Positions 1 to 62,095 of a stretch of DNA of 62,095 bases are shown here, in pieces; within the stretch, counting starts at the first letter, position 1, and the number at the start of each line of letters is the position of its first letter. Source of the DNA: a virus (taxonomy: Duplodnaviria; Caudoviricetes); IMG/VR virus record IMGVR_UViG_3300005747_000076, positions 1-62,095 of that record. One strand, given 5' to 3'. The notes beneath the pieces are model-generated. The model was not told the origin of the DNA. It worked only from the letters and a program-made list of their open reading frames with translations, and ran no database searches. A program made the position numbers and the translations under genes.

Positions 1-578
1 CGTGTTTTTTGTCTTACACCAGGACTTCCTGTTGTTAAATCATCTTCCAAGTCGTCAATAACTACGACGTCAACGTGTGCACCAGTTATTTTACCTCCAC
101 TACCAATTGCTTCCAATGTTGGGTCAACCGAAGCACCGTCTCTTTTAACGTATAATTGTGTTGAAGTCCATTTAGTATCTGGCCCCTGAAAAGGAGGTAT
201 ATCATCACCGTTTGCCCAATCTTCTTTTATTTTCGGGCTTTCTAGGAATTGTTTTATTAATCTAACACGTTTCTCTGCTTGGCCTGCAGATGCGCTTATA
301 AAGAGTATTGATATATTTCTATTTAAACATATCTGCCTCACACAGTATGAAATAGCTAACAAACTTTTGCCATGCCCTCTCGGAGCCAGAACTAAGAGTT
401 TTTTCTTATCATTTGTTTCTTTAGCTTGATGGTGTAATTCTTCTACTGTGTTTAACCAATTATTTCTATGTTCAGCAGCTTGCATTGATAAATAATAACT
501 ATCAAAGAAAACGGGAGACGCAATACTTAATGCTCTTCTTCCTTCTCTTGTCGCAACTAATTCATGTATATTATTCAT
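1..578 (-). CDS. terL: Terminase large subunit, N-terminal ATPase half (runs off the window start, continues at 62095)
   Basis: Not in the ORF track. Manual translation from ATG 578 gives MNNIHEL...LLVLAPRGHGKS (Walker A)...ITGAHVDVVVIDDLED (Walker B)...GVRQKT. Confidence 0.93.
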   Translation of the reverse strand, partial: MNNIHELVATREGRRALSIASPVFFDSYYLSMQAAEHRNNWLNTVEELHHQAKETNDKKKLLVLAPRGHGKSLLAISYCVRQICLNRNISILFISASAGQAEKRVRLIKQFLESPKIKEDWANGDDIPPFQGPDTKWTSTQLYVKRDGASVDPTLEAIGSGGKITGAHVDVVVIDDLEDDLTTGSPGVRQKT

Positions 579-1365
579 GTTTAATCTTTTCTATAAAGTC
601 TAATTCCTGTTCAGTTAAATCAAATTTCATGCATACACGTAATTCACTAGTTTTCTCTTTAAATGAAATAACAGGTGTTTTACTGAAAGGGATTGTATTG
701 CTTCGTTTAATTACTATTAATGTCGCTTTTACAACGTCCATATTTAAATAATTTACAAAGTTATTACATTCTTCTAATGTTTCAAACCAAAATCTGTTTT
801 TATCTGTCTTAGATATTTTAGAAGCAACGATATTTATTTTACCAAAAGAATAAAATTCATCATCACTTTCAGTTTTTTTATTAAGCTCAACAACATAACC
901 TTCTTCTTTATACTCATCACCCATTAACAATGATGCTAAAGATTTATTTTCTCTAATATAGTTAAATCTACTATACAACATGCCGTATCCTAGATCTCCC
1001 TCGTATAAATCTGGCTTTGTTTTTGGAAAAGTTAATTTCATTGAGCCAAAATTAATGTTATGGCCAGTTAAGTCATTTGAATAGTTATATATTTCATCAT
1101 TATCACTTAATAAAGTCCAACCTGTTAAATCTTGGGGTCTTCTGTTTAATACTTTAATATGATTTAGTTTCTTTTTAAAAGAATTAATAGTTTCTTTATT
1201 CTCGTCTTTTTTAGTTTGGTCAATAAATGATGTAATAGGATGAGCAGTTAAAACGCATTCTGCATTTTCTTGTGCTTGTGTTATATAGTCAATCCAATTT
1301 TTTTCATGACTTAGATTACTGATAATTGTGTTAAACATAAATTTACCTTTTTTTGATTTGTTCAT
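571..1365 (-). CDS. Hypothetical protein
   Basis: 264-aa ORF whose stop overlaps the terL start; no recognisable motif. Confidence 0.8.
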   Translation of the reverse strand: MNKSKKGKFMFNTIISNLSHEKNWIDYITQAQENAECVLTAHPITSFIDQTKKDENKETINSFKKKLNHIKVLNRRPQDLTGWTLLSDNDEIYNYSNDLTGHNINFGSMKLTFPKTKPDLYEGDLGYGMLYSRFNYIRENKSLASLLMGDEYKEEGYVVELNKKTESDDEFYSFGKINIVASKISKTDKNRFWFETLEECNNFVNYLNMDVVKATLIVIKRSNTIPFSKTPVISFKEKTSELRVCMKFDLTEQELDFIEKIKHE

Positions 1366-1413
1366 ATACTTATTATATATATATTACGTGAATGTTTAAA
1401 CTGGATAAATAAA

Positions 1414-1686
1414 ATGAGTATACTTTATGATATTGGCGACACTGTGTGGTATTATGATTTTTATGGTGGCTGTGCAGGAATTGGTATAGTTATAGATCAT
1501 GAATTTGATCATAAAAAAACTTCTAAAACATCCCTTTCAGTTACTTACAAGATTTGGGACGCTCATACAGAAGTTTTATTAGGAGGATATGAAAATCCTA
1601 GTTTTATAAACATGAGAGCTTGTGATCTAGCTCCTTTATCTTGTTATAACAACAAAGAAGAATTTATAAAAAGCAGAGTAAATTAA
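1414..1686 (+). CDS. Small hypothetical protein, SH3/KOW-like pattern
   Basis: YDIGDTVW...GIGIVID pattern shared with other small ORFs here. Confidence 0.7.
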   Translation: MSILYDIGDTVWYYDFYGGCAGIGIVIDHEFDHKKTSKTSLSVTYKIWDAHTEVLLGGYENPSFINMRACDLAPLSCYNNKEEFIKSRVN

Positions 1687-1732
1687 AAGTTTTTTTGTGT
1701 CTCCTATAATTATATTTAAAGGGGGACTTAAC

Positions 1733-1954
1733 ATGAAATATAAAATAGGAGAAATTATACCGATTTTAATAGATGATAAAATTCAATATTCTATAATTGT
1801 TTCTTATTACAATGAAAACTGGATTATACAGAAAGATCTAGCAATTAGAATTTATGAAGTTCTATGTAATAGTCAATTAATATTGGTTGACGAAAGCTGT
1901 ATATACAATGGAATAGCAAAAGAAAAGAGTTTAAATGAAATACAAAGAAATTGA
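1733..1954 (+). CDS. Small hypothetical protein, SH3/KOW-like pattern
   Basis: Start moved to ATG 1733 after GGGGGA; MKYKIGEII...IYEVLCNSQ. Confidence 0.7.
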   Translation: MKYKIGEIIPILIDDKIQYSIIVSYYNENWIIQKDLAIRIYEVLCNSQLILVDESCIYNGIAKEKSLNEIQRN

Positions 1955-2327
1955 CGGATTTAAAATACCTTTAGGTGTGTGGGAAGAAATTAAAGATACA
2001 TATGTTAATATACCTACTGAATGGGAAATAAAATTAGCAGAAGAGGCATTAAATATTGCAAGAAACTCTGTTAAGCTTATAGATGAAACTATTAATGAAA
2101 AAGATTATACACCTTCAGCAAGCAGTGATGATATGTGGAATGTAGCACATCAATATGCTAATGATAAATTAATACAACAAGCTATATATAACGATGAAAT
2201 TCTAACTGAAAAATTAATTGAAATATTAACAGGAATTAACAGCAGAAAAAAAGAAAACGAAGTATTAATAATAATCTTTAAAACTTTTGATTTAATTACA
2301 GAATGTGAAAGGATGATGTATCATTGA
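1935..2327 (+). CDS. Hypothetical protein
   Basis: 130-aa ORF in an overlapping operon. Confidence 0.75.
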   Translation: MKYKEIDGFKIPLGVWEEIKDTYVNIPTEWEIKLAEEALNIARNSVKLIDETINEKDYTPSASSDDMWNVAHQYANDKLIQQAIYNDEILTEKLIEILTGINSRKKENEVLIIIFKTFDLITECERMMYH

Positions 2328-2647
2328 AAAACAAATATGCAAGTAAACTAACTGAACAAATGTTGTTTGAAATTAAACAGCAAGAAGAAAATATAACTAG
2401 ATTAGCCCAAGATCAAGCTAGGACTGAAAGACAATTGGAAGAAATGTGGAATTTTTGGGTTCAAGTCCAAACTAAACTAGGTATGGATGAACATTTAGCA
2501 CCAACACCTCAAAAACAAGAAATTAGGTGTGATGATTGTCATACATTAACAGATAATTATCATATTATCTTAAGCAAATATCATTATCTAAGGTCAATTA
2601 AATGTCCTGATTGTATAACTGATGAGGAGTTAAAGGATGTTAAATAG
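2324..2647 (+). CDS. Coiled-coil protein with C4 zinc ribbon
   Basis: CDDC...CPDC; TTG start overlaps the upstream stop; GAAAGGA upstream. Confidence 0.7.
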   Translation: MKNKYASKLTEQMLFEIKQQEENITRLAQDQARTERQLEEMWNFWVQVQTKLGMDEHLAPTPQKQEIRCDDCHTLTDNYHIILSKYHYLRSIKCPDCITDEELKDVK

Positions 2648-2649
2648 GA

Positions 2650-2859
2650 TTATGTGTATATAGGTCTTCCTGCACTAAACATCCATATAGGCATATTTTC
2701 TATTCCCTGTTCAGTAAAACATTTATAAACATTAACTTCGGTTCCACGTCCGGCAAATTCTCTAGTATTAGTTTCAATAATTAATACTATTTTTTTGTAT
2801 CTTCCACTTGCTCCCCACATTTCCAATTCCCATAAATCGCCGCTTTTAGGTTTATTCAT
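2650..2859 (-). CDS. Small hypothetical protein, SH3/KOW-like pattern
   Basis: PKSGDLW...IVLIIE...VYKCF. Confidence 0.7.
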   Translation of the reverse strand: MNKPKSGDLWELEMWGASGRYKKIVLIIETNTREFAGRGTEVNVYKCFTEQGIENMPIWMFSAGRPIYT

Positions 2860-3306
2860 TTAAATATCCAGTATGTTAAAGCCAAATTCCATATCAACCT
2901 TCTCAATTTCAGGCTTTCCTTTAATCCCCTTAATAATCGTGCTAGACTTATCCTTAGTTCCAACCAAATTAATTAAAAACTCATAACCTTCAGCTAATGT
3001 CATAGTAATAGGATTTTCATTGTTTCCACCAGCAATATTGAGACTAACTGTATTTGCACGTTTTCTACATCCAGGTGTTATAACAATAACATTATTATCA
3101 GCTGCATCCATGTATTTTTCATTAACCAGATTTTTACAGAATTGATTGAAAAGATTTTCATTATTATCTTTATTAAAAATAAAACGGGGTGTTTCTGCAA
3201 TTAAGCTAGATACCTCATTAAATATATTATCATTATCTGCTTTCATAACTTTTAATTGTTCTTGTAAAGCTTTGATCTCGTTTTCAATCTCGTTAATTGA
3301 TTTCAT
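2860..3306 (-). CDS. Hypothetical protein
   Basis: 148 aa, AAGGA RBS, N-terminal coiled coil. Confidence 0.8.
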   Translation of the reverse strand: MKSINEIENEIKALQEQLKVMKADNDNIFNEVSSLIAETPRFIFNKDNNENLFNQFCKNLVNEKYMDAADNNVIVITPGCRKRANTVSLNIAGGNNENPITMTLAEGYEFLINLVGTKDKSSTIIKGIKGKPEIEKVDMEFGFNILDI

Positions 3307-3464
3307 GTTTTTTGTTTCCTTGTTTTGATGTATATATTAAATATAACACAAAAACCGAATAAATACACTATTTTTTAAAAAAAATTAAAATTTGTAATGT
3401 AGCGCCAATATATATAATATACTAATATAATAGCATTGCGTCAATAAAAAAAGGAGAAAAATAT

Positions 3465-3926
3465 ATGCATAGCTTTGAAACACTCCAGATAAAAAACTGG
3501 AGCAGAGTAACTATTAAAGTAGTTAAAGGCTCAAAGATTACTAAGAAATGGGCAAGAGAAATACGTAAAATGCACAAAGAAAACAATATTGCAGGATTAC
3601 CAAAACATTCTTTTAATGGTGATAAACTTGAAATATGGGGTGTATGGTATTATTTATGGGAAATGTGCAGAAATAAATCATTAAATGGTGAACATAATAT
3701 CCAAACTTTTTATGTTCCTCACAATAATTTAGAGCATATAGATAAAATACCAAAAACTTTCTATTCAGCAAACGTAGAGTGGCAAGTTGTAATAGAAGCT
3801 AATAAAATAAGAAAATTATCTCCAGATCATCATGAGCTTATTCCAATGCTAACTTGGAAAGATAATAAATGGGTGCCATATCACTCACTTAACTGCAGCG
3901 TTGCTAGAAAAGCTTTGATGTTTTAG
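3465..3926 (+). CDS. Hypothetical protein
   Basis: AAGGAG RBS; 153 aa. Confidence 0.8.
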   Translation: MHSFETLQIKNWSRVTIKVVKGSKITKKWAREIRKMHKENNIAGLPKHSFNGDKLEIWGVWYYLWEMCRNKSLNGEHNIQTFYVPHNNLEHIDKIPKTFYSANVEWQVVIEANKIRKLSPDHHELIPMLTWKDNKWVPYHSLNCSVARKALMF

Positions 3927-3946
3927 ATTTAAAGATAAACAAACAT

Positions 3947-3968
3947 AAAAAAAGGCCAGTTAAGGCCT
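3947..3968 (-). terminator. Intrinsic terminator
   Basis: AGGCC/GGCCT stem followed by U7 on the minus strand, between convergent genes. Confidence 0.6.
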
Positions 3969-3997
3969 AAATTTACAATTAAAAATTAAATTATTTA

Positions 3998-4267
3998 TTA
4001 ATCTATCAGCTCGCCTTTTTCATTTAAATACGAAGCTTGGCAATCCCATAGTATTATATTTTCAACTGAAACTGTATGAGGTTTGCCATTTGTTAATAAT
4101 TCCCAAATCATTCCGCCTCTTTTACTATCATATGATTGGCTAACAAATATAGAAACATTAGGTTTAATATCTTTCTTACGTCTATCTTTGCTTTTAATCC
4201 AGTATAATAATTCACCGCCACGGCATTGGAAAATAATATCTTGCATTTTCTTCTTTTTAAATGTCAT
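3998..4267 (-). CDS. Small hypothetical protein
   Basis: Directly follows the polymerase-like gene; GELLYW...IWELLTNGK resembles the small-ORF family. Confidence 0.7.
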   Translation of the reverse strand: MTFKKKKMQDIIFQCRGGELLYWIKSKDRRKKDIKPNVSIFVSQSYDSKRGGMIWELLTNGKPHTVSVENIILWDCQASYLNEKGELID

Positions 4268-4268
4268 C

Positions 4269-5279
4269 TTAAATTTCTTTCACTGTAATTGGGTATTGGT
4301 TATTATTATATATTACTGAATTTGTGTTAACCTTGTTTTTTGTAATAATTCCATCATGGATATTAAGAACTGTATCATTGTTAGTTAATTGGCCAATAAT
4401 TTGTTGCTCGATGTATGTGAAGTATTTGTGAGGAGTATTAATTTCTACATCTTTTCCATTGTGTTGAACTGATGTGTATTTCTGTTTTACTCTTCTTTCA
4501 ATTTCAATGTGTAATTTATCAAACCATTGGACGCCAAAAAAGTTTTTCTTAGTTGTTGTTAAGTAGCAACGATACCTTTTAGCTTCTTCTTCATTACATT
4601 TAAAATCATTCATAATCCTGTCAATTAAAACGTCCTTATTATCAGGATGTAGCGCCCATGCCATTTCTAAATTACATTCATTCATGTTTAATTCATTAAA
4701 AGCAATAGTTGTGTGAGCAGATTTTAGATCAACGTCATAGCAACCTTGAAAGAGTTTATTGCGTAGTGATTTAGGAAGCAACTGAAAAGGATTATATTTA
4801 CGGAATGGGCTAGCATGTGTTGATGTGTAATAATCTTGGAAAGGTTTATCGGTCCATTCTTCCCATTTTTCAGTTAATAAATCTTTATTTTCTAGATCTG
4901 TTGTTGAATGTGAATAACCTTTAATAATTTCTTGGGGTATTACTAAATCACTAGCATCGTCCAATAACTGTTGAAATCCAGGAGTAAAGTTTTTAATAAC
5001 TCTACATTTGCCTTTCACCCATTCCCATTCATTACTAACAAATTCAATTGCATAACTAAAAACTTTTTGGTATGTTGTTCTATGAATTCCCATGTTCTGT
5101 AAATGAGTTGTGCTTACAAACATTTCACAATCATCATCCATGTTTTTATGCATATCTGCTACGTGTTTAATAGCATAGAATGTATCAACTGCTTGTGTCT
5201 TAGGTCTTCTAGTATAATTTCCTAATTCCTTCAGTCTAAATCTTAATTCGTTTTCGTTAGTAATTTTCATAGTCCCCAC
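4269..5279 (-). CDS. Minimal PolA/T7-RNAP superfamily polymerase (TV-Pol-like), no exonuclease or helicase domain
   Basis: RKYNPFQLLPKSLR (motif 2-like), YDVDLKSAH (motif A Asp), EEAKRY (motif B Lys), YFTYIE, LNIHDGII (motif C) in the correct order. Confidence 0.78.
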   Translation of the reverse strand: MGTMKITNENELRFRLKELGNYTRRPKTQAVDTFYAIKHVADMHKNMDDDCEMFVSTTHLQNMGIHRTTYQKVFSYAIEFVSNEWEWVKGKCRVIKNFTPGFQQLLDDASDLVIPQEIIKGYSHSTTDLENKDLLTEKWEEWTDKPFQDYYTSTHASPFRKYNPFQLLPKSLRNKLFQGCYDVDLKSAHTTIAFNELNMNECNLEMAWALHPDNKDVLIDRIMNDFKCNEEEAKRYRCYLTTTKKNFFGVQWFDKLHIEIERRVKQKYTSVQHNGKDVEINTPHKYFTYIEQQIIGQLTNNDTVLNIHDGIITKNKVNTNSVIYNNNQYPITVKEI

Positions 5280-5401
5280 TATTCTTAATCTATATTAATA
5301 TATATTAGGCAACAAGCCAAAAAACCAAATTTTTATAAAAAAATATTAATTAATTTTGGTTCCTGTATAGATTATATGAATTCGGGTCAAAATGTATACA
5401 T

Positions 5402-5806
5402 TTAAAATTCAAAAACATAAAAATTACATGGTCCTGAAATGATGTATGTTTGATCATAGTCGTCCCAGCTCCAATGACATGTTTTATAGCTTTCTTTGTA
5501 ATATGTGTAATAAACCTTTGCGTTAATACAGTGAGGACCTCTGCATGGATTATAAACATAATAATCAATTCTTTCTATCCAGCCTTTTTCATTTAAAAAG
5601 CACTGATGAATTCTTATATAGTGTGTATTAGGTCCTACTTCTTCTCCCCCTACTAAGCCAGGGTTTGGGCATATATCTGTAATTCTTTCTTCATGTATTT
5701 TATTAATAGATATCTGTTTATCTTCTGTTTTAATTTCATTACTGCAGCCTATTGGATATATGAGAAAAGCATAAAGATTTAACAGAAGTAAAACAGAATA
5801 TCTCAT
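5402..5806 (-). CDS. Cys-containing secreted protein or lipoprotein
   Basis: Hydrophobic N-terminus ending YPIGC; several further Cys. Confidence 0.7.
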   Translation of the reverse strand: MRYSVLLLLNLYAFLIYPIGCSNEIKTEDKQISINKIHEERITDICPNPGLVGGEEVGPNTHYIRIHQCFLNEKGWIERIDYYVYNPCRGPHCINAKVYYTYYKESYKTCHWSWDDYDQTYIISGPCNFYVFEF

Positions 5807-5809
5807 TTC

Positions 5810-6274
5810 TTATTCTCTATATTGTTCTTCCCAATCCCATAAATTATTTAACTGATAATTATAAACGAATTCATGGTGTTTCTCCAAATGAGAAGCAATT
5901 AAAACATGCGTTCCTAATACAAATGCGTCAAATGTGTTTAGGTAAATATTTACTAATTTCATAGTATCATCGTCTACTGGGAAAAACTCTGTATTTTCAT
6001 ATACAATATTATCATTACTACATTTTAATTGAGGTAATTTTCCATCCCATTCAACGTCTAATTCATTACTAACTTGATCATAAATCCAGTCTAACTCACT
6101 AGATGCTAATCTGTCAATGCCTATCTTAGTAAAATAAGGATCTTTACTAACATCATTCATTAATTCAGTATTTCCAACCCAATTTCCCCAAACAGTTATA
6201 CCTAAATTATTTAAATATTCATTTATATTTTCTCGCATTGGATGATGTAATGTATCATAAAACTCTATTTCCAT
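5810..6274 (-). CDS. Hypothetical acidic protein
   Basis: 154 aa, tight operon spacing. Confidence 0.8.
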   Translation of the reverse strand: MEIEFYDTLHHPMRENINEYLNNLGITVWGNWVGNTELMNDVSKDPYFTKIGIDRLASSELDWIYDQVSNELDVEWDGKLPQLKCSNDNIVYENTEFFPVDDDTMKLVNIYLNTFDAFVLGTHVLIASHLEKHHEFVYNYQLNNLWDWEEQYRE

Positions 6275-6287
6275 TGTTTAAACACCT

Positions 6288-6563
6288 TTATTTCTTATGT
6301 GTTTTACTTGCAGTTGACGAAGCTAATGATGTTGCAGATACAGCGCTTCCTAAAGGTCTACCCTTAGCATCAGTCGTGCCATATCCATCTCTAAACCAAC
6401 ACCCGCCTTTTAAATGAAATGAAGGAACTGAAATACATTTTGTTGTAATTGTTTCACAAAACGGACAAGGAATTTCTTTATCATATTCACTCATCGGTCG
6501 TTTATCCTCAAATACTTCCATTTCACATTCTTCATTATTACATTTATGATTGTAAATAGCCAT
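6288..6563 (-). CDS. FmdB-family zinc-ribbon protein
   Basis: MAIYNHKC..EC..VFE...CPFC...ISVPSFHLKGGCWFRDGY signature. Confidence 0.88.
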   Translation of the reverse strand: MAIYNHKCNNEECEMEVFEDKRPMSEYDKEIPCPFCETITTKCISVPSFHLKGGCWFRDGYGTTDAKGRPLGSAVSATSLASSTASKTHKK

Positions 6564-6654
6564 TATATTAACCTACAAACAATCTAACCCATGTATCTAG
6601 AGTCATTTCTTTATTCTTGTTATTCATATTAAGCTCTCCTTTATAAATTATTTA

Positions 6655-6882
6655 TTAATCAACTAACTCAACGTCGTCTTCTTCTTTTAACATCATTTCC
6701 AAATCTTCACGCCCAAGGTAATAGTCGCCGCTGTCCAAAATGTATACGCCTTCAGGAAGTAATTTCTCTAATTCCATGATTTTAGTATAAACTTCTTCCC
6801 AACTTACTTTGCCGTTTTTAACTGCCATGTCAATATTAAATGAAACTTGAATGTTAAGTGTTTTATTAATTGAGTTGCTCAT
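6655..6882 (-). CDS. Hypothetical protein
   Basis: GAAAGGA RBS and its own AT-rich promoter-like region. Confidence 0.8.
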   Translation of the reverse strand: MSNSINKTLNIQVSFNIDMAVKNGKVSWEEVYTKIMELEKLLPEGVYILDSGDYYLGREDLEMMLKEEDDVELVD

Positions 6883-6971
6883 AATTTAATTTCCTTTCGG
6901 TGTTTTGTTGTATATAGTAATTATATACTAAAACATAAAAATGTATAAATATTTTTAAAAAAAATTGAAAA

Positions 6972-7187
6972 TTACACACATGTATACTTATAACACTTTT
7001 TTCCGTCAATTATCTTTATAGACCTTTTAACAGTGATTAACTGAATATTATCTAATACTGTTGGGAATTGACTCCGAGGACGCCAACTATATTCATTACC
7101 CCATACTTCAAATACAAATGGACTTATTTTAATTTTTATCTTTGACCCAATTAAATCACTATCAATTACAATATGGATCCAAGACAT
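6972..7187 (-). CDS. Hypothetical protein
   Basis: 71 aa, operon spacing. Confidence 0.65.
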   Translation of the reverse strand: MSWIHIVIDSDLIGSKIKIKISPFVFEVWGNEYSWRPRSQFPTVLDNIQLITVKRSIKIIDGKKCYKYTCV

Positions 7188-7191
7188 AATA

Positions 7192-7383
7192 TTACTCAGT
7201 TAAGTATTTATCTTTGTATTTTACTTTCCAACCACATGCTTCTGCAATCATTAACGTCGCTTCCAAATCTTCAGGTAAACCTATATAGTGTATAACTGAT
7301 TGGTCGTTTTCTGTAATTACTTCAACTGTTGTTGGTGTCTTTATCTTTATTTGTATCTTCGCCATTGCTATTTTCTTCTTCAT
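7192..7383 (-). CDS. Hypothetical protein
   Basis: 63 aa, overlaps the end of the upstream gene. Confidence 0.6.
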   Translation of the reverse strand: MKKKIAMAKIQIKIKTPTTVEVITENDQSVIHYIGLPEDLEATLMIAEACGWKVKYKDKYLTE

Positions 7384-8071
7384 TTTCTTCTTCTACGCTT
7401 TCTAATGAAGGCAGCATTTTTGTTGCTAGTGTATCACCTAATTCTTTTAATGCATTAACACTTACTCCTAGCTTTGCAGCTGCCTGAACTTGTATTTGCT
7501 TTGTATCAATATTTTGCGTCTCAATCTGGCCAACTGCCAATGTAATTTGTTCAGCACCTACTAATCTACTTCGCCTTTGATTAGTATCTCCTATAATTTT
7601 TAAATACTGAGGAACTTCTTTAGCTAACGGATCCATTTGTATTAATTGCCAACAAAAATCTGCAATTCTTTCATTTTCACCGTATAACTGTTCTCTTCTA
7701 ACGTTTACCTTTCCAGGAGTTAAATCAGTTTGCCACTCTTCACGTATTTCATTAATAAACTTATTAGCAGTAACATGTGTTAATCCGCATATATCTCCTA
7801 TCTTTCTGCTACTCTTAACTCCCCTTACTAATAGTGTTTCTACTACGTTTTTCCATCTTTCTTTATCTCCCTTACTGAATGGGCCTTTAGTTTGACTAGG
7901 AACTTCGCAGTCTCTTATAAAATTATGCACTTTATCAGGATGTTGCAGTGGTGAGACATAATCTTCAGGTCTTATAATTTCAGTTTTATCTACTTTAGCT
8001 ACCTTACTCACTTGTTCTATGAGTTTTTTATCAGTTTCTAAAGTTTCATTTATCTTTATTTTCTCTTGCAT
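7322..8071 (-). CDS. HTH protein, candidate terminase small subunit
   Basis: GVKSSRKIGDICGLTHVTANKFINEIR HTH followed by a helical region ending RRSRLVG; function is inference. Confidence 0.5.
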   Translation of the reverse strand: MQEKIKINETLETDKKLIEQVSKVAKVDKTEIIRPEDYVSPLQHPDKVHNFIRDCEVPSQTKGPFSKGDKERWKNVVETLLVRGVKSSRKIGDICGLTHVTANKFINEIREEWQTDLTPGKVNVRREQLYGENERIADFCWQLIQMDPLAKEVPQYLKIIGDTNQRRSRLVGAEQITLAVGQIETQNIDTKQIQVQAAAKLGVSVNALKELGDTLATKMLPSLESVEEENEEENSNGEDTNKDKDTNNS

Positions 8072-8226
8072 TATCTCGTCCTCTTATTTAAATATATGTG
8101 GTCTTTTCAAAATATTATAATAAGTGTAAAATAATTTGACTCTTTTTAAAGTTATAACTTTTATTTTATATAGCTTGCTATATAAAGAGCCTAGAGATGA
8201 AAGTTTACAGGGCACGAATTGTAAAC

Positions 8227-8257
8227 AAAAAAAATCCTTGGTTTTTAGGCCAAGGAT
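8227..8257 (-). terminator. Intrinsic terminator
   Basis: ATCCTTGG/CCAAGGAT stem plus U-tract on the minus strand. Confidence 0.8.
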
Positions 8258-8317
8258 CCAAAAGCTGAGTAGTTTTGATACGAAAGGAATAGCTGGGGAA
8301 GCTATGATTAGATTATA

Positions 8318-9226
8318 TTAAGCAGTAGCAATTTGTTTAAATCTTTTTTTCATTTTATTGTGCTTCCAAGATTTATCAATAATGGCTCCTTCCATGCGGG
8401 GAGGTCTTCCTGGTATAAAGCCTTGTGTGATATAGTGCATTACATTTTTAGTATCACTGCTTATTTGTTTCCAGTTCTGGCCTCTTCTATATACTGATTG
8501 ATTAGGAATATGAACCCATAGTTTTGTGCTTTTAACTTTCCATTCTCTATTAAGATACTGAATAAGATTTGCTGTAGGAACATCTATTTCATTATATTTT
8601 TCTTCTTTATCTAGCTTCCACAATTTTACTGTTTTGTTCTTCTCAACAATTGATTTTAGTGTTCCGTTGTTCCAGTGTGAGTTGAGTATATCTGTTGGGC
8701 TTAGGCCTTCTTTAAAGTTATCCCATGTTCCTAGAATTCTGTTAAAGGCCTGAATATTACATTTGAATGTTTTGTTTGTATCCTTACAGTGGAAATATTT
8801 AGAAGGCTCTGAAAAGTGATCTACGCCGCCAACTGCCATATTGTATGTATCTGCATTTAATAAATATGTTTCATCAACAATTTGTCTTTCAGCAATTTCT
8901 GTTTCTTCTTTAGTATCATAAAACGCCATAATATGCTGTTCAAAGTTTTTAATTCCTTTCTGAGCAATCATATAACGAAGTAGAGTTCCGCTTCCAACAT
9001 ATTTTTTAAATTTAGAAATTGATCCTGTATTAATCTTACCCCAGTATTCAAAGCCGTTTGTATTATCAACCAGTTTATATATACAGTGAATTTTTGCGTC
9101 TGCCTTAAGGTTATTATCAAACAACGCCTCAATTGTGTCGCCACATAATGCTCTGTTATTCCAGTATTTTGCGATGTTGTTTGATGATGAACCGAATAGA
9201 ATTTTATTTGTTTTAGATGTCTTCAT
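8318..9226 (-). CDS. Free-standing GIY-YIG (Seg-like) homing endonuclease
   Basis: CIYKLVD...EYWGK...YVGSG...KNF...E...YNMAVGG; start placed at ATG 9226 after AAGGAG. Confidence 0.85.
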   Translation of the reverse strand: MKTSKTNKILFGSSSNNIAKYWNNRALCGDTIEALFDNNLKADAKIHCIYKLVDNTNGFEYWGKINTGSISKFKKYVGSGTLLRYMIAQKGIKNFEQHIMAFYDTKEETEIAERQIVDETYLLNADTYNMAVGGVDHFSEPSKYFHCKDTNKTFKCNIQAFNRILGTWDNFKEGLSPTDILNSHWNNGTLKSIVEKNKTVKLWKLDKEEKYNEIDVPTANLIQYLNREWKVKSTKLWVHIPNQSVYRRGQNWKQISSDTKNVMHYITQGFIPGRPPRMEGAIIDKSWKHNKMKKRFKQIATA

Positions 9227-9353
9227 GTTTTTTCTCCTTAGAACCAATGTTTGTTTTCTTCTTGTTATTTTTTTTGGTTCCTATATCTATATATACTGTT
9301 AATATAGAAAGTTGAAGAAAAAAGTAAATTTTTTTTAAAATATTTTTTTAGTA

Positions 9354-9569
9354 TTAATTTTTGATTACTTTTTCAACATGTTGTGAAGATGTTTTGTATA
9401 TTGTATTGTCAGAGAGAATTGTAAAGAGTAGTAATTCATAGTCATGATCTTCTTCTATGTCAACTACTATTCCTACTCCTTCATGTGTGTCTTCAAAATC
9501 CCCTGTTAAAGCTACAAATGATACTAGATCTTTTAATTGTACGTTGTTTTTATTTTCATATTCATGCAT
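9354..9569 (-). CDS. Small hypothetical protein, SH3/KOW-like pattern
   Basis: LKDLVSF...GVGIVVDI...FTILSDN. Confidence 0.7.
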   Translation of the reverse strand: MHEYENKNNVQLKDLVSFVALTGDFEDTHEGVGIVVDIEEDHDYELLLFTILSDNTIYKTSSQHVEKVIKN

Positions 9570-9954
9570 GTGTATTATCCTTTACAATGTTTTTCCAATC
9601 AATAATTTTATTTTCTGTATGTGTTATTCTTTCATTTATTAGTTTATTAATGTCTTTATGCATTATAGCAGCTGAAATACAATCTGGTGCAAACATATCC
9701 AAATATTTCTTCATTAAAGTAGATAATTTCTTTTTTGTTTCTAACACATTGTTTTCATCAGTATCTACACCATAAACATTCATAGCAATCTTGTATGGAT
9801 CTTGATTTAAATCCATTTTCTTTTTATAAACTGCTTCCAAAATTTGTCCATTACCTATAAGCGGATCTAAGAATGTTTTATCTTCATTAAATTGTTCTTG
9901 AGGTAAATTATTAATCATGTCTTTAATTTCTTCTTTAGTCATTGTTGTCTCCAA
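9562..9954 (-). CDS. Truncated DNA methyltransferase-like protein (SAM-binding half)
   Basis: TFLDPLIGNGQIL (motif I) and VYGVD (motif II); no NPPY/DPPY. Confidence 0.7.
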   Translation of the reverse strand: METTMTKEEIKDMINNLPQEQFNEDKTFLDPLIGNGQILEAVYKKKMDLNQDPYKIAMNVYGVDTDENNVLETKKKLSTLMKKYLDMFAPDCISAAIMHKDINKLINERITHTENKIIDWKNIVKDNTHA

Positions 9955-10031
9955 TCGTTGTTTATTATTATATTAAATATGCAAGAAAAATATAATAAAT
10001 TTTAAAAATAAATAAAGTTATTATAATAATT

Positions 10032-10295
10032 ATGCCTGAACGGGAGATTTATATGAAATACAAAGCTACTTACATTCTTTTACAACGTTATCCGTATGAA
10101 ATCATTGTTTGGAATAATAAACTATATAACAAGGAAGAGTTAATTAAGTTTATAATTGAAGATAAACTTGATATTGAACCTAAAACTTTATTTAAAGAGC
10201 TTGCAACAGCAATTCGTGCATGTAGTAATTGGAAATTGGAAGATTACAAAGAGCCTATAGATGTTGATAAAGCTATAGACGATTTATTGGCATAA
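10032..10295 (+). CDS. Hypothetical protein (true start may be ATG 10053)
   Basis: GGGAG RBS precedes the second ATG. Confidence 0.75.
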   Translation: MPEREIYMKYKATYILLQRYPYEIIVWNNKLYNKEELIKFIIEDKLDIEPKTLFKELATAIRACSNWKLEDYKEPIDVDKAIDDLLA

Positions 10296-10325
10296 AAAAA
10301 GACCAAGGTGGAGAGCCTTGGCCTT
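10294..10325 (-). terminator. Intrinsic terminator
   Basis: GGCCAAGG/CCUUGGUC stem plus U7. Confidence 0.8.
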
Positions 10326-10530
10326 AATTAAAAGAAAAATGGAGGAGTTTCATCACTCCTATTACAAATTGTTTGAGGTTGTGCAGGCCTCGTTGTTGTC
10401 AAGTGTGTTAAGGTGCTTCGCTTGTAGTAAGTAGAATATTTAAACTAACCAAATCTTCTCAACAGGGAGTTTAGAACACCTAAACAATTACGTAATAACC
10501 TGTGTAAATAGAAAAGAAAGGTGGAAGTTC
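10294..10530 (-). ncRNA. Candidate structured non-coding RNA (~235 nt)
   Basis: Promoter-like AT box at 10531-10543, nested stems with G-U pairs favouring the minus strand, terminal hairpin plus U7, no credible ORF. Confidence 0.6.
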
Positions 10531-10565
10531 TATATTATTATATGTGTTAGCCTGAAAGTGTATAA

Positions 10566-11099
10566 TTATTTTTTGAAATTAAGAAAAATAAGTGTTCCTG
10601 TAAGAGCAAGTATAGTTGTTCCTCCTGTCCACATAAGGAGTTTACTAAATCTTTCTTCTTTCTGTAATGATATTTCAGTAATCTTTAGTTTTTCAGTTAA
10701 ATTATCTTTATCTTCTATTAAATCAGCATTCAATTTTTTACATGCTTCATCACGCTCTTCTAATGTTTTATCAAATAATTTACGTTCTGCATCTAGTCTA
10801 TCTTGACACCATAAACTTTGATTGTTCATTATGTATTCAATCTTTTCAAAAGTATCTTTATCTACCATAATTCCGTAAATCAATGAAGGTGATCCTGGCA
10901 TTAAATAATATGCTGTTATATCTAGGTCTCCTAACTTCAATTCAAACCCGCTAGGGTCCAGTATTATATTAGGATTATACTCAGAAGTTATGACGTTAAA
11001 TCCAGATGTATTTTCTATTCCGTTTGGTGTATTACCATATGCGGGAGGTAAAAGTAAAAACAGAGATAAAAATAATGATAGTATCTTTTTCATTTCCAT
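10566..11099 (-). CDS. Exported coiled-coil protein with C-terminal membrane anchor (possible spanin-like component)
   Basis: Signal peptide MKKILSLFLSLFLLLPPAYG and C-terminal hydrophobic helix. Confidence 0.6.
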   Translation of the reverse strand: MEMKKILSLFLSLFLLLPPAYGNTPNGIENTSGFNVITSEYNPNIILDPSGFELKLGDLDITAYYLMPGSPSLIYGIMVDKDTFEKIEYIMNNQSLWCQDRLDAERKLFDKTLEERDEACKKLNADLIEDKDNLTEKLKITEISLQKEERFSKLLMWTGGTTILALTGTLIFLNFKK

Positions 11100-11446
11100 A
11101 AGCCTTTCTTCTTGCATTGAGGTGCAATGGCTTTTGCGATACGACAATCAAGCTTTGGTGCTTTAGTTTTAAACTTCTCTAATTCATCAACAACTCTCTT
11201 ATCACATTCAGTATGTTGTTTATCTTTAACTTCTCTTAGTTCTGTTATATGTGCTTTTCTTTCTTCTTTAATTTGTGTAAATAGTTTTTCATTATTACTT
11301 ATTTCTGCTTCACAAATTACTGCCTTGGGTGGAATATGAACTGAATATCTTCCTCCAACAAAACATAAAACACACATAATAAATGCCAATGCAATAGTTG
11401 CTTGATTTTTATATTTAAGAAGTAGTTCAATATACTCTTTACTCAT
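11090..11446 (-). CDS. N-anchored coiled-coil membrane protein (i-spanin-like)
   Basis: N-terminal TM, coiled coil, periodic Cys; overlaps the next gene. Confidence 0.55.
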   Translation of the reverse strand: MSKEYIELLLKYKNQATIALAFIMCVLCFVGGRYSVHIPPKAVICEAEISNNEKLFTQIKEERKAHITELREVKDKQHTECDKRVVDELEKFKTKAPKLDCRIAKAIAPQCKKKGLWK

Positions 11447-11660
11447 TTTTTCTCCTTTTGTTTTCTCTTAATGTTTTTTCATATTCTAAACTCTTTTTAA
11501 CAGCATCATTCGCTGCATCTCGAAGTTCTCTTAATTGTTTTCTTAAAGCTCTTCCTCTAGTTAGTTTATGTTGCAATACAAATTCTTCAAGTTCTACGTT
11601 TGTTTTATTAATAATCCTTGTTATTTCTGCAAATGATAACATAATTTCTTCTTGCTTCAT
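11439..11660 (-). CDS. Histone H1-like Hc1-family protein
   Basis: ELEEF...KLTRGRALRKQLRELRDAA matches the Hc1 pattern (K-AG-R-RK-L-EL). Confidence 0.6.
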   Translation of the reverse strand: MKQEEIMLSFAEITRIINKTNVELEEFVLQHKLTRGRALRKQLRELRDAANDAVKKSLEYEKTLRENKRRKNE

Positions 11661-12310
11661 GCTGACACCTTACTTAATACTTGTTTATTGTTTAGCATTA
11701 CATTGAAGCCTTCACATTTAAATAAACATCTAGTACGAGATAAGATAACTGAAGGATGTGTTAAAATTCCGTATTTGTGCATTATTCCATCAAAATAATA
11801 TTTATCTGCTTTTCTATTGTAGCCTCTATACTCAACAAGTATTACACCAAACAAAGCAGCATATGCTTCTTTAACTTCAATAGTTGCATCATTCCATAAA
11901 TCAGCAACACCAAACTGTGTATATAGTTTTTGTGTAGTATAGCCAGTTAAGAGTTCTGTAGATTTTTTAAAAACATAATTGAAGTCATCTTCTTTTAGTT
12001 CTTTCTTAAATTCTTCATAAACAACATCATGCCACGCTAACTGCCTATCAATGGTATTATTAATATTATTATTTGGCTCGTCTGTAGCAGTGTCTGTTAA
12101 CTGCCTATCAATGGTATTATTACTATTATTGAATGATTTTTCGTATTCTTTTAGTAATAGCTCTGAAAATACATATTCTTCATTAACTTTATTATAGTAT
12201 AGGTCATCATTACCTTTACTGAGAAGTTTTTTGGTTGATTTTAAACCTAGCCATTGCCCAGGTGCTTTACCATTTCTATCATTTAGTTCATAAATTTCTT
12301 TTGCATTCAT
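11657..12310 (-). CDS. Hypothetical protein carrying two in-frame copies of the 20-bp motif
   Basis: NNTIDRQL twice; AAGGAG RBS. Confidence 0.8.
   Translation of the reverse strand: MNAKEIYELNDRNGKAPGQWLGLKSTKKLLSKGNDDLYYNKVNEEYVFSELLLKEYEKSFNNSNNTIDRQLTDTATDEPNNNINNTIDRQLAWHDVVYEEFKKELKEDDFNYVFKKSTELLTGYTTQKLYTQFGVADLWNDATIEVKEAYAALFGVILVEYRGYNRKADKYYFDGIMHKYGILTHPSVILSRTRCLFKCEGFNVMLNNKQVLSKVSA
12038..12057 (-). repeat. Dispersed 20-bp motif, copy 1 (ATACCATTGATAGGCAGTTA)
   Basis: Exact match to four other copies. Confidence 0.95.
12098..12117 (-). repeat. Dispersed 20-bp motif, copy 2
   Basis: Exact match, 60 bp from copy 1. Confidence 0.95.
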
Positions 12311-12325
12311 TGTTTTCTCCTTATC

Positions 12326-12715
12326 TTAAAACGGTTTCATGTTTTCGTTTTCATCTTCTACTTGAAATAAGTATCTGTATTCTTTAATGTCATAAAAATA
12401 ATATTGATCATCTCTTATTATCAGGCCAAATATACAATCATACGGTGCACATTTCTTTTTATTAGTGCTAAACACTGCTTCTTTGTTTAACATAGGTGGA
12501 CATACATCAAAAAATCTTTTAATAAACTTTAAGTCTTTCATTAATTCTAACTTAATAGTTATATTTTCTCTGTAATAGTAATAATCTTCTAAATCAACAA
12601 TCATTTCAGTATCAATACAAAATAATTCTTTATCTTTATTAAATTCACGTCTTACATCAATAACTCTTACAGCGTATATACCATCCTTCAGGCCTTTTAA
12701 AAATAGATTGTTCAT
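12326..12715 (-). CDS. Putative single-stranded DNA-binding protein (DUF669-like)
   Basis: LKDGIYAVRVIDV N-terminus and acidic tail ending in PF (EDENENMKPF). Confidence 0.5.
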   Translation of the reverse strand: MNNLFLKGLKDGIYAVRVIDVRREFNKDKELFCIDTEMIVDLEDYYYYRENITIKLELMKDLKFIKRFFDVCPPMLNKEAVFSTNKKKCAPYDCIFGLIIRDDQYYFYDIKEYRYLFQVEDENENMKPF

Positions 12716-12832
12716 AACTATATATATCCTATATTAACTATAAAGTTAACATTTTGTTTCTTTTTATTAGCAAAACTTAAAAAAGTTTTACTTCTTGTAT
12801 AATATATATATGTATGAGGAAAAATTATGAAC

Positions 12833-12952
12833 AAAAAAAAGCCTAAACAGATAATACTTAGCCCCTTGTTAAATTGGGAATTATTAGTTCCCTAAGCATT
12901 TAATATGCCCTAGCTTTATGTGTGTGGCCGTGTTTATCAGTTCAGGTCTTTT
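12833..12952. other. Structured intergenic element, candidate small RNA overlapping a 22-codon ORF
   Basis: End-to-end pairing plus two internal hairpins; U8 follows the stem on the minus strand. Confidence 0.45.
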
Positions 12953-13118
12953 GTTAATAATATATCTTTATAAACTTTAATTTACTACAAACAAGGCAAT
13001 AAAAAACAAAAGAAATATAAGAGAGATATACTAATTACTATTGAATCGCTATTTTTCATATTAATTTATTTATCCTTTTAAAAGTTTTTGTTATATATAT
13101 TATAAAAAGGAGCTAATT

Positions 13119-13487
13119 ATGACAATTATTGCAGATAAAAATCAAGAATTACTAGAAGAAGTTATTACTAATTTTATGACAGCTTACCCATGGTTTGATA
13201 GAAGATTAACAAATATGGATCAAGAGCATAGAGACGCTGTTGGTATTTTGTTAGAAACTCATCCAAATATCATGTATCATTTAATTGAAGTTTTTGATAG
13301 AAACTTAGATGAAGATAGGTTTGAACTGAAAGAGGAAAATCATTGGTATTTAACTAGAGAAGAATACACGATGTTTGGTATGCTTGGTATTATGAATGAT
13401 GGTGATGAACTACATCTTCTTAATTACAAGAAAGGTAGTGGAGTAATAGGATTAGATGGTGTTGAAATGGATAGCACACAATCATAA
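13119..13487 (+). CDS. Hypothetical protein
   Basis: AAGGAG RBS, 122 aa. Confidence 0.8.
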   Translation: MTIIADKNQELLEEVITNFMTAYPWFDRRLTNMDQEHRDAVGILLETHPNIMYHLIEVFDRNLDEDRFELKEENHWYLTREEYTMFGMLGIMNDGDELHLLNYKKGSGVIGLDGVEMDSTQS

Positions 13488-13496
13488 TATTATGTT

Positions 13497-13691
13497 TTAT
13501 AAATCTACAACAAACTTATCGTCTGGGTCTATATCAACGGTGTCAATAATAATAACACGTTTACTTTCAGTCTCTTCTTTAGGTTTGTTAACTACAGGCG
13601 GCGGAATAGGTAATTCTAAAAAAGGTCTTTCACCTTCTTGTTCTATCCGTTGCCTTTCTTTAATTTGTTCTATTATATAATAATCGAGCAT
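13497..13691 (-). CDS. Small conserved hypothetical protein (MLDxYIIE...RPxLELP...RVIIID type)
   Basis: GGAGG RBS; resembles small proteins I recall from Myxococcota-like bacteria. Confidence 0.75.
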   Translation of the reverse strand: MLDYYIIEQIKERQRIEQEGERPFLELPIPPPVVNKPKEETESKRVIIIDTVDIDPDDKFVVDL

Positions 13692-13734
13692 TTTATTACC
13701 TCCATATAATTATATATAACAGAAAGTATTTAAA

Positions 13735-14484
13735 ATGGTACGCAAAACACAAAAAGGTTTAAATCATACAGTAAGATCAAGTCTTCCCGCTAACAGAGAA
13801 AACATGAAAAAAGCAGGAAAAAGAGCTTATAAAAACGGGATTACCTTGGAAAAAGCAGTTGAAGCTTATGGCAGATACTTAATTGATGAAGATAATTTTG
13901 AATGTGAATTATTTAGAAATCATGATGCAATGCAAAAAGCAAGAGGACGAGGTGGTAATCTTACAGCTTTTACAACAGGAGTAAGTTCATGTGATTTTAC
14001 ATTCTTTGTTAATGCAAAAACATTTAACTGGATGGAAGGAGGAATGATTGAGGCTAAAAGTAGAAATAAAAAATCTATTAATAAATCTGCAATAAGTCAT
14101 CACCAAAAAGATCAGTTAATTAGAATGGAAAAATTAGGTAAACAAGGATTAGTTTTAGTTTCTTTGATGGATGACAATGACGAAGCAGTATTTTTTATAG
14201 TTCCTATTGTTCATTGGTATAGAGGCCAGAAAAAAAGTCATAACATAGATAATTTACGTGATATTGGTTATGAAGTCCCAACAATAACTATATGGGATGA
14301 TAACCAAAAGGAGCACAAAGCACCAGATATACTTCAGATTTTAAAACAAATAGATATTGATGGTGAATATAAAGATGTGCCAAGTGCTTACAGAGAGCAA
14401 TATGATAACCGTAAATTAAAAAATCCAATATACTCTACAATTGATGAAGAAATTGATAGTATATATGATGATCATGAATTATGA
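13735..14484 (+). CDS. recU: RecU-like Holliday junction resolvase
   Basis: GITLEKAV, SSCDF, IEAKS, HHQ...L motifs of the RecU family. Confidence 0.8.
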   Translation: MVRKTQKGLNHTVRSSLPANRENMKKAGKRAYKNGITLEKAVEAYGRYLIDEDNFECELFRNHDAMQKARGRGGNLTAFTTGVSSCDFTFFVNAKTFNWMEGGMIEAKSRNKKSINKSAISHHQKDQLIRMEKLGKQGLVLVSLMDDNDEAVFFIVPIVHWYRGQKKSHNIDNLRDIGYEVPTITIWDDNQKEHKAPDILQILKQIDIDGEYKDVPSAYREQYDNRKLKNPIYSTIDEEIDSIYDDHEL

Positions 14485-14720
14485 GAAAACGGGAATATAG
14501 AATACCTGATAAGTTGCCACAACTAAAAAAAATACCTCAAGTAGGTGATTTAGTGGCAATACAAGATTTAGATGGAACTATATTCCCATGTATCGTTTTA
14601 CAAATAAATAAAAAGCTTACCAAAAAAGGTAAGCCTTCTAAATTAGTTTCCAATATTTCAGTTTTATGTGATAATAGAGTTTGTGCTGTTATGCTACATC
14701 AACTGAAAATGTTATATTAG
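14481..14720 (+). CDS. Small hypothetical protein, SH3/KOW-like pattern
   Basis: PQVGDLV...CIVLQI...ISVLCDN; ATGA overlap. Confidence 0.72.
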   Translation: MRKREYRIPDKLPQLKKIPQVGDLVAIQDLDGTIFPCIVLQINKKLTKKGKPSKLVSNISVLCDNRVCAVMLHQLKMLY

Positions 14721-15538
14721 CTAGCGTCTCCAAATGCTCTTATTAATTTCATAGCATCTTCATATTGCTTAAGTCTTTTAATAAGATTTTCATTGTTCTT
14801 TTGTAAATGTTTAAGTTGAGTATCTTTATCTTTTAACTGTTGTTTAGTTATTTCAATAGTAGATTTAGTATCATTCAACTTATTTTCAACCATTGTTAAA
14901 TATAAATCTTTATACTTATTAACATACTCATCACGGTTTTTAAATGATTTACCTAAGAACTCTGAAATTGATTTATTTACTAAGGTCATGATAATACTAT
15001 TTAAATCAGCTTCACCTGTTTTCTGTAGTATATTTTTATGTTTCTGCTCAATATCCATTAGTTCTTTATAATCATCACATGAATTCATATGCCTTTCAAG
15101 GTTAACACTCATAATTTTTTTATTACAACCTGGGCATTTATCTTTTTGTTGGAAGTTATGGCTTCCATTTTTTTTGTTTGTTCTATATCTCTTTTGCCCA
15201 GTTGGCAAATCTTTAATCAAACCTTCATCTTTTAATTCACGTAATTGTTTCTTCTCATCTTGGCAATCTGAGTTATATAAAAACCAATGTTCATGTTTTA
15301 CACAATAATCTGTTGATCCTTTTTGTCTTGCGGCACATCCGCAAATATTCCATGCTCTCCAATCACCTTCAGGCAATGGACCATGTAATGCAGATAATTT
15401 ATCAACCATCATTTTATCTTTTTTATCACGCTCAGCTTTATTTCTTGCTTTATTAATTTTACATTCATCAACAGTTGTAATAGTAAAATTCAATCTTTCT
15501 CTTAATGGTAAATCTTTATATAACATATTTGTCTCCAA
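14717..15538 (-). CDS. Zinc-finger and coiled-coil protein
   Basis: CGC...YCVKH and CPGC...ERHMNSC; C-terminal coiled coil. Confidence 0.75.
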   Translation of the reverse strand: METNMLYKDLPLRERLNFTITTVDECKINKARNKAERDKKDKMMVDKLSALHGPLPEGDWRAWNICGCAARQKGSTDYCVKHEHWFLYNSDCQDEKKQLRELKDEGLIKDLPTGQKRYRTNKKNGSHNFQQKDKCPGCNKKIMSVNLERHMNSCDDYKELMDIEQKHKNILQKTGEADLNSIIMTLVNKSISEFLGKSFKNRDEYVNKYKDLYLTMVENKLNDTKSTIEITKQQLKDKDTQLKHLQKNNENLIKRLKQYEDAMKLIRAFGDAS

Positions 15539-15713
15539 TCTTTAATCTTTAGTATGTTATGTTATTATTATAACTAAGTATTATTGATTTTATAAAAAAT
15601 TTTAAATAAAAAAAAATTAAGAATTATTTGATATATATTAAGTAAGTATAAAAAAGAAAAAAAGTTATAAAAATACTTTCATTTTATTATACTATATATG
15701 TCCCCAATCAAAT

Positions 15714-15747
15714 ATCATACATTTTCTAATATTAGATTTTGTATGAT
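15714..15747. repeat. 34-bp interrupted palindrome in a long AT-rich intergenic region
   Basis: ATCATACA-TTT-TCTAATATTAGA-TTT-TGTATGAT. Confidence 0.85.
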
Positions 15748-15834
15748 TAATAAAAAATACTAAAAAAAAATCTAAAATATAGTTATACTACATAATTAGA
15801 TTAAGAACATCTATAAAAGAAAGCGAAACACAAT

Positions 15835-16626
15835 ATGCTAGAACACTTAAACAGTAATAAAACTTATGTGCGACTACTACAACAAGAAATAGGAACAACT
15901 GCTGATGGTGTTGCAGGACCTAATACTTTAAAAGCTGCTGAAGAATTTTATGGTAAACCTGTTATTTCACACAATGGTAAATTAATTCCTATTAACTTCA
16001 GTGGAAAAATTAATCACAGTTATAGTTTACATGAATTACCTGATGGAAGTAAAAACTGGTATAGCAGAAAAACTCCTATTGACAATATTGTAGTTCATTG
16101 GGGAGGTTTAAATGCTCCTCATTGTTATCAGGTATTTTTTAATCCAAAATATGCACATACTTCATCACATTTCTTGGTTGGACATAATCCAAAAAGCGGT
16201 GAACTTGAAGTTTTCCAATGCCTAGATACAGCGCAAGTTGCTTATCATGCAGGAAAAGCTAATAAACAATCAGTAGGTGTTGATATTTGCCAGCATCCTT
16301 CAATTAAATATTTAGATAAAACTAAGTCTTGGTATCCAGGTGCTGAAGTAATTACTAATCCTAGCAAACGCGGGCCGCAAGGTGATATTGTTGATATTGA
16401 CCCACAGCTAGCAGAATTTGCAAGAGAATTCCTTAAAGCACTAAGAACTGCAATGGACTTAGATCATAAGCCAGTTTGTGAAGATGAACAAGTTTATAAG
16501 ATTGAAGATGTAAAACAAAGATACTCAATTCTAGGTCATCACAACTTCTCAGTCCAAAAATGGGATGTTATTCCTTGGGCAGATAGATTATATCATGGAA
16601 TAGACGACGAAGAAAATATTTGCTGA
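15835..16626 (+). CDS. Endolysin, N-acetylmuramoyl-L-alanine amidase (Amidase_2) with short N-terminal peptidoglycan-binding motif
   Basis: LQQEIG..ADGVAGPNT; IVVHW, SSHFLV, AYHAG..N..SVGVDI, ILGHH, KWD. Confidence 0.92.
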   Translation: MLEHLNSNKTYVRLLQQEIGTTADGVAGPNTLKAAEEFYGKPVISHNGKLIPINFSGKINHSYSLHELPDGSKNWYSRKTPIDNIVVHWGGLNAPHCYQVFFNPKYAHTSSHFLVGHNPKSGELEVFQCLDTAQVAYHAGKANKQSVGVDICQHPSIKYLDKTKSWYPGAEVITNPSKRGPQGDIVDIDPQLAEFAREFLKALRTAMDLDHKPVCEDEQVYKIEDVKQRYSILGHHNFSVQKWDVIPWADRLYHGIDDEENIC

Positions 16627-17288
16627 TGAATATGGTGCATGATATGACATTATCTATTGAAGAAAAGCATAAGCAAATAAAAGAATACTTATGGGATACG
16701 TGGAAAAATAGCGACAGATACGGTGAATTTATAATTGAATTAGACGATTATGATGTTGAAGGAGCTAAAGAAGTTGGAATTAGACGTTATGAAAACAATA
16801 GAAAAGCTAAAGTAAAAAATCGCAAACTATCTAATAAACCTATTAATGGCCATGAAAGAGATATTTTAGGTGCTTGCGGTGAATTAGCAGCTATTAAGTG
16901 GCTTAAGAAAAACGGATACGAAGCTTCATTTGAAAAATTCCACAATGTTAATAATATTTCAGGTGAAAATGATAAATTTGATACAGATATAGTATTTGAT
17001 GGAAAAGAATTAACAGTTGAAATTAAAACAACTGAAAAACCTTTAAATAGTAAATTAATTTATCCACTTCACAAAGGTAAGAAACAAAATCAGCCTGATA
17101 TATTTTTACTAGTATGCCAGATAGATAGAAATAGGCACGTAATAAAAGGTTTTACAACAGCAGAAAATGTATTAAATAATATAGATGATGATTTACCAAC
17201 TAAGGCATATTCAATACACGAAAAAAACCTTTCAGCAGATTTAGACAAAATAATTAATGAAATTTTATTAGGAGAAGAAAATGAGTAA
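16620..17288 (+). CDS. PD-(D/E)xK nuclease-like protein
   Basis: GACGELA...DTDI...VEIKT. Confidence 0.65.
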   Translation: MLMNMVHDMTLSIEEKHKQIKEYLWDTWKNSDRYGEFIIELDDYDVEGAKEVGIRRYENNRKAKVKNRKLSNKPINGHERDILGACGELAAIKWLKKNGYEASFEKFHNVNNISGENDKFDTDIVFDGKELTVEIKTTEKPLNSKLIYPLHKGKKQNQPDIFLLVCQIDRNRHVIKGFTTAENVLNNIDDDLPTKAYSIHEKNLSADLDKIINEILLGEENE

Positions 17289-17460
17289 TTTACAACTAGA
17301 TAATGAACAAATTAAAGCAGTTAATATTCTTATTGCTGCAGCTGGTGTAGCACAAAAAGCTGGTGCATTTAGCCTTGAGGATGCAAAAACAATCTTTCAG
17401 GCAATTAAAACACTAGCTCCTGAACAAGAAGTTGAGAAAAAGGAGGAAGTTAGCGCATAA
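17281..17460 (+). CDS. Small helical protein (59 aa, absent from the ORF track)
   Basis: AGGAG RBS; MSNLQLDNEQIKAVNILIAAAGVAQKAGAFSLEDAKTIFQAIKTL...; followed by a terminator. Confidence 0.85.
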   Translation: MSNLQLDNEQIKAVNILIAAAGVAQKAGAFSLEDAKTIFQAIKTLAPEQEVEKKEEVSA

Positions 17461-17503
17461 TAATTTGAATTCCTTTTTTATGATTGATTAATGTTAACAT
17501 AAG

Positions 17504-17534
17504 AAGCTGTAAATCCCCACTTACGGCTTTTTTT
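17504..17534 (+). terminator. Intrinsic terminator
   Basis: AAGCTGTAA/TTACGGCTT stem plus T-run. Confidence 0.8.
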
Positions 17535-17577
17535 GTGCCTAAAATTAGTAATTATAAAAAGTTATGGCAGTAAACAC

Positions 17578-17615
17578 AAAAAAACCTGTCCATATATTTT
17601 AATATAAACAGGTTT
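17578..17615 (-). terminator. Intrinsic terminator (large loop)
   Basis: AAACCTGT/ACAGGTTT stem plus U-run on the minus strand. Confidence 0.65.
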
Positions 17616-17659
17616 AAGATTTAACAGAGATAATTCTGGTGTTTGTTGCCTATATTAAA

Positions 17660-17944
17660 TTAACAGGCACATCCTTCATCTTCACAGTCAGGATCTTCAC
17701 AAGCTTCTGGCTCCATATCCATTTCTTCTGGCATCATTTCGCCTCCTTCTTCTGGCATTTCCATATCCATTTCCATACCAGCTTCAGGCATTGCCTCTTC
17801 ACCAGCCATTTCTTCACAGCCTTCTTCCTGCTCCATAACACATTCAATGCCTGCAACAGGATCTTCTTCTTTTTCTTTCTTTTTACCTTCACATGCAACA
17901 AACAATGATAAAGATAACAATAAAACGGTTAATAGTCTAAACAT
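17660..17944 (-). CDS. Acidic low-complexity lipoprotein
   Basis: Signal peptide ending LFVAC; E/M/G-rich body; Cys-rich tail. Confidence 0.8.
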   Translation of the reverse strand: MFRLLTVLLLSLSLFVACEGKKKEKEEDPVAGIECVMEQEEGCEEMAGEEAMPEAGMEMDMEMPEEGGEMMPEEMDMEPEACEDPDCEDEGCAC

Positions 17945-18013
17945 AACAATTCCCTTTCTAATTTTAGTATTCTGTTATATGACGTATATTATATATGATT
18001 TTTACAAAGATTT

Positions 18014-18514
18014 TTAATCATTATTTTCTTTAGGCAACCAATTTTTAATATCTGTATGTAATTCAACCTCGTCAGGAGTTTGGCGCCTTATAATTTCTTT
18101 ATCTTTGAATATAGATAATTCAGTAATCATTGCTAACTGAAGATCACTTATTTGGTCTCTTAATATTTGTAATTGAATTTGACTATCACGCAATCTACTA
18201 ATTAATGCTTGCCTATCAGCATTTGCAACTGCTAATTTTTCCTTTAGTTCTTCTATTTCTGCAGGATCTCTGCCTGCTGCAATTGCTATCATACTGCCTA
18301 TTGACCCTGTTATAGTTCCTAAAACACCTACAACTATATCTCTATTATCAGGATTTATAGGGACAAATGCTAGAAATAAAATCATTAATATAACAAATCC
18401 AAGAAAAACTACTGAAAATACCCATCCTTTACGTGCTTTTTCACTTTGAGTAAATTCTTTTACTTTCTTTTTTACTTCTTCTTTTTCTTTCTGTTGATTA
18501 CTTGGGTCATTCAT
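18014..18514 (-). CDS. Two-TM membrane protein with C-terminal coiled coil
   Basis: Two hydrophobic helices then heptads; ATGA-coupled to the cyclase. Confidence 0.8.
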   Translation of the reverse strand: MNDPSNQQKEKEEVKKKVKEFTQSEKARKGWVFSVVFLGFVILMILFLAFVPINPDNRDIVVGVLGTITGSIGSMIAIAAGRDPAEIEELKEKLAVANADRQALISRLRDSQIQLQILRDQISDLQLAMITELSIFKDKEIIRRQTPDEVELHTDIKNWLPKENND

Positions 18515-19383
18515 TTCTTTAAATCCTCTATAGTAATTTTAATAATATGTTTAACAAAATCAAATATAACATCAATCCATTCAAAAGGTCTAAGAATTAA
18601 ATAATCTATATTCCAACTTTGTTTTGCATAAGGATCACTTAACAGAGGCCATAATATCCAAAGCCAAGCAAACATTACAATAAATCCAATACGCCAGAAA
18701 AAATATTCAACTATTTCAATAATTCTTTTATTTCTTAACCTTACTCTTACTTTTCCTTTTCCACCAATCCTTTTACTTTTCTCGCTATCAGGCGGAGGCT
18801 GTAGTTGTGCTTCAATCAATCCCATTGCATAAACTTGTTCAGGCTCTGAAACACCTTTGAATTTATATAATCCAACAAATACACTTAATGCATTTTTAGG
18901 AATGTGTATATTTCTTTTCTTTCTTTCTTTAAATTTCATCATTGCAGAATGTGATAGTAATATTTGTTCTTCTGCACATAATGACATAATACGCGCAGCA
19001 ATGTTTTTTCCTAATCCATCAATATTAATACGCTTCGCACCGCCTGAAACTAAACTTTCTGCAGTTTTAGTTATAGTCATTTTATCCCAGTGTATACCTA
19101 TTCTGCTCCTGAAAGGAAATTTATGAACTCTTAAATATTTCTTATAGGCAAATGCAAATGCAACAGCGTCATGCACTGTTCCAAAATACATTAAAGTTCC
19201 ATCACTTGCGTCAATCCATTGTCCATTATGTTTAGTAATTAATGACATTACAACTTTATCATGTGTGCTAAACCATTTTGCCGCTGTTCTAGATCCGTGT
19301 TTTTGCACAAACTTCGTGCTCCCAATAATGTCTGTTATGACTATTGCTATCCAGTCATCAACCATTTCTTGTGGCATCCCCAT
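18511..19383 (-). CDS. Class III nucleotide cyclase with C-terminal TM helix
   Basis: AIVITDIIGST, SDG, RIGIH, NIAARIMS, QILLS, FKGVSEP. Confidence 0.92.
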   Translation of the reverse strand: MGMPQEMVDDWIAIVITDIIGSTKFVQKHGSRTAAKWFSTHDKVVMSLITKHNGQWIDASDGTLMYFGTVHDAVAFAFAYKKYLRVHKFPFRSRIGIHWDKMTITKTAESLVSGGAKRINIDGLGKNIAARIMSLCAEEQILLSHSAMMKFKERKKRNIHIPKNALSVFVGLYKFKGVSEPEQVYAMGLIEAQLQPPPDSEKSKRIGGKGKVRVRLRNKRIIEIVEYFFWRIGFIVMFAWLWILWPLLSDPYAKQSWNIDYLILRPFEWIDVIFDFVKHIIKITIEDLKK

Positions 19384-19395
19384 ATTATTTTTCCT

Positions 19396-19677
19396 TTATG
19401 TAGGTTTAATATGTATCGTGCATTTACAGTGTTTAGCAATATTTAAACACATTGGACAAGGGCAATTATCTGTAGGCCATTTACATTCTGTTGCTAATAT
19501 ATTACATGGACACTTTTGAATTGTGCAAATACAATCAACTTTTCCACATAATGCACATACTGTTGGGTCATCCCAATTAGTATTTTCAGGAGACCAATCA
19601 TATAAAGTTTTACTCGGGTCAAACGAAGGAGGATTAACTTGTTGTGGGGGAATTAAATGTTTATTTTTTCTTTTCAA
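19396..19677 (-). CDS. Cys-rich metallothionein-like protein
   Basis: 12 Cys in about 50 residues; GAGGAG RBS before a TTG start. Confidence 0.75.
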   Translation of the reverse strand: MKRKNKHLIPPQQVNPPSFDPSKTLYDWSPENTNWDDPTVCALCGKVDCICTIQKCPCNILATECKWPTDNCPCPMCLNIAKHCKCTIHIKPT

Positions 19678-19725
19678 GTGAAATCTCCTCAGTTTCTATT
19701 AATTCATTTAAGTCTTCACCCTCAC

Positions 19726-20025
19726 TTACTTTTTTTTTAATTCATCCAGCTCTTTTTTAAGCTTTTGATCTTCTCTATCAAATATCTCCACGGCTGAATG
19801 TAAATATTTATCCAAACTTGATTGCCCAATGACATACCCAATTGTAAGTGCTGAAGATGATACGACCATAGCAAGTAATATTGACATTTCATATAAATCA
19901 ATTGTGCCAATATGTGTTATAAGCCAGCCCATCAAGCCTTTTGTAGTAAGTTCAGCTATTAGATAAGCCAAAAACTTTTTACTTTGCATAGGCTTACTGC
20001 CATCTGCTGTTGGTTTGTTTGTCAT
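19726..20025 (-). CDS. Putative holin
   Basis: SKKFLAYLIA start, two TM segments, charged C-terminus, at the end of the tail operon. Confidence 0.6.
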   Translation of the reverse strand: MTNKPTADGSKPMQSKKFLAYLIAELTTKGLMGWLITHIGTIDLYEMSILLAMVVSSSALTIGYVIGQSSLDKYLHSAVEIFDREDQKLKKELDELKKK

Positions 20026-21932
20026 AATAAATTCCTTTGTGGTTCAACATAAATTTCTTCTGCAGGTGCAATTTGTGGATTAAAATAAGTTCCAAAAACG
20101 CTATTACAACGTTGATATAAATAAATTTTATCATCTATGTTTGCTGCTAGCATTTCCATAAAATTAAATCCTCTATTAGTATCATTACTAACATCTTCTT
20201 CGCCATTTAATGCACTAATAAACATATCAAATTGTATAAAGTTTCTATCAATAAAACTATCAATACCTTTAAAGCATGTTCTTTCAAATCTTATATGGAA
20301 TTTTCCGTCTTGATCTCTAAAAATAATCCAAGGTAATATTTCAATTTCTACATCATTTACATTTGAGTTTTCAAATAATTCTGCAGTTTCTTCATCCATT
20401 CCGTTCCAGTATGTGCATCCATAACTATCTAACTGATAATTTCCGTTTCCGTTATTATCAATAAATCTATTTTTAATGAAGTAGAATTTTTTATTTATTC
20501 TGCATAATCTTTGAACATGTGAACAATTTAAACTATTGTTTCCGTAATCATAAATTACACCAACATTAGGCTGATAAGATGTATCATTATATGCTAATCC
20601 AACTGCCCACCTATCAGCTGCTCCTAACTCATTAGGGAAAACTCTAAATTCAACATCATTTCCTTTAAGTCTTACAGGAAGATTTAGTTTTTTAAATATC
20701 TCATAAAAATATTCAAATATAACACGTGTTAATTCTCTTTCACCGTATTCAATTCTGTTAAATGCTCTTTCCCACTGTGTTTGACTAACTAATTCAGGTT
20801 TTACAAAGCCAGTATTTAATAGTTTGTAAAAATTCTCAATAACTGAAAAATCAAAATGGTCTGTATGCAGTCGTGTTCCTTTATATATAATAGGATTTTC
20901 AATACTATCAGTTAAAACAGCGTCTTCATGCGGAGGAATTTGATCATCACCTGCATAGATTTTTGGATTTTCTAAATCATGTTGCCTAGGACCTTTTCCA
21001 CTAGTTCTTACAAGTTTTTTAAGTCCAGTTAAGAAATGAATATTCCTATCAGTTCCTCTACCAACTGCTTCATATTCATATTCACCATTTCCTATTATAA
21101 TTCTGCCTCCAGCTGGATTTAAACCTAATGAAGTTTCAATATAAAGTCTATCATCACCTTTATTCCAGTCTTGAGTAATAATTGTGTATGAGTTATTGTA
21201 AAGATTTTGTAAACCTTCACCTACTGCCTGTAGTAAATAACTCCAATTGCTATCTTGTCCTTTAATATAACCTTTACTTGCATCATATGCGTCAGTTCTT
21301 TCACCCGCATCCCAAAAGCTAGGTAAATTATGGCGCAAACTCATTGTTTTATCAAATCTTAATCTAGTTATAACTTCAAAATCTTCTAATTCAATAGGCT
21401 TATAAATTCCAAATCCATTAACTATAGGCTGAAGTTGTAATCTATAATTACCTTTTGGCATAACAGGAGTTGTAACTAATAATTCATCTTGCTGAGAATT
21501 TGTAAAACAACGATGTCTAAGATTAGGAATTGAAGATTGACCTAGGAAATATGTATCTGTTAATTCATCATTTTCGTCTAATAAAATAAATTTCAACTGA
21601 AATGGGCCTAATGGATTACCTGGAGTAGCATTATTTCCTGCTCTAGATATTAAATTTCTTATACTACTAAAATCTCCATGTATTCTTATTATTTCTCCAC
21701 CATTATCTGCTAATTTTTTGTAATTAGGAGGAATACCGGGAGGTGTTTCAATACTAATTGAAGGTTTTAAAAAAGGATCACCATGGCCAGTTTCTGCAAT
21801 ATTAATATAATCATTACTATTTACTGCCAATGGCCAAGGTGCACCAAAACCTGCGTCTCTCGGTGGAGCATCGCCACTAAATGTTGGTGAACCAAAACCT
21901 ATCTCGACGCCATTAAATCTTATTTCGGCCAT
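20022..21932 (-). CDS. Virion tail/baseplate protein
   Basis: 636 aa; position in the tail module. Confidence 0.6.
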   Translation of the reverse strand: MAEIRFNGVEIGFGSPTFSGDAPPRDAGFGAPWPLAVNSNDYINIAETGHGDPFLKPSISIETPPGIPPNYKKLADNGGEIIRIHGDFSSIRNLISRAGNNATPGNPLGPFQLKFILLDENDELTDTYFLGQSSIPNLRHRCFTNSQQDELLVTTPVMPKGNYRLQLQPIVNGFGIYKPIELEDFEVITRLRFDKTMSLRHNLPSFWDAGERTDAYDASKGYIKGQDSNWSYLLQAVGEGLQNLYNNSYTIITQDWNKGDDRLYIETSLGLNPAGGRIIIGNGEYEYEAVGRGTDRNIHFLTGLKKLVRTSGKGPRQHDLENPKIYAGDDQIPPHEDAVLTDSIENPIIYKGTRLHTDHFDFSVIENFYKLLNTGFVKPELVSQTQWERAFNRIEYGERELTRVIFEYFYEIFKKLNLPVRLKGNDVEFRVFPNELGAADRWAVGLAYNDTSYQPNVGVIYDYGNNSLNCSHVQRLCRINKKFYFIKNRFIDNNGNGNYQLDSYGCTYWNGMDEETAELFENSNVNDVEIEILPWIIFRDQDGKFHIRFERTCFKGIDSFIDRNFIQFDMFISALNGEEDVSNDTNRGFNFMEMLAANIDDKIYLYQRCNSVFGTYFNPQIAPAEEIYVEPQRNLL

Positions 21933-22040
21933 TTACAATCTCCTGTTTTAATTCTGTTTAATTTGTTTGATGTCTTTATATATATACTCCAATTTACTGC
22001 AAAGATTAATCTGGAGTATATTCTCGTTATTGATATGATA

Positions 22041-24497
22041 TTAAGCGTGTAGCTTTTCACAATCAAATGAAATAACTATTCTTCTATCGTCTCTATTCAA
22101 AGCAGGAATATCTGTGCAAACTATTCCTAAGTATTCTCCAGCTAAAAGCGAAGTTGTTGTATATTGTGAAGATTGAGCTTGGCCAATAACATTATCTACT
22201 CCTGATGAGTTTGTTATTGTAAATGCACTTCCTACCTGCGTCCAAGTATTTGAAAGAGCATTAGCATCACTAGTTGCTTTAACAAGACTGAAAGATAATG
22301 TTAGGTTTCTCATTTCACCAACATGAATATGTGTTGCCTTCAAATCAATAGTTGTTCCTGTATTGTTTTTAATCCAATACATACAAGCTTGTTGATTGCC
22401 AGAGAATATTAAGTTTCCACTTACATCAAAGCTTCCCTCTTCAGTAACTTCTCTAGAAACGTGTGTTGAATAAACAATTCTTTCTTTAACAGCTTCAAAC
22501 TCAACTTCAACATCTCTACCTGAAACAACAGTTGTTCTTAGAAAGTCTCCAACAGATGGAGCGCTTACCATTGCAGGAAGTTTGATTGAGTTGTTATTAG
22601 AAAGTTTTGCACTGTTTGATAAAATCTTTTGTGTTGCAATAGCTCCTGCACCTGCCTTAAATTCCAATGAAGCTTCACCACCACTTGCAACGCTTTCAAT
22701 AATAACATTATCTGTTAAATTTCTAATGCTACCTGAAACTACACCGTTTTCACCTGCAGTAAACAATAAACTTCCAGCAGCTCCATCATCATTTATAAAC
22801 GCATAATCCTGCATTATTTGCTGGCCAGCAACTGTTAAATCACCTTCAACTCTTACGTCATCATAGAATTGACCATCATAAGCATAAATCTTCCTAACAC
22901 GATTTGTTGAAGTTCCAACATCATAAGCATTAGTTGTAACTGGGATTAAATGTGATGATGTATTAACTTGCCAGTTTGCTGCAACAAATCCACCACTTCC
23001 ATCTGCCAATTGTATATCTCTAACATCTCCAACTGAAGAAGCGCCTGCATTAGCTTGAACTAAATCATTAATAGCAGCTGCAGTCATAATAGAAGTATCG
23101 CTATCAGCAAAAACATCAGCTGAAGTTATTAAAGCAGTTGAGTCAATGTGTGTAGTATTAATATCACTTGCCACGAGTGTAACAGATCCTGCAGTTCCTC
23201 CGCCAGAAAGTCCACTTCCAGCAATAACTGCTGTTATATCACCTTCACCTGCAGTTAATGTTTCTGTTACCCAATTTGTTCCATCCCATTTAACAAATCC
23301 GTTTGTAATTAATGTAGTATTATCAACTGAAACTAGATCTTTAGTTATTCCTCCATCTGCAACTCTCATTACACCGCCAGCGCCCATAGAAATTACACCG
23401 TTTTCCATATCAATACTATCAGCTGAAACATATAATTCATTCCAACGTCTGTCAGGATGTCCTAAATTAATTCCTTTATTTGATACAGGTGAGAATGCAA
23501 AAATACCACCAACTTGTAATTCTTCATCAGTCCATTCATAACCCATTTGAGCAAATTGATTAGAACCTTTTTGCCAGTTAATTATACCAACTGTGTCTAT
23601 CTCTTCGCTTGGAGTAAATGCTTCATCCTTAATATTTAATGTAATACCATTAGTAAACCTATAATGATGATATGGTTCCCATATTTCATTTATTCCATCC
23701 CATCTTAATCTGTCGTCGTCTTCTGGGTCTCGTGTATAAGAAACATCACTTAAAACTGAAACGCTTTCTCTTTTCATTTTAATTAATGCTCTATCTTCAA
23801 CAGCTTTAGCTAATTCATTTGTTCCGCCAACATCTATACCTGGTATACCTAATGTTAGGCTATCATTAATAGCATCTGTAAGAAAATCTGGTCTTATAAC
23901 ATACTGAGGAACATTACCTAATGCTAAATCACCTACTCCGAACGTCGCAGTATCATAATATCTACCTTCTGCAATGTCTTTAATAGATGCTAACTGAACC
24001 ATACCACTTACTCGTGTTGTTCTATCAGGCTCATCATCTTTATTTGCAAATGGGACAGAAGCAGAGCTTTCAATTGTATGATTTGATAACCAATCAACAA
24101 CTTCCCAATATTCATCTTGCCAGTTTCTTTGGCTTCTAGCAGGTTTTTTTAGGCTTGTTCTAGCATGTGAAACTACAATATCACAAAAATGTGAATTAGG
24201 TGCCTGAAGTGGATCTTCTTCACTGCTTTCACCTGTATCTGGATTAGTTGCGATACAGAATAGACGAACTGTTCCCCATGTATCAATAATGCCTGAACAT
24301 ACTCTGTTAGTAGGGTCTTCAATAGCATAAGTGCTGCCTGGAGGATTATCTATAATAGTCCAACTATAATTAAAATCATTTACGGATCTTGTAGGCTCCG
24401 AACTATCTGCCGCAGCAGCTGTAATACTTACGGGCTGAGGTAAATCTACCTGGCTTATCCCGAAGTTATTTGAACTCATTGTTAGTGTAATTGCCAT
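22041..24497 (-). CDS. Tail fibre or receptor-binding protein
   Basis: Ig-like N-terminus and fibre motifs (LRWDGINEIWEP, GDITAVIAGSGLSGGG, INLGHPDRRWNELYV). Confidence 0.75.
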   Translation of the reverse strand: MAITLTMSSNNFGISQVDLPQPVSITAAAADSSEPTRSVNDFNYSWTIIDNPPGSTYAIEDPTNRVCSGIIDTWGTVRLFCIATNPDTGESSEEDPLQAPNSHFCDIVVSHARTSLKKPARSQRNWQDEYWEVVDWLSNHTIESSASVPFANKDDEPDRTTRVSGMVQLASIKDIAEGRYYDTATFGVGDLALGNVPQYVIRPDFLTDAINDSLTLGIPGIDVGGTNELAKAVEDRALIKMKRESVSVLSDVSYTRDPEDDDRLRWDGINEIWEPYHHYRFTNGITLNIKDEAFTPSEEIDTVGIINWQKGSNQFAQMGYEWTDEELQVGGIFAFSPVSNKGINLGHPDRRWNELYVSADSIDMENGVISMGAGGVMRVADGGITKDLVSVDNTTLITNGFVKWDGTNWVTETLTAGEGDITAVIAGSGLSGGGTAGSVTLVASDINTTHIDSTALITSADVFADSDTSIMTAAAINDLVQANAGASSVGDVRDIQLADGSGGFVAANWQVNTSSHLIPVTTNAYDVGTSTNRVRKIYAYDGQFYDDVRVEGDLTVAGQQIMQDYAFINDDGAAGSLLFTAGENGVVSGSIRNLTDNVIIESVASGGEASLEFKAGAGAIATQKILSNSAKLSNNNSIKLPAMVSAPSVGDFLRTTVVSGRDVEVEFEAVKERIVYSTHVSREVTEEGSFDVSGNLIFSGNQQACMYWIKNNTGTTIDLKATHIHVGEMRNLTLSFSLVKATSDANALSNTWTQVGSAFTITNSSGVDNVIGQAQSSQYTTTSLLAGEYLGIVCTDIPALNRDDRRIVISFDCEKLHA

Positions 24498-24511
24498 TTG
24501 TGTATGTCTCC

Positions 24512-26308
24512 TTAATTAATCACGTTATTATTTCTTAGAGTAAGAGAAATTTTAAATCCTGTAGGAACTGAATTAATACTAGTAGCAATGCTGTTTAATA
24601 CCGTATTAGGGCCTAATACAAATCTCATTCCATATCCTGCAGTTTTTCCTCCTGTGCTGTTAGTCCAGTTAATAGATTTAACTTGAATTAATCCTTCACT
24701 TCCAGGAGCAGTTTGCCAAGATCCTTCATTTCCTTCTAATAAATTGTCTCCATCTAGCATCATAAATCCTGATATTGTATTTTGGACGCCACCAACATTA
24801 TCTAGAATTGGTCCTGAATTAGGATGGAAACTTGTAATAGGCATTAGATTTAAATCAACAATATGCCAGTTAGCATACTCTGAAGGTATTTTAACAATTA
24901 AATTTCTCATCCAAGAAGTTTGTGCTTGTGCGCTAGTAATTGCTGTTCCTGAAGTATTAACTAATGCACCTGTTATTGAAGATGCTGATGCATCACCTAA
25001 AGTCATTTGTACGTCTTCACTTCCTGGTGCACTTACTCCTAAATATGATGTAAATGTATCATAAAAGTCAAATTCAAATGTAATTGGAATACTTCCGTTT
25101 GGTCCTGCTTGAACTGCTTTAACTACTGTTCTAGTAATACCATCAGGAAATGCATCTGTATCTGTTGTATATCTTTCAAATAAAACATCAACACTAGCAG
25201 TAATTGAAGTATTATGTTCATGAACGTCAATAAATCTTTTCAGGCCGCGCAGTGAGTAAGGAGGATGTTCATTAACTAATGAATTATTTACTGCTTTAGT
25301 AAGTCCTGTAGCAACACCAAAATTATCAATAATAGAAACGTTTTCATTTAAATCACCCAAATCTGTTGTAGTTGGGTCTTCTGTTCCATTACATTGAATT
25401 CTATTAATAAGACGCTGAATATACTTAAATGCCAATCTCATATCATGCAGTGTATTTGCGCCTGAATTTGTATGTCTTAATGTTTCAGGTGATGTAATTG
25501 CATTAGGAAGTCTTAAAGCATTAGGTGTCGCATTATCACCTACTAAGCTAGCTCCATCAAAATAATCCATACCTGAAATCATTTGACCCCAAACTAAGTT
25601 TGAAACGAATGATGCGAGTGTAAACCATTGTTCAACAGGATTAAGAACAAAGTTTCCGCCACCTGCATCAGTTCTTACATTGTCTTCAATTCTTCCAAAC
25701 TCATATTTACCTAGTAATGTTGGATATTGCCCACTATCATTAGTTGTATTAATATGTTTTTCATATAATCCAGCAAATAATCTTAATCTGTTTGTATTTC
25801 TAACAGTAGTAACATTAGAAACTGTTGATGATGTTGCAATATCATAGAATTGCCTGCTTTCTCTTTCAGTATCATCAAGTAAATAAGCAAATATACCAAC
25901 ACCTGAATAAGTTGCTGTTAAATCATTTTGTCTTAAAGCATTAGGATCATCATCAACCTCAGATTGTAATGATGCTAAATCAATAACACCATAACCTAAA
26001 TCAATTTCTTCCTGAGTAAAGGTAATTAATTCACCAGTATTTCTTTCAATGACTGAAAACTCATCAAGGATGTTAAGTCTTGCTTCTGCTTGATCAATTC
26101 CTAATGTAACAATAGGACTTAATGGGCCGTGTGCTGCTGTTCTTCTTATGTTTAAGTCTTGCTGTGTAGCATTTGCAACTGAATATTGGCCACTTTTAAA
26201 AGTTTTTGACGTTAATTCATCAATAATATTATAAAGTAATTCTTGTAAGTCATTAGCATCAACAAGGTCTAATCTCTGTAGTGCGCTAAAGTTTATCTGT
26301 TTTTTCAT
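24512..26308 (-). CDS. Baseplate/tail protein
   Basis: Follows the baseplate J gene; 598 aa. Confidence 0.6.
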   Translation of the reverse strand: MKKQINFSALQRLDLVDANDLQELLYNIIDELTSKTFKSGQYSVANATQQDLNIRRTAAHGPLSPIVTLGIDQAEARLNILDEFSVIERNTGELITFTQEEIDLGYGVIDLASLQSEVDDDPNALRQNDLTATYSGVGIFAYLLDDTERESRQFYDIATSSTVSNVTTVRNTNRLRLFAGLYEKHINTTNDSGQYPTLLGKYEFGRIEDNVRTDAGGGNFVLNPVEQWFTLASFVSNLVWGQMISGMDYFDGASLVGDNATPNALRLPNAITSPETLRHTNSGANTLHDMRLAFKYIQRLINRIQCNGTEDPTTTDLGDLNENVSIIDNFGVATGLTKAVNNSLVNEHPPYSLRGLKRFIDVHEHNTSITASVDVLFERYTTDTDAFPDGITRTVVKAVQAGPNGSIPITFEFDFYDTFTSYLGVSAPGSEDVQMTLGDASASSITGALVNTSGTAITSAQAQTSWMRNLIVKIPSEYANWHIVDLNLMPITSFHPNSGPILDNVGGVQNTISGFMMLDGDNLLEGNEGSWQTAPGSEGLIQVKSINWTNSTGGKTAGYGMRFVLGPNTVLNSIATSINSVPTGFKISLTLRNNNVIN

Positions 26309-26320
26309 CTGTTATCTCCG

Positions 26321-27754
26321 TTAAATTAAGTTAATATCTATATCGTTTACGGTTGACCTAAAAACTGTCCTATTGTTTGGTGGATATCTATCATCCAATA
26401 ATGAACAAGCTCCCTCGGCCCCTCTCGCTAAAATATTTGCTGAAATAATTGGTTGTGTGTCTAATAATCTTCTAACCAATTGACTAGGTAGGAAAGGTTG
26501 ACCTGGTGCTAAATTATTTACAAATTCAACAGCTGCATCCCTTACGTCTCTTGATATAACATTAAAATCTGTATTAGGAGTTAACCTAATTGAAATATCA
26601 AATGTCAAAATTTGTTTATTAGGTGGAATAACTCTTACACGAGTTCCTGCAGCTCTCCATCCTCTTAATGTATTTCCTCTATTTACATTTCCTTCAATTT
26701 CTTCTTGGAGTTCTGCAATAAATCCTTTATAAACTGTATAAGGTAATAGAGTAACTGTATCACCCTCATCTAATGCACTATCTTCAAAAAATATAATGCC
26801 TCTTTCAGGTATTACTTTATATTCGTTTGCATAATTTCTTGCATTACCATTTACATCAACTTTTTCATTACCTGAACTATCTGTTATTATAAAGTCATCA
26901 CCGTATGTAAATGTAGATTTAACTGCAGGCCTTTCAAATGAAACAAAGTTTGCGCCTCCTTCAGGAACTCTAAAATTAACACCGTATCCACGTCCAAGAG
27001 ACCCATATTCACCGCTTCCATCATCAACAATTAATTCACAGTAGCCAGGTTGATTTGGGTCTTCATAAATTGCATTAAATGGGAAAGAAACATTATTACT
27101 ATCAATGAATGATGATGCCAAGAATTGTAAAGCAGAAGTTGATGTTCTACCCATTGAATTTAAATAACGTATTGCTCTGTCTCTTAAACTTTGATCACTT
27201 TCAACATCTAATCCATTAACTAATGGGCCTGTGTTTGTAACTGAAGATGCATATGGGACATTAACTATAGTTGTAATTGTGCCTGTATCTGCATTACCTA
27301 CAACACCTTGAGCATTACAAACTATTGAAACGTTTTCTGCTTCTATTTCACCAGCTAAAATAATCACATCTTCAACAATAACATATGTTGTTCCGTCTTC
27401 TGTTGATGAAACTAATGATCCTGCTGGAATTGTAATATCTTCTGTTGCTGCTACTGGGAGTGTAATCTTTAAAACAGATCCGCTCGCACTAGTCCCTCTT
27501 TTTCTTGCAATACCTATGGGTGGTAATTCAGCAACACGTGCATCTAAATCCGACCCACTAGCATTTTCTATAGCATAACTTTGTCGCAAGTTAAACATAC
27601 GACCTTCAGTATTACTTATTTCCGTTGCTATAGCATTAAGAATAGTAAATAAAGTTGAACCTACGTTAACATCGTTTAAGTCTGTTCTATTAACTACTTT
27701 ACTTAATAAGTCTCTTAAAACTGGCAATGGAAGACGCGGTGTAAATTGTGGCAT
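26321..27754 (-). CDS. Baseplate J-like wedge protein
   Basis: NASGSDLD, ITIPAGS, GVVGN, GLDVESDQSLRDR, RAAGTRV. Confidence 0.92.
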   Translation of the reverse strand: MPQFTPRLPLPVLRDLLSKVVNRTDLNDVNVGSTLFTILNAIATEISNTEGRMFNLRQSYAIENASGSDLDARVAELPPIGIARKRGTSASGSVLKITLPVAATEDITIPAGSLVSSTEDGTTYVIVEDVIILAGEIEAENVSIVCNAQGVVGNADTGTITTIVNVPYASSVTNTGPLVNGLDVESDQSLRDRAIRYLNSMGRTSTSALQFLASSFIDSNNVSFPFNAIYEDPNQPGYCELIVDDGSGEYGSLGRGYGVNFRVPEGGANFVSFERPAVKSTFTYGDDFIITDSSGNEKVDVNGNARNYANEYKVIPERGIIFFEDSALDEGDTVTLLPYTVYKGFIAELQEEIEGNVNRGNTLRGWRAAGTRVRVIPPNKQILTFDISIRLTPNTDFNVISRDVRDAAVEFVNNLAPGQPFLPSQLVRRLLDTQPIISANILARGAEGACSLLDDRYPPNNRTVFRSTVNDIDINLI

Positions 27755-27814
27755 ATCATCTCCTACTTTCTATTATTATATATCATTTATATTAGTTTTT
27801 TTCCTAAATTTTTA

Positions 27815-29623
27815 TTAAATAGGATAAGGAACTCTGAACTGAATGTTATTATTTAATATGGTTTTAACGTTGAAACTAACATTTACTGTATCTTGTTTAA
27901 TTTCAATGTCAATATTATTTATATCAATTATTCGTGTATCTGCAATTAATGTGTCTCTAATGTAAGTTGATAATAGTCCTGTATCACTAATTCTACTTAA
28001 TGCACGCAATCCATAAGTTTCAAATCCAGGCACCTCACCTGCAACTGTTAGCAAAGCATTCTTTATATACTGTTTTATATTTTCCGCTCCACTTACTGTT
28101 TCTATTTCATTATTTAAATCGTTTAAACTGCAATCATTCCAGTCCATTCTAATATCATTTCCTATTAGGTCGCCTCGGTCCAAGAATGGGTTAATAGCTC
28201 TAATCAAAGTATCAGGTATATAAATAATGTCTCCAGGCTGAGGATAGTCGCCTTGGTTATTTCTTCTATAGTCTACCCAATCATTAAATTCTTGTATAAG
28301 ATCTGCATTTGCTGCTTCACCTGTTAACTTAGTTGCTATTTGAATTAAATCATCATTTTTATTAATTTCATACGGGAATGCATTGCGTCTATCAATGTTG
28401 CCTGAACCTTTGCCTATATTTGTATTAAGAAGACTTAAGTTCTGTTCATTTGAAAGCCATTCACCTAATTTATATTGTTGTAAGTGTCTTTGATTGAAAT
28501 ATCTTCTATCAACTACGCCTCTTAAATTTTGGCTTTCATTAATAAACTGAGATAATTCTGCAATAAATTGACTATTTCTTAAGTCTCTAGTAAAATCACC
28601 TGTTAATCTAGGAGTATTTAACATGCCTGAAACTAATTCATTTCTAGTTTTAACTAGTTCAGGACTTCCTAGTGTTTCAAGAGCATCTGTTAAATCATTA
28701 AAAGTTTTTCCAACACCTGTAATATTATCTCCTAATGCAACTACATCACTAATAACACCTGCAGCATTTGTAGTTAAAGACCCGATACTCTTAGAAACAT
28801 CACCTACTTTATTAAGTGCTGCGCTGGCATTTCTTATTGTTCCTCTTACACCTGAAATATAGTCATTTGAAACATTGTCAACTACATTTGATAATGTTCC
28901 TATAGCTCCTCCTACTGCGTTTATATAGCCATTTGCTGTATCTAAAGCACCTAATATAATATTATTATATGCTGAGGAATATGCATAATCATAAGCTTTT
29001 AATTGAAGTCTATATCTATAATCATGTTTATATTGTGCATTTTTACCATATGAAAAAGATAAAGGTTCTACTGCTAAATGTAAATCTTCATCAATACAGC
29101 GCAATATTAACTGTATTGTTTTAGCGTTTGAGCCTGTTTCTAATATTTTATTACTATACTCTTCTGTTGAAACAATTAATTTATCTTTAACACCGTAATC
29201 TAGGTTTGATAATTCAGTATATCTTTTTAAAAACTCATCAAATTCTTTAAAAGCATCATTTCCTGTTAAATTTGATATTCCACCATCACGTGTATATGCA
29301 GTTCTAAATGCCGTTCCTGATCTACCTTCAAATACAATGTCATGAGACCTGATAGTATTGACTTCCCTTAAAACTCCTCCTAATGTATATGTTATACTAT
29401 GCGGATTTATTCTGTTATATTGCATACTATCAGGGTCATAGGGAAAAGATATAACACTATCTACTTTACTTCCTCTTCTAATTTCTAAATAATATTTAGC
29501 AGGAATTCTTTGCAGTTGACCCCAAAAACCATTAGGATCTGCACCAAATCTATTAAACCCGGGTATTTCTTTTCTACTCCCAGGTAATGTTAAATTACTT
29601 GATAATGTTTTTGAACTGAACAT
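27815..29623 (-). CDS. Baseplate protein: tube-initiator-like N-terminus, LysM domain, gp25-like C-terminus
   Basis: YEINKNDDLIQIA...PQPGDIIYIP (LysM); VSGAENIKQ...GEVPGFETYG...DTRIIDI (gp25-like). Confidence 0.75.
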   Translation of the reverse strand: MFSSKTLSSNLTLPGSRKEIPGFNRFGADPNGFWGQLQRIPAKYYLEIRRGSKVDSVISFPYDPDSMQYNRINPHSITYTLGGVLREVNTIRSHDIVFEGRSGTAFRTAYTRDGGISNLTGNDAFKEFDEFLKRYTELSNLDYGVKDKLIVSTEEYSNKILETGSNAKTIQLILRCIDEDLHLAVEPLSFSYGKNAQYKHDYRYRLQLKAYDYAYSSAYNNIILGALDTANGYINAVGGAIGTLSNVVDNVSNDYISGVRGTIRNASAALNKVGDVSKSIGSLTTNAAGVISDVVALGDNITGVGKTFNDLTDALETLGSPELVKTRNELVSGMLNTPRLTGDFTRDLRNSQFIAELSQFINESQNLRGVVDRRYFNQRHLQQYKLGEWLSNEQNLSLLNTNIGKGSGNIDRRNAFPYEINKNDDLIQIATKLTGEAANADLIQEFNDWVDYRRNNQGDYPQPGDIIYIPDTLIRAINPFLDRGDLIGNDIRMDWNDCSLNDLNNEIETVSGAENIKQYIKNALLTVAGEVPGFETYGLRALSRISDTGLLSTYIRDTLIADTRIIDINNIDIEIKQDTVNVSFNVKTILNNNIQFRVPYPI

Positions 29624-29637
29624 TTATTACTCCTTGC

Positions 29638-29657
29638 TAACTGCCTATCAATGGTAT
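29638..29657 (-). repeat. Dispersed 20-bp motif, copy 3
   Basis: Sits between the stop at 29660 and the AAGGAG RBS of the next gene. Confidence 0.95.
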
Positions 29658-29659
29658 TA

Positions 29660-30523
29660 TTAATTATTTTTTAGAGGTGTTTGTATGTAAGGATTGATTG
29701 CCTTACGACTATTTGTTTTTGCTGTTGACGATGTTATAGATAATGGTGAACCTACTATAGGTCCATTAGTTTTCATATATAACGCGCTTTGTGTATCTTC
29801 TATAGCTTTTTGTGTTTCTTCTGCTGCTTCTGTAAAAAAGTTATTAGAAGTATAAATAAGAGCCTGTGCAGTATGTTCTTCAGCAGCTAAAGTAAATTGT
29901 TGTTCTAGTATTGGAGATGCTTGTTTAATCCACTCAGACTGTGCATTAATTTTATCTTCTAAAACCTTTATATAACTGAAAAGAATATCAATGAATTGAC
30001 TTCCATCCAATATATTATCTCCACATTTTCCATATCTACTAATTCTTAAAACTGCTTCTTCGTTTAATTGTAGCCTTATTGATTTTTTACTATCTAAAAC
30101 AATACCATTTAATGATGTCAAGTTTATATAATTTCCATCATTCAGCATTATATAGTCTCGAGTTGTAAAAGCTTTTCTATCACTATCATTTGCTGCTATA
30201 GATACACCTTTTTCTAATACAAGATGTGAAGGTTTTAAAGCTCCTCCTATTGCTAAAACAGGAGCATTTTCCGAGAACATTAAAACATGAACTAGACCTC
30301 CTACTTCTAATGGGTAATGTGTATAAGCTGATCCATTAGAGCTCCCAGAATTAATAACTTCAACATTTCTATGTATCTGCCCGTCATTTAATTTAATAGT
30401 TAATATAGGTTTAAGATCACTGCTTCTAATAACAACGTCTACTATTTCACCCAGTAAAGCTCTTGGATTAGATATTTCAGTTATTTCTTGACCTAATGAT
30501 TGGTATACTGGTGCATGTATCAT
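29660..30523 (-). CDS. Baseplate spike-like protein (gpV/gp5 OB-fold)
   Basis: GEIVDVV...HYPLEVGGLVHVLM...PVLAIGG; position in the module. Confidence 0.65.
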   Translation of the reverse strand: MIHAPVYQSLGQEITEISNPRALLGEIVDVVIRSSDLKPILTIKLNDGQIHRNVEVINSGSSNGSAYTHYPLEVGGLVHVLMFSENAPVLAIGGALKPSHLVLEKGVSIAANDSDRKAFTTRDYIMLNDGNYINLTSLNGIVLDSKKSIRLQLNEEAVLRISRYGKCGDNILDGSQFIDILFSYIKVLEDKINAQSEWIKQASPILEQQFTLAAEEHTAQALIYTSNNFFTEAAEETQKAIEDTQSALYMKTNGPIVGSPLSITSSTAKTNSRKAINPYIQTPLKNN

Positions 30524-30533
30524 TATCTTCTCC

Positions 30534-33500
30534 TTAAGGTTGTGTTATTCCTGCTTCTTCATCAGTAAAATTATAATCGTCTCTATCTTCAGCAACTGGC
30601 TCTGGAGCAGTTTTTCCTGCATCAACTTTAATAGGTGTTGTATATCCATCTCTTACTAATTCATTAAAATCTGCAAATATAAAATCAGTAACACCAGGTC
30701 TATCTTTAGGTAATATTAAGTAAGCATTCCCGCTAGCATCTTTATACCATTCATATTTACCATCACCATCAATGTCATAATAAAAACTTCCAGGTTCATT
30801 ACCTTCATTAGCTCTTGTTGTGCCTTCTATAACTGAAGATGCTCCTGCGTATATTGTTTCAAATACTTCGTTTCTTTTTTCTTGCGTCGCTGCGTCCCCA
30901 TAAAACCCATATTCATCTGCTAAATATCTTACTCTAGGTATTTCAGCTAAAGATGTTTTTTCTAATGTTCCAGTAATTTCTGTTGAAGAAACTTTTCCAT
31001 CAACGTATGTAATATGTTTAGTATCAGGTAATTCAGGTATTAAGCCTCCGTATGAGCCACGTTCAAAATTAACTTGAGTTCTAGTTAATATATTACCATT
31101 TGATTGATCTACGGTGTATGTATATGAAATATTTGTGCAATAAGCAATAAATTTATTTACTCTATCATCACTCGAGTTTCCTCCATAATCAAATCCTTCT
31201 TTGACTTCATAAGTTGGAGGTGTAAAATTAACAATAAACCAACATCCCTGTTTAAGTGTAAATGTTGTTTCTAGGGGTAATAGAATTGAACCTGTTGAAT
31301 ACTTTGAGCCATCACCTATAGTCATATATAGGTTTTCTGCCATAACGTTTCCTAGATTAAATTTTCCTTTTTCTGGACTATTAACCTGAAGGAATGGGTA
31401 ATTTGATTGATAAAACCTAAATCCAAATCTAGAAGCATCTAATGCATTAACATAAGGTTCTGTTAATAAATTACCTGAAGTGTTTGGGTCTACTTGACTA
31501 TAAGGATGTTCTACTTGTATACCGTTAACACGCATTGTATCACTATGACTAAAATTCATAGTAAGTATATCTTTTATATTTAAAACAGGAAGAGGAGTTT
31601 TTTCTGTTGCATATTCTTCATTTCCTGTTAATTGAAAGGTGTTATCTAGGTCTACAAATGTTTCCTGCTGAACTTCTAATTCCTCTGCGTTTAACTTGTA
31701 ATTAATATCCTTATAATATGGATCATCGGTTTTAGAAGTAAAAACGCGCCTATAAACAGAGTATTCTTTGTTAATAGAATTTTTATTTAAACTGATATAT
31801 GGGTGAATTGGCTTTTTTCTATAAACTACACCTAATATTCCACCAATTGCTCTTTCAAAGTCATTAGCTCTTTCAAACCATTTTTTATCCATGAGTGGAA
31901 TAACTACTGGGAATAATTCATGTGTTTTACTATCAGGTTGGAAAGTTGATACGCATGCGCCCCATATAGTTTGGCCTTTAGCATATAGATTACTAACCTT
32001 GTTGAGATTTTCAATAATTTCTTTAGAAGTTCCTAAGCCTGTAACCCAAGGAAATACATCATTTCTATTATTAGGTAAATCATCAGTTGAATTGACTGAA
32101 AATACTCTTATTACATCACCTAATCTAAATTCTTCACCTTTACCAAAACTAAAATCTAGTTTTGATCCAGCACCCTTAGCTAATTCTTCTTTCAGTAATT
32201 CAGCAGCTACTGTTGTGTCTCCAGGTCTTTCTTCAACTTTAAATAATGTTTGATAACCATTTGACCTAACTTCTGGTGGCTCATCACTAATAAATCTTCT
32301 ATTAGCAAATATACCTCTAGAACCAACTCCTGGCTGATTTACAACAGTTGTATCAAATACTCTTAATAATTCTTTTCCTAATGTTTGAATTTGTTCTTCA
32401 GGCACGCCTTGTGTTCTTAATAATCTTACATAAAAAACCGCACCTTTGTCTAATTCACGTTGTGCTAATTGATACCATTTTTCAATTCCAAGATTAAATG
32501 TTAGTGATGAAGGTGTTTTAGGATATGCTAAGAAAGAAAGCATATTTTTTAAATCTGCTCCACTATCTTTTCTTATAACAGAGCCTTCCATCATTAATGT
32601 TAAAAATCTATTATAAAGTTGTCCTTCAAACCAAAATTCATTAATTACTTCCTTACCATCTGCTGATTTTACTGAAGTTACAACAGGACGGGATGAGACT
32701 TTACGGATTGGATCTGTGTCTGGTATACCTAAAGCTTCCCATAATGCTTGTTCGCTTTCAGTTTGAACTTTAACACCAGCAGCTTCTACTTTTTCATCTT
32801 TAATTTCAGGATCTGTATAACTATAATTTCTTCTCTTAGTCTCTGAAACTTTATATTGACCCATAATTAAAGGATGTAAAAACGATGTGCAATCTAAATT
32901 TAACGTGCAATCAATAATCCCATCTGCTGTAGCACTTACACCATAGTTTATATTATTAACTACGAGTAATTGTGTTAGAAAATGATTGTCTCTTATTCTT
33001 TCGTCTTCAATCTTGTTAGTTAATGAAGGAAAAGATTTTTGATTAATTGAAATAAATCCGCCTGAGTCTATTCTGCCACCCGCACTTTTAAATATAGTTT
33101 GAATGTGTTCAAATGGTATTTTTAATTCAATATTACCTGAAACATAAGGTGCGTTAATTGTTTCACTTAAACTTAGATTAGTTATAAAGGGAGTAAGAGG
33201 AATTGGAATAGGAATATCATGATTATGATAATTTATATCAAAATGGTATTTATGTTTACCTGGACCTTTTAAGTATTCTGCTACTCTTTTCAAAAGCCAT
33301 TCAATTAACTTAACTACTGCTTTTCCTGTAGTTCCACCACTTTGTGCATCTTGTAATCCGGCAGCTTCTGCAATAGGAAAAGGTATAGGAGATCTATTAT
33401 CTTGTATAGACTGAAATGTATCATCAGGCTTTAAGACGCTTCCTGTAATTACATCATCTTCAGTAAAATTATAATCATTTGTGCCTGTTCTTCCTCCGCT

Positions 33501-33551
33501 TTGACTAGGAGTTGAAGGACCCCCTGCTGAAGGTTGATTTTGTTTTGCCAT
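30534..33551 (-). CDS. Baseplate hub-like protein
   Basis: 1005 aa directly after the tape measure; ITNLSLSETINAP, RFGFR. Confidence 0.65.
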   Translation of the reverse strand: MAKQNQPSAGGPSTPSQSGGRTGTNDYNFTEDDVITGSVLKPDDTFQSIQDNRSPIPFPIAEAAGLQDAQSGGTTGKAVVKLIEWLLKRVAEYLKGPGKHKYHFDINYHNHDIPIPIPLTPFITNLSLSETINAPYVSGNIELKIPFEHIQTIFKSAGGRIDSGGFISINQKSFPSLTNKIEDERIRDNHFLTQLLVVNNINYGVSATADGIIDCTLNLDCTSFLHPLIMGQYKVSETKRRNYSYTDPEIKDEKVEAAGVKVQTESEQALWEALGIPDTDPIRKVSSRPVVTSVKSADGKEVINEFWFEGQLYNRFLTLMMEGSVIRKDSGADLKNMLSFLAYPKTPSSLTFNLGIEKWYQLAQRELDKGAVFYVRLLRTQGVPEEQIQTLGKELLRVFDTTVVNQPGVGSRGIFANRRFISDEPPEVRSNGYQTLFKVEERPGDTTVAAELLKEELAKGAGSKLDFSFGKGEEFRLGDVIRVFSVNSTDDLPNNRNDVFPWVTGLGTSKEIIENLNKVSNLYAKGQTIWGACVSTFQPDSKTHELFPVVIPLMDKKWFERANDFERAIGGILGVVYRKKPIHPYISLNKNSINKEYSVYRRVFTSKTDDPYYKDINYKLNAEELEVQQETFVDLDNTFQLTGNEEYATEKTPLPVLNIKDILTMNFSHSDTMRVNGIQVEHPYSQVDPNTSGNLLTEPYVNALDASRFGFRFYQSNYPFLQVNSPEKGKFNLGNVMAENLYMTIGDGSKYSTGSILLPLETTFTLKQGCWFIVNFTPPTYEVKEGFDYGGNSSDDRVNKFIAYCTNISYTYTVDQSNGNILTRTQVNFERGSYGGLIPELPDTKHITYVDGKVSSTEITGTLEKTSLAEIPRVRYLADEYGFYGDAATQEKRNEVFETIYAGASSVIEGTTRANEGNEPGSFYYDIDGDGKYEWYKDASGNAYLILPKDRPGVTDFIFADFNELVRDGYTTPIKVDAGKTAPEPVAEDRDDYNFTDEEAGITQP

Positions 33552-33572
33552 TTAATTACTCTCCTTATTATC

Positions 33573-35612
33573 TTATAATCCGCCAGAACGTTTAGGTCCT
33601 GGAGCAGTTCCAACTTTATCCAACTGAGCAGATTTAGGAAGAACTTTGTTAATTGATCCAATCATGTTATTAACTTTCTTCATTACATCTGTTAAATCAC
33701 TTCCCACATCAGTAAACACCTTACTTAAACCAAGAAGTGCACTAGTATTGGCTTGTGTATATTCTGCATTATTGAATAATTGTCTTTCTAAAGCAGCTTG
33801 ACCTCTAATAACATTTTGAATTTTTTCTATATTTTTTTGATCACCATAAGTATCAATAACATTTGAAGCTTTATTAGCAGCAATTTCACTACTAATTGGC
33901 ATTGCTGCGCCTTGTCGTTCTAAGTCTGTTGTTGTTTTAGCTCTGCCTAATTGTTTGCGTCTATTTATTTCACTTCTTCCTCTACCAAATGTATTATCCA
34001 TTGCAAAAGAAATTTGTGCATCTGTTAGATTTTCACCTAATAATCTTGCTTGAATAACATCATCACTAAAGCCTTGTGATCTCATAAAAGCAACTTTTTG
34101 CTGTGCTGTGCCTTCTCTAGCAATTATTGTAGCTCTTCTAGCTATTTCTACTCCAGTAGCGCCAGCTCCTAATTCACCTTGAGCTTGTCGCATAGCCATA
34201 GCCATACCCATACGTTGAGATATTCCGCTAAATAAACCTGATATTTGACCAGTTGCACCTTGTGCTAATGTTTGATGGGTCATAAATGATTGGTTAACTG
34301 CGTTCTGCATTCCTTGAAATGATTGATAGTCTGTGTCCATTTCAAATCCTATAGCTTCAGTAAATAATCTTTTTCTTGCTCTTATATTATCCATCCCAAA
34401 CATATTAGCTTGTTGGCCGAATGATGTCATTGCAGAAATTAATTTACCCATACCTCTAGCATTAAATCCCATTCCTGCGCCAAATTCTGCAACACCTGAT
34501 GGGCCACCAGATATTAAACCTCTTGAACCTGTGCCACGCATTTGCATTTCTTGCACAGCACCCATTACTGAAGAACCAAAGCCTACTTGTTTGAATTTGA
34601 AAATTTCATCAACTGTAAGACCTCTTTCTTTAGCGTCTCTTCCTGTTCCTCCAATTGTTCCTGTTGTAAATCCACCTGTTGTATAAACGTCTTGCACACT
34701 TTCTAATGCCTGATCAGGTGTCATACCAAATGCTTTTGCGTATTTATGTAAATCACCTCTTTGTAACATATTGGCAGTTGCTCCGGCACCTAGTCCCCTG
34801 AAATTAATACCTACTGCAGCAGCTGTTTGAAATGCTCTTCTTTCAATTCCAGACATTTCACTAGCTCTACCTTGTATTACATCAATATTTTGAGCAGTTT
34901 GTAATCCTAAACCCATTGGAATTTGTGCAGCTAGGCCTGAAAGTGTAGTTCCCATGCCTAATTGATTTATACCAAATTTAGTTTTATAATAACTTCCTGT
35001 TAATCCTGATGTTGCTAAGAAAGCATGTTTTGCAATAGTCTTAATACCATATGTTTCAGGTAATTTATCAAAAGCTGCATCAATTGCGCCTACACCAGCA
35101 TCTTTTGAAGGAGGCTTGAAGCCAGGAGGTCTAGTTTGGGTTGCACCTGAAACACCAGCACCTGGATAATGCCCACCTCTAATTTCCTGGCCTTTTTGAA
35201 GGTTTAACTGTTCAAATACACCCATTCCATAAGTTCCGCCTTCACCGCCAGAAACTCCGGAAAAACCTCCGCCACCGCCTCCGCCTCTGCTTCCCATTAC
35301 TCCTGCTAATTTATTAATAGCAGCAATGAGTTTATTGTTAGAAGCAATAAGTTTATTAATTGATCCTCCTAGGTTTGCGTTTCCTACACCAGCATTAGCA
35401 CCCATATTAGGTAATCTACTAGCTGCTGCACCAGCACCGGGGGACATTGAAAAAGGATTGGTTGCTTGGCCCGCATTTAAATTATTAAGTCCACCAAATT
35501 GCGCGCCACTAAAGTCCGGCATTCTTGGTCCACTTTTACCAAATTGGCTCAAAGCATCTAAGGCAGATGTTGATGCCGACATATTTTGACTACCTAAAGT
35601 TAGTGGCTGCAT
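33573..35612 (-). CDS. Tape measure protein
   Basis: G/A/Q/M-rich helical 679 aa following the chaperones. Confidence 0.75.
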   Translation of the reverse strand: MQPLTLGSQNMSASTSALDALSQFGKSGPRMPDFSGAQFGGLNNLNAGQATNPFSMSPGAGAAASRLPNMGANAGVGNANLGGSINKLIASNNKLIAAINKLAGVMGSRGGGGGGGFSGVSGGEGGTYGMGVFEQLNLQKGQEIRGGHYPGAGVSGATQTRPPGFKPPSKDAGVGAIDAAFDKLPETYGIKTIAKHAFLATSGLTGSYYKTKFGINQLGMGTTLSGLAAQIPMGLGLQTAQNIDVIQGRASEMSGIERRAFQTAAAVGINFRGLGAGATANMLQRGDLHKYAKAFGMTPDQALESVQDVYTTGGFTTGTIGGTGRDAKERGLTVDEIFKFKQVGFGSSVMGAVQEMQMRGTGSRGLISGGPSGVAEFGAGMGFNARGMGKLISAMTSFGQQANMFGMDNIRARKRLFTEAIGFEMDTDYQSFQGMQNAVNQSFMTHQTLAQGATGQISGLFSGISQRMGMAMAMRQAQGELGAGATGVEIARRATIIAREGTAQQKVAFMRSQGFSDDVIQARLLGENLTDAQISFAMDNTFGRGRSEINRRKQLGRAKTTTDLERQGAAMPISSEIAANKASNVIDTYGDQKNIEKIQNVIRGQAALERQLFNNAEYTQANTSALLGLSKVFTDVGSDLTDVMKKVNNMIGSINKVLPKSAQLDKVGTAPGPKRSGGL

Positions 35613-35620
35613 ATAAACTC

Positions 35621-35995
35621 CTATTTAAATTTATTTAACATTTCTAAAACGTCAGCAGTATTTCCTTCAGCAAATGCTCTTTCCATCTCAAATATAGTTT
35701 TATCCTGAACTATTTCTTGTTCAATAGTTTCAGTATCTATTTCCTGATCTGTTTTTGGCTTTCTAAAATCAATCTGCTTAATTTTTTCCTTATATTTCTT
35801 ATTAGACTTAACAAAAGAATTCCATAATATTTCAAATTGTTCTTTTTCTAGAGTTAATATACTCCATTCCAAGTTTTCCCAGCAATCAATATATTCGCTG
35901 CTAATAACTGGCAATGTATCACTCATGTTTTGTCTAATTAAAGCGAAAGCGAGGTTTGCTCTCTTCTCCTTCATTCTTGGTATTATTGTTGCGAA
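35621..35995 (-). CDS. Tail assembly chaperone extension (+1 frame, probably reached by frameshift)
   Basis: Open +1 frame overlapping the upstream gene; no SD before ATG 35926. Confidence 0.65.
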   Translation of the reverse strand, partial: FATIIPRMKEKRANLAFALIRQNMSDTLPVISSEYIDCWENLEWSILTLEKEQFEILWNSFVKSNKKYKEKIKQIDFRKPKTDQEIDTETIEQEIVQDKTIFEMERAFAEGNTADVLEMLNKFK

Positions 35996-36422
35996 AGAAA
36001 TCACCTTCATGCTGAAGGAGCCTCCCACCTAATTCAAAACAAAATTCTAAATCTTCGCCTGCAACTTCTAATAGCCAATTAGGTGGATTATCTAACTGGC
36101 AAATAATACGCGCAATACATAGATGCCTGTTTTTAACTTCAAGAGGCAAATTATCAAAATATACACCATCAGCAAGTGCAGTTAAAACTCTTTCATATTC
36201 AAGTCTAGCTTTGCTATCCATTACTTTTGAAACGATTTTTACCTTTTTAATTTCACCGTTATCTAAAACATATTCCAAAGGTATTTCTTTACTGCGTTTT
36301 TCAAATTTAAGATGATCATCTTTTTCAAGTTGTTTAGTCTTTTTCTTTGACTTGATTTCATGCATTGACGGTGCTTCGTCAATTTTATTTTGATGTTGCT
36401 CTTTTAGTTTAACTAAATCCAT
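35934..36422 (-). CDS. Tail assembly chaperone
   Basis: Between tube and tape measure genes; AGGAG RBS. Confidence 0.8.
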   Translation of the reverse strand: MDLVKLKEQHQNKIDEAPSMHEIKSKKKTKQLEKDDHLKFEKRSKEIPLEYVLDNGEIKKVKIVSKVMDSKARLEYERVLTALADGVYFDNLPLEVKNRHLCIARIICQLDNPPNWLLEVAGEDLEFCFELGGRLLQHEGDFFRNNNTKNEGEESKPRFRFN

Positions 36423-36552
36423 TTTTACTCTCCTGTTAATTAGTTATATATAATAAATATATCTTTAAACTTCATTTTTTATCTAGATGTCGTATATTTT
36501 TAAAAGGATTATGATTAATTCTTCCAAAAAGTTTAATTTATTAAGTTAATAC

Positions 36553-36587
36553 AAAAAAACCACTGCTTAATGATAGAAAAACAGTGG
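36553..36587 (-). terminator. Intrinsic terminator after the tail tube gene
   Basis: CCACTG/CAGTGG stem plus U7. Confidence 0.65.
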
Positions 36588-36659
36588 CTAATTTTTTATG
36601 TGTTTATATTAGAAAAATATAAAGATTTAACAGAGATAAACGTCGTATCAAACAGAGTA

Positions 36660-37187
36660 TTAAGCCTCTAATCCATCAGGGTGCCTGATAAGATATAGTG
36701 CATCACATGTAACTTGGACACCCATTAAGGAGCCACGATCAACTACAATACTTTGTGATGATGGACGACATCCAACAACTGTATAAATCTTTCTGTCTTC
36801 CTCTTGTATACTTCCATCTGCTTCGCCTGGAGCTGCACTGTCATAAATCTCTAGGTCAAATGCTTGTGAAGAAAGTGCATTTTGTGTTCTAACTTGTGCA
36901 GTTGGATTTTGACCTTCTGCAACTTGTTCTGTTGTGATCATTGAGCCTTCATCAGCTTCTTCACCTTGAACTAAACCATTGTTTTCATTTGTTTTAAAGA
37001 TACGAATAAAATTAATAGTAGCAGTTACTAACCTAGAAATAGGTGTAATTTCTCTGCTATCAATGTATCCTAAACTTTCAATGCGTCCGTTAAGTTGACT
37101 TTCCTGAATAGATATACCTGTAGCATATCCACATGTTTGACCATTAATCTTAACTATTGCTTTTGCGCCTGTAATTACGTTTGCCAT
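36660..37187 (-). CDS. Tail tube protein
   Basis: VITGAKAIVKINGQTCGYATGI...IESLGYIDSREI; follows the sheath. Confidence 0.88.
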   Translation of the reverse strand: MANVITGAKAIVKINGQTCGYATGISIQESQLNGRIESLGYIDSREITPISRLVTATINFIRIFKTNENNGLVQGEEADEGSMITTEQVAEGQNPTAQVRTQNALSSQAFDLEIYDSAAPGEADGSIQEEDRKIYTVVGCRPSSQSIVVDRGSLMGVQVTCDALYLIRHPDGLEA

Positions 37188-37198
37188 TGTTTATCTCC

Positions 37199-38896
37199 TT
37201 ATTGTCCGGCTACAATATTTGCTGTAATACGGATGAAGTTGAGAGGTTCAATGAGTGCAACATCAAAATCAATAAAAATAGTATCGCCTTCTCTACGGAG
37301 TTTGATATTTTTAAAGTCTTGGATAATAGCAGCATCTCGCATCTCGCTTAAGCGTCTCTTGGTCAACGCTTTAACTTTATCCTGAGTTGTTCTAGTAATA
37401 CGTGTTCCTAACTGAAGATTTAGGAATTTACGTAAGTCTCTCACGCACGTATCAATACTTTCTTTAGTTGAAATTTCAGTATTAACTGATAGATTGTCTT
37501 TGCGCCAAGAAGTAAGTCCTCTAATAACTTCTAATTGGTTATTAACACCTAATTTAATACCAAGAATTGATTTTTGTGCTAAAGAATTTGAGTCTTTTTC
37601 ACGGTCCCAAACTTCTGTTGTTTCAAAAATATTAATTGCTTTTCTTGTAAGTGGCTCAGAAGGAGGTAATGCACCTTGTGCACACATCATCATAAATGCC
37701 AAATATTCAGGTCCTTCAACTCTTCTTCCGCCTTTATGATCTGTAAATGTAATTCCTTGGCCACAAACTGAAATACGCGCATCATTCATCTTTAAAACAT
37801 ATCCACTATAAAGATCTGCAATTGAGGTATTTAAAGGTGCACCAACAAATCCATTTCTTTCACGTCCAGCAATTAATGCTAGTTCAATATGTCCTTTAAG
37901 TAATGCGTGGTGATCTGCTTCATCACTTAATATAGTAATAGAAGTAATATCACTGTTTTCTACTGCTGCAAAAGCATCTGCATATTGTGCATCTGTAATT
38001 GCGCCACCATCAACACCAAGTGTTGTAGGTCCTGCTAGGTCAAACTGATCCATTAAAAGATAACCACCAGAAAGTTCTGCCTCAAATGGTATACTATCAA
38101 ATTCATTGATTGTTTGAACTAGTTCAGCAGTATGTGCATGTAATACTAGATCATTTTGGCCAACTGAAGCATAATCAATAACATCTAATTCCTCAGGCTT
38201 ACTGAAAGATAAAGCTATTGGGTTTAATACTTCAGGTAATACAGCAACTAATTCATCCATTCTGGTATAAGCAGTTAGGTCAAATGTTTGTGATGCGCCG
38301 CCGCCAGATGGTGTATATACCAATTGTTTGCTGCCAGTAATTGCTAGAGTATCACCATCTTCTAGACTTACTTGTAATTTAGAACCACCGTCAATCTCAT
38401 AAACTGCATCGCTGTCAAACCAAGGTGCTCTTACTGTTAATTTATAGTAAGGGCCTGCATCGTTTAATTCTGCATTAGCATCAGGATCTTCAAGTTTAAT
38501 TCTAATGTCGTTTCCAACAGTTCCATAATAAGTTGATGTAAGTTTAAGTATATCACTATCACCTATTGCTTCGCTATCAATCTGGAATTCTGCTGCAGTT
38601 GATTGATTTGCAGAAACGTAAGTCATAGATGTTGATACTCCATCAACAGTTGCTAATGCGCTTTTCCAAATCTTATCTAGTGTAAGTAAAGTCGCATCCA
38701 TTGGGTAGACTTCGGAAAGTTCATAAGCTCCTGTATTAAAAGAAACTGGTGTATTTTTTTTGAGGATAGGGAAGTTCCCTACTACGCAAAGCTTTTTAGC
38801 ACCAAGTCCAGGTTCCGCTGCTAGAGTATTGACGACGTTAACGACTACACTCGGCTCAAAAAGTCTTTTGCCTCTATATGTAATAGATGTTGGCAT
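37199..38896 (-). CDS. Tail sheath protein
   Basis: 565 aa; EPLTRK, VIRGLT, C-terminal IEPLNFIRIT. Confidence 0.93.
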   Translation of the reverse strand: MPTSITYRGKRLFEPSVVVNVVNTLAAEPGLGAKKLCVVGNFPILKKNTPVSFNTGAYELSEVYPMDATLLTLDKIWKSALATVDGVSTSMTYVSANQSTAAEFQIDSEAIGDSDILKLTSTYYGTVGNDIRIKLEDPDANAELNDAGPYYKLTVRAPWFDSDAVYEIDGGSKLQVSLEDGDTLAITGSKQLVYTPSGGGASQTFDLTAYTRMDELVAVLPEVLNPIALSFSKPEELDVIDYASVGQNDLVLHAHTAELVQTINEFDSIPFEAELSGGYLLMDQFDLAGPTTLGVDGGAITDAQYADAFAAVENSDITSITILSDEADHHALLKGHIELALIAGRERNGFVGAPLNTSIADLYSGYVLKMNDARISVCGQGITFTDHKGGRRVEGPEYLAFMMMCAQGALPPSEPLTRKAINIFETTEVWDREKDSNSLAQKSILGIKLGVNNQLEVIRGLTSWRKDNLSVNTEISTKESIDTCVRDLRKFLNLQLGTRITRTTQDKVKALTKRRLSEMRDAAIIQDFKNIKLRREGDTIFIDFDVALIEPLNFIRITANIVAGQ

Positions 38897-38924
38897 TTAT
38901 TTTCTCCTTATGTTAAAAGTTTAT

Positions 38925-39503
38925 TTAGCTTTTGATGATATTAGGATTTAGCTCCCAAGGTCCGTCAAACTCTTCAACAGGCTCGCTTGCTTTAAGTTGC
39001 TTTTGAGCTACAAATGTTATAGACCTAGTGTATAAATCTATGTTTGAAGTAGTTAGTTCGTTTTCTATTTCAATTTTTGACGCTTTTTCAAACTGTATAT
39101 TTAAATATCCAATTGCAAGGAAATTTTGTTTAAAAATTAACATAGAAGCCTGAATTACTCTATGTAGTATTCTTAGTGTATCTAAATCATCAGCAAATAT
39201 ATTAACGTCGCATGTTTGATTAACTAATAAGACTAACTTTTCATTAAATCCTCTATTACCTAACATTTGAAATGTATCAGAGCTGTTTTCTTCAACTGAA
39301 ACTGTTATGAGAGGGAATTTTTCAGTCTTTTTTCTTAAAGCAACATCAAATGACGCCTGAATATCATTTAATTTATTGAAATATGTTGTTCTTAGTGTGC
39401 TACCAATATCATAAAATAATTCATTGAATTTGACTTCATTATCTTTAAAATATTTTATACCATTTGATATTGTATGTGTTATGTGTAAATCAACTACGCT
39501 CAT
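38925..39503 (-). CDS. Tail completion/terminator-like protein
   Basis: FPLITVSVEE; directly upstream of the sheath. Confidence 0.65.
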   Translation of the reverse strand: MSVVDLHITHTISNGIKYFKDNEVKFNELFYDIGSTLRTTYFNKLNDIQASFDVALRKKTEKFPLITVSVEENSSDTFQMLGNRGFNEKLVLLVNQTCDVNIFADDLDTLRILHRVIQASMLIFKQNFLAIGYLNIQFEKASKIEIENELTTSNIDLYTRSITFVAQKQLKASEPVEEFDGPWELNPNIIKS

Positions 39504-40291
39504 TATTCTATCTCCATTTTACATTCAACTTGGACTGGCATTGGAGAAGGTATTTCAACTTGATTTGTTCTTACAAAAGTATCTCTAATTGAGTGTGGAT
39601 GATTTATTACTACATATGATGGATTAATATAATATGCAATAGAAAGTTTACTGCCAATAACTGGTGTGTTTGCTGCGTTATTAAATGTTATAACGTTCCC
39701 GTTCAATGTTATATCATCAACAGGAATTTCACCACCAACTATAGCATTTCCATCTGCATCGCTTCTATGCATGTATAATATATTTACAGGAGTTAATCCA
39801 CTAACTAGTGTTAAATTCCTTGTTTCAGGTGTTTTAGATAATGTGCAACTTCCAAAAACTGAAATTTCTATTTTATCTCTGTAAATAATTACGCTATCTT
39901 TCATTATAAATCTGTCGCCGTAAGAAGGTAGGTGTTCAGGCTCTAAAGTAAATTTAACTTTTTCTTTTCTGTAAGATCCATATTTACCTACTTCTTCATT
40001 TCCACCTGCATTAGTTGTTATAGCTTTAATGTTTTGTGAACTATGTCTTATAAATCCTTTTCCTTCACATACAGGACAAGAAGAACTAGATCCTGCTTCG
40101 TTTGCGTCAATATCATTAACTGCTGAAAGGTTTAGGTTTAAAGAAGTTGTGCTTTTCATAAAACAAGGGCATTCAATTGTTTGTTGCCATTCAATATTCA
40201 GGCCTTTTTGTTGAATAAGTTTTCTAAACTCTTCAATTCTAAAATCTGTTCTAGTTTTAACTAATGATTGTTGAGGTGTTTGTAAAATCAT
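39503..40291 (-). CDS. Neck/head-closure protein (Twort-like)
   Basis: IEWQQTIECPC...CPVCEGKGF...GDRF. Confidence 0.75.
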   Translation of the reverse strand: MILQTPQQSLVKTRTDFRIEEFRKLIQQKGLNIEWQQTIECPCFMKSTTSLNLNLSAVNDIDANEAGSSSSCPVCEGKGFIRHSSQNIKAITTNAGGNEEVGKYGSYRKEKVKFTLEPEHLPSYGDRFIMKDSVIIYRDKIEISVFGSCTLSKTPETRNLTLVSGLTPVNILYMHRSDADGNAIVGGEIPVDDITLNGNVITFNNAANTPVIGSKLSIAYYINPSYVVINHPHSIRDTFVRTNQVEIPSPMPVQVECKMEIE

Positions 40292-40293
40292 AA

Positions 40294-41295
40294 TTAAAAT
40301 CCTGCCGCAAGTTTAGAAACTTTATATTTCTTTTTAAGAACTGCCATAGCATTTTTTAATTGATCTTTATAACTAATTATCTTAGCACCATAACCTGCAG
40401 AAGTTGCGGATGATGTAGTAGAAATACTTTGTGATAATCCATCAACTCCTAATGTAAATTGTCCTACACCGGCGCCTGCTAATAAATCACCTGCAGTATC
40501 TAATGGCAACATTGCTGCTGTATATAATATTGCTTTAACTAAGACGGGAGGAACAGTGTGTAATTTATAATCAATAACTACATCACCTTGTAATCCTGCT
40601 GCGCTTATTTCAACATTAAATGTTTTATCACCTATTCCAAAGGCTTTAACTGAAGGAGATGAGGCACCCTGTATATTCCCGTTTCCATCATCTATAACTT
40701 CAAATATAAATCTAGGTTTATCAATTAAAGTTTCACCAATCGCAATATCAGTTAATTCTGTTGTTCCTTGCGGAATTGTTATTTGACCTTCTAATAATGT
40801 AAATCCTGCTGTATAATCAAAATTAAAATAAGCAGGAACTCTAGCATATCTACCATAATTTGATATTGGGTCAATAAGTAAAGGTAATACATTGTTAAAT
40901 CTAAATGTTCCAATACTTTCTGCTGTTGGTATAAGACTTACTGAAGATGTTTCAGGTGATGTTATATTTAGCCATGCATCAGGAATATCTACTGGGCTGT
41001 AATTTCCGTATGATATTTTTAATCCATCAATAGTTTTTAATGGCCTTCTATCAAGTTGACTACCATACCAAGCATTTCTTTGATCATTATATAAATCATG
41101 TCTTTCACTAGAAACTTTAAAAGGTTCAATAGTTATTTCTAGTTCTTCTTCCATTAATGAAATTGCCTGATCTATAGCTTCTTCAAATAATTCATCAGGG
41201 TATGCATTTCCTGCATCATCGGTCAAATCAACACCAACTAACATCGTCTTTTTTAGTAAATCTACAGTAATAATGTCTTTTAATGTTAGTGCCAT
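40294..41295 (-). CDS. Head-tail adaptor/neck protein (Twort-like)
   Basis: FDYTAG...AGVGQFTLGVDGLSQSISTTSSATSAGYGAKIISY. Confidence 0.8.
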   Translation of the reverse strand: MALTLKDIITVDLLKKTMLVGVDLTDDAGNAYPDELFEEAIDQAISLMEEELEITIEPFKVSSERHDLYNDQRNAWYGSQLDRRPLKTIDGLKISYGNYSPVDIPDAWLNITSPETSSVSLIPTAESIGTFRFNNVLPLLIDPISNYGRYARVPAYFNFDYTAGFTLLEGQITIPQGTTELTDIAIGETLIDKPRFIFEVIDDGNGNIQGASSPSVKAFGIGDKTFNVEISAAGLQGDVVIDYKLHTVPPVLVKAILYTAAMLPLDTAGDLLAGAGVGQFTLGVDGLSQSISTTSSATSAGYGAKIISYKDQLKNAMAVLKKKYKVSKLAAGF

Positions 41296-41402
41296 AATAT
41301 AACCTTCCGTTTATTCTGTTTGATGTCTTGAAACTTTTTATATAAATCTATAGATAATTATAACTTTAAAGTTTCTTTTTAACTGCGTTTAATTTAATAA
41401 CT

Positions 41403-41452
41403 AAAAAAAACCTCTCATTTTGACCGGGAGAGCAAGAAGTCAAATTGAGAGG
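41403..41452 (-). terminator. Terminator after the capsid gene, loop complementary to upstream RNA
   Basis: CCUCUCA-UUUGAC/GUCAAA-UGAGAGG stem plus U8. Confidence 0.85.
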
Positions 41453-41522
41453 CTAAAAACATAAAGTTTTTGAAAGGACATACACCTCTCCCGGTTTGCC
41501 TAACTATTAAGTTCTAATAATA

Positions 41523-43034
41523 TTATTTAGAAACGTTGCGAAGAACGAAGTTCTTCTTAGCAACCTTAACGGAAGGTGCACCGAAAAGCATGAGGAGGAA
41601 TTGCTTCGCAGCACCAACCTCAGCAAGAGGACGACGAATAAAGTCAAGGAGTCGTGCAAATTCCACAACGCCCGCATCAAGCTGAGTAATAAGAACTTGA
41701 TCACAGTCGAGTCTCTCAAATCCAGCGTCGTACCAATCAGCTCCGATAATCTCAGAAGCTTTAACTTCACCAATTAGTTGTGCTGCGCGCAATACTTCAC
41801 CATCAGATGCTGCATCACTCTTAGCTGCGCGGTATACGCGAACATAAAGTGCAGATCCATTCGCCATTGCGTTAAGTTGGAAACGAGGAACAGCGTCATC
41901 ATGTGCATCAACAGCAGCTGAAATTACTGGTGCGCCGTAGCCTTTTTTATTAACAGGAACGAATACGTATCTAAATTCACCATCATGACCAGCACCGGTG
42001 CCAGATGCGTCCCAACCATTTTCAATACCAAATACAGCGTCAGCAGCAAGGAATTGAGCAGCTGTTTGTGTATCCTCAGTTGCAAGGCCGTTAGCAACCA
42101 AATCTGCACCTGCGCTAGCAGCTGAAGGAGGAGCTAAACGACGTGAGATAAATGGAGCAGCTACTACAGGAACAGGCCCCATAGGTCCCATAATATGAAT
42201 GCGAGGGCCAGCGCCAAGAGTATGAACACCTTGATCACCTTGGTTAACGAGAACCATAGAGTCATGGCGACCATTTTGTGCACTATCTGCAATCAATTTG
42301 CTGTAAGCTTTAGGAGACATGAAGATTGCATCAGGATTACCAAAGCGAGGAGCTGAGTAAAGCTCACCAAGAACTTCATGGAGTTTCTGGCCTGAAAGTG
42401 ATGCACCTTGCATATCTTCCTGGTGTTCACTAAAGCTACGACCGAATTGGTATGGGTTGCGATCAGTGTCTAGATCACGCTCAATTTGCTTAAGAACACC
42501 ATCAAAAGCAAGACCATTTACATCTTCATCACCGTGGAAAAGTTGAACTTCCATTTTACGAAGAAGGCTCATTGTGCCGCGCTCGGTCTCCTCAGCAAGT
42601 GCGTCAGCGTTAGGACCAACGATACCAACAAGAGTAGAAACATCAGAGATGCTGCGTTTCTCGGCCATATATTTAATTTTAACTGATTTTCTCTCATACT
42701 GTGAAGCAGAAGAACCGAAGCTGCTGTCGCCGCCACCTTCAGCAATAAATGGATCAAGGTCCTCACCGTGGCTACTAATAACTGCATACTCATGTAGAGT
42801 GTTTGTAGCTTGGATCTTAGGCATCATAGGCCAAAGCGCAAGGTCGCGCATTGTATGTGCTGCAGAAGCAAGAGTTCCTTCAATTGACTGAGGAACGATA
42901 GGAGACAAAGGACCACGAAGATCATTGCCAAGTGCATCAGTTGCTTGATAGCCTACATTGCTGTTTTTGCGAAGAGACTCATTTAGACGGGTTAATTCGT
43001 TAATAGTAACGTTTTCATTGATATTAGGTAACAT
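41523..43034 (-). CDS. Major capsid protein (SPO1/Twort-like)
   Basis: PQSIEGTL, TLHEY, YERKSVKIKYMA, LFHGD..LAFDGVLKQI. Confidence 0.92.
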   Translation of the reverse strand: MLPNINENVTINELTRLNESLRKNSNVGYQATDALGNDLRGPLSPIVPQSIEGTLASAAHTMRDLALWPMMPKIQATNTLHEYAVISSHGEDLDPFIAEGGGDSSFGSSASQYERKSVKIKYMAEKRSISDVSTLVGIVGPNADALAEETERGTMSLLRKMEVQLFHGDEDVNGLAFDGVLKQIERDLDTDRNPYQFGRSFSEHQEDMQGASLSGQKLHEVLGELYSAPRFGNPDAIFMSPKAYSKLIADSAQNGRHDSMVLVNQGDQGVHTLGAGPRIHIMGPMGPVPVVAAPFISRRLAPPSAASAGADLVANGLATEDTQTAAQFLAADAVFGIENGWDASGTGAGHDGEFRYVFVPVNKKGYGAPVISAAVDAHDDAVPRFQLNAMANGSALYVRVYRAAKSDAASDGEVLRAAQLIGEVKASEIIGADWYDAGFERLDCDQVLITQLDAGVVEFARLLDFIRRPLAEVGAAKQFLLMLFGAPSVKVAKKNFVLRNVSK

Positions 43035-43047
43035 ATTAGTTTTCTCC

Positions 43048-43572
43048 TTAAAAATTCACTTTATCAATTTCAACACCCGCCTCTAAGCGACTAATTGCTT
43101 TGAAGAGTTGGGCTTTTCTTTCAAAATTAGCAGAAGGAAGTTCTGCCATTGCTTTGTTAATTAGGTCTTGACGTCCAAGAACAGGAGTTTCAACAACTTC
43201 CTCTTCTACTTTTTCGTCTTCAATAATAACTGTTGCTGATTTAACAACTGGCTCATTCTCAAGGTCTTCTACCTTTTTGTTAAGCTCTTCTGTTTTCTCA
43301 TTAACAGATTTTGCAATTTCTTCAGCTTTAATTTCAATAGCTTCGTCAATTTCCTCTTTACTAGGAATATTAAGCGACTTAACTACATCAAAGATGCTGT
43401 CGAGTTTGCTAGAAAGTTCATCTACAGATTTACTAAGACCCTCAAACTTAGCCGTATGCTCGGCCACTAAGGCGTCTGCTGATTTAGCGAGTTCTGTAGA
43501 AACTTTATTTTCAATTTCAAGAGTTTCCTTGATTTCTGCAAGGATCTCTTCAACTTTATTAGTCTCTGACAT
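43048..43572 (-). CDS. Scaffolding protein
   Basis: Acidic coiled coil with LAKS/LSKS/IAKS/VVKS motifs, directly before the capsid gene. Confidence 0.7.
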   Translation of the reverse strand: MSETNKVEEILAEIKETLEIENKVSTELAKSADALVAEHTAKFEGLSKSVDELSSKLDSIFDVVKSLNIPSKEEIDEAIEIKAEEIAKSVNEKTEELNKKVEDLENEPVVKSATVIIEDEKVEEEVVETPVLGRQDLINKAMAELPSANFERKAQLFKAISRLEAGVEIDKVNF

Positions 43573-43907
43573 TTTGTTTCTCCTTATTGTTTATATTACA
43601 TTTGATGCCGTATTGCATAGGCTGAAGTTTGTTTTATTGCTGTGCTTAATACTGTAATATACTGCTTCACAATAAAAAAACTACAATGCGAAATTGTGCT
43701 TTCCTATATTATATATATCTTAAACATTAATTTTTATTATTTTAAGATAAATTTTTTTATTGGTTTTAATGTTTAGATGTCGTTAACTTAAATTTTATAT
43801 ATCTTTTTTAAGTTGTTTATATTTTTTTTCTAGATTTAAAGAAAACTTTTTTTTATATGGATATTAATATTTTTTGTTTCCTTTAAATCTGGATTAAACT
43901 GGATATC

Positions 43908-45131
43908 TTATTTTTTATCTTTGTAATATCTTTGTATGTAATTCATCATATCTTTTACAGGCATGTTTAATTGTAGCATTCCCATAATAAGTTCTTTGAT
44001 TTGTTCAGGAGTAAGACCTTCAAGTTCAATTTCCATTTCTGGACCTTCTTCTTCTTCTTCCTCGTCGTCTTTTCCTATATTCATATCTGCAGAAGCTAAT
44101 TCTTTTTTCTTATCTTCCAAACTTTCAGGCTGAATTGGACTGAAATCTGTTTCTTTCATTAGACCTTGTAGAAATCTCATATAATCAAGCATTTCTTTTC
44201 GGTCCATTTTATCCATTTCTTCATCAGTCTTATATTGACCTTTTTCAAATTCATGCGGGAACATATCTTTGTCCTGAGGAGGATTTACTTTGCTTGGTGC
44301 AACGACGCTTTCCTCTTCTAAATCTTTTAAATAGTCAGGATTTACATCTTTATCCATTTCAGGTTTAATCATTTCTTCTTTATGTTCTTGCTCTAAATAA
44401 TGAAATGATGTTTGTAAATATTCTTTAGACATTGAGATTTTCTTTTGCACCCATTCTGGTAAATCTGCTTCTTCACCAAAGCTCTCAAGTAAATTTACAA
44501 GTTTTTCTGCATACTCACAACTAAGTCTTGCCTCACCTAAACTCATATGTAAGTCATTATATTCATCATTCTTTTGTAAATCTTCAGTCATTGTTTCTTC
44601 TTTCTCTATGTTATTTAATATTGATTTTACTAATGCTACAGTAGCTTCTGTATTACATGGCTGATGTGTTAAACTAACATTAAGAACTTTAGACCTTGTA
44701 ATAATATTAGGATTTTTATTATCACGTGCTAAAACTTGACCTTCAATACTAAATCCTATTTGTCTAATATTGCCTGCGCTTTTCATTGCTTTATAATTTT
44801 CAACAATATCTTTAACAATTTGTTTCTTAGCATATAAAACACCTTTTATAGATGTTGCAGGCTTTCCTTTATGTATAATTTTATTAACTGAAAGAGGTGC
44901 GCCAACAATATGACCAGGTAAATTAGAATGATCATAATTAAATGCGCCGTTTTTTAGGCAATAACTCCAATCAATTCCATCCTGTAATATTACTTCACCA
45001 GCAGTGTCTTGGTGTTCTGTTGTTGCAATTCCTTCAATATCAATTGTTTCTTTATCTTCTGCCTTTGACAAATCAAATGTTAGAGGCTGAAATTTACTAA
45101 ATACGTCTATACTCATATTAATTCCTCTCAA
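43908..45131 (-). CDS. Prohead protease with long acidic C-terminal extension
   Basis: IEGIATTEHQDTAGEVI, NYDH, GFSIEG, VSLTHQPCN. Confidence 0.92.
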   Translation of the reverse strand: MRGINMSIDVFSKFQPLTFDLSKAEDKETIDIEGIATTEHQDTAGEVILQDGIDWSYCLKNGAFNYDHSNLPGHIVGAPLSVNKIIHKGKPATSIKGVLYAKKQIVKDIVENYKAMKSAGNIRQIGFSIEGQVLARDNKNPNIITRSKVLNVSLTHQPCNTEATVALVKSILNNIEKEETMTEDLQKNDEYNDLHMSLGEARLSCEYAEKLVNLLESFGEEADLPEWVQKKISMSKEYLQTSFHYLEQEHKEEMIKPEMDKDVNPDYLKDLEEESVVAPSKVNPPQDKDMFPHEFEKGQYKTDEEMDKMDRKEMLDYMRFLQGLMKETDFSPIQPESLEDKKKELASADMNIGKDDEEEEEEGPEMEIELEGLTPEQIKELIMGMLQLNMPVKDMMNYIQRYYKDKK

Positions 45132-45579
45132 ATCTCGTGTTTAGCGCCTCATTTAAAGGCTTTCCGTTATCTAATAGTTTTCGAAGCTGGTTTAAAGCAT
45201 GCCCTCCAACAACATACCATTCAGGTCGCTTATTACCATAACGTTTTTGTATGTCAAATGCTTTGTTTAATTGTGATAATTTAATATTTTTGGCAGCAAT
45301 TGATTTAGCTATACGCCTAGAAGCTCCGCATGGACTTCTTAATTTACTCTTTTTAACACCAATCATTGCAACTATTGATTGTTCTATAATCGCGTCTCCT
45401 ATTGTTATAAAAGAATTATCCAGTTTATCTTCTGTTTTATTTTCTTTTTGTATAGGAGTATTTATATTAGTTTCTTCTAAAGTTTTTTCTGCCTTAATAA
45501 CAGTATCTTCTTTTTTAACAGAATAAGATTTCTTAATATCTTCTCTTGCTCTTTGAAGTATTTCAGTAAATGTAGTCAT
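45118..45579 (-). CDS. Head-associated hypothetical protein
   Basis: Between portal and protease; weak similarity to the portal C-terminal domain. Confidence 0.75.
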   Translation of the reverse strand: MTTFTEILQRAREDIKKSYSVKKEDTVIKAEKTLEETNINTPIQKENKTEDKLDNSFITIGDAIIEQSIVAMIGVKKSKLRSPCGASRRIAKSIAAKNIKLSQLNKAFDIQKRYGNKRPEWYVVGGHALNQLRKLLDNGKPLNEALNTRFERN

Positions 45580-45582
45580 CGT

Positions 45583-45602
45583 TAACTGCCTATCAATGGT
45601 AT
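45583..45602 (-). repeat. Dispersed 20-bp motif, copy 4
   Basis: Ends 3 nt before ATG 45579. Confidence 0.95.
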
Positions 45603-45720
45603 ATATTATTATTTATTAGAGATAATAGTTTGATTTATATATCTTGTCTTGTATCTTATTATTAATATATATCCAATAATCTATTTGTTTTTGGAGTTTT
45701 TCTAAATTTTTATTGTTCAT

Positions 45721-48306
45721 TTAATCCTCCAAGTCTCTTAAAATCTTTTCTGCCCATGCTCTACCTGAGTTCCCGCCCCACAAAAGCCAGCTTACAAATC
45801 CGTTATCTTCATACCATTCTTTACCTTCAGCAATTTCTTTATTTTTTTCATGCCTATCAAAGAAAGCTTTCATTCTTTTAACTGTTTCTAAAGATAAATT
45901 ATCTCTATTAGCTAATTGTCTTGCTCTAACTCTTCCTACTTGAGTTCCTGCTTTACTGTTGTGTTCCTCTATAGCAAGAATACCTCTTTTAGCTTCATCA
46001 GCAACTGACTGAGGAGGACGAAATGTTTCTGCTTTTGCTAGATCTTCAAATGTATCATTAAACTTCTCAGCAACATTAGAAGCAGCTTCAATAACTCTTA
46101 TATGACTTCTAGCATCTTCTTCATTTAAATGGCAAAATTCTCTAACATCACCATCTTCAGTAATCATTTCTAAAACGACGCCGCCTTTTTCACCGTCGCT
46201 TCTAACACATTCCCTATTAGTTATGTTAAATTTTTTATCCATATTCTCAACAAATATTTGTTTTGTTTCAATATTGTTTAAAGATTTTTTACTTTCTAAA
46301 TGTTCTTCCCATAAATCTTTATCTGCTGTTCTTTGTGTTTTACCACCTGTTAAGAAAGAATAGCAGCGAGCTTTTGCCCATTGAGGTGCAGTAGCGCCAG
46401 GCCTATGTGAACTTGCCCATGCTGCTAATCCTCTATCATATACTTGTTCAATGATTTTCTTAGAAACACCTGAAACTTTAGATGCTGCTCTAATGAATTC
46501 ATCTTTCCCAGGCTTTTTCATTTCTTCTCTAACAGCTTCAGCAAGTTCTGTTTTTGTGTATTTAGAAGGTTTTGTTTGTACGTTTTCATCACCAGGTAAA
46601 GGTTTATATACTGGTTTATCTAATTCTTTGCGTCTTTCCTTCTCTTTTTCGCGTTCTGCTTTTTCTTTTGCTGTTAATTTAGTTCTTTTCTCATCTTTTT
46701 TTTTTGATTTATCTAAATCTGCATCAAATTCATCTATAGTTTTATTACTTTCTTGTGTTTTTTCACCTTCTAGCTCTAATTCTTTTTCATGTTGTTCATC
46801 TAATGCAGCGTCTAATTCATCTTTTCCATCTACGTCGCCATATTCTTCAGCAACTTTAAGGCCTTCTTCTCTAATAACAGCAGCTTTTAATGTTCCATAG
46901 TAAGCAGCAATTATATCACCATCATCTAATTCAGGCAAATCATGAATTACACGTATCTCATTCAAAGTCATGTATTTCATTTTATGTTCTTCTAACTTTA
47001 ATTTATCTAAAGCTGAAACACTATCTAAACCTGTAAATATTAATTTATATCTGTCGTCAATTTGGTCAATAATATATCTATTAATCCAAGATTGCAATGA
47101 TCTTACTAAAGGACGTAAACCTTTTTCTTTCCCCATTAAAACTCTAGCAGATGGGTCTGTGCCAAATAAAGAAGATGATTGACTTTCAGTTCCAAAAACA
47201 AATCCTATTTCTGCAGGATCTATTTGGTAAACTGAACATGTAACTTTAATTAAATAATTCATCCAAGTATTATATTCCATTTCCCTATTACTAGGTTGTA
47301 AATTAATACTAGAAATATCTTCTTTCTCGTCTGGGTCTAACTGAATAAGAGGAGTTCTTTTAGCATTACCAACTCCATTTAACATTTGATAAAATTCACG
47401 CCTGAAAGAACGGAATAATTTAGGGTTCATTTTACTTTTAATAGCAATAATACCGTTTGCGTTTATTCCATTTGTAAAGTTTGCAGCGTTATATGTTTCT
47501 GCATTAAATAAATTATTTAGAACTCCATATAACTCATATAATTCGCTATATCCATAACCTTTTGACCTAATATCACTTCTAGGTCTTCTAACGCCAAAAC
47601 ATAATTCATCCTGTTTATATTCAGCAACAATTTTATTATTAATTATTTGTATATAACGCACACCGTCAGGGTCTCTCCTACCTTTAGAAATTTCTTCTTT
47701 AGTTAAAGGAGCTTTTTTAATTGTTGTTGCGTCTACAGGCATAAAACCTGTAATTTGCCCTTTTCTATTTTTAATAACCTCAAAACAAGCTTGATCATAA
47801 ATCAAACTATCTCTTATAACCTGTCTAATAAAACTTTCAAATGTTAATTCATAATCTGTTATATTAGTTCCGCATTGTTGAAGAAACTTATTGATTGCTA
47901 AAATGTTTTCACGGTCGTCATCTGTTAGTTCTTCGCGTTCATCTTTTAATACTATTCTATAACCTAAATCTTCATCTGCTGAATATTGTGCAAATTCTGC
48001 ACATTGATTTATACGACTTCCTATAATTGAACTGATAATATGGTGCCTTGACATATTATACAAAGCTTGGCTAGTAAGCCTATCAGTTTGACTTTCTTCA
48101 AAATAATATTTTTTCCCACTACCTTCATAACTTTGCATCATATGTGCATTGCTGTGATCAAATGGGTCAACATTGTGATATTTAGCTTCTTTTGCTATAA
48201 GATCAACAATATGCTCTTGCTGGACGTCATCTAAAGGTTCAACACTTTTTGCAAGTGTATTTTCCTCTTGCTTTTTATTAGGTAAAAATACGTCATACCA
48301 CGCCAT
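45721..48306 (-). CDS. Portal protein with large multi-domain C-terminal extension
   Basis: RDSLIYDQ, PVDATTI, GYGYSELY, YQIDPAEIGF, KGLRPL, MTLNEIR, then about 380 extra residues. Confidence 0.93.
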   Translation of the reverse strand: MAWYDVFLPNKKQEENTLAKSVEPLDDVQQEHIVDLIAKEAKYHNVDPFDHSNAHMMQSYEGSGKKYYFEESQTDRLTSQALYNMSRHHIISSIIGSRINQCAEFAQYSADEDLGYRIVLKDEREELTDDDRENILAINKFLQQCGTNITDYELTFESFIRQVIRDSLIYDQACFEVIKNRKGQITGFMPVDATTIKKAPLTKEEISKGRRDPDGVRYIQIINNKIVAEYKQDELCFGVRRPRSDIRSKGYGYSELYELYGVLNNLFNAETYNAANFTNGINANGIIAIKSKMNPKLFRSFRREFYQMLNGVGNAKRTPLIQLDPDEKEDISSINLQPSNREMEYNTWMNYLIKVTCSVYQIDPAEIGFVFGTESQSSSLFGTDPSARVLMGKEKGLRPLVRSLQSWINRYIIDQIDDRYKLIFTGLDSVSALDKLKLEEHKMKYMTLNEIRVIHDLPELDDGDIIAAYYGTLKAAVIREEGLKVAEEYGDVDGKDELDAALDEQHEKELELEGEKTQESNKTIDEFDADLDKSKKKDEKRTKLTAKEKAEREKEKERRKELDKPVYKPLPGDENVQTKPSKYTKTELAEAVREEMKKPGKDEFIRAASKVSGVSKKIIEQVYDRGLAAWASSHRPGATAPQWAKARCYSFLTGGKTQRTADKDLWEEHLESKKSLNNIETKQIFVENMDKKFNITNRECVRSDGEKGGVVLEMITEDGDVREFCHLNEEDARSHIRVIEAASNVAEKFNDTFEDLAKAETFRPPQSVADEAKRGILAIEEHNSKAGTQVGRVRARQLANRDNLSLETVKRMKAFFDRHEKNKEIAEGKEWYEDNGFVSWLLWGGNSGRAWAEKILRDLED

Positions 48307-48309
48307 TAT

Positions 48310-48501
48310 TTACTCCTGATCGTTTAATTCTAATTTTTTTAAGTAGTCCAGATTATTAATAATATTATCAAGTTTTAAGTCAATGTTTTTTAAAAGATAA
48401 TCAATATCTGCAAACTCAACTTTTAAAGCTGCGCCAATATCTTTAATTTCTTCTGTTTCTTTTTTTACAAGTTCTGTAGTAATATTATAAGATTTTTTCA
48501 T
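48310..48501 (-). CDS. Hypothetical protein
   Basis: GGGAG RBS; directly before the portal. Confidence 0.7.
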   Translation of the reverse strand: MKKSYNITTELVKKETEEIKDIGAALKVEFADIDYLLKNIDLKLDNIINNLDYLKKLELNDQE

Positions 48502-48565
48502 TATTTATCTCCCTGTCTATATAATAAATATGCGCTAAGAAAGAAAAAATAAAAATCTTATAACA

Positions 48566-48820
48566 TTATTTTTCCATAAGGTGTGTAATATTAGTATCAA
48601 CACGTGAAAGAGTTAAATTAATAACATTCATATCACCTTTAATTTCACTAATTTCAACCTTAAGGTCTCTAATATCTTGTTTATGTTCTTTTAACTGTTC
48701 TACTTCAGTCTCAAGTTTTTGGATTTGTTTGGCAGTATCTTTGCTATCTTTATGCCATGTGTAAAACATACCAACTAAACCTAGCACTGAACCCATACTG
48801 ATAATTAAACTGTTTTCCAT
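48566..48820 (-). CDS. Single-TM coiled-coil protein (XhlA/holin-like)
   Basis: N-terminal hydrophobic helix plus heptads. Confidence 0.65.
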   Translation of the reverse strand: MENSLIISMGSVLGLVGMFYTWHKDSKDTAKQIQKLETEVEQLKEHKQDIRDLKVEISEIKGDMNVINLTLSRVDTNITHLMEK

Positions 48821-49022
48821 TGGTAGTTTACTCTTTCTAAGTTATGTTTTATAAAAGTTTATGGGCTCCGCCTCCCATACTCCCCTAAAGGGGCCACACC
48901 ATTAAAAATGGGGTATCTCATTTAACTTCTGTTTAACTTTTATTTTTAATCAATGGATTTTTATAGAAACTCTTTTTAAATTTATCTGGAGTTAATCTGG
49001 TAATCCACTAATTAAATATAAC

Positions 49023-52000
49023 TTAGAAACCAGTTATTGCTACGCGCTTCCATGTATTAGATGCTGTGCAAATATATAGGAAGCCACTATCAAAGCGAAG
49101 ATCACCTGCAGTTCCTGTGTCAGTGCCTGAAAGAGGAGCTGAACCACCCATTCTCATCGCACCAATCAAGTTGCCGTTAGCTTCAACTGTTCCTGCCTCA
49201 ATATCCGCAAAAGCAAATCCTGCATCGCCTGTATCAACAGTAGTTGTAGGCTCCGAAGTAGCAGTAAATGCTTTGAATTTGTCGTCGGTCTCATCAAATG
49301 CAAATCCGCAGAAGCTAGAAGTATTGCGTTGTGAATAGAAACCATGATCAACTGCAGATGTATTATTAACACCAAGCTCGATAAGTGTATCGGAAAGTGA
49401 TAAGTTAGCACCTGATGAAATGATTTGGCCTGAAATTACTGCGCTTCCAAGAATAGAAGCACCGCCAGTAATAGTAAGATTACCACCAGCTTCAAGGTTG
49501 TTTGTAACAGAAACGTTAGAAGGAAGACCTACAGTATAAGTTCCACCGCTTTGTGCAACTTCACATTCATTCGCTGTTCCTTGAATTGTAAGAGTTCCGC
49601 CAAGAGCAACATCACTTGAAGTAGTGCCATCAGTAAATGATAGGTGATCATTCAAAATCATGCTGTTTTCTACTGCATCAGGTGCAATAGTAATAGCAAT
49701 GTTTGTGTCCCCTGTTCCATCAAATGAAGCACTACCTGCAGCATCACCACTAATTTGGATATTTCGTGCTGTTTCCAAAGCTGTTGCAGTTGCAGCATTA
49801 CCAGTTGTATCACTATCAATAATTGCCTCAAGTGCAACAGTAAGTTGATTAGCAGCTGCTGAGTATGAAATATCAATATCTTGGCCACTTACAAAATCAA
49901 CGTCGGAGCCAAGAGTAATATTTTCTTGTGCAACTCCATCAACCTTAAGTCCCCAATGGTCGTTAGCAAGTTTGGTATTTTGAATACTTCCAGTTTGAAT
50001 AACTGGAGATAACTGCACGTTCCCGGTGCCATCAAAACTAACTGATCCAGCAACAATTTCAGTTGAAGCCATATTAAAGTTTCTAGAAGTTTCTAGAGCA
50101 GTAGCAGTAGAAGCATTACCTGAAACATCAGCAGTAATTGTAGAAGGAAGGCCAATAGTGAAATCATTATTTAATGAAGACCAAACAACTTCAACTTCAT
50201 TGCTTGTTCCCTTAATTTCAAATTCACCACCAAGTGAAATAGCTTCAGAAGTAACACCATCACCAACTGAAATTGTGCTATTAGTAAGTTTACTGTTAGC
50301 AACGCTTCCTGCTTGGATAGAAGGAACTAATACTACGTTTCCTGTTGCATCATAAGAAACTGCAGAAGCAACGATTTCACTAGAAGAAATACTAAAGTCT
50401 CTTGCTGTTTCCTGAGCAGTAGCTGTAGCAGCGTTTCCTGTAGTATCTGCAGTAAGAATTGAAGGAAGATTATAGGTAATCTCATTATCAACAGCTGAAT
50501 AACTTAGAGTTAAATCACCACCCTTAGCAAATTTAAGTGTTGAACCGAGAGGACGATCATAATCTACAGAGTCTACCTGAATTACTAATTTATCATTTGC
50601 CAACATGTCGTTTGTAATTTGATCATCAGCAATAGATGTTGTAAGACTAACGTTCCCCGTTCCATCAAATGAAACTGCAGCTGCTTGAACTGGACCTGAA
50701 CCAATGCTAAAGTTGCGTGCTGTTTGTAGTGCAGTTGCTGAAGAAGCATTGCCAGTTAATTCAGCAGCAATAGTATCAGGTAAGCCAATAGTAAATGTGC
50801 CAGCTGAATAACCAACTTCTACTTCGCTACTTGTTCCTTGAATTACAACGTCGCCACCTAGTGCAATATCACTAGAAGTAATTCCATTGCCAAATCCAAT
50901 ATCACTATTAGTAAGTTTAGAATTAGCAACGCTGCCTGATTTCAATGAAGGTGCAAGCTGAACGTTTCCAGTTGCGTCATAAGATACTGCAGCAGCACTC
51001 ATCTCTGTTGAGTCAATGCTAAAGTCTCTAGCAGTTTCTTGTGCAGTAGATGTAGCTGCATTGCCGCTAGTATTTACGTTAATTGTTGAAGGAAGGCTGA
51101 AAGTAAGATCATTATCAACTGCGCTGTAAGAAACAGAAACTTGTGAAGCAGTTCCGTTAAAGTCTAGTTTTTCACCTAATTGGACTCTTTCTTGTGAAAC
51201 ACCATCAACAAAAATATCTAGTCCATTATTTACCATCATTGAGTTTTCAACAGAAGCTGCTTGAATTGTAGAAACGATGTTAGCATTTCCTGTTCCGTCA
51301 AATGAAACAGAGCCTGCAACGTCGCCGCTCAAAGAAAGAGTGCGAGAAGTTTCTAATGCAGTTGCTGTTGAAGCGTTTCCTGTAAGTGCACCAACAAAGC
51401 TTGTAGCAGAAACAGAAGAGAGTCCTGAAACGTCTGTTGCGAGTGATGCTGTGAAAACACCGTCAGTATAACCTATTTCAATTTCATCGTCGGTGCCATT
51501 AATTTGTAGAGATTGGCCAAGTTGGCGCTCTGTAGAAGTAACACCATCACCAAATGTAATACCTGGGTTAATCATCATTGAGTTAGCAACTGAAGAAGGT
51601 TGGATTGTTAAATCAACAGCACTTACATCAGCTGATCCGTCAATTGAAAAACTACCTTCAACATCACCACCTGTAAAACTAACAGTGCGTGCAGTTTGGA
51701 AAGCTGAAGCTGTATCAGCATTACCTGTCATATCACCAGTAATATCACCTTCAATATTAGCAACAATAACTGCTTTGTTTCCTGCAGAAAGTGTAGGAAC
51801 TGTAGAAGTAGGCTCTGTTGCTAAATCTTTAAATAGATAAAACTTCCCATCATCAGCATCACGGAAAAGCCCGTGGTATTTGTCGCTTCCATCATTTGAT
51901 AAACCATAAAAACCGATGTCAATTGCATCGCTGCTGTTATCTTTAGCAAGTTTAATGAGTGGATCAGTTGCTTCTACTGTTGAAACTGAAAGTGCTGTTT

Positions 52001-52154
52001 GAGTTCCAGTAACTGTTAAATTACCTTGAATTTCAACATTACTTGAGAATGTTCCTGTCTCGGCTTGAATATCTCCAATGTGAGCTGTGCCCCATTTCTT
52101 GGAAGAAGAGCCAAGATCATGGCCTTTATTTGTATTTGGTCTTAATGCAGACAT
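49023..52154 (-). CDS. Repeat-built virion fibre protein
   Basis: Seven ~105-aa GNA..A.A..TAR repeats; C-terminal GTAGDLRFDSGFLYICTASNTWKRVAI fibre motif. Confidence 0.85.
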   Translation of the reverse strand: MSALRPNTNKGHDLGSSSKKWGTAHIGDIQAETGTFSSNVEIQGNLTVTGTQTALSVSTVEATDPLIKLAKDNSSDAIDIGFYGLSNDGSDKYHGLFRDADDGKFYLFKDLATEPTSTVPTLSAGNKAVIVANIEGDITGDMTGNADTASAFQTARTVSFTGGDVEGSFSIDGSADVSAVDLTIQPSSVANSMMINPGITFGDGVTSTERQLGQSLQINGTDDEIEIGYTDGVFTASLATDVSGLSSVSATSFVGALTGNASTATALETSRTLSLSGDVAGSVSFDGTGNANIVSTIQAASVENSMMVNNGLDIFVDGVSQERVQLGEKLDFNGTASQVSVSYSAVDNDLTFSLPSTINVNTSGNAATSTAQETARDFSIDSTEMSAAAVSYDATGNVQLAPSLKSGSVANSKLTNSDIGFGNGITSSDIALGGDVVIQGTSSEVEVGYSAGTFTIGLPDTIAAELTGNASSATALQTARNFSIGSGPVQAAAVSFDGTGNVSLTTSIADDQITNDMLANDKLVIQVDSVDYDRPLGSTLKFAKGGDLTLSYSAVDNEITYNLPSILTADTTGNAATATAQETARDFSISSSEIVASAVSYDATGNVVLVPSIQAGSVANSKLTNSTISVGDGVTSEAISLGGEFEIKGTSNEVEVVWSSLNNDFTIGLPSTITADVSGNASTATALETSRNFNMASTEIVAGSVSFDGTGNVQLSPVIQTGSIQNTKLANDHWGLKVDGVAQENITLGSDVDFVSGQDIDISYSAAANQLTVALEAIIDSDTTGNAATATALETARNIQISGDAAGSASFDGTGDTNIAITIAPDAVENSMILNDHLSFTDGTTSSDVALGGTLTIQGTANECEVAQSGGTYTVGLPSNVSVTNNLEAGGNLTITGGASILGSAVISGQIISSGANLSLSDTLIELGVNNTSAVDHGFYSQRNTSSFCGFAFDETDDKFKAFTATSEPTTTVDTGDAGFAFADIEAGTVEANGNLIGAMRMGGSAPLSGTDTGTAGDLRFDSGFLYICTASNTWKRVAITGF

Positions 52155-52351
52155 ATTTTTTACCTTTCATTGTGCAATCTATGTGCGATTTTAATTGTTT
52201 TGATTAAATCTATTTAGACGCATACTATAAAATCTTAGTATAATTTATTTTATTGAATATTTTGATGTCGTAAAGGAGAACATTAAAGTCCTCCTCTTAT
52301 TATATATTCACCAATATTTCTTTTTTCAAAGAATTGATGAAATATTTTTAA

Positions 52352-55300
52352 TTATGGGATTGGATAACCTGCATATTTTCCTGTAAATTCAACATTTCCA
52401 TCACCAATAACTGCGAAGTTTTTATCTCCATTAACAGGAGCTTTTTCTCCGTAAAATACTAGGTCTGAAACGTTAGTAGTAACAAGATCATTGAAGTTTA
52501 TTTCCCAAGGTCCAAGGTGTGCCTTAAACATAAGAAGTGAGCCATCCATCTCAACAGCGTCTGCAGAATTATCATCCCAGAATATTCCTCCTCCACGTGT
52601 TTCAATAGCATCAAGTCTAAGTTCAGCAGCATCCATATCAGTTTGATCTGCTTTAAGAGCAACTGCATCAGCATTAACTTTTGCTTGTGTATCAAGAGCA
52701 GAAATCTCACCAACAATTGATGTTGCACTGTCTAGATAATTTGTTCCGCTACGTGCAACATGTGAGCCATCAGTAGCTAATCCTACACCAGTTTGAGTAT
52801 CATCTAACTCACTTTGTAGGTTAGCAATATCGCTTCCTCCAAGGCCAGTAATATCATCAGCATTTGATTTAACTTGTGCATCGAGTGCTTCAATAGCAGC
52901 TTTGAGGCTTCCTGAAATATAGTTTGTTGAACTATAAGCAGTTTTTGTTCCGTCAGTGCTTAGGCCTGCAGAAGCCTTGATATTGAGTTGGATTTGATTA
53001 AGAAGATTTTGATTTGTATCAAGAGTTTCCAAAGCGCCAACAATAGATGATGAACTATCAAGGAAGTTTGTTCCAGAAATACTTAGACTTCCATCTGTTT
53101 GTAATCCAACGCTTGCCTCAACAGTATCAATCTTTCCACTTAATGTATTATCAGCAGAAATTCTAGAAGCTGCTTCTGTATCTATATTATCTTGTCTTGT
53201 TTTAACTGCTGCATCCAATAATTCCATGCCAGCTTTAAGTGAAGAAGCAGAGTTAAGATAATTTTGACCTGTGAATGAAACGAATGTTCCATCAGCTGCT
53301 AATCCTACTGCAGTTTCAATAGCATCAACCTCAGTTTGAAGTGCAGAAACACTTGCCGATGAAGCCTTAGTTCCTATCGCGTCTTCATTTAATTTAATCT
53401 GCGCGTCCAACAGAGTGGTTTCTCCAATAACGTTTGTCGCACTGTCCATATAATTACTTCCGCTTCGAGTAATATATGCACCGCTTGCTGATAAACCAAT
53501 TGAAGTTTCATGAGTATCTGCCAATGTTTGTAAACTAGAAATTGCAGATGAATTTGTTGCAATATCATCATCATTAGTTTTAACTTGGCTATCCAATGCA
53601 CCAAGATCTGCCTTGAGGCTACCTTGACCTAGATAATTGTGATCTGCTGGTGAGGTATAACTACCGTTTGCCGCCAAACCAATACTTGCCTGAGATACAT
53701 CTAATTCACTTTGTAAAGCTGAAACTGTAGCTGAAGAAGCTTTAGTAGCAATTGCCGAAGCGTTAGTAGCTATATCTGTCGCATTATCCAATATTCCATC
53801 AGTATTAACTTTAATTTGTGCGTCTAATTTATTATCTGCATCTTTTAAAGAAGTTGCTGCTGAAATATAATTGGCACCTGTATTAGCGCTATAACTTCCA
53901 TCACTTCCAAGTCCTGCTCCGCTTTGTGTAGTATTGACTTCACTCTGTAGAGTTGCAATATCTGTTTCTACATCTAAAATAGCAGAAGCTCGGTTTGTAG
54001 CTTCGGTAGTAATGGCATCTGCATTTGTTTTAGCTTGACTATCCAATAATCCTAATGCATTTCTAACAGATGTTGAAGAAGCTAAGTAATTAGAAGAAGC
54101 AGGAGCCTGATATGCACCATTAATAGTTAATCCAACTGAAGTTTCAATAGCATCTACTTCACTTTGCAATGATGTAAGAGCTGCTTCATCGGAAGTTAAA
54201 CGACTATCAAGTGAAGCAATATCGCTATCATTAGAAGCTATAGCATCTGCATTGTTCTTTACTTGTGTATCTAACTGGCTAACAGCGCCTTTTAATGTTG
54301 AAGCAGTTGCATAGTTGCCAGTAAGAGGTGTATAACTACCATCTGTATTTAATCCTACACCGCTTTCAATTCCATCAATTTCAGCCTGCATTGCAGTAAT
54401 AGTTGCTGAAGATGCGAGAGAAGCTACATCACTTTGTAGTGTAGCAATGTCGCTATCATTTGAAGCTATTGCATCAGCGTTAGATTTAGCTTGTGCATCA
54501 AGTAATGTAATTTCACCACGTATACTAGTTGCAGCGTCCAAATAATTTGATCCACTTCTTCCTTGGTAAGCGCCTGTTGCACTAAGACCAATAGAAGTTT
54601 CATGTAAATCAACAACTGCTTCGAGTGATGTAAGATCTGCCGCATCTGCTTTAGATGTATTTAGACCTGAAACATCGCTTTGCAATGTAGATACATCACC
54701 CTGTAATGAAGTAATATCACTAGCATTACCTGAAATATTGCTTGTATTTGTAGCAATGTTTGATGTATTAGTATTAACAGTAGTTGTTAATGAAGAAACA
54801 TCAGAAGCACTTGCCTTAAGTGCAATATTATCCGCATTGCTTTTAATTTGCGTATCAAGTAAACTATCTGCTGCTTTTAATGATGTAGCAGATGATAAAT
54901 AATTACTAACTCCAGGAGCAACATAAGCACCAGTATTAGAAAGTCCAGCGCCAGCCTGTGTTGTATCAACTTCACCTTGTAATGCTTGAATTTCTGCAGA
55001 AGTTGCACCACTGCCAGCTGTTAAAGTAGCTACAGTAGCTTCAAGGTTTGTAATATCATCTTCATTAATCTTAGTTTGTGCATCAACTAAAGATAAAGCT
55101 TCTTTTGTAGTTGTAGCACTATCCATATAATTGCTGCCACTATGTGCAGAATATGTGCCGTTTGCATTTAGACCAACAGCTGCTTGTGAAGCATCAAGCT
55201 CCGCTTGCAATGCTGTAACTGTTGAACTATCAGCTTTTCCACTTACTGAAGTTTGTAAAGAAGAAATAGATAATTCAGCAGTGTCTAGGTCGCTTTGTGT

Positions 55301-56911
55301 ATTAGAAAGTTGACTATCCAATGCATTGATTTCACCGCGGACCGAAGTTGCGCCTGAAATATAATTACCACCTGCATTAGCAGTAAATGATCCATCAGTA
55401 TTTAATCCTACAGAAGCTTCAATTAGGTCAACTTCGCCTGTGCTTGGTGTAGAAGCTATATGTGAAGCCAAATCTGCCTCAACTACATCCAACTCGGATT
55501 GTAATGTAGAAATATTACTTGTGTTAGTAGCTATGCTTGCTGTATGTGAAGAAATAGTAATTTCAGCTGCATCCAAATCGGTTTGAAGTGTATCAATTTC
55601 ACCTTCTGCTGCTGTTAGTCTTGTATCTATTCCACCAATACTAGCAAGATTTGTTGCAATACCTGATGTATTTGTAGAAACACTTGATTGGAGTGTCGCA
55701 ATATCACTATCATTTGCAGAAATTCCATCAGCATTAGATTTAACTTGAGTATCTAGTTTTGTTATTTCATTTCTAACTGATGTAGAACTACCAAGATAAT
55801 TTGTGCCAGTAGGAGCAGAATATGTTCCATCAACATTAAGTCCAACACTTGCTTCAATAGCATTTACTTCTGCAACGTTTGCATTGTGTTCTACTTCATG
55901 TGCGTCAATAGCATTATTAATAGAAATAATATCTGCAGCATTTGTAGCGGCGCTAGCTTCTACTGCATCCATTTCAGTTTGTAATGTAGAAATATCACCT
56001 TCAGCTGCAGTTAAATCTGCTGCCAATGCATAAGAAGATAATGAGGTTTGATCTGCTTTTAAGGAAATTGCGTCCTCATTAGTTTTTATTTGCGCATCGA
56101 GTAATGTAATCTCACCATAAACAGATGACTCACCATCTATATAGTTTGATCCACTTCTTACTTGATAATTCCCATTTGCATCCAATCCAACAGAAGATTG
56201 AGTTGCATCTAATTCATTCTGTAAATCTGTAATTGCTTGTGAACTACCTAAACTTGCAATTGCTGTTGTGTTAAGTGCTACTTGAGCATCAACACCTTCA
56301 ACAGCAGCTTTAATAGAAGCAGTGAGTCCAAAGTTGTTATTATTAGTATAAGCAGGAAGTGTTCCATCACTGTTTAAACCAACTGAGGTTTCAATAGCGT
56401 CAACTTCATCCTGTAAGTCTTGGATATTCCCGGCACCCATTGAGTTAATAGCATCTGCATTTGCTTTGATTTGCGCGTCTAATAAACTATCTGCATTCTT
56501 TAAAGAAGTTGCACCTGAAATATAATTGGATGATCCATCTGCTGTATATGTGCCATCGTTATTTAATCCTGCACCTGCTTGAGTATCATCTAGTTCTGCT
56601 TGTGATGCAGTGTTTGGAGGAACTGATTGACCGCTTTCAAGGTCGCTAATTCTATCTTCAAAATCATCTGTTAATGCTTGAATAGTTGAAAAATAATTTT
56701 CATCATCACCAATTGCTGCCGCAAGTTCATTCAGCGTATCAAGAGCTTGAGGTGCTCCATCAAGTAGCGCGTCTAGTTGGGCTTTTACACCGGCAGGACT
56801 TACTGCTAAATCCTCTCGTGTGCCGGCAGTAGTTTCTTCAACTGTAGCAATACGAACAGGACCTTCCGTAGTTTGGGAAGCGAGTCCTTTTGTTGATATA
56901 AGTGTTGCCAT
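52352..56911 (-). CDS. Long segmented coiled-coil fibre protein
   Basis: N-terminal GAPQALDTLNELAAAIGDD motif; 17 GLxxxGx-loop-NY repeats separated by heptads. Confidence 0.85.
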   Translation of the reverse strand: MATLISTKGLASQTTEGPVRIATVEETTAGTREDLAVSPAGVKAQLDALLDGAPQALDTLNELAAAIGDDENYFSTIQALTDDFEDRISDLESGQSVPPNTASQAELDDTQAGAGLNNDGTYTADGSSNYISGATSLKNADSLLDAQIKANADAINSMGAGNIQDLQDEVDAIETSVGLNSDGTLPAYTNNNNFGLTASIKAAVEGVDAQVALNTTAIASLGSSQAITDLQNELDATQSSVGLDANGNYQVRSGSNYIDGESSVYGEITLLDAQIKTNEDAISLKADQTSLSSYALAADLTAAEGDISTLQTEMDAVEASAATNAADIISINNAIDAHEVEHNANVAEVNAIEASVGLNVDGTYSAPTGTNYLGSSTSVRNEITKLDTQVKSNADGISANDSDIATLQSSVSTNTSGIATNLASIGGIDTRLTAAEGEIDTLQTDLDAAEITISSHTASIATNTSNISTLQSELDVVEADLASHIASTPSTGEVDLIEASVGLNTDGSFTANAGGNYISGATSVRGEINALDSQLSNTQSDLDTAELSISSLQTSVSGKADSSTVTALQAELDASQAAVGLNANGTYSAHSGSNYMDSATTTKEALSLVDAQTKINEDDITNLEATVATLTAGSGATSAEIQALQGEVDTTQAGAGLSNTGAYVAPGVSNYLSSATSLKAADSLLDTQIKSNADNIALKASASDVSSLTTTVNTNTSNIATNTSNISGNASDITSLQGDVSTLQSDVSGLNTSKADAADLTSLEAVVDLHETSIGLSATGAYQGRSGSNYLDAATSIRGEITLLDAQAKSNADAIASNDSDIATLQSDVASLASSATITAMQAEIDGIESGVGLNTDGSYTPLTGNYATASTLKGAVSQLDTQVKNNADAIASNDSDIASLDSRLTSDEAALTSLQSEVDAIETSVGLTINGAYQAPASSNYLASSTSVRNALGLLDSQAKTNADAITTEATNRASAILDVETDIATLQSEVNTTQSGAGLGSDGSYSANTGANYISAATSLKDADNKLDAQIKVNTDGILDNATDIATNASAIATKASSATVSALQSELDVSQASIGLAANGSYTSPADHNYLGQGSLKADLGALDSQVKTNDDDIATNSSAISSLQTLADTHETSIGLSASGAYITRSGSNYMDSATNVIGETTLLDAQIKLNEDAIGTKASSASVSALQTEVDAIETAVGLAADGTFVSFTGQNYLNSASSLKAGMELLDAAVKTRQDNIDTEAASRISADNTLSGKIDTVEASVGLQTDGSLSISGTNFLDSSSSIVGALETLDTNQNLLNQIQLNIKASAGLSTDGTKTAYSSTNYISGSLKAAIEALDAQVKSNADDITGLGGSDIANLQSELDDTQTGVGLATDGSHVARSGTNYLDSATSIVGEISALDTQAKVNADAVALKADQTDMDAAELRLDAIETRGGGIFWDDNSADAVEMDGSLLMFKAHLGPWEINFNDLVTTNVSDLVFYGEKAPVNGDKNFAVIGDGNVEFTGKYAGYPIP

Positions 56912-56937
56912 TTTTTACTTGTCCTTTCTTTCTTTAA

Positions 56938-57306
56938 TTAGTCTTCAATAAAACCAACGTATAATTCAACGTCTGTTGCTGCAACGTTAGTAAAGGTTAA
57001 TTTTAAAGCATCAAATACTGGATCTGCATCTTTTCTTCCAATCAATACAACATCAACACCTGCATCTGCTAATGCACCTTCTTGTGAAATGAAAGGTAGG
57101 AAAAAGTCGCTGTCTGCGCCTGCTGGTCTAAAATCAACCTTAAATTTTCCTGCTGCATCGTATGAATTACAAGCAATTTGTGCTTTTGTGAACTGTTGGC
57201 TTGGATTAAAACCAATGTTTCCTGCATCTAATGTAATTGATAGTTCATTATTACCATCTTTATCAGCTGCTTCTAAAACAAATCTTCTTACTTTAACTTG
57301 TGCCAT
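56938..57306 (-). CDS. Putative virion protein
   Basis: Start at ATG 57306 after GAAAGGA; first gene of the fibre operon. Confidence 0.7.
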   Translation of the reverse strand: MAQVKVRRFVLEAADKDGNNELSITLDAGNIGFNPSQQFTKAQIACNSYDAAGKFKVDFRPAGADSDFFLPFISQEGALADAGVDVVLIGRKDADPVFDALKLTFTNVAATDVELYVGFIED

Positions 57307-57385
57307 TATTATTTTCCTTTCTTTATTATATGAAATAAAATAGCTTGTTATGGGCGGCAATTACTGAAATATGTAATGTGCCTAA

Positions 57386-57637
57386 TTAACTGGGTAATTT
57401 GAGAAATGGATATACGTCTTTAATCTTCTTAGCAAAAAAACTTCCTTTACTTTCTGCCATTAAAAAAGACCTATATACTGAGGGAGGTAATGCAGAATAT
57501 AAATATACACCGCCTCCTGAAAATTTAATAATCATTGTATTAGTATAATTACAATATTTTACTTTATCTATATTGCTACTACAACAATCTTCATCATTGT
57601 CATTAAAAGAATACAATAATGGGCTTATACTTTTCAT
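57386..57637 (-). CDS. KTSC domain protein
   Basis: SSNIDKVKY...IKFSGGGVYLY..LP..VY..FLMAESKGSFF..IK. Confidence 0.92.
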   Translation of the reverse strand: MKSISPLLYSFNDNDEDCCSSNIDKVKYCNYTNTMIIKFSGGGVYLYSALPPSVYRSFLMAESKGSFFAKKIKDVYPFLKLPS

Positions 57638-57767
57638 TTATTTACACTCCATCCTATATTATATATCACATGACATTTAATTTTATTATATTTTTACACA
57701 AATTTTTCTAAAATTTAAACATTAACGACATAATTATACTATATGTATAAGAAAAGGAAACATTTTT

Positions 57768-58031
57768 ATGGATAAAAAAAAATACGCTGCTTCTACTGAA
57801 TATATGAATTTGGTTGATATTGCTAAGATAATGACTGAAAGAGGATATAAAATGAACCACTCAACAACACGCAAATATCTTTTATCAGGATTATCAAAAA
57901 TAGCACATACATTACTAGTATATGAAGGCTATACAGAAGAAGAAGCAGATAACATGGCTTATGATATAGCAAAAAGCCCAGAATTCCATGAATATGTTAA
58001 GGATATGTTAACAGAAATCTATAACAAATAA
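57768..58031 (+). CDS. HTH protein (sigma region 4-like)
   Basis: MNLVDIAKIM...NHSTTRKYLLSGLSKI. Confidence 0.65.
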   Translation: MDKKKYAASTEYMNLVDIAKIMTERGYKMNHSTTRKYLLSGLSKIAHTLLVYEGYTEEEADNMAYDIAKSPEFHEYVKDMLTEIYNK

Positions 58032-58038
58032 TATTAAT

Positions 58039-58058
58039 ATACCATTGATAGGCAGTTA
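58039..58058 (+). repeat. Dispersed 20-bp motif, copy 5 (opposite strand)
   Basis: ATACCATTGATAGGCAGTTA between two plus-strand genes. Confidence 0.95.
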
Positions 58059-58149
58059 ACAGATTATTTTTTTAAAAATAAGTAATTTTTTATACAACTT
58101 TATAAACGTAAATAAAATATAAACACTAAAAACATAAGGAGTTAAATAT

Positions 58150-59319
58150 ATGAATAAACACTGTTTTTACATTTTGGCGAGTAGATATGATTTATTCGAG
58201 TATCAAATAAAAAGTTTTTACTATAAAAATAAGATTGATACAGATTTATTTATTGTTGTTGACGAGAAAGAGGACGTTAAATTACACCATTTTCAGGATA
58301 TTATAAAGAAAAACAATAATCCAAACTTTAAACCTGAAAATGTATTGAGTTTACTTGATATTGATATAAAGGCAGCAGAAATATTAGGTCTAAGCGAGAA
58401 AGGTAAACAATGTTTATTGAAATTCGCAATGTCTGGCATGAATTCACCTGTTATTTATTTTAATGATTTAGGGTATAAAACAGTTGGTGTATTTGAAGAT
58501 GATATGTTGTTTACTGGCCCGTTTGATGAAATGATTAAGTCAGGAAGAGAATTTGCGCACAGCACTTGGTCGGTGGCTACTTATCCAAAAGGCTGGGGTT
58601 CACATAATCATTCACAAGGTAAACAAGATCCTAGAGTTTATGAAGCCATGGGAATTGATAGAAGCAGATGGGATACATTAAAGAATGATTATAAAGATTA
58701 TGTAACTAGAAATCCTCTTATTGCCGGCCCAATATATACTAATGAACTGAAAGGTGTATTTAAAAAATATTTGGAAAATGAGTTTATTCAATCATGTTGG
58801 GAAGGGCATGCATTCTCTGATACAAGTAGAAACGGTATTAAATATATTTTCTTCCACCACAACGACGTCATTTCTCAGTATGCTATGCTTTTAGCTTGGG
58901 AAAAAGATTTTAATGTTCTTGGTCGCTATCCAAAAGCTCAAAAGGTATTAGGTAAACGTGATATTGAAAAACTTGATAAAGAAATTAAAAATTCAATGAA
59001 AGAATATATTATTCACGTTGCTTGTGGGCACATTAAAAAAGAAATGTGTGAAAAAATAATGGTTATACTTGATGATTTAGGATATAACGGTGAATTTACT
59101 AAGAAAGACTGGACGACTCCTCATTTCTATACATGCAGAAAATTTAAAGTAGAAAGCCATCTTTACCTTAAAAAATCTTTACAAAGAGGCCTAGATCCTA
59201 AATGGTATGATATTTATGCAGAAGGTAGTTGGCTTAACCCAAATGCTAGGCATGATGAGTTAATGAGAACCAAAAAAGGCCAAAAGATACTTAAAAGTGA
59301 ATTGAAAGAGGCAAGTTAA
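58150..59319 (+). CDS. Putative GT-A glycosyltransferase-like protein
   Basis: LFIVVD, VGVFEDDMLF (DxD-like), IIHVACGH. Confidence 0.55.
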   Translation: MNKHCFYILASRYDLFEYQIKSFYYKNKIDTDLFIVVDEKEDVKLHHFQDIIKKNNNPNFKPENVLSLLDIDIKAAEILGLSEKGKQCLLKFAMSGMNSPVIYFNDLGYKTVGVFEDDMLFTGPFDEMIKSGREFAHSTWSVATYPKGWGSHNHSQGKQDPRVYEAMGIDRSRWDTLKNDYKDYVTRNPLIAGPIYTNELKGVFKKYLENEFIQSCWEGHAFSDTSRNGIKYIFFHHNDVISQYAMLLAWEKDFNVLGRYPKAQKVLGKRDIEKLDKEIKNSMKEYIIHVACGHIKKEMCEKIMVILDDLGYNGEFTKKDWTTPHFYTCRKFKVESHLYLKKSLQRGLDPKWYDIYAEGSWLNPNARHDELMRTKKGQKILKSELKEAS

Positions 59320-59426
59320 TCAATATTTAACCTAAAAATTACCAGATTTAATTCTGTTAAAAGGTTTTTTGAAACTAATGGTAATATATAGGTTGAATTA
59401 AGAAAATTAACTGGTGATATATCCCT

Positions 59427-59460
59427 GGACAACTTTTTTTGATATGTTGTCCTTTTTTTT
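59427..59460 (+). terminator. Intrinsic terminator
   Basis: GGACAAC/GTTGTCC stem plus T8. Confidence 0.75.
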
Positions 59461-59468
59461 GTCTCGAG

Positions 59469-60398
59469 TTAGATTTTTGGCTTAAATGTGTTTTTTTGGA
59501 TTAAATATTCTGTAATTAATCCGCTTAACTGCTTGAAGGTCAATCTTTTTCTATAAGTTCCGTCTGGCAATGTAGACTTGAATGGAGTTAACCAAAAATC
59601 ATTTGTTTGTGCTCTCCAATTATTAATAAACCTATTTAAATCTTCAATGTCTTCATTACAAATTCTTTCGTCTTTAAATGCAACATAAAATCTGCTAGAA
59701 GTCTTAAGATATTTTTTAAAATTAAAATTATCTAATGTGTTTACTCCTATGTTTTTATATTGTGTATTATCAATTAAACAAACTGAAAGATTGGCGTCTT
59801 TGGTGTTAAATTCTGTTTTATTATCTAGATAATGAGAATTATTATTAACTCTTTTACCATTAAGATATAATTCAGTTTTTTCTACTTTCTCCTTACTAAA
59901 ATAAGCAACGCCTATACTCATCCCAGTATCAGTAAAAACTTCTTTATCTATTTTATCCCACATCCAAAGTCTATCTTTAAAAACTTTTTTATTGTAAAAA
60001 GTTGCAGGAATAATTGCCGCAATATATTCACAGTTCTCTAACATTTTATCTAACGCGTCCAAGTATAGGTCGGAAAACTGAGAATTGAATTTTATATTTT
60101 TACTTCTTGCAGTTCTAATGTCTAGATAAGGTGGATTTGTAATACAAGTTTTAAAACCTTTAGGAAAGTTTTTCAACGTATCTTGTTTAATAATATTATC
60201 ACCTTCAGGCTTAATGTCATATGAACACCAATTAAATTGAGGCAGCATGTTTGGTATATTATTTGATCCCGCAAAAGGTTCAATAATTACTTCGTTTTTA
60301 TCAATCATTTCCTTAAATTTTTCCCATGCTTGCCCTATAAAAGGATTAACAGTTGTATAAAACTTTCCTAACTCAACCTTTTCTTTATTTCTAGTCAT
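59469..60398 (-). CDS. N6-adenine DNA methyltransferase
   Basis: LGKFYT (motif X), IIEPFAGS (I), YDI (II), ITNPPY (IV). Confidence 0.9.
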   Translation of the reverse strand: MTRNKEKVELGKFYTTVNPFIGQAWEKFKEMIDKNEVIIEPFAGSNNIPNMLPQFNWCSYDIKPEGDNIIKQDTLKNFPKGFKTCITNPPYLDIRTARSKNIKFNSQFSDLYLDALDKMLENCEYIAAIIPATFYNKKVFKDRLWMWDKIDKEVFTDTGMSIGVAYFSKEKVEKTELYLNGKRVNNNSHYLDNKTEFNTKDANLSVCLIDNTQYKNIGVNTLDNFNFKKYLKTSSRFYVAFKDERICNEDIEDLNRFINNWRAQTNDFWLTPFKSTLPDGTYRKRLTFKQLSGLITEYLIQKNTFKPKI

Positions 60399-60491
60399 TA
60401 TTAATCTTTCTTTTTTTAAAAAAATTTAAAATTACTTAAACATTTTTAAGCTTATTATATAATTATATATAGAAATAGGAAATAAGAAAAC

Positions 60492-60833
60492 ATGAACGAA
60501 AATATTTTTGATAACAATGATTTAAGTGTTGGCGTGATTTATGAAGAGACTTTAGGAAATAAAAATTTAAAGTTTAAATTAGTAATGAATGATGAAAACA
60601 TTGAAATGGATAATGGATTATTAAGTATATATTGTATGATGAAAAACGAGAATATTCCTGAAAATATACATTGGGACCTAAATGATTTATGGAACGGTGA
60701 TTTTATTGTAAAAGTTTATGATTGTGATAGATTTTGGTTTGAAAGAAGATTTGCAGATTGTGATACTGAAGATTTATTTGAATTTGCCAATACAAAAGAA
60801 GAATGGGAATATCATGATAAACTAGTTAATTAA
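60492..60833 (+). CDS. Hypothetical acidic protein
   Basis: 113 aa with its own promoter-like region and terminator. Confidence 0.75.
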   Translation: MNENIFDNNDLSVGVIYEETLGNKNLKFKLVMNDENIEMDNGLLSIYCMMKNENIPENIHWDLNDLWNGDFIVKVYDCDRFWFERRFADCDTEDLFEFANTKEEWEYHDKLVN

Positions 60834-60865
60834 ATTTCCAGGTCTAATATAAATTAGAATAAAAG

Positions 60866-60889
60866 AAAACCCCTTCATGGGGTTTTTTT
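60866..60889 (+). terminator. Intrinsic terminator, possibly bidirectional
   Basis: AAAACCCC-TTCAT-GGGGTTTTTTT. Confidence 0.85.
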
Positions 60890-60976
60890 ATGTTTGTATG
60901 AATATCCAGATTTAATCCAGATAAATTTTCTTTTAAAAACTATATATTCATATTAACTAATAAATTAAGTTTACTG

Positions 60977-62095
60977 TTAATCAAATAATCCTGTAAATCT
61001 TTGTGTTTTATCATCATCATAATCTAGATCTTCATCTAAATCATTTCTTTGTGCTCCAATCTCGTTTAGGACTGAAGAAACTATATTATCAGTCAATCTT
61101 TCAGTAACTTCATTACCCATATAATCTAGGACTTTATCTCCAACGGCGATACTATATGTATTTCCTACCTTTTTAACTGCGTCTAATGCATGAATTAATG
61201 ATGTGAGAGTATCGTCATGCGGAGCTCTTGGATATCCTACAGCTTCGTCTCCCATTATATCAATTTTCTTTTGGCAATAAGCGTCTCCGTAAGGTAGATT
61301 TAATAATTCATTTTCAAATAAAACTGCAATGTGGTGTATTGAATTTCTTAAAGCGTTTTTAGCACTCATTATAACAGGTTTGACTGGAAGAGAAGTTCTT
61401 TGTAATTGTTGCACATATAAAGCACCAAAACTATTTTTCTCAACCCATATTTCTTTCACATAGTCTTTCCATTTATTATACATACTTACAATAGCATTCA
61501 TTATCTGTTGTTGTGTTATGCCTCGTTCATGGAACATATCTAAGATCCAGATTTTTCCGTTTTTATCTCGTGCTAGTGTATAGCCACATGTATAATCTGT
61601 ATCTTTAGTTTGTGCTTTCTTTTTATCACCTTCAATACTCAAGTCCCAGCCACATACTACGGTGCAGGCTGATAGATTGATTGGTGGCGGATTATTAAAT
61701 GAATAAGTGTTTCTTTTAGCTCTATCAATCCATTCCCTTTTAATAATAGCATCGTCTTCACTCTGCACTTCATTCTGCATTTCTCTAGCAAACAAGTGTG
61801 AGCCCATAGATCTGCGTTCCATTAATAAATATTCTATAGGTCTAAATTCAGGCCATAGAACTTCATAATCACCTTTAACAGCAACTTCTTTTAAAAATTC
61901 ATTTCCTTTACTATCAGTCTCTGTTATATAACTATAGTCATCAGGCCATTTAATAATAGCATTATCTTCTATTACTCTGTATGTTGGGTCAGTTTTCATA
62001 TGAGCATAAACATCATCGTCATGCTTTCTCGTACCAATTACCAACATCACACCTCCTTGGTTTAATATAGGTGTAACAGTAGCAGCAAGCCAATC
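60977..62095 (-). CDS. terL: Terminase large subunit, C-terminal half (coupling motif and RNase H-like nuclease)
   Basis: Frame open to the window end: DWLAATVTPIL..VIGTRKH, LWPE, FAREMQN, GWDLS, DYT, VEKNSF, PHDDTL. Confidence 0.93.
   Translation of the reverse strand, partial: DWLAATVTPILNQGGVMLVIGTRKHDDDVYAHMKTDPTYRVIEDNAIIKWPDDYSYITETDSKGNEFLKEVAVKGDYEVLWPEFRPIEYLLMERRSMGSHLFAREMQNEVQSEDDAIIKREWIDRAKRNTYSFNNPPPINLSACTVVCGWDLSIEGDKKKAQTKDTDYTCGYTLARDKNGKIWILDMFHERGITQQQIMNAIVSMYNKWKDYVKEIWVEKNSFGALYVQQLQRTSLPVKPVIMSAKNALRNSIHHIAVLFENELLNLPYGDAYCQKKIDIMGDEAVGYPRAPHDDTLTSLIHALDAVKKVGNTYSIAVGDKVLDYMGNEVTERLTDNIVSSVLNEIGAQRNDLDEDLDYDDDKTQRFTGLFD

What the first reader, a model, noticed from the sequence alone, without database searches (positions are those of the whole stretch)
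4269..5279. Stand-alone 336-aa TV-Pol-like enzyme is the only polymerase in the genome
Seen: PolA-superfamily motifs A (YDVDLKSAH), B (EEAKRY) and C (NIHDG) are intact within about 190 residues, after a ~140-aa N-terminal domain; no exonuclease, helicase or primase is fused or adjacent. Known: the TV-Pol family is related to both family A DNA polymerases and T7-like RNA polymerases and is often linked to D5-type helicases. Inference: this may be a minimal sequence-specific primase/initiator or a minimal single-subunit RNA polymerase.
Basis: partly seen in the sequence, partly recalled or inferred. Interest (0 to 1): 0.75.

Follow-up and report, generated by a model that had tools for sequence, protein, structure and literature searches.

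The report
Mini polymerase tied to repeated DNA site
A marine phage with no other recognisable replication or transcription enzyme encodes a very small polymerase-like protein with a DNA-binding head, and it and its relatives each travel with their own conserved 20-letter DNA site, often written into the polymerase gene itself, which suggests a site-specific starter of DNA or RNA chains.

Summary
The ORF at 4269-5279(-) is real. It belongs to a rare, unnamed phage family: 30 representatives among 1.84 billion clusters, one a false hit. No Pfam, PHROG, NCBIfam or PDB sequence match was found. An AlphaFold model (pLDDT 93.5) shows a winged-helix-like head (residues 1-115) and a roughly 210-residue palm plus fingers core. 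[quoted passage not shown] R160, D184 and K234 are invariant in 43 of 43 relatives; H308-D309 in 42 of 43. No thumb is modelled. The nearest viral models include virophage primase-helicase proteins, so "TV-Pol-like" is partly supported. The window closes into a circle inside the terminase gene, so the genome is essentially complete, and no other polymerase, primase or helicase was detected. New here: a 20-mer occurs five times in this genome and in a relative. Unrelated phages carrying a homologue have their own variant (ATTGAT-N7-TTAAG type), usually as two in-frame copies inside the polymerase gene (17 of 43 proteins). Best reading (0.45): an origin-specific primase/initiator. Main rival: a minimal promoter-specific RNA polymerase. 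All function is inferred.

The parts
4269..5279 (-). mini polymerase ORF (336 aa from GTG 5279; likelier start ATG 5270, 333 aa)
4935..5279 (-). N-terminal domain, residues 1-115, winged-helix-like (weak structural matches)
   Evidence: ORC2 C-terminal WH Z 5.5 (94 aligned), CodY DNA-binding domain Z 5.1, MukF, ScpB; conserved RxPR, F-x-ST-x-x-LQ, CR positions
4272..4901 (-). residues 127-336: minimal family-A/T7-like palm plus short fingers, no thumb modelled
4800..4802 (-). codon of R160 (SPFRxYH hairpin arginine), 43/43
4728..4730 (-). codon of D184 (motif A aspartate), 43/43
4578..4580 (-). codon of K234 (motif B / O-helix-like lysine), 43/43
4353..4358 (-). codons of H308-D309 (motif C), 42/43
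3998..4267 (-). 89-aa ORF starting 1 nt after the polymerase stop; conserved and abutting or overlapping in 3 of 3 close relatives; small beta-barrel model
3953..3968 (-). terminator-like hairpin plus T-run ending the two-gene unit
   Evidence: consensus scan only
5371..5398 (-). sigma-70-like site TATACA-16-TATAAT about 90 nt upstream of the ORF
   Evidence: consensus scan; number of such sites in the region not above shuffles
12038..12117 (-). tandem pair of the 20-mer ATACCATTGATAGGCAGTTA, 60 bp apart, in frame (NTIDRQL twice) in the linker of the 217-aa ORF 11657-12310
29638..29657 (-). 20-mer copy, 14 nt upstream of the ATG (29623) of the 602-aa baseplate gene, followed by AAGGAG
45583..45602 (-). 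20-mer copy, 3 nt upstream of the ATG (45579) of the 153-aa gene that heads the protease/capsid block
58039..58058 (+). 20-mer copy between a small HTH-like ORF (57769-58031) and the 389-aa gene (58150-59319), co-oriented with both
1..578 (-). N-terminal 192 codons of the large terminase, running off the window start
60977..62095 (-). C-terminal 372 codons of the same terminase; joins the other end with one base missing, showing the record is a closed genome

Best explanation
The gene encodes a two-domain enzyme. A winged-helix-like DNA-binding head is fused to the smallest known type of family-A/T7-like polymerase core: a palm with both metal-binding aspartates and a four-helix fingers stump carrying the O-helix lysine, with no thumb and no nuclease. 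I propose that the head docks the enzyme on the phage's conserved bipartite site (core ATTGAT-N7-TTAAC/G, two half-sites one helical turn apart). The palm then starts a short chain de novo there, and the host replisome extends it. On this reading it is an origin-specific primase that acts as the phage's replication initiator.

Shown: the fold, the invariant catalytic residues, the completeness of the genome with no other detectable replication enzyme, and the co-occurrence of protein family and site family, including sites inside the gene.

Inferred: that the protein binds the site, that it initiates de novo, the sugar of the product, and the hand-over to host enzymes. dNTP use is guessed from an aromatic residue or His at D+5 where Pol I has its steric-gate Glu.
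For: (1) Fold. The AF2 model has pLDDT 93.5. In VIA-wide, ranks 1-18 are all family-A DNAPs or T7-like/mitochondrial RNAPs, with Z 9.9-5.8, 193-204 residues aligned and rmsd 3.6-4.6. The next other fold on that domain scores Z 4.9. All Foldseek-PDB rows shown are A-family DNAPs, although the best E is only 0.033.

(2) Active site. R160, D184 and K234 are 43/43; H308-D309 are 42/43. The motifs line up with E. coli Pol I D705/K758/D882 and T7 RNAP D537/K631/D812 contexts printed from fetched records.

(3) Site link.
- The 20-mer occurs 5 times exactly, against 0.01 expected.
- A relative whose polymerase is 64% identical has 5 copies with 0-1 mismatch.
- Four further fragments carry the pair at syntenic places while flanking proteins are 50-60% identical.
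- Unrelated phages with a homologue (different TerL and capsid PHROGs) carry their own variant. L019 has 3 copies, 2 inside the gene. L021 has 2, both inside. L022 has 4, 2 inside. L035 and L036 also have in-gene pairs.
- 17 of 43 distinct family proteins carry an exact internal peptide repeat of at least 6 aa. 16 of these map to two loops of the model, about residues 45-54 and 129-147.
- A cis site written into the initiator's own gene is the arrangement recalled for lambda O/ori.

(4) Genome. It closes as a circle. No polymerase, primase, helicase, SSB or ligase hit was found.

(5) Precedent. CcPol-MP is an A-family polymerase that primes DNA synthesis with dNTPs (PMC7581432, passages; PMC10061031, sections 3 and 5). 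TV-Pols were predicted to be primases (PMC2579912, text parts 1-2).

(6) A thumb-less core suits short products better than processive synthesis (inference).
Against: No binding or activity data exist.
- The O-helix arginine (K-4) and the Tyr-Gly of motif B are not conserved, so nucleotide binding may be unusual or weak.
- No helicase or loader is encoded, so origin melting is unexplained.
- The site has no hairpin potential on either strand (z 0.34 to 1.27), unlike the ssi sites recalled for RSF1010.
- Three of five window copies lie directly upstream of, and co-oriented with, genes at the head of structural or other blocks. L022's copy at 17413 sits 32 nt before the gene that precedes the capsid gene. 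That pattern looks at least as much like a promoter as an origin.
- Other small HTH proteins could be the site's binder, for example ORF 57769-58031 right next to one copy.
- In the window's own clade the pair is not in the polymerase gene but about 7 kb away in another ORF.
Confidence: 0.45

Rival explanations
1. It is a minimal promoter-specific single-subunit RNA polymerase. The head recognises the 20-bp site as a promoter, and the enzyme transcribes middle or late genes. As recalled for T7, such transcripts could also prime replication.
For: The core matches T7 RNAP (Z 7.5), yeast and human mitochondrial RNAPs (Z 7.3, 6.1) and N4 RNAPII (Z 5.5). An Atlas neighbour cluster has PF00940 on 18% of members.

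Site copies are co-oriented with the gene they precede or lie in for 5 of 5 copies in the window, 3 of 3 in L019, 2 of 2 in L021 and 3 of 4 in L022. Several sit 3-32 nt before start codons of structural-block genes.

The Pol I steric-gate Glu is absent (position 189: F 35, H 5, Y 1, W 1, N 1 of 43). No other RNAP or sigma-like hit was found in the genome.
Against: A roughly 210-residue core without thumb, specificity loop or intercalating hairpin would have to transcribe blocks of up to about 28 kb. The smallest such enzyme in the VIA list, N4 RNAPII, is a two-subunit enzyme (PMC4496689, search listing only; subunit sizes recalled).

The apparent likeness of the site to T7 promoters is not above background. 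It gives 10-13 of 23 matches, and 1,408 window positions match the T7 majority sequence at 12 or more of 24.

Sense copies inside the enzyme's own gene make little sense as promoters. One L022 copy points antisense into a 1426-aa gene. Bulky Phe at D+5 resembles the steric gate recalled for family-B DNA polymerases. PF00940 does not match (no positive control).
Confidence: 0.2
2. It is a non-site-specific small DNA polymerase or prim-pol used for repair, gap filling or bulk phage replication, as predicted for TV-Pols. The repeated 20-mer would belong to another factor.
For: Structural neighbours include virophage replication proteins and small phage PolA-like clusters. The catalytic residues are invariant. 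Other HTH proteins that could own the site exist.
Against: It does not explain why unrelated phages carry their own site variant inside this very gene, at the same two loops. No thumb, no processivity partner and no helicase linkage were seen.
Confidence: 0.12
3. It is chiefly a DNA-binding regulator or roadblock (autoregulator, late-gene switch). Its polymerase-like domain would be inactive or would make something other than a primer.
For: It has a winged-helix-like head. Sites lie in its own coding region and before late genes. The fingers are divergent and lack the RxxxK arginine.
Against: The metal-binding Asp pair is conserved in every full-length member (D184 43/43; D309 42/43, the single miss being a truncated sequence), together with Lys, Arg and the His next to the motif C Asp, at 25-65% overall identity. 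This argues for retained catalysis.
Confidence: 0.1

Closest known systems
TV-Pol family (Iyer, Abhiman, Aravind 2008; e.g. Sputnik V13 N-terminal domain)
   Same: A minimal nuclease-free family-A/T7-like core in viruses and mobile elements, with a hairpin arginine plus two palm aspartates. It was predicted to prime. Virophage primase-helicase proteins are among the nearest predicted viral structures.
   Different: - It is about half the size of the TV-Pol proteins in the paper (400-600 residues).
- No coiled-coil thumb is modelled.
- The RxxxK arginine is absent.
- It has a winged-helix-like head instead of D5 helicase linkage.
- No profile-level sequence link was found.
- It has cognate DNA sites inside its own gene.
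CcPol-MP primase of SCCmec (Bebel et al. 2020; Rice 2023)
   Same: An A-family polymerase domain acts as a primase, with a small beta-rich protein encoded immediately downstream. Here the downstream protein is an 89-aa small beta-barrel, coupled in 3 of 3 close relatives.
   Different: - CcPol keeps a full polymerase domain, part of the exonuclease and the E710-type steric gate (PMC7581432 passages).
- MP is an OB fold and a helicase follows.
- Here the partner is clade-restricted, no helicase is present, and DNA recognition is apparently by a fused head.
T7-like single-subunit RNA polymerases with their promoters (and N4 RNAPII)
   Same: They share the palm and fingers fold. Both have a phage-specific, near-invariant site of about 20 bp repeated a few times and co-oriented with genes. 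Both have tandem sites: T7 phi1.1A/1.1B are 75 bp apart in the fetched record; their origin role is recalled.
   Different: The core is under a third of their length and has no thumb, specificity loop or N-terminal promoter-opening domain. The site's likeness to T7 promoters is at background level.
Origin-specific plasmid primases (ColE2 Rep, RSF1010 RepB') and lambda O with ori inside its own gene (all recalled, not tested here)
   Same: The logic is shared: a protein of about 300 aa that recognises a specific site and makes the first primer for host polymerases. The cis sites lie in frame within the linker of the initiator gene.
   Different: Those primases have AEP-type catalytic domains, and lambda O has none. 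Here the catalytic domain is of the family-A type.

Membership tests
Family-A DNA polymerase / T7-like RNAP superfamily (fold level) | Right-hand palm (RRM-like) with fingers inserted after the first palm strand | tested here: met
   Residues 127-336 match 18 of the top 18 VIA chains of this superfamily, Z 9.9-5.8 with 193-204 residues aligned. All Foldseek-PDB rows shown are A-family DNAPs, but the best E is 0.033.
Family-A DNA polymerase / T7-like RNAP superfamily (fold level) | Two metal-binding aspartates (motifs A and C) and the motif B lysine | tested here: met
   D184 43/43, D309 42/43, K234 43/43. Contexts were compared with Pol I D705/K758/D882 and T7 RNAP D537/K631/D812. Residue-level structural superposition was not available.
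Pfam DNA_pol_A (PF00476) / RNA_pol (PF00940) | Profile match above the curated cut-off | tested here: not met
   No hit at E up to 10. None of 27 relatives hit either family. The PF00940 search had no positive control.
TV-Pol (Iyer et al. 2008) | N-terminal thumb built on two antiparallel coiled-coil helices | tested here: not met
   Between the head (1-115) and the hairpin (150-162) the model has only helices 116-122 and 132-142 and strand 125-128. PolA alignments start at residue 123-128.
TV-Pol (Iyer et al. 2008) | Beta-hairpin with an absolutely conserved arginine | tested here: met
   R160 is 43/43, in the segment from strand 150-153 to residue 162. Equivalence to Pol I R668 is inferred from the shared R...[ND]P..Q pattern.
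TV-Pol (Iyer et al. 2008) | Fingers HTH with RxxxK | tested here: not met
   K234 is invariant, but K-4 is E in the window and no member of the 28-row alignment shows R there (read by eye).
TV-Pol (Iyer et al. 2008) | Detectable sequence or structure relationship to known TV-Pols | tested here: inconclusive
   The family profile found nothing in phage Ma-LMM01. BFVD lists a Zamilon virophage replication protein at E 1.1e-2 and a Qinghai Lake virophage helicase/primase/polymerase at E 5e-2. Atlas neighbours carry DUF5906/D5_N.
TV-Pol (Iyer et al. 2008) | Fusion or neighbourhood with a D5-like helicase, or with the family's helical N-domain plus a resolvase, integrase or transposase | tested here: not met
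   No helicase, integrase or resolvase was found in the window or next to the homologues in L019, L021 and L022. One weak transposase-like hit lies beside L019's gene.
PolA-SSB primases (CcPol-MP type) | Polymerase gene followed by a small OB-fold SSB and a helicase | tested here: inconclusive
   The downstream 89-aa protein models as a small beta-barrel (pLDDT 78). Its best matches (BAH, Hfq, YaeO, WYL, Tudor) have Z up to 7.1, and it is not clearly an OB fold. No helicase is present. The partner is absent next to distant homologues.

The most novel reading that the evidence does not exclude
This would be a previously undescribed class of replication or transcription starter. It is the smallest right-hand (family-A type) polymerase, about 210 catalytic residues and thumb-less, made sequence-specific by a fused winged-helix head. 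Its cognate 20-bp start sites are carried in frame inside two surface loops of its own gene, so enzyme and site move together between unrelated phages as one self-contained origin-plus-primase (or promoter-plus-polymerase) cassette.
Probability: 0.4. Interest if true: 0.88.

Novelty: new variant of a known kind. Interest (0 to 1): 0.76.

Why it matters
If the protein really starts chains at its own site, three things follow.
- It would define the minimal catalytic unit of the family-A/T7-like polymerases far below current examples.
- It would add a second, independent case, after CcPol-MP, of a family-A fold used as a primase.
- It would explain how a 62-kb tailed phage with no recognisable replication genes launches replication.

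A roughly 330-aa enzyme with a 20-bp address would also be attractive as a programmable priming or transcription tool. The site-inside-its-own-gene arrangement, recurring at the same two loops with different sequences, is a neat natural example of enzyme and target evolving as one mobile unit.

Tried and rejected
- Sequence searches of the protein against Pfam, PHROGs, NCBIfam and PDB sequences gave only chance-level hits.
- hhalign of the 28-row family alignment against single sequences of the Pol I polymerase domain and T7 RNAP gave nothing (probability under 1%). Single-sequence templates are insensitive, so this says little.
- tblastn against 50,697 phage records found no match.
- The family profile search in the 5.8-billion protein set returned only 12 proteins, none named and none with a Pfam domain.
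- The genome-contig scan with alignment A3 found no relative.
- One of the 30 phmmer hits (P0032, 1137 aa) is an LPXTG surface protein and was dropped as a false hit. P0030, P0031 and P0033 were left out of alignment A2.
- Complex prediction of the polymerase with the 89-aa neighbour gave no verdict (score 0.06, mark 0.32).
- The T7-promoter likeness of the site was rejected as background.
- Hairpin formation by the site was rejected.
- Site-bearing fragments G003-G006 lack the polymerase gene. They do not cover the part of the genome where it would lie, so they give no evidence either way.
- Sequencing runs: no RNA holder is listed. Only seawater-metagenome DNA contigs hold the stretch.
- Literature searches for TV-Pol, CcPol / PolA-type primase, smallest single-subunit RNAP, and family-A + primase + winged helix turned up no description of this family. 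Supplements were not seen. Fig. 2 and Additional file 1 of PMC2579912, which list TV-Pol members, could bear on membership.
Full report
**1.

ORF 4269-5279 on the minus strand is open for 336 codons from a GTG. The database copy (333 aa) and every homologue begin at the fourth residue, so ATG 5270 is the likelier start.

The protein has no significant match in:
- Pfam or PHROGs;
- NCBIfam;
- PDB sequences, searched with the single sequence or with a profile;
- 50,697 phage records.

It belongs to a small family. An exhaustive phmmer pass over 1.84 billion cluster representatives gave 30 hits at E <= 1e-3. One of them is a false hit on a surface protein. None of the 27 relatives scanned has a Pfam domain relevant to it.

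**2. What the protein is**

An AlphaFold2 model built on 28 family sequences is confident: mean pLDDT 93.5, pTM 0.86.

Residues 127-336 were aligned against about 48,000 PDB representatives.
- Ranks 1-18 are exclusively family-A DNA polymerases (Aquifex Pol I, Pol nu, T7 DNAP, Klenow, Pol theta, Pol gamma and others) and T7-like or mitochondrial RNA polymerases.
- Their scores are Z 9.9 to 5.8, with 193-204 residues aligned at rmsd 3.6-4.6 A.
- The next different fold on that domain is a family-B palm at Z 4.9.
- Foldseek against the PDB lists only A-family DNAPs, but weakly (best E 0.033; none at E <= 0.001).

The aligned targets span 370-890 residues, so this core is a drastic reduction. It consists of the motif A strand (181-185), four fingers helices (188-265), a hairpin, a helix (283-298), the motif C hairpin (303-313) and two closing strands. 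No thumb is modelled between residue 115 and the arginine hairpin.

Residues 1-115 give only modest matches, to winged-helix DNA-binding domains: ORC2 C-terminal WH Z 5.5, CodY Z 5.1, then MukF and ScpB. I therefore call this domain winged-helix-like, not proven.

**3. Conservation**

In 43 distinct family sequences (database proteins plus ORFs from fetched contigs), conservation is as follows:
- R160, D184, K234 and L256 are invariant.
- H308-D309, T288 and E291 are 42/43; the single miss is a truncated protein.

Side by side with sequences taken from the fetched E. coli and T7 records, the contexts resemble each other:
- Motif A: VD184LKSAH against Pol I AD705YSQIE and T7 RNAP FD537GSCSG.
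- Motif C: IHD309G against Pol I VHD882E and T7 RNAP IHD812S.
- Pre-motif-A: R160 followed by NP-x-Q against Pol I R668...DPNLQ and T7 RNAP R425...NPQ.

Two things differ. The O-helix arginine four residues before the lysine, and the Tyr-Gly after it, are absent. The Pol I steric-gate Glu position (D+5) is Phe in 35, His in 5, and Tyr, Trp or Asn in one each.

**4. Is it a TV-Pol?**

Iyer et al. (PMC2579912; I read parts 1 and 2 of the text, not the figures or the additional file) define the TV-Pol core by four features:
- a coiled-coil thumb;
- a hairpin arginine;
- two palm aspartates;
- a fingers HTH with RxxxK.

They also describe linkage to D5-like helicases. Here the arginine and the aspartates are met. 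The thumb and RxxxK are not. No helicase is nearby in the window or beside three distant homologues. A family profile found nothing in phage Ma-LMM01, which that paper says carries a TV-Pol.

On the other side, structural neighbours point towards TV-Pols:
- The nearest predicted viral structures are uncharacterised phage proteins (E 3e-5).
- A Pyramimonas virus 'replication origin-binding protein domain' protein follows (E 4.7e-4).
- A Zamilon virophage 'DNA replication protein' of 778 aa (E 1.1e-2) and a Qinghai Lake virophage 'helicase/primase/polymerase' (E 5e-2) are also listed.
- The first named PolA is at rank 15.
- ESM-Atlas structural neighbours include Preplasmiviricota proteins of 751 and 776 aa with DUF5906/D5_N (a lead only).

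That Zamilon is a Sputnik relative is recalled. I conclude that this is a new, minimal branch near TV-Pols within the family-A/T7-like superfamily. It is not a demonstrated TV-Pol member.

**5. The genome is complete and has no other detectable polymerase**

IMG/VR labels the record linear, and CheckV rates it 41% complete. However, the large terminase is split across the window ends. 192 codons run off position 1 and 372 codons enter at position 62095. Joining them with exactly one missing base gives an open 565-codon frame. That frame aligns end to end, with no gap at the junction (VRQKTRDWLAATV), to the 565-aa TerL of a related contig at 74% identity. The record is therefore a closed genome of about 62.1 kb from a tailed phage with sheath and baseplate genes.

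Searches covered:
- PHROGs on 56 ORFs;
- Pfam on 47 ORFs;
- NCBIfam on 25 ORFs;
- six-frame PF00476 and PF00940.

No polymerase, primase, helicase, SSB or ligase was found. The only DNA-metabolism hits are a RecU-like resolvase, a GIY-YIG endonuclease, methyltransferases and a PIN-like protein. About half the small ORFs remain unassigned, so absence is not proof.

**6. The new link: a cognate DNA site**

In the window and its close relatives:
- The 20-mer ATACCATTGATAGGCAGTTA occurs five times exactly, against 0.01 expected.
- Each copy is co-oriented with the gene it precedes or lies in.
- Two copies lie 60 bp apart, in frame (NTIDRQL twice), in the linker of a conserved 217-aa ORF.
- One lies 14 nt before the start of a baseplate gene.
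- One lies 3 nt before the gene that heads the protease/capsid block.
- One is on the other strand, before the 389-aa plus-strand gene.
- A relative whose polymerase is 64% identical has five copies with 0-1 mismatch.
- Four more fragments carry the pair at syntenic places although the flanking proteins are only 50-60% identical.

In unrelated phages that carry a distant homologue (25-35% identity, different terminase and capsid families), each has its own variant of the same bipartite pattern:
- L019: GCTATTGATAATACCTTAAGA, three copies, two inside the polymerase gene.
- L021: ...ACCATGGATAATAACCTAAG, two copies, both inside.
- L022: CAAGCATTGGTTGGTCCTTAAG, four copies. Two are inside, one is 32 nt before the gene preceding the capsid gene, and one is antisense at the end of a 1426-aa gene.
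- Two short metagenome contigs (L035, L036) also have in-gene pairs.
- Six other loci scanned (L027, L028, L029, L031, L032 and L033; 3-11 kb contigs, L028 being the same contig as L003) showed no repeat of the site family, in-gene or elsewhere; L034 too has no in-gene repeat, though it and L033 carry other repeated sequences outside the gene.

At protein level, 17 of 43 distinct family members contain an exact internal peptide repeat of six or more residues. In 16 of them the copies map to the same two loops of the model, about residues 45-54 and 129-147. They are either 279-309 bp apart or in close tandem.

The common core (ATTGAT, seven bases, TTAAG/C) has two half-sites one helical turn apart. 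The site has no hairpin potential. A DNA element that follows a protein family across unrelated genomes, and is written into that protein's own gene, is most simply its binding site. That step is inference.

**7. Mechanism**

I favour an origin-specific primase/initiator at 0.45. The arguments are:
- the cis sites inside the initiator's own gene, as recalled for lambda O;
- a head of the kind common in initiators;
- a thumb-less core suited to short products;
- the CcPol-MP precedent for a family-A primase that uses dNTPs (PMC7581432 passages; PMC10061031 sections 3 and 5);
- a complete genome with no other way to start replication.

The main rival, at 0.2, is a minimal promoter-specific RNA polymerase. 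The positions of the sites just upstream of structural-gene starts and their orientation speak for it. Against it stand the tiny core, the sense copies inside the enzyme's own gene, one antisense copy, and the failure of the T7-promoter likeness to exceed background (10-13 of 23 matches; 1,408 window positions do as well against the T7 majority).

The two readings could merge if short transcripts prime replication, as recalled for T7's tandem phi1.1A/B promoters. These are seen 75 bp apart in the fetched record.

**8. The neighbour**

The 89-aa ORF at 3998-4267 starts one base after the polymerase stop. It overlaps or abuts the polymerase gene in all three close relatives. It models as a small beta-barrel (pLDDT 78; best matches BAH, Hfq, YaeO and WYL at Z up to 7.1). 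A terminator-like hairpin follows it. It is absent beside the distant homologues, so it is not a universal partner.

**9. Novelty**

Four full-text searches and the family-A reclassification paper (PMC10201439, passages) gave no description of such a protein or of the site-in-gene arrangement. I rate it a new variant of a known kind, with high interest because a simple set of assays would settle it.

Noticed in passing
window 18511-19383 (-): This 290-aa ORF in the tail/lysis border region matches the N-terminal cyclase part of TIGR04510 (E 4e-34) and the LipJ adenylate cyclase model. It had no Pfam or PHROG hit at 1e-3. It may be a phage-encoded class III nucleotide cyclase-like protein.
   Followed up: no
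window 1-578 and 60977-62095: The record rated 41% complete and 'linear' closes into a circle inside the terminase gene with one base missing. The completeness estimate is misleading for this lineage.
   Followed up: yes
window 571-1365 (-), 9562-9954 (-), 59469-60398 (-): Two separate ORFs hit different parts of the same PHROG (phrog_11371 positions 179-247 and 298-368) and methyltransferase models. A full methyltransferase lies elsewhere. This may be a split or duplicated methyltransferase near a GIY-YIG endonuclease gene (8318-9247).
   Followed up: no
It is unrelated in sequence to the 20-mer.
   Followed up: partly
window 57769-58031 (+): An unlisted ORF of about 87 aa with an HTH-like stretch ends 8 nt before the plus-strand copy of the 20-mer. 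A similar ORF end precedes the copy in the relative. It is an alternative candidate binder of the site.
   Followed up: no
window 3310-3393 and 6890-6973: An 84-nt AT-rich repeat (70% identical) lies upstream of two minus-strand gene blocks and contains sigma-70-like hexamers. These are probably early promoter regions.
   Followed up: no
window 52352-56911 (-) and 49023-52154 (-): Long internally repetitive genes (1519 and 1043 aa) with many 45-145-nt repeat families. Fibre-like PHROG hits and coiled-coil Pfam hits were found.
   Followed up: no
L033 and L034 (metagenome contigs with 29-30% identical homologues): These contigs carry other repeated 16-18-mers (AAAAAGCGCTCCTTAC; TTAAAGGTATACAAATTA three times; ATTTCAAAGAGCATATAA, one copy about 300 nt upstream of the polymerase gene). 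They do not fit the ATTGAT-N7-TTAAG pattern.
   Followed up: no

Follow-up and report, generated by a model that had tools for sequence, protein, structure and literature searches.

We identified a 20-bp DNA box that is carried in lineage-specific versions by an uncultured family of marine myophages and is physically coupled to the gene of a rare enzyme, a mini-polymerase with family-A-like features (P0001). The window, i.e., the whole stretch of DNA analysed (62,095 nucleotides), is a complete, circularly permuted phage genome of ~62.1 kb that has five exact copies of the box, ATACCATTGATAGGCAGTTA. In six lineages of P0001 homologues, among those whose DNA was examined, the lineage's own box lies within the polymerase gene. 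As judged from comparison of related phages, the box is under selection and this selection acts on the DNA. We tentatively favor the view that the boxes are directional recognition or start sites of P0001, similar to origins or priming sites, which appears quite possible. The features of the window discussed below are as follows.

3998..4267, minus strand: 89-aa ORF, directly downstream of the P0001 gene
4269..5279, minus strand: P0001, 336 aa (likely start, ATG at 5270), mini family-A-like polymerase with an N-terminal domain of ~100 aa, proposed reader of the box
11657..12310, minus strand: 217-aa ORF whose linker-coding part holds boxes I-a and I-b, with no known relatives beyond the window lineage
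12038..12073, minus strand: box I-b (20-mer 12038-12057) with A/T tract, 60 bp downstream of I-a; the tandem pair is kept in G002
12098..12133, minus strand: box I-a (20-mer 12098-12117) with A/T tract (12118-12133), in frame in the 217-aa ORF
29638..29673, minus strand: box II with A/T tract, between the stop codon of ORF 29660-30523 and the RBS of the baseplate gene 27815-29623
45583..45618, minus strand: box III with A/T tract, 3 nt before the ATG of 45118-45579, downstream of the portal gene
57768..58031, plus strand: P0002, 87 aa, HTH protein of the initial annotation, a restricted and weak candidate reader
58023..58058, plus strand: box IV (20-mer 58039-58058) with A/T tract, inside an accessory island

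Cultured phages gave no DNA match to the head module and no tblastn match to P0001, and the major capsid protein (MCP) had only distant cultured relatives (≤31% identity, e.g., Bacillus SP-10-like phages). The sequencing runs listed as containing the phage were seawater and estuary DNA runs stored as contigs; no RNA run was among them.

Copies of the box in the window

The five copies reported by the initial annotation were recovered without mismatches, four of them on the minus strand (12038, 12098, 29638 and 45583) and one on the plus strand (58039), versus 0 expected by chance. A scan for degenerate copies found none at ≤3 mismatches in the window (100 shuffles also gave a mean of 0), and a 14-letter core scanned at the same tolerance gave 10 sites versus 7.3 expected. 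Because degenerate 20-mers were absent and the additional core sites were at chance level, the box class is all-or-none. Pairs of copies shared runs of 20-29 identical bases, the longest (29 bases) between 12038 and 29638. The annotated upstream A/T tract was also evident: when 12 copies of the window, G002 and G003 were aligned, A or T made up 83% or more of every column in the 16 bases upstream of the box. The core had been described as a pseudo-palindrome, which is true in part, as its TA-CA-TG-TA skeleton fits 8 of 11 positions; box position 7 (T or A), the sole commonly variable letter in relatives, is the center of this pseudo-palindrome. A loose skeleton, ATTGAT-N6-TTA, had 15 matches versus 3.2 expected, an excess that we left uninterpreted because common codons (Ile-Asp-x-x-Leu) yield the skeleton as well and codon structure was disregarded in the shuffles.

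All five copies were oriented with the local genes, and their placement was as annotated: two within a coding sequence and two before an RBS or ATG. Copies 12038 and 12098 are in frame within the 217-aa ORF and each encodes the peptide NNTIDRQL. This ORF was found in only 3 clusters among 5.8 billion proteins, belonged to no Pfam family and had no kinship with the polymerase (hhalign probability 0.3). Copy 29638 starts 2 nt past the stop codon of the preceding ORF and ends 14 nt ahead of the baseplate gene ATG with AAGGAG in between, and box II resembles a ~30-nt cassette inserted between two genes. Copy 58039 begins 7 nt past the P0002 stop codon, and 91 nt separate its end from 58150-59319; the accessory island around it is absent from lineage D. 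On the circle, the gaps between the four box loci were 17.6, 15.9, 12.5 and 16.1 kb, and the probability of all gaps being this large was 0.008 (a post hoc value). Even spacing is not conserved, since no box was present at the box II site in G002.

With a long, exact consensus present in a small number of roughly evenly spread copies, the boxes resemble the localized single-strand nick sites in the packaged DNA of T5, phiKMV-like phages and phage tf, which likewise occur as a few exact copies of a consensus specific to the phage group. We consider it extremely unlikely that the boxes are such sites. According to PMC3517423, nick consensuses are 9-20 bp long, nickase and site co-evolve, and the known localized sites are all in one DNA strand, whereas the boxes occur on both strands (4 minus and 1 plus, both in the window and in G002). 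Nicking would also leave the coupling to the polymerase gene, with box pairs inside it, without a reason.

Several other explanations were rejected. An IHF site had a spacing off by one and was absent in G005, and sigma-54, Bacteroidota and T4-late promoter layouts did not fit, as judged by reading the sequence against the known layouts. A target of a GIY-YIG homing endonuclease would not persist five times in the genome of the endonuclease itself. In 596 Gb of bacterial genomes, the exact 20-mer occurred in three records (a Balneolaceae MAG and two Photobacterium), which represent two independent loci. These matches were taken as chance because ~2 were expected and nothing phage-like was noticed within ±90 bp.

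Lineage-specific boxes in related phages

In relatives that are ~70% identical to the window in DNA, 19-20 of the 20 box letters were kept at orthologous sites while the flanks had drifted to ~69%. Between G002 and the window, 77 of 80 box letters and 486 of 700 flank letters were conserved; this difference (96% versus 69%) rules out a neutral mobile repeat. The earlier proposal of a phage-specific directional cis element is supported, and this element is under selection. More distant lineages had their own versions of the box, often as tandem pairs, on a common skeleton that approximates ATT-GAT, six lineage-specific letters and TTA. We surveyed site III, the region upstream of the ortholog of 45118-45579, which was readable in 15 of 25 MCP loci. 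A tandem pair was present in 10 of the 15, spread over four of six lineages, and was seen in G002, G003 and lineages B, C and D; the window has a single copy there. The boxes at site III were as follows.

Lineage A: ATACCAWTGATAGGCAGTTA
Lineage B: CAACAATGGTTATACGTTA
Lineage C: CCAWTGTTGATAAGTTA
Lineage D: ATACCATGTAGCATAACAAGTA

In lineages B and C, AGGAG follows directly after the box. The adjoining tract was A/T-rich only in lineages A and D, A/C-rich in B and C and GC-rich in G005, and a shared unwinding element is therefore not evident. No box was detected at site III in L030-33 and L028, in the 40-kb structural part of G005, or in the examinable part of G004. A 20-nt repeat in L031 was rejected as a box, as it is a coding repeat in the scaffold protein.

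Lineage D had an identical box in the polymerase gene and ahead of head genes. In one locus of this lineage (L043), the box is intergenic, beside a terminator, and antisense to the flanking genes. This was one antisense box among ~8 loci, and the bias toward sense orientation is borderline. Sense orientation, several copies placed directly before start codons, and an upstream tract that is G-poor and A-rich, hence unstructured as RNA, would agree with an element acting only in the transcript, such as a conserved 5' leader, a processing site or a translational operator. We give this explanation very little credence: the box has no hairpin potential when its letters are inspected by eye, an Rfam scan of the window found nothing, many lineages have copies in mid-coding positions, the L043 copy is antisense and intergenic, and coupling to the polymerase gene would have no reason.

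Boxes inside the polymerase gene

The link between box and polymerase, hypothetical in the initial annotation, gained support from the homologues. Boxes of the respective lineage were present inside the polymerase gene as follows.

G005: two tandem boxes, 51 bp apart
L072/L073: two boxes, 48 bp apart
L074: two boxes, 69 bp apart
L071: one box
L075: two boxes, 309 bp apart, identical in 19 of 19 letters
Lineage D: one box, in the very distant polymerase gene P0033

At the protein level, a peptide of 5 aa or more recurred exactly within 10 of 29 representatives of the polymerase family, versus 19 of 580 shuffled sequences, and in six of these 10 the repeat was located at approximately residues 41-58 and 141-152. 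Selection acts on the DNA rather than on the peptide, because a third box of G005, which closes the 3' end of a separate ORF, is read in a different frame, and three of the window copies are intergenic. In the window itself, the polymerase gene contains no box; the tandem pair is found 6.8 kb from it, within an ORF that is not related to it. In lineage D and G005, the box-bearing polymerase gene is located just upstream of late genes. In the main texts of the literature, we found no account of lineage-specific boxes at conserved positions of a polymerase gene, and this finding would stand even if the mechanism proves to be an ordinary one, such as an origin or an operator.

The mini-polymerase and possible functions of the box

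In an alignment of 23 sequences of the P0001 family, R160, D184, K234, H308 and D309 were invariant. P0001 has two catalytic Asp residues (motifs A and C) and an Arg ahead of the palm, the features by which family-A and TV-Pol enzymes are recognized; K234 lacks a conserved Arg four residues before it (RxxxK motif of the fingers). P0001 had no sequence match to PDB or Pfam. Its AlphaFold model (pLDDT 91.8) suggests a family-A-like fold, the match being weak: among the Foldseek matches listed against PDB, almost all were family-A DNA polymerases, with a best E-value of 0.019, TM-scores of 0.17-0.36 and none at E ≤0.001. Structural neighbors in the Atlas included PolA clusters and clusters fused to D5-type helicases (TM 0.43-0.57). 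For the N-terminal domain, the top fold matches were winged-helix regulators (best E-value 0.49, not significant), which is suggestive of a winged-helix-like topology in the model. Every family member has the catalytic core with its invariant residues fused to this candidate binding domain, which argues that binding serves synthesis. The adjoining 89-aa ORF is conserved in this arrangement in the G002-like, G004 and L069 lineages; a predicted complex of its product with P0001 scored 0.21 versus a mark of 0.32 and gives no verdict either way. Locus searches with P0001 or P0002 as single proteins found nothing, and the P0001 locus search was run on a 7-row alignment, the 23-row alignment being too diverse.

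The complete genome had no further recognizable polymerase, primase or helicase. [quoted passage not shown] The N-terminal domain of P0001, with its winged-helix-like topology, would bind the box, and the polymerase core would start de novo synthesis at the invariant 3' half (GATAGGCAGTTA) or beside it, with the chain running the same way as the genes. We infer that the product may be DNA or RNA and that P0001 may have a role in replication, with the boxes acting as origin-like or priming sites. The tandem pair at 12038 and 12098 may correspond to the pairs that other lineages have within the polymerase gene, and the single copies at 29638, 45583 and 58039 could be secondary start sites. Against this reading, these three copies are 3-14 nt from an RBS or ATG or just past a stop codon, where promoters or operators are more usually found.

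If the box were a phage-specific promoter, transcripts would begin in the invariant 3' half. Its reader could be P0001, working as a miniature RNA polymerase with promoter specificity, or else the host polymerase aided by a phage factor. All-or-none conservation over 20 bp in a version specific to each lineage would suit a promoter, as would the A/T tract in lineage A, the tandem pairs, co-orientation with genes, the position of copies 29638 and 45583 ahead of an RBS or ATG, AGGAG after the box in lineages B and C, the cassette-like box II, and the location of the box-bearing polymerase gene just upstream of late genes in lineage D and G005. However, none of the 70 ORFs of the complete genome matched T7-like RNA polymerase (Pfam RNA_pol, PF00940), a six-frame search of G000-G003 found none either (control genomes likewise gave no match), and neither a multisubunit RNA polymerase nor a sigma factor was recognized in the complete genome. 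Only four box loci are present in 62 kb, and another, commoner promoter-like element, AAGATATAT, precedes many late genes and most late operons. One such element is located ~35 nt upstream of box III, which would therefore fall in a 5' leader. Pairs of boxes ~300 bp apart at conserved positions of the polymerase gene would be odd for promoters, 40 kb of structural genes in G005 have no box, and one lineage D copy opposes its flanking genes. The similarity to T7-type promoters proposed in the initial annotation is not supported, as the T7-like letters are lost in sister lineages. We thus regard a promoter as rather unlikely. Because the box family travels with the polymerase gene and sits inside it, the box is more likely a start or binding site of P0001 than a T7-style promoter. 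General scans of the window gave 97 sigma-70 promoter sites versus 93.2 expected in this A/T-rich DNA, 12 terminator-like sites versus 5.0 expected, and 15 DnaA boxes (9-mer) versus 22.6 expected, the last without clustering. A tRNA scan found nothing.

The boxes might instead be operators, at which a phage DNA-binding protein (the N-terminal domain of P0001 on its own gene or, e.g., P0002) represses, blocks or loops transcription without any initiation. The location of box III between a promoter-like element and a start codon, site pairs 48-309 bp apart that suit looping, and boxes within the gene of a DNA-binding protein, which suit autoregulation, are consistent with this function. On the other hand, a dimeric repressor needs neither the asymmetry of the box nor its mostly retained orientation. 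P0002, which had been proposed as a reader, ends just before box IV and has a faint sigma-70 region 4 lead (an Atlas cluster, 19% of members, score 0.87). This candidate is weakened rather than excluded, as P0002 had no Pfam match, its locus is missing in the box-bearing lineage D, and no G005 homolog was found (blastp, E ≤1e-5). Overall, an operator function seems to us fairly improbable.

If the boxes are indeed start sites of P0001, this marine myophage family would have a compact module in which a single polymerase is paired with a single recognition box. Such a module would show how a minimal family-A core gains sequence-specific de novo initiation, the step that divides DNA polymerases from T7-like RNA polymerases and primases, and would offer an orthogonal enzyme-site pair (~1 kb plus 20 bp) for in vitro work, with natural specificity variants in sister lineages. 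In a stronger form, which we consider distinctly unlikely, the 336-aa P0001 would be a self-contained sequence-specific initiator, in which a winged-helix reader and a stripped family-A core recognize a ~20-bp duplex box and start de novo. It would then parallel T7 RNA polymerase or a promoter-dependent primase in miniature, and its start sites would lie both within its own gene and in front of certain late genes. No smaller template-dependent polymerase with promoter specificity would be known, and polymerase and box together would make up a portable module.

Among known systems, T7-type promoters are similar in having a long, near-invariant directional box with A/T-rich DNA upstream, tandem copies, some copies in coding sequence and lineage-specific versions. 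They differ in that the boxes described here have only four loci, do not head middle and late units genome-wide, and occur inside the gene of their candidate reader in a phage that has no T7-like polymerase gene. Replication origins offer another parallel. The lambda ori lies within gene O, and similar cases of iterons in initiator genes are found in other phages. As in these origins, lineage-specific boxes are repeated in frame in the linker-coding part of a putative replication-protein gene, and they are in the protein's own gene in G005, L071, L072/73, L074, L075 and lineage D, whereas the window pair is in the 217-aa ORF. Unlike iterons, only 1-3 boxes are present, spaced 48-309 bp apart, with dispersed extras near late genes, and the protein is a polymerase rather than an O-type initiator.

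TV-Pol enzymes, predicted primase-polymerases found in marine viruses according to PMC2579912, share with P0001 a minimal family-A-like core, a conserved Arg hairpin and two catalytic Asp residues. In P0001, however, RxxxK is reduced to the invariant Lys, and the N-terminal domain is alpha/beta rather than all-helical as described there for TV-Pol. From CCPol-MP, the minimal A-family polymerase of SCCmec, P0001 differs in its own N-terminal domain, the absence of sequence matches to solved or Pfam families and the lack of a Cch2-type helicase in the genome. Primases of the CCPol-MP type are paired with a small ssDNA-binding partner from a neighboring gene, a position that the 89-aa ORF occupies beside P0001. 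Similar to the P0001 arrangement, CCPol-MP is a truncated A-family polymerase on a mobile element with a small gene after the polymerase gene (PMC7581432; PMC10061031), and CCPol-MP, as described in PMC7581432, primes de novo and prefers the origin repeats of its own element.

Box copies and the viral genome

The directional 20-mer ATACCATTGATAGGCAGTTA, here called the box, occurs in five exact copies, all oriented as the local genes. The initial annotation had described these copies, and their positions, contexts and orientation were confirmed on re-checking:

12098 (-), box I-a, and 12038 (-), box I-b: in frame within ORF 11657-12310
29638 (-), box II: 2 nt past a stop codon and 14 nt ahead of the following ATG, with AAGGAG in between
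45583 (-), box III: ends 3 nt ahead of an ATG
58039 (+), box IV: starts 7 nt past the stop of ORF 57768-58031

Further matches with up to 3 mismatches were found neither in the window nor in shuffled sequence, and degenerate copies of the 14-letter core were not above chance in the window (10 vs 7.3 expected). Identity between pairs of copies reaches 29 bases, and the 16 bases 5' of the boxes are nearly pure A/T. The ORF hosting boxes I-a and I-b (217 aa) is found in just 3 clusters and lies 6.8 kb upstream of the gene for P0001, a mini-polymerase.

Several features were observed around the boxes. A conserved ORF of ~34 aa (LxKQIDxW..., 45616-45720 (-)) separates the portal gene from box III; it is flanked by both boxes in lineage C and preceded by a box in lineage D. 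Box IV is enclosed by an island (~57700-60900) that contains the gene for the 87-aa protein P0002, a 389-aa ORF, an Eco57I-like DNA methyltransferase gene (59469-60398) and a 113-aa ORF, and that separates the terminase gene from the KTSC gene; these two genes are adjacent in the lineage D locus L050. The 20-mer in its A variant is also present, exactly, in a Balneolaceae MAG and two Photobacterium species (L078 6798, L079 1766, L080 4258), the Photobacterium copies occupying an orthologous intergenic site; such bacterial matches are as numerous as expected by chance in 596 Gb.

The phage, from seawater, is myovirus-like, with portal, protease, capsid, sheath and baseplate genes all on the minus strand, and no close cultured relative was found. 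IMG/VR rates the record as 'linear' and 41% complete. The large terminase gene, intact in three relatives (L050, L052 and G004, with 565 aa in G004), is split by the record ends, one part running from 578 to 3 and the remainder from 62095 to 60977. Set against the intact gene, the two ends abut with a difference of one base, missing at the junction. The rating is therefore wrong: the record holds the complete genome, circularly permuted and ~62.1 kb long.

Many diverged internal repeats (up to 9 copies, units of 60-145 nt) were seen in a 1519-aa coiled-coil protein (52352-56911) and a 1043-aa tail-fibre-like protein (49023-52154). Two non-coding stretches, 10296-10565 (270 nt) and 8072-8317 (246 nt), the latter adjoining a GIY-YIG (SegE-like) endonuclease gene (8318-9247), have a G+C content above that of their surroundings and terminator-like hairpins. 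Neither matched Rfam; they could be RNAs of a new kind or intron remnants.

Lineage-specific versions of the box

The exact 20-mer was also detected in three other viral contigs. The related contigs G001/G002 and G003 align colinearly to the window with ~65-77% DNA identity and carry 4, 5 and 2 copies (G001, G002 and G003, respectively) at orthologous places with 0-2 mismatches; the reversed pattern, used as a control, gave 0 matches. At four orthologous sites 77/80 box letters were kept vs 486/700 letters of the flanks; the 3' twelve letters are invariant, and position 7 is T or A. Since some copies are out of frame or intergenic, selection acts on the DNA. Copy number differs among close relatives: box II is missing from G002, in which the stop codon and RBS are merely closer, and the portal gene is followed by one box in the window and by two in G002 and G003.

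Among 25 loci found via the major capsid protein (MCP), only 5 matched the box of the window with 4 or fewer mismatches. Upstream of the ortholog of 45118-45579, a tandem pair of the locus's own word was present in 10 of 15 readable loci, representing 4 of 6 lineages; no box was found at this place in L030-33 and L028.

Box versions by lineage
Lineage A: as in the window
Lineage B: CAACAATGGTTATACGTTA
Lineage C: CCAWTGTTGATAAGTTA
Lineage D: ATACCATGTAGCATAACAAGTA

The aligned boxes share a skeleton of ATT, G/A-R-T, six lineage-specific letters and YTA, which is matched by ATT GAT AGG CAG TTA of the window.

The mini-polymerase and boxes within its gene

Sequence searches with P0001 (336 aa, 4269-5279 (-)) against Pfam, PHROG and PDB gave no match, and the relatives of this protein form only 30 clusters among 1.84 billion representatives. 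An alignment of 23 members revealed five invariant residues (R160, D184, K234, H308 and D309), a set that resembles the Arg hairpin and the A, B and C motifs known from family-A polymerases. Its AlphaFold model is confident (pLDDT 91.8). Nearly all of the PDB fold matches listed for the model were DNA polymerases of family A (Klenow, Taq, Bst and T7 DNA polymerase), all of them weak (best E 0.019, none ≤0.001), and among its Atlas neighbours are PolA clusters and clusters with fused D5-type helicases. The N-terminal 100 residues are modelled as helix-helix-strand-helix-helix-strand-strand (pLDDT 84.7). A fold search with this domain gave no significant match (best E 0.49); the first twenty listed, non-significant matches were mostly winged-helix or related DNA-binding regulators. 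The domain may be a winged-helix reader.

Boxes were found inside the polymerase gene itself in several relatives. G005, a contig with the gene order of the window, a capsid identity of 49% and a polymerase 30% identical to P0001, has its own box, GCTATTGATAATACCTTAAGA, in three copies: a tandem pair, 51 bp apart, in the part of the polymerase gene that codes for the linker joining N-domain and palm, and a third copy, 9 kb off and lying in another frame, that spans the stop codon of a separate ORF. Short metagenome contigs coding for other family members gave similar results:

L072/L073: two boxes in the polymerase gene, 48 bp apart
L074: two boxes in the polymerase gene, 69 bp apart
L075: two boxes in the polymerase gene, 309 bp apart, 19/19 letters identical
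L071: one box in the polymerase gene

The lineage D polymerase, P0033, is very distant (pairwise E 0.002 to P0001) with recognizable motifs A-C, and its gene carries the lineage D box in frame; the same word forms a tandem pair before the head genes and a single copy after the tail-tube gene. At the protein level, 10 of 29 family representatives contained an exact peptide repeat 5 or more residues long (19/580 shuffled sequences), located at approximately residues 41-58 and 141-152 in six of them; it corresponded to boxes in every member whose DNA was examined. The window lineage differs: its polymerase gene is free of boxes, and the tandem pair is instead in the 217-aa ORF.

A small protein (77-114 aa) that carries the invariant motif GGEL..W (3998-4267 in the window; L057 10993, L065 4402, L066 5547 and L069 4389) was always encoded directly after P0001-family genes without internal boxes. 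Where DNA downstream of genes with internal boxes was read (G005, L071 and L072/L073), it was absent.

Possible roles of the boxes

Because the box tracks the polymerase gene across divergence and changes by lineage, it is most simply the recognition site of this enzyme. Of the two candidate readers in the initial annotation, the polymerase is thus supported. The other, the supposed HTH protein P0002, is weakened: it has no family assignment, its sole Atlas lead, to sigma-70 region 4, is faint, and its locus is missing in lineage D. The proposed analogy with T7 promoters is not supported, as the genome lacks a polymerase of this type and only lineage A has the T7-like letters; neither a T7-like RNA polymerase, a sigma factor nor a recognizable helicase or primase was found in the genome.

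In the classical layout of phage origins, repeated boxes lie in the linker-coding part of the replication protein's gene. This layout, the precedent of the minimal primase CCPol-MP and the lack of any other recognizable replication enzyme in the genome lead to our best, still tentative, reading: the boxes would be sites at which P0001 starts synthesis, either origin-like or for priming. Synthesis by P0001 would then begin at a fixed base in or beside GATAGGCAGTTA. The even spacing of the four box loci (p ~0.008, post hoc) is compatible with this reading; it is not kept in G002.

That the boxes are promoters appears unlikely. Three features would suit promoters: boxes stand directly ahead of start codons, box II was gained in a cassette-like manner, and the boxes within the polymerase gene of lineage D and G005 are a short way upstream of late genes. 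However, many late genes are preceded by different recurrent elements:

AAGATATAT...: 12960, 36457, 43713, 43797 and 45637, all (-), all intergenic
ACGACATCWA, (T)ACGACATC(A/T)A: 21967, 36484, 41320, 43602, 43774 and 52262, (-), upstream of late genes and often immediately preceded by a TATATA-like stretch

The first element, whose count is not significant alone (5 vs 2.4), resembles a 41-nt promoter-like repeat present twice in L077 and could serve as the general promoter of the family; the second gave 14 matches at ≤1 mismatch vs 4.8 expected. One AAGATATAT copy lies ~35 nt upstream of box III, so that this box would fall within a 5' leader; such a position suits an operator, itself an unlikely role, or an RNA element, for which we see little probability. 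It seems quite improbable that P0001 is an initiating polymerase of miniature size with promoter specificity. Separately, an 84-nt intergenic repeat (3310-3393 and 6890-6973, 70% identical) containing the run TTTTTTAAAAAAAATT, and related A/T runs at 9327-9367, 15746-15784 and 58058-58094, look like early promoter regions.

In lineage D (L043 15257-15349), one box is antisense to its neighbours; it comes directly after the terminator hairpin that separates the tail-tube gene from the next. The orientation rule is thus strong, not absolute (~1 exception in 8 loci); as a start site, this copy would give only a short antisense product ending at the hairpin. Localized nick sites are known on a single strand only, as far as the account in PMC3517423 goes, whereas the boxes occur on both strands, and we consider such a role highly improbable.

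No paper with the box, and no description of boxes inside a mini family-A polymerase gene, was found in the literature, supplementary files being outside the scope of the search. As far as the cited accounts describe them, TV-Pol is a minimal family-A enzyme proposed as a primase-polymerase (PMC2579912), and CCPol-MP is a minimal A-family primase with a preference for the origin repeats of its own element (PMC7581432; PMC10061031), at which de novo priming is on record (PMC7581432). The features of P0001 fit both; under our tentative reading, P0001 would be the dedicated initiator-polymerase of an origin or priming site.

Follow-up and report, generated by a model that had tools for sequence, protein, structure and literature searches.

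Cyclic-nucleotide signalling in phage biology is known mainly as a weapon of the host, in CBASS, Pycsar, Pucsar and type III CRISPR, and the known phage responses to these signals are nucleases and sponges that destroy or bind them. Class III nucleotidyl cyclases canonically specify the base with a Lys/Asp pair for ATP and a Glu/Cys-type pair for GTP. According to the available parts of the two reports, the base-recognition residues of Pycsar and Pucsar cyclases depart from the Lys/Asp pair (PMC11224242; preprint 10.64898/2026.08.12.744502), and the effectors described in the available part of the latter are CNBD-TIR or 3TM proteins (preprint 10.64898/2026.08.12.744502). On the phage side, the accessible text of one study reports adenylate cyclase genes in uncultured marine pelagiphages beside curli (T8SS) genes (PMC9599517). 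In the literature covered by our search we found no paper that deals with the cyclase family described below, with TIGR04510 or with a class III cyclase module encoded by a phage.

Here we describe a cassette of cyclase and membrane protein genes in a 62,095-nucleotide stretch of phage DNA (the window; IMG/VR record IMGVR_UViG_3300005747_000076, positions 1 to 62,095). The source phage is uncultured and marine. We put at about even the chance that the cassette is a phage-owned cNMP module at the inner membrane, in which a virus-specific membrane cyclase works with a translationally coupled partner that has two transmembrane (TM) helices and a coiled coil.

Organization of the cassette

Four co-oriented minus-strand open reading frames (ORFs) span exactly 17660-19677 in the ORF listing, as the initial annotation had reported; it had missed a fifth minus-strand gene, at 19726-20025, which we group with them. 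The features of the gene string are, in order of transcription:

19726..20025, minus strand: TM99, ORF of 99 aa, small membrane protein with two hydrophobic helices
19396..19677, minus strand: Cys93, ORF of 93 aa, Cys-rich protein with a TTG start and no signal peptide
18511..19383, minus strand: cyc290, ORF of 290 aa, class III nucleotidyl cyclase homology domain plus TM helix
18014..18514, minus strand: TMcc166, ORF of 166 aa, 2-TM hairpin plus long helix
17660..17944, minus strand: lipo94, ORF of 94 aa, predicted lipoprotein with an LFVAC lipobox
17582..17615, minus strand: terminator-like stem-loop, 14-pair stem followed by TTTTGTGTTT

The start of TM99 overlaps the stop of a 636-aa upstream tail-module gene by ATGA, and a second ATGA, at 18511-18514, is common to the cyc290 stop and the TMcc166 start. 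The stem-loop with its T-run ends the minus-strand gene string and faces the end of a convergent endolysin operon, whose Amidase_2 endolysin lies at 15835-16626 (E = 1e-9). Among sequencing runs matching the window only DNA runs appeared, the best with a 0.39 share of the sampled words.

Fold and catalytic residues of the cyclase

In cyc290 a cyclase homology domain, at about residues 10-205, is followed by a juxtamembrane stretch rich in K/R and a TM helix (about 221-243), and the protein closes with a conserved tail of about 45 aa; hydropathy analysis gives a single TM segment, at 221-239. An AF2 model of the protein (pLDDT 87.3) matched the cyclase domains of Rv1900c, Ma1120 and CyaB in a Foldseek search of the PDB, with E-values of 5e-12 to 1e-10 and target TM-scores of 0.79-0.91 (0.88-0.91 for Rv1900c). 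Given 320 homologues at E ≤ 0.001 and a Foldseek E-value of 5e-12 to a solved cyclase domain, this match is not due to chance. We conclude that cyc290, as modelled, is a class III cyclase-fold protein. Its score of 16.4 bits against PF00211 lies below the Pfam gathering cut-off of 21.9, and just 2 of 30 family members match that model at E ≤ 0.01; two cousins, P0122 and P0124, exceed the threshold with 32.1 and 29.7 bits. The 17 residues that precede the TM helix contain a mean of 8.5 K/R, and the catalytic domain is therefore predicted to be cytoplasmic.

The metal-binding aspartates, as read from the motifs in the translation, are D18 (TDIIGST) and D61 (SDG), and HMMER aligns both with the metal aspartates of Ma1120 and Rv1900c. 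The Asn/Arg pair is N127/R131 (NIAAR), GKNIAAR of cyc290 aligning with TPNMAAR of GRESAG4.1 and HIGAR of Rv1900c in HMMER. At the position of the adenine-specifying Lys, HMMER places D58, opposite Lys of Ma1120 (VVKSQGDG) and Asn of Rv1900c, and at that of the base-specifying Asp it places N120, opposite Asp of Rv1900c (GTDVAG). These alignments bear out the initial annotation, which had claimed that both metal aspartates and the NxAAR motif are intact and that the base-specifying residues, now D58/N120, match neither the canonical K/D pair nor E/C.

None of 156 distinct family sequences departs from D18, D61, R131 or K176 (each 156/156), with the conserved catalytic Lys of the family lying within a C-terminal KG motif. 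D58 is found in 155 of the 156, N127 in 142 (Ala or Ser in the other 14) and N120 in 132, at a position that varies between N, S, A and E. The hairpin bearing the second metal aspartate, D61, is one residue shorter than that of Ma1120. The two metal aspartates, the Asn/Arg pair and the Lys of the KG motif form a catalytic set that is intact in cyc290 and conserved in the family, and the enzyme is probably active.

A virus-only pairing of cyclase and TMcc

We found TMcc in the cyclase locus in 32 of 35 viral loci. It is adjacent to the cyclase in 25 of these and separated from it by 1.3-3.9 kb of opposite-strand genes in the other seven; the three loci that do not hold it are contigs with no more than 1,650 bp downstream of the cyclase. 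A cousin clade with about 44% identity to the cyclase has TMcc directly after a short cyclase in 8 of 11 loci, and its remaining three loci have 154 bp or less downstream. Overall, the pairing is present in 40 of 46 loci, and all six misses are truncated contigs. The pair is kept while the surrounding genes change between phages, and because the link survives both rearrangement and 56% divergence of the cyclase, plain synteny does not explain the coupling. Judged by this gene content, the cyclase has an obligate partner in TMcc166.

Scans of viral contigs with single proteins (the window cyclase, P0122 and P0124) found nothing, and it was an alignment-based scan that recovered relatives. Neither cyclase nor TMcc was found in species-representative bacterial genomes by pattern-based scans, which distant relatives could escape, nor in 50,697 cultured-phage records searched by tblastn, and blastn of positions 17000-24500 against cultured phages gave no match. 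As far as these sequence searches reach, the cyclase and TMcc are a virus-only gene pair, which is our firmest new result, and their co-inheritance suggests that the virus has a signalling device of its own at the host cell membrane.

The partner protein TMcc166

TMcc166 has a basic N-terminus, a 2-TM hairpin, a long helix (residues 84-132) and a short tail with an invariant W159. Hydropathy places the TM segments at 35-53 and 60-78, and the AF2 model has helices at 5-50, 58-79 and 84-132. The second TM helix is Gly/Ser-rich, with G63, G66 and G70 invariant, and the long helix carries L/I/M at a spacing of 3-4 residues; mean column identity across the family alignment is 61%. A seven-residue loop joins the two hydrophobic helices. 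Since the N-terminal flank contains 5.2 K/R versus 1.3 in the loop, both ends of the protein are predicted to be cytoplasmic (N-in/C-in).

Searches of Pfam/NCBIfam, PADLOC and the PDB with TMcc166 produced sub-threshold matches only (best E = 9.7e-05, to AbrB, 0.0087 and 0.92, respectively), the PDB profile search yielding a chance coiled-coil match alone (E = 0.9). Pfam and PADLOC scans detected no recognisable nucleotide-binding domain, and neither tblastn of cultured phages nor an Atlas search returned a named match, the latter giving unnamed viral clusters only. SLATT models fall below threshold against the TMcc166 of the window (E = 0.058 in Pfam and 0.012 in NCBIfam), and at E ≤ 0.1 they have sub-threshold matches in 14 of 26 homologues (best E = 0.0046); CyanoTRADDas_TM is matched by 6 of the 26. 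The SLATT matches may reflect composition, because they are sub-threshold and AbrB-type membrane models match as often (16/26). A complex prediction from the cyclase and TMcc alignments gave a score of 0.00 (mark, 0.32), which has no bearing on binding either way.

Accessory proteins

The invariant PxxSKKFxAY of TM99 lies near its N-terminus, and its C-terminus is charged. Its resemblance to holins or Imm proteins is confined to size and shape, and it matched no family in Pfam, PHROGs, PADLOC or NCBIfam and only unnamed viral clusters in the Atlas. Cys93 carries 12 cysteines, arranged as CxxC..CxC..CxC..CKWP..CxCxxC..CxC, and in its alignment nine Cys columns are invariant and four further ones are conserved at 90% or above. 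Searches of Pfam, PHROG, NCBIfam and the PDB gave no match to this protein, which is probably a zinc-binding accessory subunit. The third protein, lipo94, begins MFRLLTVLLLSLSLFVAC, and its mature part of 76 aa holds 31 D/E (41%), 11 Met and 6 Cys, with Met-rich MEMDMEMPEE runs; its low complexity accounts for the lack of any sequence match in BLAST.

Conservation of the gene neighbourhood, a check proposed in the initial annotation, was found not only for TMcc. TM99 accompanies the cyclase in 34 of 35 loci, lying on either strand and to either side of it, and an HMM search found Cys93 as the gene immediately upstream of the cyclase in 23 of 36. Of the 32 loci with TMcc, 10 have an acidic lipoprotein, recognised by lipobox and composition, in the equivalent place just behind TMcc (L003/4, L005, L007/8, L012, L020, L021, L031 and L036).

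Genomic context

The cassette genes sit in lytic-type genomes of myoviruses, alongside genes for sheath, baseplate, portal, capsid and terminase. With a major capsid protein only 26-31% identical to those of SPO1-like, Thermus and Pseudomonas phages, the phage could not be assigned a cultured relative or a host. Tail genes flank the cassette in the window; in five other loci (L013, L016, L020, L022 and L023) it lies among helicase, PhoH, nudix, dCMP deaminase, thymidylate synthase and SSB genes. The initial annotation had placed it at the end of the late operon, which holds for this phage and its closest relatives only and fails for those five, with their replication and nucleotide-metabolism neighbours. 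The cassette adjoins early-type genes in certain phages and late ones in others, a placement that gives no consistent timing.

A cNMP-binding domain (PF00027) is absent from the cassette proteins, the window ORFs scanned and five related phage records, two of them complete. CsgG was not found in those five records either, for which reason we rejected a curli link of the cyclase, and the window holds no curli genes. A BFVD fold search brought up other viral class III cyclases, in giant viruses and in two 'uncultured Caudovirales' entries, none of them characterised; a 287-aa phage entry aligns poorly to our cyclase (TM-score 0.35). JGI annotates 18 of 120 homologues among the matches listed as 'class 3 adenylate cyclase'.

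A proposed membrane module and its alternatives

The core of the module that we propose would be two genes, a membrane-anchored class III nucleotidyl cyclase followed by a coupled 2-TM protein with a cytoplasmic coiled coil, and in this phage three small accessory genes would extend the pair, for a two-helix membrane protein, a Cys-rich probable zinc protein and an acidic periplasmic lipoprotein. The cyclase would form a dimer on the inner membrane, its catalytic domain facing the cytoplasm, and would make a 3',5'-cyclic mononucleotide during infection. Adenine-specific enzymes have Lys where this cyclase has an acidic residue, and GTP or a pyrimidine NTP would therefore be no less likely a substrate than ATP. 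The 2-TM partner may either regulate the cyclase within the membrane or be its output, and its glycine-rich second helix suggests a gated membrane lesion. We expect that such a module would serve a membrane-level phage decision, such as lysis timing or superinfection exclusion, and not general host metabolism.

A more detailed version, which we consider rather unlikely as a whole, would have a clade of marine phages operate a second-messenger circuit of their own at the inner membrane of the host. The cyclase, with its novel Asp/Asn base pocket, would make a non-cAMP cNMP (cGMP, cUMP or cCMP), in response to which the glycine-zipper 2-TM partner, directly or via the Cys-rich protein, would open or close a membrane lesion, thereby timing lysis or excluding superinfecting phages. 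Such a circuit would be Pycsar-like logic evolved and used by the virus, not the host.

The gene order also invites comparison with a lysis cassette, in which TM99 would be the holin, TMcc166 the i-spanin, lipo94 the o-spanin and the convergent amidase the endolysin, with the cyclase as an embedded regulator or a passenger. In the separated spanin layout, a gene for a TM and coiled-coil protein is followed by a lipoprotein gene, an order that TMcc166 and lipo94 resemble, and an acidic lipoprotein follows TMcc in 10 loci. In the window the Amidase_2 endolysin gene (15835-16626, E = 1e-9) is convergent with the cassette, TM99 of L020 lies one gene upstream of a transglycosylase-like gene, a similar gene lies about 1.7 kb downstream of TM99 in L013, and both of these loci have amidases about 6 kb from the cyclase. 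In L016, L022 and L023, however, no muralytic gene occurs near TM99 or anywhere within 7 kb, and TM99 heads a helicase-containing operon. An i-spanin has a single N-terminal TM helix and needs its coiled coil in the periplasm, whereas TMcc has two helices around a seven-residue loop and a K/R distribution that predicts a cytoplasmic coiled coil. Moreover, TMcc is linked to the cyclase in 40 of 46 loci but has a lipoprotein behind it in only 10 of 32, and TM99, TMcc166 and lipo94 are without a holin or spanin family match. We regard a lysis cassette as quite unlikely. An auxiliary role in host reprogramming, which we rate simply as unlikely, would make the enzyme an ordinary cAMP synthase that drives CRP-type regulons for phage production, with unrelated neighbours kept by synteny. 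The JGI label on 18 of the 120 homologues among the matches listed speaks for such a role, as do the pelagiphage adenylate cyclase genes beside curli genes in the available part of PMC9599517, and the lack of a phage-encoded receptor in our searches would fit a host receptor. Against it, the adenine-specifying Lys is replaced by a near-invariant Asp (155/156) and the Asp by Asn, Ser or Ala, the TMcc coupling outlasts rearrangement and 56% cyclase divergence, and the five related records, having no CsgG, do not present a curli context.

Two further readings concern what the cyclase domain does and for whom. Invariance of the metal aspartates, the Arg and the C-terminal Lys (156/156) is what purifying selection on catalysis would give, and this argues against a pseudo-cyclase, that is, a palm domain that acts as a nucleotide-binding or scaffold module, or performs some other nucleotidyl transfer, in a membrane complex. 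That reading draws on the nearest large clade, which is named only 'putative peptide modification system cyclase' (TIGR04510). The wider TIGR04510-type clade, from which the phage family branches and which has the signature D-D-K/R-D-E-P-R-K, shows Pro at the position of the transition-state Asn in 103 of 155 rows, so that catalysis in the lineage as a whole is uncertain. The metal-Asp hairpin of the phage enzyme is also shortened by one residue, and 14 of the 156 phage-family sequences are without the Asn; yet the phage family and its closest cousins are the sole rows that have it (5 of 155 representatives), and we think a pseudo-cyclase distinctly improbable. We give a similarly low probability to a Pycsar/Pucsar-type abortive or exclusion system carried by the phage, whose cyclase would sense a competing phage and whose cNMP would open a 2-TM membrane-disrupting effector. 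The layout of cyclase plus TM protein does match that given in the available part of the Pucsar preprint (10.64898/2026.08.12.744502), the PADLOC PycC models hit the cyclase at E = 4e-6, and TMcc offers a glycine-rich second TM helix and sub-threshold matches to SLATT (14/26 homologues, best E = 0.0046) and CyanoTRADDas_TM (6/26). But AbrB-type models match TMcc as often as SLATT does (16/26), the soluble part of TMcc is a plain helix, and the protein matches neither PycTM/PycTIR nor a cNMP-binding domain. The cyclase family is also closer to TIGR04510 than to PycC, and its genes lie in lytic-type phage genomes, not in bacterial defence islands.

Implications

Hundreds of related phage genes (the 320 homologues at E ≤ 0.001) encode a probably active, membrane-bound cyclase, which comes tied to a 2-TM partner that is itself novel. 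Should the enzyme prove active, phages too would be writers of cyclic-nucleotide signals, and would write them at the membrane, the place where lysis and superinfection are decided. Because Pfam hardly sees the family (2/30 members), virome annotation undercounts it. Its Asp/Asn base pocket provides a natural test of substrate choice in class III cyclases, and at 290 plus 166 aa the cyclase-TMcc pair is small enough for expression and assay to be practical.

Comparison with known cyclase systems

The phage cyclase shares its fold with Ma1120 and the Rv1900c cyclase domain (target TM-score 0.85-0.91, rmsd about 2 Å), and the metal aspartates, the Arg and the C-terminal KG...P motif all align. 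In contrast to these mycobacterial minimal adenylyl cyclases, to which it is only 20-23% identical, the phage family has Asp for the adenine-specifying Lys and Asn for the Asp, a C-terminal membrane anchor and tail, and a shorter metal hairpin, and it is encoded, as far as searched, by viruses only.

The best named model is the N-terminal domain of TIGR04510, which aligns with residues 13-205 of cyc290 at E = 4.3e-34. With 118 bits against a family cut-off of 400, and covering only profile positions 7-204 of 814, cyc290 is not a member of this family. It shares with TIGR04510 and its STAND-, TPR-, kinase- and PEGA-fused relatives the conserved Asp at the Lys position (147/155 rows), and some of these proteins likewise have a TM helix directly after the cyclase-like domain. 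The phage cyclase differs from them in having no TPR, STAND or kinase part, and three positions set the clade apart from the phage family: Lys/Arg versus Ala/Asn at 59, Glu versus Asn at 120 and Pro versus Asn at 127. From the STAND fusions we guess that TIGR04510 and these relatives may be what the Pucsar preprint calls 'immune clade 1'.

By description alone, the pelagiphages in the available text of PMC9599517 are alike in being uncultured marine phages with a gene annotated as adenylate cyclase; they differ in their curli genes, given that the window has none and five related records have no CsgG. The Pycsar analogy drawn in the initial annotation proved weak. PADLOC PycC models reach only E = 3.9e-6 (24 bits) with cyc290 and the solved uridylate cyclase 8jsz only E = 0.48 with the family profile, compared with 4e-34 for TIGR04510, and models of PycTM/PycTIR and PF00027 had no match in the cassette proteins, so that no cNMP-binding effector was found. 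Judged by the proteins it encodes, the cassette is probably not Pycsar. What it has in common with Pycsar and Pucsar, as far as the available parts of those reports describe them, is a class III-type cyclase accompanied by a small membrane protein, with base residues that depart from K/D in both. What sets it apart is a partner, TMcc, that lacks a cNMP-binding domain and a PycTM match, a cyclase that is itself predicted to be membrane-anchored, and a module that is encoded by phages and not in bacterial defence loci.

Cassette layout

At 62 kb, the viral record is estimated to be about 41% complete. Its structural module is that of a myovirus, with genes for terminase, portal, protease, major capsid, sheath and baseplate wedge. 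No cultured phage is closely related: compared with 50,697 phage records, the capsid protein is at most 31% identical to any of them. Five short minus-strand genes terminate the run of tail-module genes in the window. The initial annotation had described four of them as a nucleotide-cyclase cassette, and its coordinates, motifs and gene descriptions were all correct; the fifth gene, TM99, was overlooked.

Features of the cassette and its vicinity (coding features of the cassette are ORF calls)
19726-20025, minus: TM99, a 99-aa two-helix membrane protein
19396-19677, minus: Cys93, a 93-aa Cys-rich protein
18511-19383, minus: cyc290, a 290-aa class III cyclase-fold protein
18014-18514, minus: TMcc166 (TMcc), a 166-aa two-TM coiled-coil protein
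17660-17944, minus: lipo94, a 94-aa predicted acidic lipoprotein
17615-17582: stem-loop of 14 pairs with a T-run, after the five-gene string
15835-16626, plus: Amidase_2 endolysin

TM99 overlaps the stop of a preceding 636-aa gene through an ATGA, and a second ATGA is common to cyc290 and TMcc166. The remaining gaps are 12-69 nt and contain purine-rich ribosome-binding stretches. A plus-strand operon that includes the endolysin, along with two small conserved genes, runs toward the cassette end from the other side. The first small gene encodes a 222-aa protein (16620-17288, plus; phrog_18407, unknown function, E 1.9e-4) that starts inside the endolysin stop region, and a 59-aa protein follows (17281-17460, plus). 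This trio is kept in loci L003/4, L007/8, L012 and L036 and may belong to the actual lysis unit; the operon in the window contains no TM holin.

Elsewhere in the window, a SegE-like GIY-YIG homing endonuclease gene (8318-9247, minus; phrog_314, E 3.8e-12; PF19835, E 2.6e-5) sits among small unknown genes. Background GC is about 0.30, reaching 0.46 at 42001-43000 inside the major capsid gene and 0.36-0.41 at 49001-57000, across a 1043-aa tail-fibre-like gene and a 1519-aa coiled-coil-rich gene.

A class III cyclase fold with a noncanonical base pocket

In Pfam, cyc290 has a weak match (PF00211, E 0.0068) that falls short of the threshold, and the PADLOC PycC models match at E 4e-6. The AF2 model, built with 30 homologues as input, is confident (pLDDT 87.3) and superposes on the solved class III domains of Rv1900c, Ma1120, CyaB, Cya2, CyaC and soluble guanylate cyclase (E 5e-12 to 1e-9, target TM up to 0.91). 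Searching PDB sequences with the family profile likewise returned Ma1120 (E 7e-10) and Rv1900c (E 8e-8).

In class III cyclases, a K/D pair marks adenylyl and an E/C-type pair guanylyl enzymes. Computed alignments place D18 and D61 of cyc290 on the metal-binding Asp pair of Ma1120 and Rv1900c, and N127/R131 on His/Arg in Rv1900c and Asn/Arg in trypanosomal GRESAG4.1. The column of D58 holds Lys in Ma1120 (VVKSQGDG) and Asn in Rv1900c, while that of N120 holds Asp in Rv1900c (GTDVAG); we take these two columns to be the base-specifying positions. The alignments thus bear out the initial proposal that both metal-binding Asp residues and the Asn/Arg pair are intact and that the base positions are noncanonical, with D58 for Lys and N120 for Asp. 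Among 156 distinct sequences of the family, D18, D61, R131 and K176 are invariant, D58 deviates once and N127 is replaced by Ala or Ser in 14; position 120 is more variable (N 132, S 8, A 7, E 7, G 1, T 1).

As read from these residues, an acidic D58 and an amide N120 would disfavor the canonical adenine contacts. By simple hydrogen-bond logic the pocket could suit guanine, uracil or cytosine, with ATP still compatible. According to PMC11224242, Pycsar cyclases choose their base by other residues (Y50/D94/R97 in BcPycC; F100/R142/Q144 in EaPycC), and the product of cyc290 is therefore not decidable from sequence alone.

The catalytic domain is followed by a K/R stretch (mean 8.5 per 17 residues), a TM helix and a tail, about 45 residues long, that bears the conserved motifs WP..LS and W..DY..L.PFE.ID. 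Because the K/R-rich stretch precedes the TM helix, the catalytic domain should face the cytoplasm, with the tail in the periplasm or membrane.

The cyclase and TMcc are inherited together

The 36 loci from an alignment-based scan of IMG/VR contain 35 full cyclase genes (29 distinct). HMM searches of the locus ORFs found a TMcc homologue in 32 of the 35: it adjoins or overlaps the cyclase in 25, and in seven it lies on the same strand, with 1.3-3.9 kb of oppositely oriented genes in between. In the three loci without it, 204, 1,092 and 1,650 bp of DNA remain past the cyclase. A metagenome scan seeded by a cousin, P0122 (about 44% identity to cyc290), yielded 12 loci, 11 with a short cyclase gene (complete, or truncated by a contig end) and one (L048) with a large multi-domain relative. 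TMcc directly follows the short cyclase in eight of the 11 (E 1e-71 to 1e-83), and the other three contigs stop at most 154 bp past the cyclase stop. Conservation of the gene neighborhood, suggested initially as a check, therefore holds for this partner, with misses near contig ends.

Other members vary. TM99 is present in 34 of 35 loci, upstream on either strand or downstream; among the P0122-seeded loci it is limited to L045 and L047, which are also the two with main-family cyclases. Cys93 is found in 23 of 36 loci, always immediately upstream of the cyclase, and an acidic lipobox protein comes right after TMcc in 10. The invariant core is the cyclase plus TMcc, of which TMcc is the slower-evolving member. 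Tail genes surround the pair in the window and in its near relatives; L013, L016, L020, L022 and L023 instead have genes for helicase, PhoH, nudix, dCMP deaminase, thymidylate synthase and SSB there. A linkage that persists through these rearrangements speaks for a functional unit. A pattern scan of one genome per bacterial and archaeal species found no homologue of cyc290 or TMcc, nor was either found among cultured phages.

L020, a complete 162-kb relative, also encodes a 371-aa adenylosuccinate-synthetase-like protein (1103-2218; phrog_1211, E 1.7e-56). If this enzyme is of the PurZ type, the DNA of that phage might contain modified adenine.

Partner proteins

TMcc166 opens with a basic N-terminus and a strongly hydrophobic helix. 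A loop of seven residues containing an invariant N-R connects this helix to a second one, in which small residues abound, including invariant G63, G66 and G70. A GRDP break leads to helix 84-132, the best-conserved part, and reading the sequence directly shows coiled-coil-like L/I/M at 3-4 spacing from I87 to F136. Since K/R counts are 5.2 before the first helix and 1.3 in the loop, both ends are predicted to be cytoplasmic. No match to the SLATT, CyanoTRADDas_TM or AbrB membrane models reaches threshold, and those seen may reflect composition.

In TM99, two hydrophobic helices are combined with a charged C-terminus; it has no family match in Pfam, PHROGs or NCBIfam, and Atlas gave unnamed viral clusters only. 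Cys93 contains 12 Cys and no signal peptide; nine Cys columns are invariant across the family and four more are at least 90% conserved, and it is likely a cytoplasmic zinc protein. lipo94 is 41% D/E with Met-rich runs.

Several further small proteins occur in these loci. A second lipoprotein family of about 80 aa with four conserved Cys (SEKK..ECEQIKDIVTDCLGLHRGA...SCG...C) lies on the minus strand, 4-6 kb from the cyclase, in L014, L016, L017, L023, L025, L027 and L028, where the acidic lipoprotein is absent; a similar Cys-bearing lipoprotein is directly upstream of the cyclase at L039:914-1153. In one subclade a conserved 89-103-aa protein with eight Cys (CWRYNCPG...YCS.KC) and a strongly basic C-terminus, which may be a zinc-finger nucleic-acid binder, comes right after the module (L013:9149-9460; L021:8591-8887; L026:6338-6607; L031:8522-8809). 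L027 (14224-14556, minus) and L028 (14225-14605, minus) encode Met-rich, metallothionein-like proteins (110-126 aa, 18-19 Cys).

Relatives of the cyclase domain

A word-indexed search found 320 homologues of cyc290 at E<=0.001. The 120 listed are all metagenomic, with 53-67% identity and 261-324 aa, and 18 bear the JGI name 'class 3 adenylate cyclase'. An exhaustive representative search returned 1,849 proteins at E<=0.001 that, except for a handful of same-length cousins, match as N-terminal domains of large proteins fused to STAND/AAA + TPR, Ser/Thr kinase + TPR or WD40, or a TM helix + PEGA. Of the named models, TIGR04510 from NCBIfam ('putative peptide modification system cyclase') matches best, at E 4.3e-34; the score is just 118 bits, where the cut-off is 400, and the match covers only the first 204 positions of the model. 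Among 155 rows of the wider clade the signature is Asp58 (147), Lys/Arg59 (147), Glu120 (138) and Pro127 (103); just five have Asn127, all from the phage family or its nearest cousins.

A FastTree was computed from 177 catalytic domains, with rows of under 150 aligned residues removed. In it, the 30 phage sequences and two same-family representatives group with support 100, joined next by the three Asn-bearing cousins (support 99); as the tree has no canonical outgroup, it gives no direction. Our guess is that the STAND-fused relatives correspond to the cyclases that the Pucsar preprint (10.64898/2026.08.12.744502, section 5) calls 'immune clade 1'. Bacterial proteins of about 400 aa (P0135, P0148 and similar) have the order domain, TM helix, PEGA, so the membrane-anchored layout of the phage cyclase may be inherited from a cellular form.

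A proposed second-messenger module at the host membrane

The fold, conserved catalytic set, membrane anchor and co-inheritance with TMcc are established. We propose that cyc290 would be an active homodimeric cyclase on the cytoplasmic side of the host's inner membrane. The ATGA overlap would let TMcc be made in step with it, and TMcc would be its neighbor in the membrane, either regulating it or serving as its output; three clade-specific extras, TM99, Cys93 and the lipoprotein, would extend this core pair. The weakest step is the physiological role, lysis timing or superinfection exclusion, to which we are pointed because the five products are at the membrane, an endolysin is nearby in some lineages and TMcc has a glycine-rich helix. 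The small Imm protein of T4 may be an analogue of TM99.

A pure lysis cassette of holin and spanins fails as a reading: the predicted TMcc topology speaks against it, and TMcc is tied far more tightly to the cyclase than to any lipoprotein. A plain cAMP gene for host reprogramming fails to explain either the base pocket or the obligate partner. It is possible that cyc290 is a pseudo-enzyme, given that the parent clade lost the transition-state Asn, which is also missing in 14 of 156 family members. A phage-borne Pycsar-like exclusion system overlaps the more speculative reading of a virus-run second-messenger circuit, and no receptor domain can be recognized in it. The cNMP-binding domain PF00027 was absent from the cassette, from scanned window ORFs of at least 90 aa and from five related phage records, among them two full genomes (162 and 240 kb); in 11 of 14 control genomes this search did find a match. 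PADLOC models found no PycTM or PycTIR. Overall, what the initial annotation observed stands, and its interpretation as a phage second-messenger module has partial support.

Comparison with known systems

Pfam sees the family poorly (two of 30 members match), and the searchable literature yielded nothing on the cassette. The phage cassette differs from Pycsar and Pucsar, the cyclase-based anti-phage defense systems, in having no recognizable PF00027 domain or PycTM/PycTIR match. Curli-linked adenylate cyclases are reported from pelagiphages (PMC9599517), and theirs is a different setting because CsgG was not found in the five related records. The cassette is a new variation, virus-restricted as far as searched, on the pairing of a class III cyclase with a membrane partner.
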